DNA of 51,689 bases, from NCBI RefSeq assembly GCF_004010195.1, contig NC_057718.1, forward strand, positions 4,907,291 to 4,958,979, written 5' to 3'. The stretch comes from Chiloscyllium plagiosum. Taxonomy: Eukaryota. Positions 1 through 51,689 of the stretch are shown piece after piece (positions within the stretch are counted from its first letter, which is position 1; each line of letters opens with the position of its first letter). A program made the position numbers and the translations under genes. The notes beneath the pieces are model-generated. The model was not told the origin of the DNA and did no database searches. It saw only the letters and a program-made list of their open reading frames with translations.

Positions 1-12
1 CTGCCTTTATTC

Positions 13-40
13 CTGATGAAGGGCTTTTGCCCGAAACGTC
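13..40 (+). ncRNA. Minimal type I hammerhead ribozyme core (PLE family 1), intact
   Basis: CTGATGA-A-GGGC-tttt-GCCC-GAAACGTC: conserved boxes, 4-bp helix II, palindromic ACGT, GUC triplet. Confidence 0.75.
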
Positions 41-459
41 GATTTTGCCTGTCCTCGGATGCTGCCTGAATTGCTGTGCTCTTCCAGCACCACTAATCCA
101 GAATCTGGTTTCCAGCATCTGCAGTCATTGTTTTTACCTCTGAGAAACCCAGCAGGTCTGACAACATCTGTGGAGGGGAACACTCTGCTTTCTCTCTAGA
201 GATACTGCCAGACAAGCTGAGTTTCTCCAGCAATTTTTGTGTTTGTTTCAGATTTCCAGCATCTTTTGTTTTATTTTAGTGCTCTGAAGATCAATGTTTG
301 GAAAAAATATTGTAGATTTTTAAGACTTTAAAGATCTGAAACGTTTTTGAAGAAATATCATTGTTGAGTATGTGGCAGGTCTCAATATTGTGAAAAGTGA
401 ATGGAATATTCATACATGGGATGTAGCAGTCACGAGCTGGGCCCAGCATTTATTGCCGG

Positions 460-810
460 TTGCTATGGTTGTGGGTATGTTCGCTGAGCTGGGAAGTTGA
501 TTTGCAGATGTTTTGTCCCCTGTCTCGGTGACACTTTCAGGGCTTTGGAGTCTCCTGTATTGTGCTGAACGGTGTCTTCTGGAATTTATTTGGTTCCATT
601 CCTGCTGTTTCCAGGGTTTGCTGGCTCTTGGTGTTCATTGTAGTGAGTGATATATTGGGTCTAGGTCAATGCTGTTGACAGAGTCTGTGGATGAGTGCCA
701 TGCGTCTAGAAATTCTCTGGCTGTCCTCTGTTTGGCTTGTCCTATTATCGTTGTGCTGTCCCAGTCAAATTTGTGATCCTTGTCATCGGTGTGTATGGCA
801 ACTAGAAACA
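460..810 (-). mobile_element. Penelope-like (Poseidon-type) 3' fragment with decayed hammerhead (507-540)
   Basis: Minus frame reads HKFDWDSTTIIGQAKQRTAREFLDAWHS...IDLDPIY, typical of a PLE GIY-YIG C-terminus. Confidence 0.7.
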
Positions 811-814
811 GGTT

Positions 815-1860
815 CTTGCCTGTCCCAGTTGCCCCTTGAGAAGGAGGGGGTGAGCTGCCTTCTTGAACTGCTGCAGTCCACCTGCTGTGGATTCATCCAC
901 AATGCCCTTCGGGAGAGAATTCCAGGATTTTGACCCAATAACACTGAAGGAATGGTGAGTGACTTGGAGGGGGACTTGTTCCCATGTGTCTGCTGCCCTT
1001 GTCCTTCTCGATGGTAATGATGATGGAGTTGCTGTCCAAGGTACTGGTGGATTGATACAGTGCAATGTAGATGTTGTACACAGCTGCTACAGTGTGTCGG
1101 TGTTGGAGGGAGTGAAGGTGGTGGATTTAGTGTCAATCAAGTGAGTTGCTTTGTCCTTAATAGTTTGTAGCTTCTTGCTGGAAGTATACTCACCCAGGCA
1201 AGTGGGAATAATCCATCACACTTCTGAGGTATTCTATTTAGATGACAGACAGGCTTTGGGGAGTCAGGAGGTGGGTTATTTACAGTAAGATCACTAGCCT
1301 CTGACCTGCTCTGTAGCCACTGCATGTATGGTGAGACCAGTTCAGTTTCTGGTAAATAGTAAACCCAAGGATGTTGATAAGTGAGGGATTCAATGATGGC
1401 AATGCCACTAAATATCAAGGATATATTGTGACATTCGCTTTTGGTATGAGATGGTCATTGCCTGGCATTTGTGTGGCATGAATATTATTGGCCACCTCTT
1501 GGCCCAAGCCTGGGTATTGTCCAGACCTTGTTGCATTTGAACATGGACTGCTTCAGTATCTGAGGAGTTGCGAATGGTGCTGAACATTGTGCAATCATCA
1601 GAGAACATCCCCACTTCTGACCTTATGATGGACAGAATGTCATTGATGAAGCAGCTGAAGATGGTTGGGCCTTGGACACTACCCTGAGGAACTCCTGCAG
1701 AGATGTCCTGGAGCAGTGATGACTGACCTCCAACAACCATGACCATTTTCTGTTGTGCCACAAATGACTCTAACCAGTGGAGAGTTTACCCCCCTGATAC
1801 TCATTGGTTCCAGTTTTGCTAGGGCTCTTTGAGATTCAGTTAAATTCTATCTTGATGTGA
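815..1860 (-). mobile_element. CR1-type LINE RT/3' remnant
   Basis: AGVPQGSVQGPTIFSCFINDI...MFSDDCT. Confidence 0.8.
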
Positions 1861-2815
1861 AATCCTTCACTGAGATCGCAGAGTGGAAACCTAGCCTGCT
1901 ATTCCTGGATTCAATTTGAAAGTTAAAAGTGGTATTTAAAGTACACAAGACCTCTAATTACCTGTCCTTCACTTCTTTACAGGATGGGAAGAGATTGTAT
2001 TACCAATTGCAAAGTCTCTGAATTAAAGGCCGCAGCTTCTAGCAACTAGTGAGAGAAATGCGCAGGTTTAGTTCAGACATTGGGTATTAATTGGATAGAA
2101 AGACACACGCTTTGCCCTTTAAGCAGTCCCTTGGCTTCTGTTCAAGCCATTCACACCCACAAGCTATTCAGCTACCCAGAAGCCAATCAGATAATTGTTG
2201 TCTGGCTGATAACAATGCCACGAACCAATCAGCCACCTGTTACCAGCCAGGTCTCACAGGTGGGGCCCAAACTCCACTCCTTATGGTGCCCTATGAGTCA
2301 CAGCCTGTCAACACCAGAGTGTCCCATTCACTCCGACTGTCTTTTTTATTATTTATTGACCAATTCGCAATCCATTTCAGTTGCTCCTCCAATCCCACCC
2401 TGCTCCAACCTTCTGTATGGAACCTTATCAAATGGCTTCTCAAAATTAAAATGAATGACATCCACTAATGACCACAGTAGATGCTTGTCACATGAGATGG
2501 TGTTTCACTAAGTCCCTGCTGATTCTGCCCAATCAGATCAGGAAGAAAGCAATTATCACATTCGAAATGACAGATTCCAGTTATTTCTCTGCGATGGACA
2601 TCAGGTTAACCCCTGTTCTTTCCTCATTCTCTCTCTCCCTCCTTTCTAAAATGCAGGTGTTACATTTGTAAGCCCCCAATCTACAAGACCCATTCCAGAA
2701 TCCATGGAATTTTACAAAACAATTACCAATGTATCCACAATCTCACCAAGACAAACATTAATTTCCCTCAATGCCCCCATTCTGCCTAACGTTTGTTTTT
2801 CTGCTATTTTATAGA

Positions 2816-3452
2816 CTCACAGAGTTACACAGCCCAGGAGCAGCCCCTTTGTCTGTGTCCACCAGACATTCCAATCTAACCTAATCTCATTTGCAGCATT
2901 TACCCCATATCCCTCCAAACCCCTCCTATTCATATACCCATCCCGATGCCTTAAATATTGCAATTGTACCAGCCCCCACCACATCCTCTGGCAGCTTATT
3001 CCATACACGCACCACCCTCTGTGTGAAAAGGTTGCCCCTTAGGTCCCTTTTAAATCATTCCCCTCTCACCCTAAACCTATGATCCTCTAATTTTAAACTC
3101 CTCTGCCATGCGAAAAACACTTTGGCTATTTATCCTATCCATGTCCCTCATGATTTTAGTCAGATGAATTGGCCATGCTAAATTGCCCATAGTGTTAGGT
3201 GCATTAGTCAGAGAGAAATGGGTCTGGGTGGGTTACTCTTTGGAGGGTCAGTGTGGACTGGTTGGGCTGAAAGGCTGTTTCCACACTGTAGGGAATCGAA
3301 TCTAATCTAATCTAATAAGGTCACCCCTCAGCCTCCAACGCTCCAGGGAAAACAGCCCCAGTCTATTCAGCATCTCCCTAGAGCCCAAACCCTCCAACCC
3401 TGTCAACATCCTTGTAAATCTTTTCTGAACCCTTTCAAGTTTCACAACATCC
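2816..3452 (-). mobile_element. CR1/HER1 LINE 3' end with a SINE tail inserted (~3158-3315)
   Basis: Similar to other CR1 3' ends here (e.g. 8125-8490, 11557-11885, 30255-30680, 51210-51466). Confidence 0.75.
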
Positions 3453-4179
3453 ATTTAGGGGAGGTTTTGTCTTGTACCTTCCTCCTTGAAGACAGACATG
3501 AGATATTGACTGAGTTTCTCTGTCATTTCCTTATTCCCAATGATAAATTCTCTTGCCTCTGTCTGTATGATGGTATTCACCCGGCGTTTCCCTGAACCCT
3601 GAATGCCCAGGGTAGTATTCTGGAATATTCTGCTTCACAAACGTTGACACGGCATGTAAGATGACTCTATGCCAAGAAGTGTGTATCATTGATGAGTCAG
3701 ACTTGTGAAGTCAACAGTGCTCGGAGAGAGAAATAGAACCTCAAACTAATCTTGGCCTTAATCCATGCCCAGGACAGAGTTGGCACTATGTGATTGATAA
3801 ATCACTCATCCCTGTTCTCAACCCTCTGCTCCTTTTCTAACCTCCTCACAGAGGGATGAGCATTGTCTTTTTTCCAAACGGCTGAGGATTGCTGACCTGA
3901 GGCCATGTGAATTATATAATGCATCATCACACCTCCAGCATTCCGTTCGGACCATCTGCACTCCACAGGATGCTGTCCTAACCTCTCCTCCCTGCTCCCT
4001 CAAACACACCTCACATCCGGGGAGGTGACATCATCAACTAGCTGAACACTCACTGCTCTTCCATTGGTCACTGCAGACTCAACATTGCTGTGGGCCTGGA
4101 GTTACATACAGACCAAGGCTGGGGAAGGAGGCTGGGTTTCATTCCCTAAAGGACACTTGTGAAGGAACTAACTTTCGTG

Positions 4180-4510
4180 AGGCAGCACGACGGCTCGGTG
4201 GTTAGCACTGGTGCCTCACAGCACCAGGGACCCGGGTTCGATACCAGCCTCAGGCAACTGTCTGTGTGGAGTTTGCACATCCTCCCCATGTGTGCTCAGG
4301 TTTTCTCCAGGTGCTCTGGTTTCCTCCCACAGTCCAAAGGTGTGCATGTTAGGGTGGGTTTCCAATGGGAAATTATCCCGTATTGTCCAGGGATGTGCAG
4401 GCTAGGTATCTGCAAATGGGGAATTGTGGGGTTACAGGGATGGGGTGGGATGCTCTTCAGAGGGTCAGTGTGGACTTGATGGGCCAAATGGTCTGCTTCC
4501 ATACTGTAGA
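4180..4510 (+). mobile_element. HE1-type V-SINE (tRNA head, V core, HER1 tail). Other copies ~9790-10040+, 12663-12965+, 14085-14385+, 19330-19640-, 23805-24125-, 33382-33720-, 35322-35545+, 51467-51689+
   Basis: A/B boxes (tggttagcactg...gggttcgat) and core tgtgtggagtttgcacattctccc...ggtttcctcccacagtccaaag. Confidence 0.85.
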
Positions 4511-5779
4511 GATTATAATACAACAAAGTCATAAGGTCATGGACACATTTCCAGCTTTGTAAACCTCTAATTCCCAATCTGCCAGAGTGGATCAAAAACC
4601 TGAAATATAGACCCAGCCACAGAATGGCTGCCAGACTGGAACTTGGTCAGAATAACAGGGACAAACACAAAGGTCAAAATGACCCTGAAGCAATCTCCAT
4701 GAAGATTGGCTGAGTCAATACTCACCACTCACTCGAATTGGAAGTCAATATATTGCTTTCAGAATATGTCGGGATCACATCATCATCCGTGGTCAGGCAG
4801 GACTGAGCTGACAGGATCTTTAATGTGAAGGGGATAAGGATGAGGATACAGAAGCTCAGAGGGCGAAAGTGAGGACTGCAGATGCTAGAGATCAGACCCA
4901 AGACGAAGGGCTTATGCCTGAAATCTGCTCCTCAGATGCTGCCTGACCTGCTGTGCTTTCCCAGCCCCACTCTCCTGGCTAGAGGAGTTCAGAGCCTGCT
5001 CCATTATTCAAAGATGTACAGCTTAGGTGGATTGGCCATGGGTTACAGAGATAGGGTGGGGGGCTGGGGCTGGTGGGATGCTCTTCGGAAGGTTGGTGTG
5101 GATTCGATGCGCCGAATGGCCTCTTTAGGCATGGTGGGGCATCTATAATTCAATATGATCACACTTGATCTCATCTTGGTCCCAACCCCTTTCCTGCTCA
5201 CTCTCCATAACTCTTCAACCTATTACTAATTAAAAATCTAGGTCTCCTTTTTAAATTTACTCAACGTCCCCACACCCACCTCACTCTGAGGTAGTGAATT
5301 CCACAGATACACAGTGCTTTGGGAAAAGGACATTTTTCCTCATCTCTGTTTTTAATCTGCTCCACCGTTTCCTAAAACTCCGCTGGATAGCCCCACAAGG
5401 AGAAACATCCTCTCCATGTCCATTTTGTCAATCCCCTTTAGCATTTTCTATTCCTCAATTAGATCTCCTCTCATTCTGCTCATCTTTAGCGAGTATTACA
5501 GCGGGTACAGGCCTAAACTGCTCACACTCTCCTCAAAAGACAAGCCTTTCATCTCTGGAACCAATCTAGTGAACCTCGAAAGGGGCTGGTGCTCCACAAA
5601 TGATTGATTGGAGGATCCTGTGTGGCAGACTCTAATAGGAAGAGCAGATGCTCCTCCAGCTGCTCATTAACAATACATTAGCTTTTCTTAAACATTCAGA
5701 CTTGGACTGGGAAAGCACCTTCGACAGCCTGAGGGCGACAAATGTCGGGGGTGAAGTGTAGGCTATTGTTGTGACTTTG

Positions 5780-6080
5780 GAAACGCAACAGCCAATTTAC
5801 ACACAGCAAGATCCCACAATCAGCCCTGTAATTATGAGCAGGTAATCTGTCTTTGTCCCAAGACTGGTTGAGGAGTAAATATTGACCAGGAGACCCGGAC
5901 AGCCTCTGCTCCTTTCCGAATTTTTCACAGGAGCTTTTACAAACCCCCTCCCAGGGCAGATAGGGGATTTGGTTTCATAGTTCCTCTGAAAGACACTTCT
6001 CTGATAGTGCAGCATGCCCTCAGTACTGTGTCAGGATTGTCATCTGGATTGTGGACCTGGAATCTCAGGAATGAGACTCA
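5780..6080 (-). mobile_element. Deu-domain SINE remnant. Others at ~14440-14600 and 21225-21540
   Basis: cagccaatttacacacagcaagatcccaca...gatagtgcagcatgccctcagtactg pattern recognised from memory. Confidence 0.55.
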
Positions 6081-6954
6081 GAAACACAATCTTCAGACAC
6101 AATCTTACTGTCCTAGTCGCTCACTGGCCCTCCGAAACATCTCCAGATCTCAACCCCAATGGTTAATGAACCAGACTGTAAGGAGTAGGCTATTCGGCCC
6201 CTCAAGCTCTGTTCATTCATGACTAGGGTTCCACCTGCCCGTACTCTCACCATGCTTCCCCTCCACCCCCGTCCCCTGTTGGTTTAGAGAAGATACCAAA
6301 TCCATTCTCTGCCTGCTACCAGGAGGCCTCCTCCAGCTTGCCGGCTGCACAGTAAGATCCCAGCAGTACACCCAAGTGTGCACCAAGTGGTGGATAATTA
6401 ACCAGCCTTCAGGCTTGGCAGGCTAGTTGATGCCAGGTTCACCCATCTCCTGGCGAGTTGACTCTGAGGCAGCACTACGTCGGTGGGGCCTGGCCTTTCT
6501 GCAAATGTTCCCCACCCTTGGGCATGGCTGGCAAGATTTTGCCAGGCTGCCCAGAGTAACAATGCTGCCAACTCAGCCAAACCCAGCACCACTGATCATT
6601 CTGCCCACAGTATAGCCACTGCGCCATCTCAACAATGCCCTTTCATTGGACGGATCCTTCCGTTACCTAGCAGTCAGACCCAGACCAATACCAGGATCTG
6701 GATAGACCGCTCATGGACACCCCACCCCCAGTGATCTCAGACTCCACTGAGACCCACCCTGCCATATCCCAGTCTGTATAACAATGTCACTCAGCGTAGC
6801 ACAGACCTAGGCTTCTGGTTATTAATCAAGTCCCTGACCCTGTTGGGTTGCTGCAGGATTGTTGTGTGTGAAATGATGGTGACTGACTCCTGCCCTTTAT
6901 GCTTTGATTCCAGCCTCTGCCTCACCAGTTTGCATGTGATCCTAGGGAGGTGAT

Positions 6955-7280
6955 GCCCTAGTGGGATTATCACTGTATGGTTAATCCACAGACCCAGGGA
7001 ATGGGCGGGAATGTGGGTTTGAATCCCACTCTGGCAGTGGAATTTGAATTCTATAAATATCTGGAAGTTTGAAACTAAAGATGACCATGAAATCAGGAGC
7101 TATCTGGTTCACTAATGTCCTTTAGGGAAGGAAACTGCCATTCTTACCTGGTCTAGACCTACAAGTGACTCCAGACCCACAGCAATGTGGTTGCCTCTTA
7201 TCTGCCTTCTAGGTAATTAAGGATGGGCAATAAATGCTGGCCTAGCCAGTGACTCTCTCATGCTGTGAATGAGTGAAAAA
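6955..7280 (+). mobile_element. tRNA-derived SINE with CR1-type tail (second family). Other copies ~10395-10875, 22500-22830, 42515-42810
   Basis: gggttcaaatccc B box, shared ctggttcactaatgtcctttagggaagg body, gggcaataaatgctggcc tail. Confidence 0.75.
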
Positions 7281-10200
7281 TAAGTACAATTTGCTGAAGT
7301 GAATTGTGATTGAATTGCTGGAGAAAATGGGGCCAATCATATCTCCAGAAAGTGCTGGTCTAGTTGGCAATGATCTTGGTGGCAGCAGCCTCCACCAATG
7401 CTCCCAAGTGACCATTTTCACGTGTGGGTCGAGACAGTGGGCTATTCAACACCAGGAGCTATCATAGCTGAAGCAGATTCTGTCCTTGGCTTTCAGCTTA
7501 ACTGATAGGGGTCATTCGGTCCTGAGCTGGATTCTACCCTGTCCTGGCCGTATCCCAAACTAGACACCCCTAACATGCTAGACTCTGGCACTCAGGCCTG
7601 CGTCTCTCAGTTCAACAATAGGACAGGTTGGGGTGGGGGTTGGGGTACATAACCTGCCTTTCAAAAGTGTTCTTCTACCGATTTGTAGAGTTTAGTCCAT
7701 ACACAACTGAAACCCTGACCTTGTTACCTCTCGACAGTCCCACCTCTTGGCTGATAATTCACTCTCTGAAAGTTTGGATTATCTCAAACCCAGCTGCCTG
7801 TGCCTTCACTCTCGCCAAGTCAAGTGGATTGATCTACACAAGCAACACATCTGTTTTCAAAGTGCTCAAATCCCTCCACAGCTTCCCCACTACCTCCATA
7901 ACCTCCTTCAGATGCACAACCACCAAAAATAACTAAACTCCTCCAATTCTAAAATAAAACAAAGATCTGTGAATGTTGGAAATCTGATCCAAAAACAGCA
8001 ATTACTGGAGGATCTCACCAGGTCTGACAGCATCTGTGGGAAGGAAGCAGAGTTCAGTGACCCTTCTTCAGATCTGGTTTCAAAACATTAATTCTGTTTT
8101 CTCTCCACAAATACTGCCAGACCATAGGGACCATAGAGCTGTATAACAAAGAATCAGACCCTTCAGTCCAACTCGTCCATACTGGCCAGATATCCTAAAT
8201 TAATCTAGTCCCATTTGCCAGCATTTGGCCCACATCCCTCTAATTCCTTCCCATTCATCCACCCATCCAGATGCCTTTTAAATGTTGTAATTGTACCAGT
8301 CTCTACCACTTCCTCTGGCAGCTCATTCCACACATGTACCACCCTCTGTGTGAAAATGTTGCCCTTTAGGCCCCTGTTAAAGCTTTCCCCTCTCCCCTTA
8401 AACCTATGCCCTCTAATTCACCTTCCTACCCTGGGATAAAGACTTTGGCTATTCATCCTATCCATACCCCTTATGATTTTATAAACCTTGAATATGTCTG
8501 CTCTCACAACAGTTCCGCTCAGAGCCAAGAACAGAATCTGTTTCAACTACGATGGCTCCTGGAGTGGAATAGTCCATTGTCCCCCCCTCAGCCTCGTCCA
8601 ATTGCAGCCTCCTTCGTTGTCTGATTTTAATTCCTCAACCATTGGTGACCACGCCTTCTTCACTAGTCCTGACCCCAAACCTTGGAATTCCTTCCCTGTC
8701 ACTCTCCCCGCCCCCTACCTCCCTCCTTTAAAACCATCCTTAATCCTCATTTGTTCATCTGGGTTAATATTCCCTCACACATTTTATAATTCTCTGGTGA
8801 AGCACTTTTTCTATTGTGTTAAAAGGAGCTATATAAATACGAATTGTTGTTGAGAACAGTAATTAAAGGGCAAACACTGACCATTATCAGAACAAGGATA
8901 TACCCAGATTGCAGTTGTGAAGATCAGCCAGGACTATAAATTGGGAGATTACTGTGCAATGTAGTATCTCATATTTGCAACCTTCTAGAATAATGCCAAT
9001 CTCAATCACTTCTAACCAAACCATTAAACATCCAAGAAAGCTACCAAATAACTACACCAAAATAATAAAATATTTGTATTTACCTGTTTAAATATGTTAA
9101 TTTAATTTGACCCAAGCCAAATCTCCATGAGTATTTGTATAACTTACAACACCCAACTCCTCCCTGCCTCATCACATCTCCTGCTGAAACCTACATTTAA
9201 TCTTTTCCAGTGATTATTATTCCAATGTTCACCTGGATGGATGCCCATCTTTCATCTGGAACACCACTAACAGTAACAAAATCAGAAATTGCAGGAAAAG
9301 CTCACCAGGTCTGGCAGTGTCTGTGGAGAGAAATCAGAGTTAACGTTTTGGGTCCGGTGACCCTTCCTCAGAACTGCAGAGCTTTCAGTTTTTTATTCAC
9401 TGCTGTCGGTATCCGAACCTGCTCCAAGTCCCATTCACCATCGCCTCCAGTCACTCCCCAGTCTGGCTCAGCTCACTGTTAGATCCCTATCCTTGTTAGA
9501 TCCCTATCCTTGGTTCCAAATTCCTTCATGACCTTTTCCTGCCCGATCTCCGTAATCCCCTTCAGTCCACGACCCCCTGAGATCTCTGCACCCCTCTTTA
9601 CGCTGGCTTCCTGTGTAGATCTGACTTCCATCACTCCTGCCTGAGCAAGAGATGTCGGAAAACCCCCCTCTCCCAACTCTTCACTTCACCTTTTGGTCGA
9701 TGATGCTCATATCTCATTTTATAACTCAGTGTCAACCCTTGACTGATTGTGCTTGGGACATTGGGACATTGACTACAAGTGCTATATGAGGGGCTCAGTG
9801 ATTAGCACTGCTGCCTCATGGCGCCAGGGACTGGCCTTGGGTGACTGTGGGGAGTTTGCAGATTCTCCCCGTGTCTGCGTGGGTTTCCTCCAGTTACTCC
9901 CACAGTCCAGGGATGTGCAGGCTACATGGGTTAGCCAGGGAAAATGTAGGGATTGGATGGACAGTGTGATGCTCTTCAGAAGGTTGGTGCACACTTGATG
10001 GGCTGAATGGCCTCCTCCTGCATTGTAATGATTCTATGATATTTATGTAAACAGTTGTTGAAACAGCAAATATTGGGGTGAAAATTAAACTTGGATGCTT
10101 TAGCATAAAACAATCTGACATATATCAAACTGGGAATGGGATTGGACATTGCAATAGGCCTATCATAGCCTGCCAATGTACTCCCACGCATCTCAAACCA

Positions 10201-11183
10201 CTGCCCAAGATGAAATCCCACTCTCTCTTACCTCTGAACTCACCCATGGTTAAGCACACCGGCAATCCAATGAGTCTTTCACTAGCTTGTATCAGACCCA
10301 GGTTGACTGTCTATGATCTAAGGCAGGAGACCTCCCATCAAGCTAAACAGCAATGTGACCACCAGGCAGATGGCTTTCAGCATCTTCAATGTGGGGTGGC
10401 AATGGCCGAGTGGAAATGATGCTGGACTATTAATCCAAAAGCTCAGGCAATGTTCTGGGAACCTGGGTTCAAATCCCACCATGGTAGATGTTAGAATTTG
10501 AATTCAATAAAGAATCTGGAATTAAGGGTCGAAAGTTGACCATGAGACCATTTCTGATTGTTGGTAAAACCCATCTGGTTCACTAATGTCCTTTAGGGAA
10601 GGAAACTGATACCCTTACCTGGTCGAGAAGAGAGTGGGGACTGGAGATCAGAGTCAAGAAGGTGGTGCTGGAAAAGCACAGCAAGTCAGGCAGCATCCGA
10701 GGAGCAGGAGAATTGATGTTTCGGGTATAAGCCCTTCATCAGACTCTTCCTGGTCTGGTCTACATGTGACTCCACACCTATAGTAATGGAGTTGACTCTT
10801 AACTGCCCTGTGGACCATTAGGGATGGGGCAATAAGTTGCTGACCTGGAGAGTGACAACCGTATCCATGAATGAAAAGGAAACTGGCACCAAGTACAAAC
10901 CGCATCCACAGTTCCTGAGAGAAGTGTTGTCTTTCACAGACTCCCAAATAAGTACAAGGACAGAGAGATAAAAAAAATTAACTGGACATCAGTCCTGACA
11001 ACACACCAACAAAATCACTTGCCGCATCAGCTGAATCCGAAACATTTCTCAGGAACTGAAATTTCTCATTTCCAAAGTACAAAGTTAAACAAACAAGTGA
11101 GAAAGTGCTGTGTGCCGCTTGCTGAGACACAGCCTGACAGTTCAGAAACTCTTGAATACTGTCACCCAGCACTGCTCAGCTCA

Positions 11184-11324
11184 TCAGGCGGCCTCACTGA
11201 GTTTCAGACTCCAGGCCCATTGACACGGCAGTTGGTTGATGTTGACTCTGGGTAGTAGCACCAGCAGACCCTGCTCTCCAAACTTCTCCCACTGCAGACG
11301 CTCGGGGTATCCAATGAGGGTTAC
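11184..11324 (-). CDS. FUCA2: FUCA2 exon 7 coding part ([46 protein letters not shown])
   Basis: Read by hand. Acceptor ataag|, 141 nt, ends in TGA followed by a second TGA; PCQWAW matches the PCxWxW C-terminal motif. Confidence 0.93.
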   Translation of the reverse strand, partial: VTLIGYPERLQWEKFGEQGLLVLLPRVNINQLPCQWAWSLKLSEAA

Positions 11325-14300
11325 CTTATTCATAAAATAAATTCAATATTAAACAACAATTTAAAATAATGCACATGTATAAACCATCTCGACGGTAAGG
11401 ACAGTTGGATTGAGCTTTTGTCAGTTATCACTTGACCTTTCTTCTGCTCTCTCTCCGTAGCCAGAACTAACCCACAGTACAGCAAACCTTTTATTAACCG
11501 GCACATTTTTACGGATGCACCACAGAAAGCATTCTCTCTGAATATAACACTGTGGGCTCATAGAGTCATACAGCCCTTCAGTCCAACCAGTCCATGCCGA
11601 CCCATAATCCCAAATTAAACTCGCCCCACCTGCCTGCTCCTGGCCCATATCCCTCCAAACCTTTCCTATTCATGTACTTATCCAAATGTCTTTAAAACAG
11701 TCTAATTGTACCCACATCCACCACTTCCACTGGAAGTTCATTCCAAACGCAAACCACCCGCTGTATAAAAAAAATTACCCCTCATGTCGTTTGTAAATCT
11801 TTCTCCTCTCACTTTAAAAGTCTGCCCCCAAGATTTGAAAGTCCCCCAGCCTGGGGAAAAGATACCAATAATTAAATCTATACCCATGGTAACTGCTCAT
11901 GCCAAGAAACTGCAGAGAGTTGTGAACACAGCCCAGTCCATCACACAAACCAGCCGTCCATCCATTGACTCCATCTATACTTCCCACTGCCTCGGGAAAG
12001 CAGCCAACATTATAAAGACCCCTCCCATCCCAGTCATAATCTCTTCCACCCTCTTCCATCGGGCAGAGATACAAAAGCTTAAACACACATAAGAACAGAT
12101 TCAAGAACAGCTTCTTCCCCACTGTTATTAGACTTCTGAATGAACCTCTCAAATTAAATTTTATGCTGCTCTCGTTTTCTGTGCACCTTCTCTGCAGCCG
12201 TTACATTGTATTTCTCGTTCTGTTCTATTATCCTAATGCACTTTGTATGGTATGATCTACCTGTACTGCATGCAATACAAAACTTTTCACTGTATTTAGG
12301 TACACGTGACAATAATAAATCAAAGCAAATTAAATCGAGGGGACCAGGAATGTGCCGGATGATCGAATATTCTGGGTAATCAAGAGGTGCACATTACCTT
12401 TGTAAGCACACTCACTGAATAATAGAAATGTAATGCAGGGGCAATACACATCACAGGTAAACTTAATTTACAGCATAAATCACTTAAATAATAATGAAAC
12501 TTTGTCTTAAATAAAACTTACCAGCAGAGAGCCGTTTCACTCCTACCCTCAACTGACCATTCAGGCATTACTGCAGATTGCGGTATTTGAAGAGATATTG
12601 ACGCAAAATTAAACCAACTCTTGATATTTCATGAGGCCATTTAATTGAACAACAAGTATATTTGGGCAGCACAGTGGCTCAGTGGTTAGCGCTGCTGCCT
12701 CACAGCGCCAGGGACCCAGGTTCGGTTCCAGCCTCGGGAGACTGTCTGTGTGGAGTTTGCACATTCTCCCCGTGTCTGCATGGGTTTCCTCCCATGGTCC
12801 AAAGTTGTGCAGGTCAGATGAATTGGCCATGCTAAATTGCCCCAGAGTGTTAGGTGCATTAGTCAGAGGGAAATGGGTCTGGGTGGGTTACTCTTCAGAG
12901 GGTCGGTGTGGACTGGTTGTGCCAAAGGGCCTGTTTCCACACTGTAGGGAATCTAATCTAATCTTACACTGAGGTGAATAAACTTTGATCAGCATGGGTC
13001 ATAGGGCCTGTCTCCGTGTTGTAGGACTCTATGACTCTAAAAGCTATACTAATTGGATGGTATATTCAAGGCTGAGGTAGATTTTTAACTAGTTGAAGGA
13101 ACCAAGATGAATGGTGACAAAGCAGGAAAGTGGAGCTGAGGGTTATCAGGTCTCACTGAATGGATGAGCAGACTCAATGGGCTGAATGGCCTGCTTCTGT
13201 GCCTATGTAATATGGTCAGAATAATGCCGTAAACCTTGTGGTATTTGAGGTACATAATTTTGCCGGTTTATGGAAGGTGCAGAAGGCTCTTGTTAAAACA
13301 ATGTTTGCTGTACCATGACCATCAGCAGGGGGCGAGGCAAGAACAGGGTCCTGCATTCACTCAGACCAGAAAGGTGACCAAGACCCACTCTGCTCACTCT
13401 AACCTGACCCACACTGATCCTCCGGCCAGGTGAACCAACTAAACCGCCAAGGAATATGAACTGCAGTAGAAACACACATTGTGCATGTGTATTACAGCCT
13501 GTAGCAGCTGTCACTTATTCCCATCACATGGCCACGCATGAATTCCCACCCCTCACTGCCTGCCAATGGGGGGAGGATTGACCAGTTGACAGTGCACTTG
13601 TGTGACCACGTTATGGACGTACCGACCTGGACTGAGGCTCGAACCCGCATCCTCTGGCTCAGAGGCAGGGACACTACCCACTGTACCACAAAGGCTTCTA
13701 ACACACCCTTGTCTGTTATTCAATGATTCAAACCTTTGTTTCTCCTGCTGTAACACGAGGAGCTCCAAGGACCAGCATTCCTAGTTTTGGCCAGGTGAGG
13801 AATATTGCATAAACCACCCCTTTCTCCACTCCAGCTGTGTACCTGGAAAAACATAATAAATTCTCAGAAGATAAAATGTCTTCAATAATTGACAAACAGC
13901 ATTGGCACCATCACACTTTCAGAATGGAAATGAGGGCCTGGTCAGTGAGTGAATGAGGCGGCCAAAGGCATTAGTGTAAATGGGATTGGGGAGCTGTGTA
14001 GAGTGAGATAATGTATGAGGTATGGTCTCAATGAACGGTGGAACAGGTTTGTGTGGCTAAGCTCTCTTCTCCTGTTCCAATGGGGTGGTAGTGGCTCAGT
14101 GGGGTTCGATTCCAGCCTCAGGCGACTGTCTGTGTGGAGTTTGCACATTCTCCCTGTGTCTGCGTGGGTTTCCTCTGGGTGCTCCAGTTTCCTCCCACAA
14201 TCCAAAGATGTGCAGGCTCGGTGGAAATTGCCTACAGTGTACAGGAACGCATAGGCTAGGTGCATTAGTCAGGGGAAATGTAGAGTAATATGATAGGGGA

Positions 14301-17300
14301 ATGGGTCAGGGTGGGATACTCTTTCAGAGGGTTGATGTAGACATGTTGGGCCAAATGGCCTGTTTCCACACCGTGGGGATTCTGCAATGAGAAATGAGCA
14401 GATCAAAATGCTGGCAAAGAGGAATATTTGAAAGGAATGTTTGACATTCAAGGGGTCAGAATGGGGCCCCTGGTTTAACAACTCTGTGAGAAGACAGCAG
14501 TTCCAATAGCGCAGCACTCCCTCAGGACTGCACTGGAGAGTCACTGTGCTCCAGTCTCCGGAGGGAAACTTGATAAAGAGACCTTGTGACAGCGGAGGGG
14601 TGGACTGTTACCTATTGAGGAATAGAGGCAGGGTGCCTGCAGAGTGGAGAGATAAATTTATCTTCATTTACCTCTCCACTCTGCAGGCACCCTGCCTCTA
14701 TTCCTGATGAAGGGCTTTTGCCCGAAACATCAATTTTCTTGCTCCTCGGATGCTGCCTGACCTGCTGTGCTTTTCCAGCACACTCTGATCTAGACTCTGG
14801 TTTCCAGCATCTGCAGTCATTGTTTTTACCTGTTACCTATTGAGCCATGGCTGATAGCAATGTGCTAACATCAGAACAGAGGAACCAGGAGCAGGAGTAG
14901 GCCATCTTGCTCCTCGAGCCTGCTCAGCCATTCAATAAGATCATGGTTGACCTCTGATACACTCCTGTCTATCACATTTGGTCTCAAATTTCAGAATAAT
15001 GGAGAGCTTCTCGAATACAAGATAAAGGGCACGTATTGCTGAGGCTGTACAAGGCTCTGTTCACAGCCCTTCTGGAATATTGTGAGCAGCTTTGGGCCCC
15101 ATATCTAAGGAAGGATGTGTTGGCATTGGAGACAGTCCAGAGGTGGTTTACAAGAATAATTTCAGGGACGATGTGCTTGTCATATGAGGAACGGTTGACG
15201 ACTCTGCGTCTGTTCTCGATGGAGTTTAGAAAGATGAAGGACGGAATCTGATTGAGTACTGAGGCACCTAGATAGAGTGGACTGTGGAGAAGATGATTCC
15301 CTCGTAGGAGAGGCTAGGACACAAGGAGAAGAGCCTCAGGTGAAGAGACGAACTGAAATGAAGAGGGTGGTAACTCTGTGGAACTCGTTGCTGCAGAGGG
15401 CTGTGGAGGCCAGGTTATTGAGTGTATTTAAGAGAGAGATAGATAGGTTCTTGATTTGTAAGGGGATCAAGGGTTACAGGGAGAAGGAAGGAGAATAGGG
15501 TTGAGAAATACATTAGGGGCCATGATTGAATGGTGGAGCAGATTTGATGAGCTGAGTGGCCTAATTTCTGCTTCTATATTTTATGGTTTTACAGTCTCTC
15601 CATCATTAGCAAAACGTCAACAGAGGGAAAATCTGACGGTCTCTCGCATAAACATAACAGCTACATTTCTTGTGGGAACTAGGGTTGGGGTGTGGGGGGC
15701 TAAATTTTACACCTGTGTGTCACAGACAGTCTGTCTAATACAGAAACTGCCTCCACTCATCTCCAATTCTTCTTAGCCAGCAGTGGGAAACAGAGCATGT
15801 GCATGTTACACCTGACGGAGCAGGTTTAACCTTTTCAGAGAGTCTCAGACAGTTAGGAAGCCCTTTTTTGCAGAGGTGCCCTGCATCCTCTTGGATATGG
15901 TCCTGGAATACCTTTAGCGGGGCTCCAGTACCCTTTGGGAAGGGTAAGGTGTACCTTGAGATTGTCACAAGTGGAGTAGACACGCAAGTACATAAACTCA
16001 ATTAAAACTGTCAATCACATTATCACTGTCAAAAGCAACTGAGAAGCTGCTACAAATTCAAAAAATGTTGGAAATCACAGCAGGTCAGGGAGCATCCATG
16101 GACAGGATATGGAACAAGCTAACGTTTCAAGTCTCAAAGATTCTTCGTCAGAGTTGGTAGGCATTAGAAGCTCCCACCCTTTAAATATTGAAAAATAAAC
16201 TCTCTGGAACGTTAAAAGCAAAAGCTGCTATTTCTCTCTGTCTGTTCACAGAAGCACAGGGATTACCATCATAAGATTCATATTGTAGGTCTGATTTCAC
16301 AACCTTGCATTATCACAGTTGGCTGCCCGTAACTCACAGTTTGCTCCAAGTTGTGATTAATGCTTTGAAGTGGAACTATAAATTCCAATGTGTGTGTTTT
16401 TACGAGATTAGCAAAAAGTAACTGCATGAATTGATTTTGTTCAATCAATTGGAAATTTTAAAAAATAATAAATTCTTCAATGGACAATTAGAACTTTACT
16501 TCATCTTATTTCAGCATGAACCCCGAGGCCTAGTCATGATGTGGAGGTGCCGGTGTTGGCCTGGGGTATACAAGGTCAGAAGTCACATGACACCAAGTTA
16601 TAGTCCAACAGGTTTATTTGAAATCACAAGCTTTCAGAGCGCTGCCCCTTCATCAGGTGAAGTTCATCTGACCTGCTGAAGGAGTAGCGCTCCAAAAGCT
16701 TGCCTGACAGTCGCCTGAGGCTGGAATCGAACCCGGGTCCCTGGTGCTGTGAGGCAGCAGTGCTAACCACTGAGCCACTACCACCCCCATTGGAACAGGA
16801 GGAGAGAGCTTAGCCACACAAACCTGTTCCACCGTTCATTGAGACCATACCTCATACATTATTTCAGTCTACATAGCTCCCCAATCCCATTTACACCCTG
16901 GAAAAGCACAGTAGGTCAAGCAGCTTCCAAGGAGCAGGAGCAGCAGGGGTGGCACGGTGGCTCAGTGGTTAGCACTGCAGCCTCATGTGACTTCTATGAC
17001 ATGGTGTCATGTGACTTCTGACCTAATCATGATGGATATTGGCCACCCCAAGAATAAAACTTCCCAAAAATTACTTTGTATAGTTTTGAGTGCTTTTATC
17101 TAAAGGTTTTATTTGTTATGATTTGATTACAGTATGTAAGGACATGATGGTGCTATTATTTTCTAATCAGCATCCATGACTTGTTTTTTATCATCAAGTG
17201 AGTATTTTTTTGTATCTTCTTGGTATTTCCATGGATGCATTCTTGTGCCACCATTATGTACACTATGTATTGACTAATCCCCATCTCCATGCATGTAGTT

Positions 17301-20300
17301 TGTTTTTCATGGTACATTGCCATAAGAATATGTCAACTATAGAGTTTATTGAGGACTGTCAAATGAATTATTGTTGATGGAAACTATTCTAACTGCAAAG
17401 GGCAAACACACTTGCAACTATTGTCAAAAATATATTGGAAATAATTTGAATTAAAAATAACTGTTGGGGTACCTTTTTGACCCAAAAAAAAAATAAAACT
17501 TCCCACCTCTGCCCCCTAGAGGCCTTGTTCTTTATAAACCTACCAGACTCCAGGAGTGATGGTATCATTCTGCACTCTCCAGGTCTTTGTACTGTATACT
17601 GCCTCGCCATTTACTTGCAGCCACTGCCCCATCTGCCTCAGCCTCTCCTCAAAGATAGGGAGTATCCGTCCATCATGAGTGGAGCCAATATTCATCAAGA
17701 GATTTCCTCCACAGGAGATGGTCTCAACCAGGGTCTGGAATGAGTGAACGAAAGAATCAATGCTTCTCACAGACAAATCTTCCATAAATATTTTTCAAAG
17801 TGATATTTGTCTGATTAGAATTCCTTGTTAATGTGCGATATCATGCAAACAAAGTTTACAGTTTCCCAGTCCAAATAATTTAAGCTTTAATCCAGCTTTT
17901 AAAATACACGGTAGTCGAGAAGGGGCCTGGAAGCAAGCTAGGCAGCATCAGGAGGTGGAGAGGTCGATGTTTTGAGTTTAACTCCTCTTCAGGACTGGGG
18001 GTGGGTGGAAGGGGAACATCAGAAAAAGGTGGGGTGAGTGGGGTTAAACAGCACACAAACAGGCCATTCGACCCAATCGGTGTATATCAGCTCAATGTAA
18101 AGTTTTCTCCCGGTACCTTCCACTACCATCACAAGAAGTGCAAAACCTGCACCCACACCTCCCCCCTCACCTCCGTCCAAGGCCCCAAAGCATCCTTCCA
18201 CATTCGACAGAAATTTACCTGTACTTCCGCCCATGTCATCTACTGTATCCGTTGCACCCAATGCGGTCTCCTCTACATCGGGGGGACAAGACGAAAACTT
18301 GCGGAAAGTTTCAGAGAACATCTCTGGGACACCCGCACCAACCAACCCCACCGCCCTGTGGCTGAACACTTTAACTCCCCCTCCACCAAGGACATGCAGA
18401 TCCTGGGCCTCCTCCATCACCACTCCCTAACCACCTGAAGGAAGAATGCCTCATTTTCCACCTTGGGACCCTGCAACCACACGGGATCGATGTGGATTTC
18501 AGCAGTTACCCATTTCCCCTCCCCCCACCTTATCTCTCATCCCCGGCCCACAAGCCTCATTCCTGATGAAGGGTTTATGCATAAAATGTCGACTCTCCTG
18601 CTCCTCGGATGCTGCCTGACCTGCTGTGCATTTCCAGCAGCTCACTCTGACTCTGATCTCCAGCATCTACAGTCCTCAGTTTCTCCCAGTGTGAGGTTTT
18701 GCCTGATATTGATATTGTCATGCACTTTGGGACGTTTGTCCACATTAAAAGGTGCTACATAAATGCAGACTGGTGCTTGTTCTTTGCTAATATTGCAAAA
18801 TGGACTCATGGCAAATTGTTTCATTTTAATTTTTTCCTAAGAGCATATTTCATCATTTATATTTTTATTTTTTTGTTTTGAGTGAAGTAAAGATGTCAAT
18901 GGTCCCACTGTAATCTCTCATGGTTGTGAACCTGTAACTGACCTGAAATGTAACCATTTTATTTACAGGAATACCTTCCTTACTGGGCAGCCCATGATTG
19001 CATCAATTCTCATTTTGAATCCTATTGGTTGGGCTTCTTAGTGATCTCCCATTGGTTTACAGATTCGGCAAAGAAATATGTTGGACCAATCCGAATGATC
19101 AGATATTGGTTAGGCTATGATGCAATCTTTGATCTCATTGGTTAGCAGCCCCATCAATGGAAGTGTCCCACCAATAAGTAATCCTATTACAGGCGAATGA
19201 CCCAAATAAAGATGCAGACATAGAGGAAAAGAAGGAATGGAAGAAAAGATAGGGAGACATATCAAGGGAGGGAGAGACAGATACCTGTATATAGCGAAAG
19301 AGAGATAGCAAGATGGAAGGACAGATAGTTATTAGATTAGATTCCTTACAGTGTGGAAATAGGCCCTTCGGCCCAACAAGTCCACACCGATCCTCCAAGG
19401 AGTAACCCACCCAGACACATTTTCCTCTGACTAATGCACCTAACACTACGGGCAATTTGGCACAGCCAATTCACCTGACCTGCACATCTTTGGACTGTGG
19501 GAATAAACCAAAGCACCTGGAGGAAACCCACACAGACACGGGGACAAACTCCACACTGACAGTTGCCTGAGGCTAGAATTGAACCTGGAACCCTGGTGCT
19601 GAGAGGCTGCAGTGCTAATCACTGAGCCACCCTGCCACCCCTGCTGCTCCTGCTCCTGCTCCTTGGAAGCTGCTTGACCTACTGTGCTTTTCCAGAACTA
19701 CACTCTTTGACTCTGATCTCCAGCATCTGCGGTCCTCACTTTCTCACAGCACTTTACAAAAATAATGGTAAGGGAGAACAGCGACCCAGGAGGCTTTCAG
19801 TTAGTTTTCCACACAGAAGATACACAGAGAGGTATTTCTGCTTTACCAGCCCCTCTGCTCCATTGCTCATACCAAAACCTGGAAAGGAGCTGACAAAACA
19901 TTGCAGTCAGGCAGATTCCCCTCTAGGTCATCATCTTCACCCTGTCGGCTTTCACTCGCACTGATGTGCAGGAGCCGGTGTCGGACTGGGGTGGGCAAAG
20001 TTAAAAATCACACACCAGGTTATAGTCTAACAGGTTTATTTGGAAGCACTAGCTTTTGGAGCGCTGCTCCTTCATTAGCTACCTCACAAAGGAGCAGTGC
20101 TTCGAAAGCTAGTGCTTCCAAATAAACCTGTTAGACTATAACCTGATGTTGTGTGATTTTTAACTTTGTTCACTCTCACTGTTCAGGAAAAGGCATTATT
20201 GCACACAATTAAGGGATATGGGTCAAAGGCAGTTATATGGGGTTAGGCCGATCAGCCATCATCTCATTGAATTAGACAGGCATGAGGCTGGAAGAACACA

Positions 20301-23300
20301 GCAAGCCAGGCAGCATCAGGAGCTGCAGAAATCGCCGTTTCAGGTGTAACCCTTCATTAGGGCTGGTTGTGAGCAGAGCTGCGTATAAAGGGAGTGGTGG
20401 GGGCAGGGTGGTGAGGTGGGGATAGGTGAAGACAGGTAGAGGGCATGACCTGGTTGGTCAATGGGAGGAATGAATCCAGTTAGTGGCATGGAGCAGTGGA
20501 AGGGAGGGGGAGGGGCTGGGAAGGGAGTCAGGGGATGGGGAGGGAAGTTATTTGAAATTGGAGGACTCAATGTTGTGTCCTCTGGGCTGTAGGGTGCCCA
20601 AGAGGAAGATAAGGTGTTGTTCCTCCAGTAGGAGTTGTGGTTTGTTTTGGCAATGGAGGAGGCCAAGGATGGTTCTGCAGGCCAATTGGGAAATGATGAA
20701 TAGAAGGTAGTTAGACCGCTTTGACAAAGGGTCAGTTAGACTCGAATCGTCAGGTATTTTCTCTCCTTACAGATGCTGCCAGACCTGTTGGGACTTTCCA
20801 GCATTTTCTCTTATGGTTTTGTAGGAAAGGGTGTGGGAAATGGGCGGTGACTGGGAGCCTCTGCGATGCTCGGTGAGCCGTTCCCTAAGTTACGTTCGGT
20901 CTCCCCGATGTAGAGAAGGCCACATCGGGGGCACCTGATGCAGTAAACTAGGTTGGAGGAGACGCATCTGGAAGGGCTATTTGGTGCCCCGGATGGAGGT
21001 GAGGGGGACGGTGTACCGGCAGGTTTTGCAACTTTTACAGGCTCAAGGGGCTGAATGGCCTATTCCTGTTTCTATGTAACTCAAAGTGCTCCGTAAACAT
21101 GCTTTGTGCACTCTCCTTAGCTTGAAGGGATATCCACCCTTTAGAATCCACAATCCAAAAGAAAAGAGAAAAATAAATATGTGATCTTTACAACAGAGAG
21201 AGAATGACAGACAGCCAGAAAAAAAAGACTTGCATTTATATAGCACCTCTCATGACCACCAGACCTGGCAAGATGCATCCTAGGTAAATATGATCTTTTT
21301 GAAATGTAATCCTTTTTTCAATGTAAGAAAAGCTAAAGCCAGTTGGTGCACAGAAATCCCCACAGCCAGCAAGGTAACAATGATCAGATAAGATTTCCAT
21401 GGAGGAAAATACATCGACGAAGGCACCAAGAGGATTCCCTGCATTTCTTCAAAGTCATGGTGTGGGATCCTCACTGCAGGCACGACTGGGTTGGAAGACA
21501 GCACTTGTGACAGCGCAACACTCTCTCACTGCACCTCAGTCCCAAAAGCACCCTCACTGATGGGCAGCCACCCTGCAGGTAAATGGCCTCAGGACTCATC
21601 AGGCAGGCTACACTGATGGGGAAGAGGGGAACCAATCACAAGGTCAGAGTGAGAGGTGTTCTCCAGCAATTCTTGCCAATGTGGTGGTTGCTGAAGAGGC
21701 AGGGCAAAGGTCATAGGCCATGGCATCATCCAACGCCCCCAATTTAACCACCCACTCCCATGGCTTCAGCCCATTCGCAGGCAGTGTGTGGAATTCCAAC
21801 CAGAGACAGACAGACAGACAGACATTGAGAGACAGAGACAGCGCAAAGCTCAGAAGTACAGAGAGAGGCAGGGAGTATGCATATTACCTTCACCAGTTCT
21901 TCTATTGAAAGATAATCACTGAGTTTGGCGTCTCTTCTGTATCCCCAGGATTTCCGGTCTATGCTCATGCAATTCTCCCACTTATGAGCCAGCAGGTGGC
22001 CAGGGTTATACCGATCAGTACAGGTGTAGTAGCCACCATGCTTGCAGATTGTGCCATATCCCCAGCGGTCATTAGTTACAACCGTCTTCCCAACTGGGCT
22101 AGAACAACAATATTACAGGAGCAGAGTTAAATGAGGGGGGAGGTAAGTGTCTAACAGTGAAGGGACTGTGTTCTGTTTGTTTACGTCTCAGACATTTTAT
22201 AGACAGGATTCCTCACCCAGAAAGCAAAGGGAGCTGCATGTATACAGCAATAGTTACACCCAGAGTGCCGTTCGGGATGGAGGCTCAGCATTTGACCCAG
22301 CAGCAGTGAAGGAACAGTGATATGTTTCCAAATTATACAGCAGGTTCATGTCAGGCACAACAGGAAAACCAGGGGATTGAGGGTGGAAAACGAGTGGAGT
22401 CAGAGGTGTGAAGGGATTGGAATTAGGTGGGGAAGAGTGTTTCCACTTGTTTTCCCTTCCTAACCTTGCCTACTCCCTACTTTCTGGGGAAGCTATCTCC
22501 CAGTAGTATTATGACCCGACTATTAATCCAGTGAGCCAGGAAATGTTCTAGGAACCTGTGTTTGTATTCCACCACGGCAGATGGTGGAATTTGAAATCAA
22601 TAAAAATCTGGAATTTAGAGTTGAACAATCAGCATGAAACCATTGTCTCCAGCTGGAATAACCTATTTAGTTCATTAATGTTCTTTAAGGAAGGAAACTG
22701 CTGTCCTTAATCAGTCTGGCTTACAGAGGACTCCAGACCCACAGCAACATGGTTGACTCTTAACTACCCTCTGGGCAATTAGGGATGGATAATCCCTTGC
22801 TAACGACGCCCACATCCCATGAATGAATGGAAATTAAGGTGAGGATGGTTACTGGTTCACCTACACACACAGCTCAGTACCTGTGGTTATAGAGCCAATC
22901 CAGGAAACCAGTGCTGTTCCAGTAGGTGTCGGGTGCATCTCCATCTCCATCAGACCAGAGAATTTCTGGCTGGTATTTGTTCACGATTTCGTACAGCTCT
23001 GGTAAGCTCTTGGTTGTGGGGAACTTGTTGGTCGTGAACACATTGGCAGCATCTTCCAGGAAATCTGGGTTAAACCATTCAAAGAGAGAATGGTACAGGC
23101 CAAATCTCAGCTTTGTCCGGTTTCTGACAGCATGGGCCAGCTCTCCAACGAGATCACAGTGAGGACCTGAGTCAACTGCATTCCAATTCCATGAGTACTT
23201 TGATCCCCACAGTGTAAAGCCTAAACAAATCACACAAACGACATCTCCTGAATGAAACATTAACACATTCTCCATCTCTGCGCCCAACCTATTTGCAACA

Positions 23301-26300
23301 TTTTCAGACGGAGAATCGGGATTATTCCCACTGAAAGGCAAAACGGAGTTTGGCCAAAGTGGGTGAATAAATAGTTGAGGAACCAAGGAAAGGAGTGTGT
23401 GGATTAATCATGGGATTTTAAAAGATAGCTGGGAGTTTGTGAGGAAGTGGTGTTCCTGAGGTTGAGTGATTGAAGTGACAACAATGTCAATATTCAAGGT
23501 GACATTGGAGACACAAATGAAGGAAGAGGATTGGAGGGATTTGAGAATATGGTGGGCAAATGTGATCGTCCGTATTTGGATGCGCTGGGTTCACATTCAT
23601 TCGCCGGGGATAGAGAAAATGTCACACTTCCTTCTTTTGATTTCTCAAACACAAACACACACATGCACATGAGGAATCATCCAATATGAACATGAAGAAA
23701 GATTAGTCCTAATAAATTTTTGCAATAAATAAATTTTTATCTTAACGGCAAAAGGGATAACAGTCCTGACTGTTTAAAGAAAACTATTTTAAAAAGCTTG
23801 CTTTAGAATCACAGAATCTCTATAGTGTGGAAGAGGCCCTTCAGCCCAACAAGTCCACACTGACCCTCCGAACAGTATCCCACCCAAATCCATTTCCTTA
23901 CCCTGTTACTCTACATTCACCCCTAACTCACACATCCTGGAACACTATTGGCAATTGAGCATGGCCAATTCGCCCTAACCTGCACATCTTTGGACTGTGG
24001 GAGGAAACTGGTGCACCTGGAGGAAACCACACAGACACAGGGAGAATGTGCAAACTCCACACAGACGTTGAACCCGGGTTCCTGGTGCTGTGAGGCAACA
24101 GTGCTAACCACTGAGCCACTGTGCTTCAATATACTAGTACCATGTACCCCTATCAACAATGACCATTTCATACTGACAGCTGGGCTTTGAATTCCTCTAC
24201 CATCTCAGGCTGGCTCTCTAGAATAGTTGGTGGATTGCAATCACTCTATGATGCAGATGGAAATTCTTGAAGGGAATAGGAGATCCTGCCAATAGTGGAA
24301 CAATGCTGTCTCTTTAAGTGCTTTTGTTTTGAAGATATGTACTGAGGCAGAAGTACTGAACAGGCGACTTGAGTGAACAGCTTGGGAGTTTTTTTTTAAG
24401 TAACAGCCTGAAATGGGTGTGGCTTGATTTCTGCATTTTGGTTTTTCAGGAACATCAGAAGATATTGGAACCTCAAAAGAGTTGGAAGCTTCAGTGAGTG
24501 TCTCCTACCTACTACTCTGTCTGAACTTTCTCTTGATGTTGTTTCCTCCTGGATTGAAGAACTGCATGTGAGAATCTGTGTCTGAATTTCCTTTCTTTTT
24601 TCCAGGGGGTGTGCTTATGGGTTGTTACTATATTGGAATGGTTAAGTACTTTATCTGCTAAGTTTCCAATCTGCTAAGTTATTTGGTTCTAGTGTAACCA
24701 CAATGTTTAAACAAATAGTGTTTCGCGTAATGTTGAGTTGTTTGACCAGTCGCATTGCATCTGAGACTTGTTACATTTGAATTTAAGGGCAAGGGTCTAG
24801 GTGACATTCGTAAAATATTTTTGAGGGCTGATCTAATCCACAACAATACAGGTCTGGATCTTAACAGCAAGGCCTCAGTTACAGCCAGCCTTGGCCACTG
24901 GCAAGATTGAGTAGGCAGTGGGCAATGGGAGCTGCTACCGAATAGAGGTAAAAATCTCTGGAAACAAAGTGGATGACAACAGAACAGAGAGTGGCAGAAG
25001 ATGTCACTGAGGAAGAACGGCGATGAGGAGAAGCTGGAACTGTCACTATGATGTTGAGGAAGACGAAGGAGAGGGCCAGAGTACAGAAGAGTCAAGACCA
25101 ACAATAGGCCATTCAGCCCCTTGAATTCTGTCCTTTGGTAAGACCAGTGATGATCTGTCTGTGACATCAACTCAACTCCCCCGTCTACCCTCTCCCCCAC
25201 CACCAACAACCACTGAGCCCCATGTTGAGCAAAGCTTTTTCCTAGGAATGAGGTGGAGGTGCCGGTGTTCGACTGGGGTGGACAACGTCAGAAGTCACAT
25301 GACACCAGGTTATAGTCCAACAGGTTTATTTGAAATCACAATTTTGGAGCACTGCACCTTCATCAGGTGAGGTCCCTATTGTCCCTGTCGTCACTTCTTC
25401 TGAGGAAGGAGCAGCGCTCTGAAAGCTTGTGATTTCAAATAAATCTGTTGGACTATAACCTCGTGTTGTGTGACTTCTGACCCTACCTCAGAAAGGGGGG
25501 TGATATGGGATATGGGAGTAAGAGTGCCTGCAGTGAAATCTCTGTTAAACTACTGGAAGAGGTAGTGGAGAGTTAATGTGTGGGAAGCAGAGTGTGGTGG
25601 GTGACTACTCAATACCCCTTCAAACTTTCAGCAATTTATCGAGATGCTCCCACAGACAAGGTGAAAAGTAACTTTTACTTGATGACCTCGGTTGTGGGCA
25701 AGTTGTTGGAGGGAATCCTGAGGGACAGGATGTACATGTATTTGGAAAGGCAAGGACTGATTAGGGATAGTCAATATGGCTTTGTGCGTGGGAAATCATG
25801 TCTCACAAACTTGATTGAGTTTTTTGAAGAAGTAACAAAGAGGATTGATGAGGGCAGAGTGGTAGCTGCAATCTATATGGACTCCAGTAAGGCGTTCGAC
25901 AAGGTTCCCCATGGGAGACTGATTAGGAAGGTTAGATCTCATGGAATACAGGGAGAACTAACCATTTGGATACNNNNNNNNNNNTTTTGGGAAAGCAAAT
26001 CTTAGCAGGACTTATACACTTAATGGCAAGGTCCTAGGGAGTGTTGCTGCACAAAGAGACCTTGGAGTGCAGGTTCATAACTCCTTGAAAGTGGAGTCGC
26101 AGGTAGGTTAGGATAGTGAAGAAGGCATTTGGTATGCTTTCCTTTATTGGTCAGAGTTTTGAGTACAGGAGTTGGTAGGTCATGTTGCGGCTGTACAGGA
26201 CATTGGTTAGGCCACTGTTGGAATATTGCCTGCAATTCTGGTCTCCTTCCTATCGGAAAGATGTTGTGAAACTTCCAAGGGTTCAGAAAAGATTTACAAG

Positions 26301-29300
26301 GATGTTGCCAGGGTTGGAGGATTTGAGCTATAGGGAGAGGCTGAACAGGCTGGGGCTGTTTTCCCTGGAGCGTCAGAGGCTGAGGGGTGACCTTATAGAG
26401 GTTTCCAAAATTATGAGGGCATGAAATTAAAAATCACACCACACCAGGTTATAGTCCAACAGGTTTAATTGGAAGCACTAGCTTTCGGAGCACTGCTCCT
26501 TCATCAGGTGGTTGTGGAGGACACAATTGTCAGACAAAGAATTTATAGCAAAAGTTTACAGTGTGATGTAACTGAAATTATACATTGAATAATACCTTAA
26601 TTGTTTGTCGAGGCTTTCATCAGTTAGAATACTATAATAGCTTTACTTATTTCATGTGTAAATCACAAAACCTTTTTTTAAAAATGTTGCATTCTCCGGT
26701 TAACTGTAACAATGGGTGTTAGCTGAACAATATGTTGAAGGTGTTAGCCCCCCGTGTTCTCTGTCTTTGCCATAATGTTTAGACCGATTGTAAACTAAAA
26801 AGTGAGATAACAGAGTTTTACATGAATTCATGCAGTTTTTGAGCAGAGAACAATGTAACTCTGCAAGTCCAACCTCACAGACGTAAGACATTCTACACTG
26901 ACATACACACACACACATACACTCTCTCACNNNNNNNNNNNNNNNNNNNNNNNNNNNNNNNNNNNNNNNNNNNNNNNNNNNNNNNNNNNNNNNNNNNNNN
27001 NNNNNNNNNNNNNNNNNNNNNNNNNNNNNNNNNNNNNNNNNNNNNNNNNNNNNNNNNNNNNNNNNNNNNNNNNNNNNNNNNNNNNNNNNNNNNNNNNNNN
27101 NNNNNNNNNNNNNNNNNNNNNNNNNNNNNNNNNNNNNNNNNNNNNNNNNNNNNNNNNNNNNNNNNNNNNNNNNNNNNNNNNNNNNNNNNNNNNNNNNNNN
27201 NNNNNNNNNNNNNNNNNNNNNNNNNNNNNNNNNNNNNNNNNNNNNNNNNNNNNNNNNNNNNNNNNNNNNNNNNNNNNNNNNNNNNNNNNNNNGTCCAGAA
27301 CTAGAGGGCATAGGTTTAGGGTGAGAGGGGAAAGATATAAAAGAGACCTAAGGGGCAAGTTTTTCACACAGAGGGTGATACGGGTATGGAACGAGCTGCC
27401 AGATGAAGTGGTGGAGGCTGGTACAATTGCAAGATTTAAGAGGCATTTGGATGGGTATTTGAATAGGAAGGGTTTGGAGGGATATGGGCCAGGTGCTGGC
27501 AGGTGGGACTAGATGGGGTTGGGATATCTGGTTGGCATGGACGGATTGGACCGAAGGGTCTGTTTCCATGCTGTACATCTCTATGACTCTATAAGGACTG
27601 AGAATGAATAAAGAAACCCACATTGGAATTATTCTTACTGACCAGAAGCCTAGCTCATACCTGCACCTTTAAAATATTGAGCGATGTATTACCTTCATGG
27701 TGTTTAGAAGTCAGAACAACATACTTGGCCCCTGAAGCACTCAGTAGTTCAGCCCATTCAGTTGCATTGAAGAAAGAAGCTGAGAACATGGGGGCAAAGT
27801 CTGCATAAGTAAATCCAGGAGGATAGTTTTTCTCCATAAACTCAACATAGGGTTTCAGTTTCTCTTTCTGCCAATAGTACCTAAAACAAAATACAAACAA
27901 ATGAAAATCTTTAATCACTTCAGGCATTATAATTAATGTGCTGGCTTCCATTAACAAACGCTCTCAAAGGCAAATGAACTCCAACCAAAACAGGGCTGTA
28001 GTGAGTGACCTTTGACCAAAACTGGGCTATACTTGGGACCATTGACCAAGACCGGGCTATAGCTAGTAACCATTGACTAAGAGCAGGCAATAGTTAGCTA
28101 CCATCAACCAAGAACAGTCTAGGTAGTTACCATTGATCAAGACCTAGCTATTCTAAGTGACCATCAACCAAGACCAGGCTATAGTTAGTGGCTGTCGACC
28201 AAGTCTGAGCTATAGTTAATGACCATTGACCTAGACTGAACTATACTTAGTGACCATTTACCAAGACCAAATTGTAGTTAATGGCCATCAACCTAGATCA
28301 GACTATAGCTAGTGATCATTGAACAAGACCACACTATAATTAGTGACCATCAACTGAGACCAGGCTATAGTTAGTGACCATTGACCCAGATCGGGCTATA
28401 GTTAGTGACCATCGACACAGATTGGACTATAGGTAGTGACCATCAACTGAGACCACACCTTAATTACTGACCACATCTTCCGCCTCGGAACACTTCAACC
28501 CCAGGGCATCAATGTAAACTTCACCAGCTTCCTCATTTCCCCTCCCACCACCTCAGCCCAGTTCCTAACTTCTAGCTCAGCACCGTCCTCATGACCTGTC
28601 CTACCTGCCAATCTCCCTTCCCACCTATCTGCTATACCCTCATCTCTGACCTATCACCTCCATTCACACCCTCATTCACCTATTGTATTCTTTGCTACCT
28701 TCTCCCCAGCCCCCCACCCCCATTTATCTCTCCACCCTGGAGGCTTCCTGCCTCTATTCCTGATGAAAGGCTTTTTGCCCGAAACATTGATTTTCCTGCT
28801 CCTCAGATGCTGCCTGACCTGCTGTGCTTTTCCAGCACCACTCTGAGCTAAACTTTTGTATAGTTAGTGACCATCAACCAAGACCTGGCTATAGTTAGTG
28901 ACCACTAAGCAAGACTGGACTACAATGTGCAAGCAGCAGCGAGCTCTGGACAATAACCAATAACTGCTAACCATCTGGTGCTAGGGTAAGGAAATTGCTA
29001 ACTAATCTCAAGTTGGGGAAGTTGTTGATTGACAGCTCAAACCCACGCGGGTTAGTTCCGCAAATCAAAAGACGGACACACAATGTCTGTAATGACCCAG
29101 GGAAGGGACAGGATATTGGAGAGAGATGTTTGTGAGGGGAGTAATTCCCCCCCTCCCCCGAAGGAGCTGAGTACTCACCAGAACCACTCACTGCCGAAGC
29201 TGGGCACTGAGAAAACCCCCCAATGAATGAAGATGCCAAACTTGGCTTGGTCATACCAGGGGGGCAGGGGCCGAGAGTCAATGATGTCCCAGCTCGGAGC

Positions 29301-29375
29301 TGGCACGGCCTGAGAGCTGGAGAGCAGTGAGAGCTGGAGCGAGAGGAGGCCATTCAGGCACCAGCTGCTGTACAT
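11184..29375 (-). CDS. FUCA2: Plasma alpha-L-fucosidase (GH29), full 7-exon CDS span, 458 aa
   Basis: Seven exons of 197/188/340/211/191/109/141 nt (1377 nt) join in frame across GT-AG introns. GH29 motifs present: [26 protein letters not shown] (nucleophile Asp), KWENC (acid/base Glu), GGNLLMNIG. The 7-exon layout and WQKEK..YVEFM match FUCA2 rather than 8-exon FUCA1 (from memory). Confidence 0.95.
11885..12335 (+). mobile_element. Rex1/Babar-type 3' fragment
   Basis: [37 protein letters not shown]; 3' end resembles 50900-51112. Confidence 0.75.
13500..13696 (-). mobile_element. tRNA-derived SINE just inside FUCA2 intron 6
   Basis: Reverse complement TGGTACAGTGG A box and GGTTCGAGCC B box; no complete cloverleaf. 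Confidence 0.55.
13734..13842 (-). CDS. FUCA2: FUCA2 exon 6 ([36 protein letters not shown])
   Basis: Not in the ORF track; read by hand. Acceptor tttttccag|G, donor AAG|gtttga, 109 nt; VYAIFLxWP motif. Confidence 0.94.
14620..14829 (+). mobile_element. Short PLE insertion with 39-bp fold-back, hammerhead core (14704-14731) and 15-bp TSD
   Basis: TSD ctgttacctattgag at 14605-14619 and 14830-14844. Confidence 0.85.
15010..15590 (+). mobile_element. CR1 LINE 3' fragment
   Basis: [38 protein letters not shown]...SYEERL. Confidence 0.85.
16538..17023. mobile_element. Fold-back PLE family 2 insertion interrupted by templated patches
   Basis: Same arms as the 19964 and 25250 copies; the right arm is split by 16706-16984. 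Confidence 0.75.
17544..17734 (-). CDS. FUCA2: FUCA2 exon 5 ([17 protein letters not shown]...[10 protein letters not shown])
   Basis: Acceptor ttccag|, donor TG|gtaggt, 191 nt. Confidence 0.96.
18110..18690 (+). mobile_element. Penelope-like element 3' part: GIY-YIG endonuclease remnant, then a decayed hammerhead-bearing end
   Basis: KCKTC...[36 protein letters not shown]...VAEHFN; CTGATGA at 18563. Confidence 0.9.
19964..20168. mobile_element. Palindromic (fold-back) PLE family 2 insertion
   Basis: Long inverted repeat 19996-20168; TSD ttcactc(g/t)cactg at 19951-19963 and 20169-20181. Confidence 0.8.
20285..21040 (-). mobile_element. Penelope-like fragments (3' end 20285-20670; GIY-YIG piece 20830-21040)
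   Basis: Minus frame CKSCKTC...[20 protein letters not shown]; same terminal sequence as other PLE copies. Confidence 0.8.
21888..22098 (-). CDS. FUCA2: FUCA2 exon 4 ([13 protein letters not shown]...[18 protein letters not shown]...EELVK)
   Basis: Acceptor ttctag|C, donor AAG|gtaata, 211 nt; translated by hand. Confidence 0.96.
22881..23220 (-). CDS. FUCA2: FUCA2 exon 3 ([13 protein letters not shown]...ILWSDGDG...DWLYNH)
   Basis: Acceptor tttag|GC, donor CAG|gtactg, 340 nt; contains the WSDGD catalytic Asp. Confidence 0.96.
25250..25482. mobile_element. Fold-back PLE family 2 insertion
   Basis: Inverted arms gtcagaagtcac... / ...gtgacttctgac with decayed hammerhead cores. Confidence 0.75.
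26425..26930 (-). mobile_element. PLE family 2 3' region inserted in a CR1, running into an assembly gap
   Basis: Terminal sequence shared with the fold-back copies; the CR1 resumes at 27293. Confidence 0.65.
26479..26507 (-). ncRNA. Minimal hammerhead ribozyme core (PLE family 2), intact
   Basis: Reverse complement cac-CTGATGA-A-GGAGC-agt-GCTCC-GAAAGCTA-gtg: 5-bp helix II, palindromic AGCT, cac/gtg helix I. Confidence 0.7.
26931..27292. other. Assembly gap (N run); a second small gap at 25974-25984
   Basis: N bases. Confidence 1.
27693..27880 (-). CDS. FUCA2: FUCA2 exon 2 ([15 protein letters not shown]...LTSKHHEG)
   Basis: Acceptor ttttag|G, donor GAAG|gtaata, 188 nt. Confidence 0.96.
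27987..28925. repeat. 31-bp minisatellite (consensus aagaccaggctatagttagtgaccattgacc): ~16 copies at 27987-28473 and ~2 more at 28859-28925
   Basis: Units aligned by eye; diverged. Confidence 0.9.
28474..28852 (+). mobile_element. PLE 3' fragment inserted into a minisatellite
   Basis: [22 protein letters not shown] end; hammerhead-like core at 28760-28788. Confidence 0.8.
29179..29375 (-). CDS. FUCA2: FUCA2 exon 1 coding part: signal peptide + [40 protein letters not shown]
   Basis: ATG at 29375 followed by hydrophobic [12 protein letters not shown]; donor TG|GTGAGT at 29178. An alternative in-frame ATG lies at 29468. Confidence 0.9.
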
Positions 29376-29382
29376 CGCTGTA

Positions 29383-29420
29383 CCCCGCCCAGCAGCTGCA
29401 GGCTTTCCAGACCCGGAAAT
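29383..29420 (-). promoter_or_regulatory. Candidate FUCA2 proximal promoter motifs: GC box (GGGCGGGG, 29383-29390) and ETS-like CCGGAAAT (29413-29420)
   Basis: Motifs sit immediately 5' of the ATG in a GC-richer, TE-free stretch; function is inferred only. Confidence 0.4.
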
Positions 29421-31199
29421 ACAAACCAGGAAGAAAAGGCAGACCTCTCTCTCCCTATCACTGTACATTCCCGCTGGGTCCTAGTGAACAGCTCCATCAC
29501 CCCAGCAATCCTGGGAATGAGATAGGAAACGGCAGAAAGGCTTAGGAACTATCGTCGCCCTCACCCTGTGGAAGTATTAACACTGAGTTCAGCTATAACT
29601 TGTGTTAATTCACTTTAACAGCCGTTCACTGATTTGTTTGGATACGGGGTTATCTCGATCCTGGTAAGAATAATGACTGTTCTTACACCACTTGCAGGAG
29701 GCCATTCGGCAATCTCTGGGCTGTCCCAGCACTCAGTTAAATCGTGATTTATCTGCATCTTACCCCCTATTAGTTCGCCTCCGTTTCATATCCCTCAAAA
29801 CCCCTCCCAAACCAAAGTCGGATCAATCGCAGATTTAGCAGCACGAGAGCTGGAGTAGGCCATTCGGCCCCTCGAGTGTGCTCTGCTGTTCTACACGTTC
29901 AAGATTAGAGTGGTGCTGGAAAAGCACAGCAGGTCAGGCAGCATCCGAGGAGCAGGAAAATCGACGAATACCCGATTCACACACTGCACCCCTATGCCCT
30001 GGTGTCATTAGGAATTACACAGAGCAATCTCTTTGTGAAACCTATTTAACGACTCAGCTTGCACAATCTCTGGAGGAAAGAATTTCAAAGATTCAGCAGT
30101 GAAGAGGTTCCTCCTCATCTTCAACCTAAATGGCAGGCACTTCATTTTGAAACTGTGCCCCCTGTTCCTAATATTTCTGACAGAATCTCCCAACTTAACA
30201 ATTGGTGCAAGTTATGTCATTGATGCCTGTCAATTATTTTTTGGCACTACATTAGAGTCCTAGAGATGTGCACCACAGAAACAGACCCTTCGGTCCAACT
30301 CGTCCATGCCGACCAGATATCCTAAATTCATCGAGTGCCATTTGCCAGCACTTGGCCCATTTCCCTCTAAACCCTTCCTATTCATATACCCATCCAGATG
30401 CCTTGTAATTGTACCAGCCTCCACCACTTCCTCTGGCAGCTCATTCCACCCTGTGCATAAAAAGTTGCCCCTTTAGGACCTTTTTAAATCTTGCCCCTCT
30501 CACCCTGAACCTATGCTCTCTAGTTCTGGACTCCTCCACCCCAGAGAAAAGAACTTGTCCATTAGCCCTATTTCATGCCCCTCGTAATTTTATAAACCTC
30601 TACAAGGTCACCCCCTCAGCCATTGACCCTCCAGGGAAAACAGCTTTCCTCTGGAGCTCAAACCCTACAGCCTTGTAAACCTTTTCTAGGCATCAAATGG
30701 GGATTTAAAAAAAGCAGGTCAATAATGGAAGATTGTTAGTGATGTGCTCACTGGTAAACAAGTTAGCGTCTGGTGTACTATTGGGGCTACCATACTTTGA
30801 GTGGCCTTGTTCATAAAACATTTCTCCTGTCGATAGTAAGTCAACTGGGACAGTGTGGGTATGAGAGGCTTTTAAAGATCCTAATCCCTCCAGCAGAATG
30901 TGGGCCAGGGTTCCAATCCTTCCAGGATTGGTCAGGGATCTCAAGGAGTTGAAGCTCAGTCCAGGTGCAATGCTGCTGGGGAAAAAAAAATCAAAGGAAT
31001 ATTAAGAAAGATAATTTTTTGTAACTTGCCTTGAAAGATGATGTAACCATTGCAAATGCTGTTTGCTCAATGGAGCATCATCCAATTGGATAATGAATCC
31101 TTTTCTATTCAGTGTTTGGTAGACGTAAATGTCTCATAGGAATGGACGTTTTAGCCAATTAATTCCTAGATTTATTGAGCAAAGTCACATGACAAAACC

Positions 31200-34100
31200 T
31201 CCAGGAATACATTTAATGAGTGGCAGAAGGCAGAGAGCAGCAATAAAGGCATTTTTCTCACATTGGCAGCCAGTGACGAGTGGAGTTCCACAGGGGTCCA
31301 TGGTGGGACCATATTCATGTTACATATTAATGATCTGGATGAAGGAACAGACAACAGTGCTGCTAAGTTTGCAGATAACAAAAAGGTAGGTGGAGGGACA
31401 CGTAATGTAGAGGAAACAGGGAGGCTGCAGAAGGAATTGGACAGGCTAGGAGAATGGGCAAATGGAATGCAATGTGGGAAAATGGGAAGTTATGCACTTT
31501 GGTAGGGAGAATAGAGATGTAGACTATTTTCTACATGGGGAATAACTTCAGAAATCTGAGGCGCAAAGGCATTTGGGAGTTCTAGCTCAAGATTTCTCTT
31601 AAGATTAAGAACATAAGAACCAGGAGCAGGAGGAGGCCACCTGGCCCCTCGAGCCTGCTCCGCCACTCAATAAGATCATGGCTGACCTTTTCATGGCCTC
31701 AGCTCCACTTACCCGCCCTCTCACCATAACCTTTAATTCTTTTCTTGTTAACAACATTTATCTATCTTAGCTTTAAAAGCATTTACTGAGGAAACCTCAA
31801 CCACTTCACTGTGCAGGGAATTCCATGGATTCACAACCCTCTGGGTGAAGAGGTTTCTTCTCAATTCAGTCCTAAATCTGTTCCCTTAATTTTGAGGCTA
31901 TGCCCTCTTATCCTAATTTCACCTGGCAGTGGAAACATCCTCTTGACTTCTAACTTATCTATTTCCTTCATAATTTTATATGTTTCTATCGGATCCCCCC
32001 CCGATTCTTCTAACTTCCATTGAATGTAATCCCAGTCTACTCAGCCTCTCTCCATTGACCAAAACTCTCAATTCTAGTGAACCTCCTCTACTGCCAACAC
32101 ATCCTTTCTCAAGTAAGGAGACCAAATCTGTATGCAGTACTCCAGGTGTGTCCTCACCAGCCCCTATAGAGTGCAACACAACCTCCCTGCTTTTAAACTC
32201 AATTCCTTGCGGACAAAATTCCATTTGCCTTCTTAATTACCTGTTGTACCTGCAGACCAACGTTCTGTGATCCATGCACCAGGACAAACCTGGCCAGCAC
32301 AATCAGCAAGTGCTCCCTAAACAACCTCCACATTTCTGTCATGCATTTCCCTGAGAACATCTGTCCCCAATTTAGGTGCCCAAGTTCCTGCCTAATAGCA
32401 TTGTAATTCCCCCTCCCCCAATTAAATAGTTTCCCATGCTGTCTGCTGCTACCCCTCTCCATAACTCCCATAAAGGCTGTGATCACTATCACTGAAATGC
32501 TTTCCCACCAAGAGATCTGACACCTGGCATGGTTTGTTACCAAGCACCAAATCTAATATGGCCTCCCCTGTTGTCGGTCTATCCACATATTGCATCATGA
32601 ACCCTTCCAAGATACACCTGACAAAAACTGCTTCATCCAAACTATTTGAACTGAGTAGGTTCCAATCAATATTAGGGAAGTTAAACTCACCCATGACAAT
32701 AATCCTGTTACCTCTACACATTTCCAAAATCTGCCTTCCAACCTGCTCCTCCATGTCTCTGTTGCTACTGGGGGGCCTGTGGAAAACTCCCAATAAAGTG
32801 ACTGCTCCTTTCCTGTTTCTGACTTCCACCCATACTGACTCTGTAGACAAACCCTCCTTGATGATCTCCCTTTCTGCAACTGTGATACTGTCCCTGATTA
32901 GCAATGCCACTCCTCCACCTCTTTTACCTCCCCCCCCCCCCATTCCTTTTGAAACATCTGGAGCATTCAACAACAACTCCTGTCCCTATGATATCCAAGT
33001 CTCTGTAATGGCCACAGCAAGTTGGTTCCAAGTACTGATCTGTGTTCTGAGCTTGTCACCCTTATTCCTGATACTTCTTGCATTAAAATAGACACAGTTC
33101 AACCCATCACACTGATTGCACATTTGCTCTGTCTCATGTCTATCCCTCCTCACAGACTCTCTGCACTCTGTAGCTGGCTGTTCACAACCTACTCCATCAT
33201 CTGATCCATAGCTCAGGTTCCCACCCACTAAAGTGCCATTCTAGTTTAAACCTTCCAAAGGATTCTAGCAAACCTCCCACCCAGGATATTGGTGCCCCTC
33301 CAGCTCAGGTGCCACCTGTCCTTCTTGTGCAAGTCCCACCTTTCCCAGAAGGTATCCCAATGATCCACGTATCTTGCTATTTAGAATCCCTACAGTGTGG
33401 AAACAGGGCCTTTGGCTCAACAAGTCCACACTGACCCTTCGAAGAGTAACCCACCGAGACCCATTCCCCTACCCTATTATCCTACACTTACTCTGACTAA
33501 TGCACCTAACCTACACATCCCTGAATGCTGCGGGCAATTTAGCATGGCCAATTCACCTAACCTGCACATCTTTGAACTGTGGGAGGAAACCAGAGCACCC
33601 AGAGGAAACCCCCGCAAACATGGGGAGAACGTGCAAACTCCCACAGACAGTTACCCAAGGCTGGAATTGAACCCGGGTTCCTGGAACTGTGAGGCAGCAT
33701 GATCCACCATGCCTCAAGCATTTTCTCAAACATAGACTCAAGCATTTTCCCCAATACAGAAGTTAGGCTAACCAGTCTATAATTCCCCATCTTTTGTCTA
33801 CCTCCTTTTTAAACAGTGGCATCACTAGAACTGCCCCAGAATCCAGTGAATTTTGGAAACTTATGACACATGTAGTTGCTATTTCTCCTGCCATTTCTTT
33901 CAAAACCCTGGATTTCATCAGGGCCAGGAGACTTGTCTCCCCTTAGCTCCATTAGCTTGCCCAACACTACCTCTTTTGTGATAGCATGCAAGTTCAGTTG
34001 GCAGTCAGGAAGGCAAATACAATGTTAGCATTAATTTTGAGAAGACTAGAATACAAGAGCAGAGATGTACTGTTGAGGCTGTACAATGCTCTGAAGTAGC

Positions 34101-36640
34101 CAACCTTTGGAATATTGTGAGCAGTTTTGGGATCTGTATCTAAGGAAGGATATGCGCATTGGAAGGGGTCCAGACAAGGTTTACAAGAATGATCCTGGGA
34201 ATGAAGGGCTAGTCATATGAGGCATGGGTGAGGACTCTGGGTCTGTACTTGATGGAGTTGACAAGGATGTGGGGGGATCTGACTAAAACTTACAGGATAC
34301 CGAGAGGCCTGGATAGAGTGGATGTAGAGAAGGTATTTCCATTATTAGGAGAAACTAGGACCCAAGGGCACAGTGTCTGAGTGAAGGGACCACCATTTTG
34401 ATCGAAGATGAGGAGGAATTTTTCAGCCATTGGGTGGTGAATCAATGGAACACATTGCCACAGAAGTCTCTGAAGGCCAAGTAATTCAGTGTATCTGAGA
34501 CAGAGATAGATAGGTTCTTGTTTCGTAAGGGGATCAGTGAGAAGGCAGGAGAATGGGGTTGAGAGATATATCAGCCATGGTCAAATGGTGGAGCAGCCTC
34601 AATGGGCTGAATGGCCTAATGTTGCTCTTGGTATCTTATGGTCTTATTATCATATGATCAGTACCAGAAGGAAATAAGAGGGATTATTGTGTTTATTTCT
34701 GTGTATGACTGTTGTTTAGAGACATTGAGCATGTAATTGGTCAAATATAAAACTTCATATCATAACTAAAATTTACTTTGCAAGTAGTTTTGGTGCTAAA
34801 TTCAAAATTTCCTCCAGCTTGCCTTGAATCTTGGGGTCTGTGTGGATTTTAGAAATACTTAATATAATCAAACAGGCAGCATGACTTCATAACGGGGCAA
34901 TCAGATCTGGCAAAATTACTGGAATTCTTTTAAGGAAGTAACAAGTAGGATCAATAAAGGGGGACCAGTAGATGTTATATATTTGGTTTTCCAACAGGCA
35001 TTTGGCAAGGTACCACCGTTAGGCGTCTTAATAAGATAAGAAATAATGTTGTTGAGGGCTGTTTATTAGCATGCTTACTAGTAGATTACAAAGAGTTGGG
35101 GATTAAAAATAAGGCATTTTCAGGATGGCAACCTGTAATTCGTAGATTGCTATTGGGATCAATGCTGGGGCTACAATTATTTATAATCTGTGTTAATGAC
35201 TTGGAAGATGGAAGTGAATGTACAACCATCAAATTTGTGGATGGTGCAAAAATAGGTGGGAAGTCACAGGAATATAGACAAGTGTGTGGGAAAACAAAAC
35301 TTGACAGATGTAACATAATGCATCTGTGTGGAGTTTGCACATTCTCCCTGTGTCTGCGTGGGTTTCCTCTGGATGCTCCAGTTTCTTCCCACAATCCAAA
35401 GAGGTGCAGGTTAGGTGAATTTGCCATGCTAAGTTGCCCATAGTGTCTGGGGATGTGTAGGTTAGATGCATTAGTCAGGGGAAATGTAGAGTAATAGGGC
35501 AGGAAAATGTAATTTGGGTGGGATACTCTTCGGAGGGGAATTCTATGATGAATGCGGGATATGTGACTTATATACTTTGTGATATGAAAAATAGAGGAAC
35601 TGTATCTTATTCAAAAGGAGAAAGTCTTCGGAAAGCGTGATAGCCCCTACAAGGCCCATGAGGAATCATTGATTAGTCCCCCATCGATCTATGTTGCTGG
35701 AAAAGCGCAGCAGGTCAGGCAGCATCAAAGGAGAAGGAGAATCGACATTTCGGGCATAAGCCTTTCTTTAGGAATCCCTCCTGCACTTTTCCAGCAACAC
35801 ATTTTTAAGCTCTGATCCCCAGCATCTGCGGTCCTCACTTTCTCCCCTCTCGATCTGGTTGAGTATGAGTTCCCAACCTCTATTTTGGTGTTCAACAATA
35901 AATGGTGTCCCTTTTCCAGCTGGGTTTCCTGAGTTATTACAGAAAGTTAAAGCGCAGAGGGACTTTGTAGTTCTTGTGTGCAGATCACAAAAGCTGGCAC
36001 TCAAGTTCAGCGGATAACAGGGTAGGCTCATGGTCACATAACCTTTAGTTCAAAGATACGAAGTCTTGCTAAACATATGAAAAGCACAAAAGGCACCCAG
36101 AACCTTGCAAGCAGTTTATGATCTTTACCTATCAAAAGTGGTAGTGGTTTTGGAAACAGTTGGGAGAGGGTGCAGTCGGTATGGAGGGATCTTCTTATGA
36201 GGGAGGTTGAGCAGGTTGGGCCTGTACTCATTGGAATTTTGAAGAATGAGAGATAACCTTATTGAAACATATAAAATTCTTAGAAGGACTTGAGAGGGTG
36301 GATACGGAGATATTATTTCCTTTGGTAAGTGTGTCTCAGATCAAAGGGCATAATCTCAGAATTAGAGGTTGCCCATTTAAGACAGAGACGAGGAGGAATT
36401 TCTTCTCTCTGTTTGCAATTGTGCATAATTCTTTAGCACTGAGCAGATGGGTCATCAGGTATATTCAAGGCTGAAATGGATTTTTAATCAGGAAGAGAAC
36501 CACAGATTATGGGGAAAATGCAAAAAAAAAGTGGAGTTGAGGATTATCAGCTGAGCCATGTTTCCATTGAATGGTGGAGCAGACTTAAGGGGCTGATTGG
36601 CCCCAATTCCATTCCTATTGGCTTAGCGGTTTTATGGGAG
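31200..36640. mobile_element. Cluster of nested CR1 fragments on both strands, including an APE endonuclease remnant (32280-33380, -), plus V-SINEs
   Basis: GGGVALLIRDSI...ESVWVEVRNRKG...HRPP...MGEFNFPNIDW; VTSGVPQGS; KFADNKK. Confidence 0.85.
35691..35845. mobile_element. Fold-back PLE family 1 fragment
   Basis: Inverted gctggaaaag / cttttccagc arms; tcgatct repeated at both flanks. Confidence 0.65.
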
Positions 36641-36758
36641 GTACGTGGCTGATCAGGGAATTTGAGGATAAAAGCACCCACTCAGTTCCATTTACGGCTG
36701 GGTTTGAAATGGAATGAGCCTGCGATAATCTCAGTCTCATCTCCCTTGTGGGGCGATT

Positions 36759-36983
36759 CCAATAAGAAAACTTGTGATGGTTAGAGACCAGCCAACTTTG
36801 GAATTAAAGAGCCACTTCCCTTAACTTGACCTTGTCATAGGATGTGACTGTTTCAGCTTCCCCCGAGTCTGGACTCAGTCAATTCTAGGTCCAGTGTTTA
36901 TAAAATCCCTCTAGCGGCAAAACACACAAAGTAAGAATCAGAGCAGAAAATAAAGTTGTTGAATCTGAATAAGGAGTGGGCGG
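36759..36983 (+). promoter_or_regulatory. Candidate promoter for the PHACTR2-like exon: CCAAT 36759, TATAAAA 36899-36905, GGGCGG 36978-36983
   Basis: Motifs seen in unique sequence 100-320 nt upstream of the ATG. Confidence 0.35.
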
Positions 36984-37082
36984 TGCTACTCGAAGGTAGT
37001 GCAGAGAGGGGCAGCACTCTGTTGGTTTGTGTTTGCCTGCACTCAATTGTCCAGCCTGATCCTCGCTCCTCGACAGCTGCAC

Positions 37083-37179
37083 ATGGCCAGTGAGACCCCT
37101 GTCCTGCGATGCCGAGGCCGCTCCAAAAGTGACAGTGAAGCCCCAGGTCAGGGGAGAATCTACAATCACCTGAGCTCAG
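37083..37179 (+). CDS. PHACTR2: Probable first coding exon of phosphatase and actin regulator 2 (MASETPVLRCRGRSKSDSEAPGQGRIYNHLSS-G|)
   Basis: The RGRSKSD motif resembles PHACTR-family alternative N-termini (RVRSKSD, RGRSQSD; from memory). Phase-1 donor CAG|GTAAAT. Orientation is divergent from FUCA2, as in the tetrapod FUCA2-PHACTR2 synteny. No downstream exons found in this window. Confidence 0.72.
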
Positions 37180-38394
37180 GTAAATGGCTTTGAGAGAGAA
37201 GCAATGCAATAACAACAATGGCCTGATTTTAACTGTGTGTAAGTACGTGGAGTTGGATTTAAATGTTTTAATAAATGTACAACATATTTGTAATTATTCG
37301 ATTGAGGCAAAGAATAGAATGAAAATGATTTCATCTCATGTCCAGTTATTATCACAGCAATGTTATATATTTGAGTATTCTCCCTAGACTTTCCTGATGC
37401 ATTTATACATTCACAGAGATTAACATTTTTAAAGACTACATTGTCAATTGATACTGCAAAGCTCATTCGAAATATGCACTAAAACCTGTTCTAATTATTT
37501 TTAACCAACCGCAGCAAGGTGGTTTTGCAGAACTTGCTGTATATAGTCAAAAAAACCTGGGCTCTGGTTTCCTGTCTCTCTCCTTCTGTAATGTGTTTTT
37601 TGAATCGATTTGTTTTTTTGTGAAGCTAATAGTCTCTGTTCTTTGTCAGTTCCAGGGAGTTTGTTTTTAAACTGTGAGCACTTGCTGCTACCTTGCAGTT
37701 CCATTCCCTCAGTGAGGGAGTTTGGAGCCGGTTTGTGAGATCTGAGAAAGACAGAGGAAACATGAATCTTAAGATAAGGAGACTTACTTTTTTAAACAAG
37801 TCTTTCAGTTGGTTCAGTTTCTTCTCACTTCTGTTTAAACTATTGATCTAAAAGATGCTGCCCAGACTAGATTTTGCAATCAGTAATGACTTGAAAGTGC
37901 ACATGACATTTTTAAAACAATTTTCTTAAGAAGCAAACAAAGTGCTTGAGAAACACAGCATGTCTGACAGCATCTGCGGTGAGAGAAAGGCAGAGTTAAT
38001 ATTTTGAGTCCAATTACCCTTCTTCAGACCATCTGCAATTTCTGCTTTTTGTTTGTTTCAGATCCCCACCAGCTATAGTTCTTTGTTTTATTTAAGGATT
38101 TTCCAAAGCTCTGCAAGAGGTTTAATTCGGTAATAGTGGACAAAGAGTCCAAGGAGATATAAGGAAGAGATGATTAAGAGCTTGCTCAAAGAGCAGGCCT
38201 TGAATTTGAGTATTGAAGGAAGAATGGGGGAATTTTGGGAGAGATTTCTGGATCTTAAGGACTTGGCTGCTGAAGGCTCAATCATCAGAAGGGGAGTGTT
38301 AAAATTGGGGGTGTGCATGTGTCTGGTGTGGATGAACATACTGACCTGGAATGTTTCAGGCTGACAGGAGGTGAATAGATAGAGAGAGCAAAGA

Positions 38395-38878
38395 TCTGAT
38401 TTGATTTGTTTGATTATTGTCGCATGTACCTAAGTACAGTGAAAAGTTTTGTTTTGCATGCATTACAACAGATCATAACCACGCGCACACGCACACACGC
38501 GCACACGCAATGATGATGGCTGCCTTTCCGTGGCAATGAGAAGTGCAGATGGAGTCAATGGATGGAAGGTTGGCTAGCTTGATGGACTGGGCTGTGTTCT
38601 CAAATCTGTGTAGTCTTTTACGGTCCTGGGCAGAGCAGTTGTCTTACAAAGCTGTGATGCTTCCAGACACAATGCTTTCAACGGTGCATCTGTAAACGTT
38701 GGTGAGGGTCCTTACAGACATGCTGAATTTGTTTATCCTCCTGAGGAAGAAGAGGCATTGTTTCTGACTGTTACATCACATAGGTAGCCCAGGACAGATT
38801 GTTGGTGCTTGTCACTCCTAGGGACTTAAAGCTATCAATCCTCTCTACCTCAGCTCCGTTGATGCAGTCCTTCTGCAT
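38395..38878 (-). mobile_element. Rex1/Babar-type 3' fragment
   Basis: INGAEVERIDSFKSLGV on minus; tail similar to the 12250-12335 region. Confidence 0.7.
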
Positions 38879-38879
38879 C

Positions 38880-40065
38880 GAGGAAGTGACCAAGTTGATC
38901 GATGAAGGAAGGGCTGTTGTTGCATATACATGGACTTTAATAAGGCATTTGATAAGGTTCCCCATTGTAGACTAATGGAGAAAGTGAAGTCACATGGTGT
39001 TCTAGATAGGTGGATAAAGAACTGGTTGAGCAACAGGAGACAGAGAGTAGTAGTTGAAGGGAGTTTCTCAAAATGGAGAAAGGTGACCAGTGGTGTTCCA
39101 CAGGGGTCAGTATTGGTGCATTGTTGTTTGTAATATACATAAATGATCTGGAAGAGTTGGTATGATCAGCAAGTTTGCAGATGACACGAAGATTGGTGGA
39201 GTAGCAGAAAGCATAAGAAGCTGTCAGAGAACATATAGATAGAGGATATAGATAGACTGGAGAGTTGGGCGGAAAAGTGGCAGATGGAGTTCAATCCAGA
39301 CAAATGTGAGGTGATGCATTTAGGCAAGTCTAATTATAGAGCGAATTATACAATGAATGGAAGATCCTTGGGAAACGTTGATGGGCAGAGAGATCTAGGA
39401 GTGCAGGTCCATTGTACCCTGAAGGTTGCTGCACAGGTGGATAGAGTGGTCCTATACGGCCTCAACATGATCTCCCAACTCCTGTACTCAATACTCTGAA
39501 CAATAAAGGAAAGCATACCAAACATCATCTTCACTATCCTATCTACCTGTGACTCTACTTTCAAGGAGCTATGAACCTGCACTCCAAGGTCTCTTTGTTC
39601 AGCAACAGTCCCAAAGACCTTATCAGGAAGTGTATAAGTCATGCTAAGATTTATTTTCCCAAAATGCAGCACCTCACATTTATCTAAATTAAACTCCATC
39701 TGCCACTCCTCAGCCCACTTGCTCATCTGATCAAGATCTGGTTGTAATCTGAGGTAATCTTCTTTGCTGTCCACTACATCTCCAATTTTTTGTCATCTGC
39801 AAACTTACTAATTGTACCTCTTATGTTCGCATCCAAATCATTTTTGTAAATGACAAAAGTAGAGGACCCAGCACCGAACCTTGTGGTACTCCACTGGTCA
39901 CAGGCCTCCAGTCTGAAAAACAGCCCTCCACCACCACCCTCTGTCTTCTACCTTTGAGCCAGTTCTGTATCCAAATGGCTAATTCTCCCTGTATTCCATG
40001 GGATCTAACCTTGCTAATCAGTCTCCCATGGGGAAGCTTGTTGAATGCCTTACTTAAGTCCATAT
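38880..40065. mobile_element. Two CR1 RT fragments joined in opposite orientation (+ 38880-39450, - 39451-40065)
   Basis: [12 protein letters not shown]...VTSGVPQGSVL on both strands. Confidence 0.85.
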
Positions 40066-40077
40066 GAATGGATGTAC

Positions 40078-40393
40078 ATCTGTGTGTGTCTATGTGTTTG
40101 GATATGTGTATGTACATATGTGTGCACAGGTCAGTGTGTATATGTGTTTGTGCGTGTGTATATGTTTTCTGGGAGTGTGTGTATGCGTGTGTGTATTTAT
40201 GGGTGTTTAACTGTGTGTGAGTGCATTTGTGTGAGTGTGTGTGTATCTATGGGTGTTTGAATGTGTGTGCGCATGTGTGAGAGTATGTGTGTGTATGTGT
40301 ATTTATGGATGTTTGTGTGTGTGTCTGTGTGTGTGCACGCACGTGCGTTTGTGTGTGTTTGTGCATGCCTTTGTGTGTGTGTGTGTGTTTGTG
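40078..40393. repeat. Degenerate (TG)n microsatellite / low-complexity tract
   Basis: Directly visible. Confidence 0.95.
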
Positions 40394-40919
40394 TAATCAC
40401 AGCCCAATACCCCAGAATGACCAGCTCACTGCTGATTGGACCTGGCTGCTACATGGTGGAATGTAAGGTGCAATCCCATTGTGCTGCCTCTCTGGCTACA
40501 GCAGCTCCAGCCGGGGACTTTGAAATGACTTGAGCTGGGCTTTCACAGGGTGTGGATGGGATCCTCCTGGACCTAATACAGCCCAAAGCTGAGAGAGAGC
40601 TGTCCCCCTGGCTGTCTCTGGTAGGAATGAATCACCCAATCTCTGGGAGATTAGTCCATTACCAACTCCTTCACACAACCTTTTCTCAGTATCCAGGAAA
40701 AGAGGCTAAGGGGAGGTGAGGAAGACCCACTACCCTCTCAGCTCCGGTCAAGCCAACTGTGTAAGCTCAGCTTCCATGGTCACCATTAAAAAGGTTGACT
40801 GATATAATTTGGTGAGTTTGTATTTTGAGATGTGTTCGGTTTCTGGAGTAATTAACAAAGTGATTCATATTTATAAGAAACCAAGCAAGACTGAGAAAGT
40901 TTATTGGGAGTCACCAGCC

Positions 40920-42125
40920 TTACTGAGGATGTGACAAAACACATTGAAGGTAGAGCAGTGGATGAGCTGAATATGGATTTTAGCAAGGTGTTTGATAAGG
41001 TTCCCCATGATAGGTTCATTCAGAAAGTAAGGAAGCATGGGATACAGGGAAATCTGTCTGACTGGATACAGAATTGGCTGGCCCATAGAAGACAGAGGGT
41101 GGTAGTTGATGTAACGTATTCAGCCTGGGGCTCGGTGATCAGTGGTGTTCTGCAGGGATCTGTTCTGGGACCTCTGCTCTTCGTGATTTTTATAAATGAC
41201 TCTGATGAGGAAGTGGAAGGGTGAGCTAGTAAGTTTGTAATGAGCGGAAAGTTAGTGGAGTTATGGATAGTGTGGAGGGCTGTTGTAGGTTGCAACTGGG
41301 CACTGACAGGATGCAGAGCTGGGCTGTGAAGTGGCAGATGGAGGTCAACCTGGAAAAGTGTAAAGTGATTCATTTTGGAAGGTTGAATTTGAATGCAGAT
41401 TACAAGGTTAAAGGCTGGATTCTTGGCAGTGTAGAGGAACAGAGGGATCTTGGGGTCTAAGTCCATAGATCCCTCAAAGTTACCACCCAAGTTGATAGGG
41501 TTGTTAAGGTGTATGGTGTGTTGGCTTTCGTTAGCAGGGGGATTGAGTTTAAGAGCCATGAGGTTATAGTGCAGCTTTATAAAGCCCTCATTGGACCACA
41601 ATTGGAATATTGTGTTCAGTTCTGGTTGCCTCATTGTGGGAAAGATGTGAAAGCTGTCGAGAGAGTGCAGAGGAGATTTATCAGGATGCTGCCTGGACTG
41701 GAGGACATGCCGAATGAAGAAGGGTTGAGGGAGCTAAGGCTTTTCTCATTAGAGTCAAGAAGAATGAGAGGTGACTTGATAGAGGTGTACAAGATGTTGA
41801 GAGGCATAGATAGAGTGGATAACCAGAGACCTGTCCCCAGGGCAGAAATGGCTATCAAGAAGGGCATAATTTTGAGATAATTGGAGGAAGGTTTTGGGGA
41901 GATGTCGGAGGTAGGTTCTTTATCAGAGAGTGGTGGGTGCATGGAATGCAATGCCAGCGGTGATAGTAGAGTCAGATGCATTAGGGACATTTAAGTAACA
42001 CTTGGATAGGCACATTGATGATAGTAAAATGTAGCATATGTGGGTTAGTTTGATCTTAGAGTAGGATAAAAGGTTGGCACAACATTGAGGGCCGAAGGGC
42101 CTGTACTGTTCTGTGTTCTATGTTC
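40920..42125 (+). mobile_element. CR1 LINE RT to 3' end, disrupted
   Basis: MDFSKVFDKVPH...GVLQGSVLGPLLFVIFIND; LEYCVQFWLPH; (tgttct)n tail. Confidence 0.9.
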
Positions 42126-44281
42126 AGTTAGTGTGTGGAATAATAGGATTGGCCACGATCTTATTGAGTGGGACAGCAGATTTAAGGGGATGAGTGGCCC
42201 TTCCTGCTAAAGCTATGGGTTAGTATGTGTCGATCTGCTTCAGTGTCACACTTAGGTATCCCTTTGACTTTTGCAATTGTGACACAAAATGGTCAAAGAT
42301 AGTTTAATCTTCCCTGCAAAAGATCACCGGGTCAGAGGGGTGAGCATGAGGCCTAGGGAACAATACCCTGATATTTGTTCAGCCAATCTTCACTGAGTAT
42401 CTTTGCAGTTGCCACAGTGTGAGCATGTGCCTCTTTATTGTCTAACATCACCTCATGATGTTGGTTTTGTTTCTGTATGAATATCAAAGAAGGAAATAAC
42501 CCACACAGATAATGGGGAGGCAGTGTCCTAGTGGTATCAGTGCTAGACTATTAAACCAGAGGCCCTGATAACGATCCGGGGACCCGGGTTTGAATCACAC
42601 CTTGGCAGAGGGTGGAATTTGGATTCATTGAGGAAAATAATTAATGAGGACCACTGAATCAATTGTCGGAGAAACCCATCCTTATCTGGTCTGACTGACA
42701 TGTGAATCCAGACCCACAACAATGTGGGTTGACTCTTAGCTGCCCTCTGGGCAATTAGGGAGGGGCAATAAATGCTGACCCAGCCAGCGACGCCTACATC
42801 ATGTGAACAAATAAATACACACACAACTGACACCTCTGTCAGAGACAGAGACATCTTAGTACACCTGTCTGGGTGTGTTTCCAGGATGAGATGCCCTTTA
42901 GCATGTCACGTTTGGAAGTTTCTGTGTATCTCAGTGCCACCACAGTATGCTGTGGTTACACTGAAATGAGTGTGACAGGACCAGTATAAAACCATTTCAT
43001 TTAGGAACTGGGTAATGGGAGATATGACGGCACCCAGAGCAAGAATTCAGAATTATAGACAATTGGATGCACAGAAAGTGGCCACTTGGATCAAGTGTGT
43101 GCCAGCCAACAAATGTCCCTCCTCAGCTACATCTCACCTCCTACCTTGTGTCCTGCAAGTTACAGAACTTACAGAATTCAAAAGGAAAGAAAGTGACATT
43201 TAAATTATAATGCAATCTATCTGAACACAAGAGGTGGGTTAGGTACCTGACACTGTTGTTGCTGGGAATAATTTGGTAATAAAGGCCGTTGTGCCCACAC
43301 ACAGTGAGAGACATGAACCTTAGTTCCTAGTGAGTCACAACAACAGATAGCATTGACACAGTGCGTTTAACTTTGTAAAACATTCTTTTTGGAATCATAG
43401 AAGTTTACAATGCAGGAGGAGGCCATTTGACCCATTGTGTCTGTACCAGCTCCCAAAAGAGCTACCCAACCAGTCTCACTCTCCAGCCCTATATCCACAG
43501 TCCTCAAAATTTATCCCTTTCAAATATATATATCCATCTCTCTTTTGAAACATCCTATGGAATCCACCTCCCCCACTCTCCCAGGCAGCACATTCAAGAT
43601 CCTAACAACTGAGTAAAGGAATTTCTTTTCTTCTCACTCCTAGCCCTGTTGCTGTCAATCTTGAAATTGTGACCCCTAGTTACTGACATACCTATTCATG
43701 GAAACAGAATATCCTTCTTTACCCTTGTTCATCCTTGTTTATAATTTTGGACACCTCAATAATGTTCTCTGCTCCAATGAGAATAAACCTTAATCTTTCC
43801 TTGTATCGAAATTCCTTCATTCTTGGTATCCTGGAGAAGGAAGGAGAGGTGGAAACATTTAGTGACTGAATTCCAGAGTTAGGTGTAGAACCAGTCTGGC
43901 CAACAGTAATTTGAGGAGCAGGAATTCAGGAGGAACAGGAATCCAGAGTGAAAGGAAAGCAGATCTCAAAGAGTTGTGGGAACAAAGCTGGAGAGACAGA
44001 AAGAGTTGAAGACTTTGAAGGATTTAAGCTCAGAGGTGAGAATTTTAAACTGAGCTACAGCAATTCCATTTGATGAGTGTGCAGAGAAACAGTGGGTTCA
44101 ACATTATCAATACTGGTAATAACATTTCTGCTGCTTATAAATAACTTGTAAACTATATTTGAAGATCACTTCCTGAGTTGGCCAATTCAGAAACTGGTGA
44201 CTTAAGCTGAATATCTTGTTGCAAATTGAAATTTCAGTTTCATTTTATGAACAGTTGGAATTTCTGCTGATATCGGTACAA

Positions 44282-44460
44282 AGTCAGAAGTTACGTGACG
44301 GCTGGTTATAGTGCAACAGGTTTATTTGAAATTACAAGCTTTCGATGAAGGGGCAGGACTCCGAAAGCTTGCAATTTCAAATAGACCTGTTAGACGATAA
44401 CCTGACGTCATGTGACTTCTGCCTTTGTCCACCCCAGTCCAACACCAGCAACTCCACATC
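44282..44460. mobile_element. Fold-back PLE family 2 insertion
   Basis: Inverted arms ggttatagtgcaacaggtttatttgaaat / atttcaaatagacctgttagacgataacc. Confidence 0.7.
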
Positions 44461-44789
44461 CTGATATTGGTACATGTATAGCATTGGACCTGTTGATATG
44501 CATATATCATTGGAATTTCTGTGATTATTTGTGTATATAATGGAACCACACAAATATATCACTGGAGTCACGATTTCAAACAGCTGGAGTCTCCCCTCAT
44601 ATGTGTTTCTGTTTGTTGTCTTTCACAATCACTGCATCGCTTTAATCTTGATTGTTGCTCCAATTTCTGAGCAATGTGTTCTCTGGGTCAAAATCTGCTT
44701 CAGAATCAGCTGATGGATCCCTTCGCCGCGTCTCTGGATTTGTAAAATTTGTTTGCGATATGAGTGTCAGATTATGCCTTTTTGGAATT

Positions 44790-45430
44790 TCTATGCCATT
44801 CATGCCTTTGCTATCTCTCGAACACGCTCCAGACCAGTCTCCCACATTCCATTCTGGAGGAACCTTCAGATCATCCCAAAACCTGGCTTCCCATGTCCTC
44901 ACTCATGCCAGGATCTGTTCACCAATCACCTGCAGGCTCACTCGCCCACAATGGCTGCTGGAATAAGCAATGCTGCAGTTTGCCAATTTTTAACCCCTGC
45001 ATGACCTCGTCCCTCTCTCTCATCCTACTTTCCCTCCTGCTCCTTAGCCTTCTGAGATCTTTACACTTTTTATTCCTGATGAAGGGCTTTTGCCCGAAAC
45101 GTCGATTTTGCCTGTCCTCGGATGCTGCCTGAATTGCTGTGCTCTTCCAGCACCACTAATCCAGACTCCCGTAATTCTGTCAGCTTGAGCTTTCCTGATT
45201 GTACCCACTCCACCGCTGGTGGCCATGCCTTCAGCTGCCTCAGCACTAAGCTGAGGAAATCCATCCCCATTTATTTTCAGCTCCCTCTTCTCCTTAAAAC
45301 ACTGAAGCCCTTTGGACAGGTATTGGGTCCTATCCAGGGATTGCTGTTTGGTATAATTATTTATTTCACAACGCCCTGAAGGACTTTGACACATTTCAGT
45401 TTGTTAAAGGCTCTCTGTAAATACATGTTG
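44790..45430 (+). mobile_element. L2 LINE 3' remnant, interrupted by a PLE end at 45070-45165
   Basis: cattcatgcctttgctatctctcga...ccatgtcctcactcatgcc...tcaccaatcacc L2-like pattern; similar pieces at ~7690-7950 and 9160-9790. Confidence 0.55.
45076..45103 (+). ncRNA. Minimal hammerhead ribozyme core (PLE family 1), intact
   Basis: CTGATGAAGGGCTTTTGCCCGAAACGTC. Confidence 0.75.
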
Positions 45431-46210
45431 TTGTTCTAATCATTGCAGCTGATCAGTATTAAATGTTATGCTGGGGCAGAATGCAAGCAATAGTTTACAT
45501 TATGAGCAACAAAACTACGAGGGGCCTGTCTTTTAACAAGGTGCAGTGACGTTGTAGTTACGTTATTGGATATAAGAAATAGGAGCAGGAGTAGGCCATC
45601 TGGTCCCTCGAGCCTGATCCACCATTCAATGATCTTTTCATGGACTCAGCTCCACTTACCCGGGCTCTCACCATAACCCTTGATTCCTTTACTGGTCAAA
45701 AATCTGTCTATCTTTGCTTTAAAAATATTCAATGAGGTAGCCTCAACCGCTTCACTGGGCGGGGAATTCCTCGCCCTCTGGGTGAAGTAATTCCTCCTCA
45801 ACTCTGTCCTAAATCTGCTGCCCCTTGAGGTTATGCCTCCTAGTTCTAGTTTCACCCAGAAACAACCTCCCTGCTTCTATCTTATGTATTCCCTTCATAA
45901 CATTTTTTATGTTTCTATAAAATCCTGCCTCATTCTTCTAGATTCCAATGAATACGATTCTGTGACTTGAGCAAATGATCCAGAGATGTGGGTTCAAATC
46001 CCAGCAGGGTTAACTGGGCGACTTTATTTATTAATTGAATTCAAAGCTGGCATTGAAAGCTAATATCAACAATGATGGCAATGAAACAATCATTGATAGA
46101 CATCAAAACCCATCCTTATTTGTTAATGTCCTATAAATAATAAAATCTACCATCACACCATGTACAAAACAACAACCATGTGCTTGACTCTTACCTTCTG
46201 TAATGATGTA

Positions 46211-46416
46211 AAAACAATGACTGCAGATGCTGGAAACCAGATTCTGGATTAGTGGTGCTCTTCCAGCACCACTAATCCAGAAACTGCTGTGCTCTTCCAG
46301 CACCACTAATCTAGAAAACTTCTGTGCTCTTCCAGCACCACTAATCCAGAAACTGCTGTGCTCTTCCAGCACCACTAATCCAGAAAACTGCTGTGCTCTT
46401 CCAGCACCACTAATCT
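46211..46416. mobile_element. PLE end with inversion and ~5 tandem 34-35-nt copies; 16-bp TSD
   Basis: TSD cttctgtaatgatgta at 46195-46210 and 46417-46432. Confidence 0.85.
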
Positions 46417-46757
46417 CTTCTGTAATGATGTAGCAAGTAACTCAATTGCAAAGAAGCCAACTCCCTTTCTCCAGAGTATTTAAGAACAGGCCAGCCAGCA
46501 GCACCGAGATCATGTCAATAATTTCAGAAAAAACTTTTCTCTGGTGTCATCAACAGGAAGCCAACTCTCCAGATATCCTTTTCTAAAATTAAAGGGGAAA
46601 CTCTGACTCAGAAATAATTCACATTGCATATTCAAGAAAAGAAATCTGACAAACTAAATTGACAAACTATTCCAGATATCTGCAGATCTTTCCATCACTA
46701 CTGCGGTTGCTGGTCACAGCAAGTCCTCTAATATCAGAAGGCAATAAGACACAGGAG

Positions 46758-46967
46758 AGAAAGTGAGGGTTGCAGATGCTGGAGAGCCAGAGTTGGAAGT
46801 GTGGCGCTGGAAAAGCACAGCAGCATCCGAAGAGCAGAAGAGTCGACGTTTCGGACTGAAACCCTTCATCAGGAATGGGATGAAGGGCTTGTGCCCGAAA
46901 TATCGATTCTCGTGCTCCTTGGATGCTGCCAGACCTGCTGTGCTCTTCCAGCGCCATACTTTTCGAC
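46758..46967. mobile_element. Fold-back PLE family 1 insertion with 14-bp TSD
   Basis: TSD ataagacacaggag at 46744-46757 and 46968-46981; hammerhead core at 46845-46872 (-). Confidence 0.85.
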
Positions 46968-47219
46968 ATAAGACACAGGAGCAGAAGTAGCCTATTCGGC
47001 CCGTTGAGTTTGTTCTGCCATGCAGTCATGGTCAATCTGATAATCCTCAACTTCAGTTTCCTGCTTTTTCTTGATACCATTACTGATTAAAATCTGTGTG
47101 TCACAGGTTTCAACAACCCAGCCTCAACAACCCTCTGTGATAAAGAATTGCACAGACCTACTACACTCTTAGTGAAGAAATTCCTCCTCATCTCGGTGTT
47201 AAATGGATGACCCCTTACT

Positions 47220-47653
47220 TTGTTTTTACCAAGGTACAATGACTGCAGATGTTGGAAACCAGAGCCTAGATTAGAGAGGTGCTGGAAAAGCACAGCAGTT
47301 CAGGCAGCATCTGAGGAGCAGGAAAATCGACGTTTCGGGCAAAAGCCCTTCATCAGGAATACAGGCAGAGAGCCTGAAGGGCGGAGAGATAAATGAGAGG
47401 AGGGTGGGGGTGGGCAGAAAGTAGCAGAGAGTAAAGAGCTTCAGGGCAGAGGAAATGACCTGGGAGTTGCAGTGGGAGAGGGACTCCCGGAGATTCTTGT
47501 AGAGAGAGGAGGAAAACTTCAAGGAATCCTTGCCAGAGGATTCGCAGTATGGTTAAAATCAACTTGGTAAAAACAATGACTGCAGATGCTGGAAACCAGA
47601 GTCTAGATTAGAGTGGTGCTGGAAAAGCACAGCAGGTCAGGCAGCACCTGAGG
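47220..47653 (-). mobile_element. Non-coding PLE derivative with partial tandem (pseudo-LTR) structure, ~335-nt unit
   Basis: Terminal ~85 nt occurs at 47233 and again at 47566; one intact hammerhead; inserted in a CR1. Confidence 0.75.
47329..47356 (-). ncRNA. Minimal hammerhead ribozyme core (PLE family 1), intact
   Basis: Reverse complement reads CTGATGAAGGGCTTTTGCCCGAAACGTC. Confidence 0.75.
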
Positions 47654-47787
47654 TCTGAGATTCTCCCACAAGGGGAAACAATTTCTCCTGTCAAGCCAGG
47701 TAAGGATGTTGTATGTATTCTCCACTCATTTAAAAACATCTCTCCATACACAGGATCAACCTAGCAAACATTCTCCAGACTGCATCC

Positions 47788-48449
47788 TGAAATAACTCCA
47801 CACAGGCCAGTATCCCATCCCCCTATTTTCACACGTGCACAGTATTGGTCCCAGTTTCCTCAGAGCCAGCTGTCAGAGTAAACAGAATCTTAAGTACTCC
47901 TGTTTGTTTATTTATTTATTTATTTATTCTTTTTTCTTTCTCCACAGAGGCCAGTATCCCATCATGAGTCACCCTTTGTTTACACATGGAGAGTCCTTGA
48001 CACTGACCCAGCTCCCTCAGAGCCAGCTTTCAGAGTGAACAGAACCTCTGACACTCCTGTTTTTTTTCCCCCACACTACCGCCTAACGCGGTAGTGCTTA
48101 TTTTTTCCCCAGCACACATGGTGTGTGTGTGCAGGTGTGAGACACAGTGAAAGACACAAAGTGCATGAATATTTATTCAATTTCCACCACCAGGAAGATA
48201 GGAAAACACCCGGGTGGCCAGTGACAAGCACTGCCCTTCACATCAAAGGACAATGCTGTGTGATCAAAACAGTGAAGGGGAGTACTCCTGTTTATTTTTT
48301 CTTTTTTTTTTGTCATTTGTTTAGTACTCCTGTTTATATCTGTCAGCCAGGACCCCCTGATTGGATCAGGTTAACAGCCCCAATCAGGGAACTCATATTC
48401 TATGAGCCCCCCGCCCCCCCCCCAAGCTGACATTATTACAACCACTACA
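47788..48449 (-). mobile_element. Probable solo LTR with internal duplication and a nested poly(A)-tailed insert
   Basis: TG...CA termini; splits a CR1 whose sequence resumes at 48450; TSD not clean. Confidence 0.5.
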
Positions 48450-49199
48450 GGTCCAATGCCAGTATATCTTTCCTTAGATAAGGAGACCAAAACTATTCAC
48501 AGTTTTCCAGTTCGGGTCTAACTAGTGCCTAACACAGTTTTAGCAAGATCTCCCTATTTTTATGCTTCACACCCTTTTAAATAAAGGCCAACATTCCAAT
48601 TGCCTTCCCTATTGAACTTGGATACTAGCTTTTTGTGATTCATGGATAAGGATCCCCAATTCCTCCTGTGCTGCAGTTTTCTGTAGTCTTTCCCCATTTA
48701 AGTAATATTCACCTCCTCTACTCTTCTTGCCAAAGTGCACAAGCTCACCTTTATGCTGGTGGACACTGTGTGTTCTCTCTTGGTTTCCTGTGGGTGGGCA
48801 AGACCATGGAAGGGAGCGAGAGAGAGTAAGGTCAAGGAACCTGAATGATTGCTTCCCCACCCAACACAGACTTTGGGAGAGAGAATGTGACCTCTGAATG
48901 GAGGAGTGTCTGGGTTCCCAGGCAATCATTGTGCTGGCCTCTCAACAAATGAGGTCCTTTTACAGAGTTATTGTTGGTCAGGGCCAGAGTTACGAACCAT
49001 GGGTCTCAGTGCTGCGGCTGCTAACTACATCTCTGACTCAAGCCACTGGAACCATGACCAGAGCGCGAAGCACCACCCTATATGAGGTCATGTGTTCGAA
49101 TGCCACCAGGCCAGATGGCAAAATGTGATTTCCATAAAATTCTGGAACAAGAGCTAATGAAATAGTAACTATTTACCAACTCGCCACATCATTGTGTTA

Positions 49200-51112
49200 T
49201 CTTGTGTTCCTGCATACCGAGGAAGTCAATCCGGGTGTTCCCCAACAGGAAACCCTGGATGCATCAGGATATACAGAACCTGCTAAAAGCCAGGCATGAG
49301 GCCTTGAGATCAGGAGACCCACTCCAATATAACGAATCCAAGTATGACCTTCGCAGAGCCATTAAGACAGCCAGGGACCAATACTGATTCAAACTAGAGA
49401 CCCAGACAGACACCCGGCAACTATGGCAAGGACTGAATGACATCGCAGATTGTAAAAAGAGACCGTGCAAGATAGCAGACGATGACACATCTCTCCCAGA
49501 TCATCACAACACCTTCTGTGCTTGCTTTGAGCAGACTTTTGGCGGAGAGGTAACCCCTGTTCCAACAAGCCCTGACGAACCAACCCCAACAGTCACTGCA
49601 TCAGAGTCAGATCAGTTTTCCTTTGTGTGAATCCAAGGAAAGCAATGGGACCAGTTGGCGTACCAGGCCGTGTACTCAGAGCATGCGCAGATCAACTGGC
49701 AGAGGTCTTCTCGGACATCTTCAACCTCTCCCTGCAGCAGGCCACTGTCCCTGCCTGTTTCAAGAGGGCCTACATCATCCCTGTGCCTAAGAAGGCTCAT
49801 GCAGCATGTCTCAATGACTACCGCCCAGTGGCCCTGACTTCAGTGGTCATGAAGTGCTTTGAAACGCTTGTCATGGCATTAATCAACTCCAGCCTCCCCA
49901 CTACTCTTGAGCCACTCCAATTTGCCTATCGGACCAACAGATCCATGTCTGATGCCATATCGCTTGCCCTTCACTCCTCCCTAGACCATCTTGACATGAA
50001 GAACAGCTACGTAAGAATCCTACCCATTGATTACAGTTCAGCCTTCTACACTACTATCCTCTCGAGACTGATCACTAAACTTCGTGATCTCTGACTAAGC
50101 CCCACTCTCTGCAACTGGATCCTCAATTTCCTCACCCACAGATCACAATCCGTGAAGATTGGGGACAATATTTCATTGTCACTAACACACAACACTGGAG
50201 CCCCCCAGGGGTGCGTACTCAGACCCCTACTGTATTTACTGTATACCAATTACTGCGTCGACAAATACCAGACTAATGCCATTTACATGTTTGCTGATGA
50301 CACCACCATAGTCGGTTGAATCGAAACAGACTACAGACAGGAGGTGGAAGACCTGGAAAAATGGTTCCTGAGAACAACCTAGCTCTCAATGCCAGCAAAA
50401 CCAAGGAATCCATTATTGACTTTTAGCGGGATGTTACTCATGCTCCCCCACACATTAACAGCACAGAGGTGGAACGAGTGGAGAGTGTCAAGCTCCTGGG
50501 AGTGGTCATCCAGAACCAGCTTTCCTGGACTCTTCATGTGGACGTATTGGTTACAAAGGTCCAACAACGTCTCTTCTTCCTCCGGCAGCTGAGGAAATTT
50601 GGCATGACGGCGAATACCCTTGCCAACTTTTATAGGTGCACCATCGAGAGCTTTCTGTCTGGATGTATCACTACCTGGTATGGCAACTGTACCATTCAAG
50701 ATCAGAGCCGGTTACCGAGAGTGGTGCATTCGGCCTGGATAATCACAAAGGCCAAACTCCCATCTATAGAATCCATCTACCAGGCCCGCTGTCAAGGAAA
50801 GGCCGCCAGCATCCTCAAAGATCCATCCCACCCTGGCAATGTTTTTCTACAACCTCTACCATTGAGGGGAGAAGGTACAGAAGCCTGAACACATGCACCA
50901 GCCGGTTTCGAAACAGTTTCTACCCTCCTGTTGTTAGAATACTATGGGCTCACAAACTCTTAGCTTACACCTGAACCTGTGTTTTGGTTTTCACCGCTGT
51001 TTACCTATTACTGACTATCTATGCTACATAACTCTGTGATCTGTCTGTATTGCTGCAAGACAAAACTTTTCAATGTGTCTCAGTACATGTGACAATAAAT
51101 TCAATTCAATTC
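49200..51112 (+). mobile_element. 5'-truncated Rex1/Babar non-LTR retrotransposon (RT region, disrupted)
   Basis: [35 protein letters not shown]...[18 protein letters not shown]...LQFAYR; FADDTT; stops and frameshifts; aataaa plus (ttcaa)n tail. Confidence 0.9.
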
Positions 51113-51689
51113 CATTTATTCCTGCAGGACTGCTATAGTTACTTATATATGTATATCAAGTGACTATGCTTTTAACAGGCCTGATTTCAGCAACAAAGCT
51201 GAAAGAAGGTCATAGAGTCATAGACATGTACAGCATGGAAACAGACCCTTCGGTCCAACCCGTCCATGCTGACCAGATGTCCCAACCCAATCTAGTCCCA
51301 CCTGCCAGCACCCGGCCCATATCCCTCCAAACCCATCCAAATACCTCTTAAATGTTGCAATTGTACTAGCCTCCACCACTTCCTCTGGCAGCTCATTCCA
51401 CCCTCTGCATGAAAACGTTGTCCCTTAGGTCACTTTTATATCTCTCCCCTCTCACCCTAAACCTATGGGCGGCACGGTGGCACAGTGGTTAGCATTGCTG
51501 CCTCACAGCGCCGGAGATCCGGATTCAATTGACTGTGTGGAGTTTGCACGTTCTCCCCGTGTCTGCGTGGGTTTCCTCCGGGTGCTCTGGTTTCCTTCCA
51601 CAGTCCAAAGATGTGCAGGTCAGGTGAATTGGCCATGCTAAATTGCCCATAGTGTTTGGTAAGGGGTAAATGTAGGGGTATGGGTGGGT

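Follow-up and report, generated by a model that had tools for sequence, protein, structure and literature searches.

The stretch of Chiloscyllium plagiosum DNA analysed here (51,689 nucleotides; hereafter the window) contains the gene FUCA2, encoding plasma alpha-L-fucosidase (11190..29375, minus strand, 7 coding exons), and, inside and around this gene, truncated Penelope-like elements (PLEs) that carry minimal hammerhead-ribozyme motifs (min-HHRs). After homology searches, 25 hammerhead copies in the window could be scored by hand; the catalytic core is free of any substitution in 8 of them and broken in the other 17. Five further copies (4900+, 8071-, 8083+, 44344- and 29967-) lack half of the motif and were left out of this set. 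The units of family 1, with its subfamilies 1a, 1b and 1c, are as follows.

8..134 (+), 3′ end of a 1a PLE: core-intact min-HHR at 13-40 with H17 at 40, then pLTR and tail; identity with the copy at 45076 is 99% across 100 nt
4862..4980 (both strands), 1b inverted pair: 5′-truncated, internally deleted hammerhead copy (+) and tail-only copy (-)
10645..10747 (-), 1b copy with a broken palindrome (ACAT)
14605..14844 (+), 1a insertion: hammerhead at 14704 with broken palindrome, tail, 15-bp target-site duplication; an inverted 5′ piece makes a long hairpin (14614-14708)
17927..18690 (both strands), Neptune-type PLE remnant: GIY-YIG endonuclease at about 18130-18480 (+), pLTR with decayed hammerhead 18563+, tail, and an inverted 1c copy at 17992-
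20283..21147 (-), Neptune-type endonuclease remnant with decayed 1c hammerhead at 20360-; a family 3 copy (20721+) interrupts it as an insertion
28421..28860 (+), remains of a Neptune-type endonuclease C-terminus, plus a pLTR whose 1a hammerhead at 28760 is decayed; embedded in a 31-bp satellite
29899..29967 (-), family 1 3′ end that starts within the palindrome; 5′ half of the hammerhead absent
35677..35856 (both strands), 1b inverted pair: decayed hammerhead 35771- without tail, fragment (+) with tail
45069..45170 (+), 1a core-intact min-HHR, motif at 45076-45103, without tail
46744..46981 (both strands), 1b inverted pair: core-intact 46872-46845(-) with tail, 5′-truncated 46877+; duplication exact over 14 bp; the unit folds into a single long hairpin
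47226..47660 (-), 1a partial tandem: pLTR end 47655-47567 with tail and no hammerhead, joined by element sequence to a second pLTR with core-intact hammerhead 47356-47329

The units of families 2 to 5 are listed below.

507..838 (-), Poseidon-type PLE remnant (family 4): endonuclease C-terminus at 838-527 leading into decayed hammerhead 540-507
7975..8123 (both strands), family 3 inverted pair with partial hammerheads: 8071- lacks the 3′ core, the (+) copy begins near G12
9280..9376 (-), family 3 copy: helix I 4 bp, helix II 5 bp, G12A
16116..16156 (-), family 5 min-HHR: unmutated core, weakened helix II; FUCA2 intron 5, sense
16529..17034 (both strands), family 2 insertion with 13-bp duplication: core-intact hammerhead 16656-16628(-), sense in FUCA2 intron 5, and decayed inverted copy 16673+ split by SINE pieces
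19951..20183 (both strands), family 2 inverted pair, neither core intact: tail present on 20078- and absent from 20083+; duplication with 13 of 15 matches
25247..25484 (both strands), family 2 inverted pair: 25366- broken, with tail; 25400+ with unmutated core, helix I lost, without tail
26410..26512 (-), family 2 core-intact min-HHR: motif 26507-26479, AGCU-A, helix I 3 bp, helix II 5 bp; FUCA2 intron 2, sense
37942..38032 (-), family 3 copy: G12A
44267..44474 (both strands), family 2 inverted pair: 44342+ without C3/U4, with tail; 44344- begins at C11.1; duplication with 13 of 14 matches

Two candidates at these units were set aside. A possible ORF start at 47566-47436 has no significant protein match, and the end of 16673+ one base past the cut site is not meaningful, the duplication showing that SINE pieces interrupt the unit.

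Census and structure of the motifs

A strict minimal-hammerhead descriptor gave 9 parses at 7 loci in the window, compared with a mean of 0.045 (maximum 2) in 200 dinucleotide shuffles, and a looser pattern gave 15 matches, compared with 3.9 ± 2.0 (maximum 9). Since the copies share a common origin in about 6-7 parent sequences, the shuffle test overstates their independence. The loose matches at 284+, 33921-, 38288-, 41202+, 47863-, 50294+ and 18679- failed the helix tests and are attributed to chance. The first-pass annotation had read these sequences as PLE-dispersed min-HHR families, an interpretation that our results support; all 11 of its coordinate calls are genuine hammerhead-derived sequence, and 13+, 45076+, 47356-47329(-) and the family 2 motif at 26507-26479(-) are intact as it claimed. 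The copies 10742-, 14704+, 18563+ and 28760+ are likewise variants: their palindrome is broken, reading ACAT or ATGT, and 18563+ has G12A in addition. The copy at 46872-46845(-), also called a variant, proved to be free of core mutations; its helix II includes two G-U pairs. The third family proposed at 9371-9342(-) does have the 4-bp helix I and 5-bp helix II, with the catalytic core broken by G12 to A, and the Poseidon-linked copy at 540-507(-) is a real remnant whose core has decayed through four defects (G8A, A9G, G12A and a palindrome changed to ACAT). The stated recurrence of more than 15 motifs is correct when decayed copies are counted, and falls to the 7 strict loci or the 8 of 25 core-intact copies when they are not. 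Our catalogue adds the core-intact family 2 copies 16656- and 25400+, a further family (16151-), a group related to family 1 (20360-/17992-), and more decayed copies of families 1, 2 and 3.

The claim that standard annotation would miss this layer holds for Rfam, the sole resource covered: none of its 14 matches in the window at E ≤ 5 is a hammerhead. Its miRNA-like matches at 14608-14713 are an inverted PLE duplication, and every one lies under the gathering score. A covariance model built from 13 copies, none of them from family 2, retrieved families 1, 3 and 5, and its 37 matches in the window at E ≤ 10 included no new family. Family 2 scored poorly with this model (E = 1.6 and 3.1), and the model therefore provides no independent cross-family support. 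It was also observed that the copies are very abundant, where summed contig depth should not be equated with copy number.

The CUGANGA, GAA, A15.1-U16.1 and H17 core has intact members in families 1, 2 and 5, and no core-intact member of families 3 and 4 was found in the window. All 25 copies carry an additional base separating position 9 from 10.1 (A in 23 of them, G and U in one each). The G10.1-C11.1 pair that closes helix II is G-C in 8 of 12 distinct rows, G-U in three and unpaired in one, and it is the majority pair in family 2 too. Helix III is a loopless palindrome, ACGU in families 1, 3 and 5 and AGCU in family 2, so that the family 2 palindrome represents a two-sided change. Helix II is 4-5 bp long, and helix I ranges from 0 to 4 bp across copies, being 2 bp, a mismatch and 1 bp in family 1. 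The obstacle to activity as a monomer is in the first place the loopless helix III, and the short helix I is not the sole problem.

Helices I, II and III covary between families. In an alignment that excludes families 2 and 4, 6 of 10 helix pairs are altered on both sides (14 cells), a score reached by 1 in 500 shuffles, and 80.5% of cells are paired, compared with 11-43% in slid controls. When one hand-picked copy was taken from each of six groups, 47 of 54 cells were paired, compared with 36.6 after shuffling (0 of 20000 as high). 

Penelope-like origin and insertion anatomy

Truncated PLEs carry the motifs close to their 3′ ends. GIY-YIG endonuclease remnants are found upstream of four copies, 18563+, 20360- and 28760+ in family 1 and 540- in family 4. 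Of the Cys-rich zinc-finger linker that precedes the GIY-YIG domain in Neptune-type PLEs, CKTC motifs persist in the 18563 and 20360 units; the best long relatives have the full Cys linker, and a reverse transcriptase is absent. Family 1 appears to be of Neptune type and family 4 of Poseidon type. Families 2, 3 and 5 have no attached ORF in the window, and their link to PLEs rests on inverted pairs, tails and duplications rather than on an ORF. Many units are inverted pairs with a tail on a single member, which is a PLE hallmark (Craig 2021). Target-site duplications of 13-16 bp occur at many units, and a duplication score of at least 10 was obtained for 6 of 20 hand-bounded units, compared with 0.7% of random pairs. 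PLE expansion in shark introns has been reported previously (10.1101/443036).

Metazoan PLEs were shown to carry min-HHRs by Cervera & de la Pena 2014 (PMC4209133), and all four signature traits given in passages of that survey are present here. Features in common are type I topology without loop 3 and with a palindromic 15.2-16.2; the added base between 9 and 10.1, with G10.1-C11.1; several covarying families per genome, mostly as single motifs on truncated PLEs; and, in some cases, neighbouring pairs on opposite strands. The copies here have a helix II of 4-5 bp, and those passages give 7-8 bp for the Schistosoma min-HHR. The arrangement also resembles Poseidon PAc of Anolis (PMC11167929), whose pLTR hammerhead is followed downstream by two reverse-transcription start sites; these delimit a tail of 30-40 nt. 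Unlike Poseidon PAc, the copies described here have no intact ORF, and most ORF-linked ones are Neptune-type.

Taken together, we consider it highly probable that the motifs are pLTR min-HHRs of several PLE families whose insertions decay neutrally and are most likely inert. Where the parent element is active, its palindrome without a loop (ACGU or AGCU) would pair with that of a second copy on the same tandem transcript to form helix III, probably assisted by the element's own protein, and the RNA would be cut after position 17, as published work on relatives suggests. To judge by the ends of the copies, the reverse transcriptase may have two start sites, some 85-130 nt downstream of the motif's first base. 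Since PLE reverse transcription begins roughly 100 nt downstream of the hammerhead (Frangieh 2024, PMC11167929), short copies retain the motif, and nearly all 5′-truncated insertions would carry it. The density of motifs would then be due to truncated copies keeping the hammerhead and not to selection for cutting.

An unlikely alternative is that families 2, 3 and 5, instead of being truncated ends of coding PLEs, are non-autonomous elements in their own right, SINE-like or retrozyme-like, and depend on enzymes borrowed from PLEs. Besides their missing ORFs, their copies are about 100-140 nt long, and animal retrozymes derive from pLTRs (10.64898/2026.07.22.740005); their type I hammerheads are akin to those of PLE pLTRs (PMC7229834; 10.64898/2026.07.22.740005), and the 2026 survey gave a positive result for one chondrichthyan genome. 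Retrozymes, however, form tandem arrays in which every unit has its hammerhead, whereas our copies are dispersed or in inverted pairs and none of 12 tandem-repeat rows in the window contains a hammerhead. Moreover, the variable 5′ ends, inverted pairs and one-sided tails fit PLE truncation, family 3 shares a downstream box with ORF-linked family 1, and the longest copy of family 2 enters an assembly gap.

Decay of the inserted copies and possible cutting of host RNA

Broken copies, among them those of family 3 (G12A) and the Poseidon-linked one, decay mainly at two CpGs within the catalytic core. CpG sites differ from the family majority in 23 of 94 cases, compared with 72 of 1002 for other sites (P = 1e-6), and core CpGs differ as often (8 of 33) as downstream CpGs (12 of 46; P = 1.0). 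The CpG at 11.1/12 is lost in 12 of 25 copies. Non-CpG core positions differ in 4 of 160 cases, compared with 47 of 641 downstream (P = 0.028), which we read as constraint on the parent element together with the choice of copies by their core; it is also the outcome expected of selection on inserted copies. After insertion, copies would be subject to neutral decay, most rapid at the CpGs 11.1/12 and 15.2/16.2, and the members of inverted pairs may become locked in long hairpins. Five composite units do fold as long hairpins, with the hammerhead sequestered in 4 of 5. The designed double-hammerhead fold lies 11-15 kcal/mol above the cofold minimum in 4 of 4 cases, and an active dimer is thus without support from energy alone. 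The dispersed copies are most likely inert.

It is improbable, in our view, that dispersed intact copies act in host transcripts, with pairs on the same strand and of the same palindrome forming a double hammerhead that cuts the RNA, perhaps with PLE protein. Such pairs exist: 47356-/46872- are 484 nt apart, and 26507-/16656-, both sense in FUCA2 introns, are 9.85 kb apart. Within FUCA2, three of the four copies with an intact core are sense; non-CpG positions of the core show a deficit of mutations, and PLE protein activates a related hammerhead in vitro (PMC11167929). Against this reading, 46872- is paired with its inverted neighbour in a hairpin of -109 kcal/mol, core CpGs decay at the neutral rate, and sense copies are not depleted in FUCA2 introns (7 sense and 7 antisense among 14 catalogued copies). 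In addition, min-HHR dimers cut weakly even in vitro, according to passages of the 2014 survey (PMC4209133). RNA run X21 covers the 47356 motif equally on both strands, its sense reads cross the cut site (666 at 47342 versus 746 at 47324), and it has no pile-up of ends there among the rows listed, which is a weak test in a fragmented poly(A) single-cell library. RNA-seq of Poseidon PAc was similarly without RNA ends at the cut site (PMC11167929). Loose ends of reads and contigs at 47360 were considered as a sharp 5′ boundary at the hammerhead edge and rejected, because the loose consensus opens with the upstream letters of subfamily 1b and a difference at 47362 is peculiar to the window copy. 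Were host RNA cut in this way, PLE debris would form a dimer-gated layer of RNA cleavage, with long pre-mRNAs such as that of FUCA2 often carrying matching sense pairs; we likewise give little credence to the wider proposal that, among several hundred thousand intact min-HHRs in shark genomes, some sense pairs in pre-mRNAs cut host RNA when Penelope protein is expressed, the cutting being its bold step.

That the motif is a chance or DNA-level feature of an amplified repeat counted repeatedly, with no ribozyme, is hardly credible: all copies do come from about 6-7 parent sequences and Rfam has no hammerhead match, but the core is fixed between parents while pairs in helices I, II and III change on both sides, and all four of the 2014 traits (PMC4209133, in passages) are present.

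For the preferred reading, that of decaying PLE min-HHRs, the class itself has been known since 2014 (PMC4209133) and the contribution lies in the shark examples, sharks being unnamed in passages of that survey. They show why the motifs are dense, their place being a short way in from the end retained by every truncated copy, and also why such motifs are quickly dead, with two CpGs in the catalytic core. Passages of the same survey give about 4,000 min-HHRs per genome in coelacanth and about 9,000 in Xenopus, which 8 intact cores per 51.3 kb would exceed if genome-wide; by this extrapolation, shark genomes likely hold several hundred thousand sequence-intact min-HHRs, many more than have been published for any vertebrate. 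Should this density extend to the whole genome, sharks would rank with the genomes richest in hammerhead motifs, offering a large natural library for covariation and for the role of the PLE hammerhead. Rfam's canonical type I hammerheads, among them the conserved intronic ones of amniotes, have the same letters in the catalytic core; in contrast to these, the shark motifs have neither a 6-bp helix I nor a loop-loop contact, and are multi-copy and decaying rather than single and conserved.

Hammerhead motifs, their families and their known class

A strict descriptor (CUGANGA, an optional A, a helix II of at least three pairs, GAAA, a palindrome and H) finds nine parses at seven loci in the window (13+, 25400+, 45076+, 47356-, 46872-, 26507- and 16656-, given as start and strand), whereas 200 dinucleotide shuffles gave a mean of 0.045 and a maximum of 2. 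Profile searches seeded with three families yielded 25 copies scoreable over the whole motif, with five partial copies left out. The core is free of substitutions in 8 of the 25, namely the seven strict loci and 16151-, and about two-thirds of the copies are broken. Among 14 Rfam matches in the window at E ≤ 5, none is a hammerhead. The first-pass annotation had claimed about four hammerhead families dispersed by Penelope-like elements (PLEs), and its motif coordinates are all correct. Two of its copies are rightly placed but lack an intact core: 9371- carries G12A and 540- has four core defects. Since G12 is described as the hammerhead general base (PMC6155905), both should be dead, judging from their sequences. 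We grouped the 25 copies as follows.

Motif copies per family (our own grouping)
F1a: 5 copies
F1b: 5 copies
F1c: 2 copies
F2: 8 copies
F3: 3 copies
F4: 1 copy
F5: 1 copy

Covariation, whose absence the first-pass annotation had named among the grounds for rejecting its claim, was found, and helix pairs change on both sides. Aligning 13 copies, 12 of them distinct and none from F2 or F4, shows 80.5% of cells paired and 6 of 10 pairs with two-sided changes; the 14 two-sided cells were matched in 1 of 500 shuffles. Pairing falls to 11–43% when the partners are slid. Weaker measures are the paired fraction (equalled in 23 of 500 shuffles) and the number of covarying pairs (144 of 500). When each of six groups is represented by a single hand-picked copy, 47 of 54 cells are paired versus 36.6 after shuffling, and none of 20,000 shuffles was as high. 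Since the copies are related by descent, none of these shuffle counts is a probability. Between families, the first pair of helix I is C-G or U-A, the second U-A, A-U or C-G, the fourth pair of helix II C-G, U-A or G-C, and the palindrome ACGU or AGCU. A covariance model built without F2 revealed no new family, and its best match to F2 had an E of 1.6.

Minimal type I hammerheads (min-HHRs) were defined in PLE repeats of fishes, coelacanth (~4,000), Xenopus (~9,000) and reptiles, where truncated elements mostly bear one motif each, with inactive monomers and weak dimers (Cervera & de la Peña 2014, PMC4209133); a review credits dimer cleavage to Lunse et al. (PMC6765202). The four signature traits described in PMC4209133 are all present in the window, and the motifs were correctly caught as new shark members of this known class. 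Related reports concern PLE expansion in whale-shark introns (10.1101/443036; PMC8455134), retrozymes in one chondrichthyan genome (2026 preprint, 10.64898/2026.07.22.740005) and animal non-LTR retrozymes (PMC7229834). We found no paper devoted to shark min-HHRs in a search that covered subscription journals thinly, and the supplements of the 2026 preprint may list shark families.

Carrier elements and motif density

GIY-YIG remnants precede 18563+, 20360- and 28760+, and the best named match of a Penelope-type endonuclease fragment in the window is in Chiloscyllium punctatum (76% identity). Surviving CKTC motifs, together with a Cys linker in long relatives, suggest elements of the Neptune type, the linker being a trait of that clade (Craig 2021). 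In C. punctatum, the PLE endonuclease C-terminus also occurs in proteins annotated as MAP3K7 and NT5DC1 isoforms (P0273 and P0275), through either exonisation of PLE sequence or faulty annotation. Directly before the 540- copy comes the C-terminus of a protein family that bears an RT and lacks the Cys linker; we take this carrier to be Poseidon-type, as in the first-pass annotation. Read-through of this motif gives GDETFA in one relative versus GDKTSA in the window, in line with G12 being present in the family.

F2, F3 and F5 have no ORF attached in the window but are still built like PLE insertions. Inverted pairs in head-to-head order make up about 11 units, with a 30–40-nt tail on a single member only where readable, as in PLEs described by Craig 2021. 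Target-site duplications of 13–16 bp (score at least 10) occur at 6 of 20 hand-bounded units versus 0.7% of random pairs. Retrozyme arrays were rejected because none of the 12 tandem-repeat rows in the window holds a hammerhead.

In an Anolis Poseidon element, two reverse-transcription start sites lie 111–118 nt into the ORF region, directly downstream of the hammerhead, and define the tail (PMC11167929). The F1 and F2 copies in the window end at ~+80–95 or ~+120–130 counted from C3. Any insertion longer than ~130 nt would keep a hammerhead, working or not.

We also noticed that the inverted 5′ piece at 14605-14708 stops precisely at the start of the hammerhead core, and that several inverted partners begin at G5 or C11.1, in cases too few for a test of preferred junctions. 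In an F1 insertion without a hammerhead (46206-46417), an inverted tail precedes 4.7 tandem copies of a 35-bp piece of the PLE pseudo-LTR; the insertion has an exact 16-bp duplication on both sides and is a minisatellite arisen from a PLE end. Assembly gaps lie at 25974-25984 and 26931-27292, the latter cutting the longest F2 copy ~420 nt upstream of its hammerhead.

Decay and predicted folding

Nine F1 and six F2 copies were each compared with their own family majority. Differences occur at 23 of 94 CpG sites versus 72 of 1002 other sites (P = 1×10−6), with CpG decay alike in the core (8/33) and downstream (12/46). Non-CpG sites differ less often in the core (4/160) than downstream (47/641; P = 0.028). 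This speaks against pure neutrality, but both subfamily differences and the choice of copies by their core confound the comparison. The 11.1/12 CpG is gone in 12 of 25 copies and the 15.2/16.2 CpG in 9 of 17 non-F2 copies.

For four inverted pairs the predicted fold is a hairpin (-84 to -127 kcal/mol) with the motif buried inside it, and in a fifth unit (14704+) the predicted hairpin ends at the motif edge. The predicted minimum of an isolated F1a monomer is an inactive fold, its CUGAU box paired with a 3′ segment. In all four cases the double-hammerhead fold lies 11–15 kcal/mol above the cofold minimum, in energies that ignore core contacts and protein help.

Sequencing reads and copies in FUCA2 introns

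DNA run X1 has 108,242 contigs over 46450-47720. Its summed depth, which is not a copy number, is 14.9 million at the 47356 motif versus 7–25 in unique flank, and does show that this motif belongs to a very abundant repeat. The palindrome of 46877+, broken in the window, has intact letters in roughly half the DNA depth and in the majority of the RNA reads. For a genome of 3–4 Gb, scaling from 8 per 51.3 kb would give ~5×10^5 intact cores, a figure that a single window, picked for this very feature, is too little to establish.

RNA run X22 has no reads on 46450-47720. RNA run X21 has 2,715, with similar strands (718 and 574 in the bin of the 47356 motif), and lists no site where many molecules start or stop, a weak test in a fragmented poly(A) single-cell library for which a minority of the loose-end rows was covered. 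This agrees with the failure to see RNA ends at the cut site in Anolis RNA-seq, as described in PMC11167929.

The host gene FUCA2 (plasma alpha-L-fucosidase) lies on the minus strand, where its seven coding exons span 29375-11190, and its introns hold 14 copies, seven sense and seven antisense; three of the four core-intact copies inside it are sense. The copies are most likely inert, and it is very improbable that paired intronic copies cleave host RNA.

Intron 1 contains a 31-bp satellite of ~15 units (27982-28455 and 28844-28922), interrupted by an F1a element (28421-28860). A junction between a tRNA-type SINE head and an inverted F1 end is shared by 16898-16984 and 19603-19695 (91% over 93 nt), and 16767-16896 matches 13974-14102 at 96%; both matches could be explained by local duplications within FUCA2 introns or by a composite repeat family. 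PLEs carry introns in their repeats. At 18660-18690 and 19720-19750 the F1b tail finishes with a pyrimidine tract and then AG, which resembles a 3′ splice site and may be due to chance.
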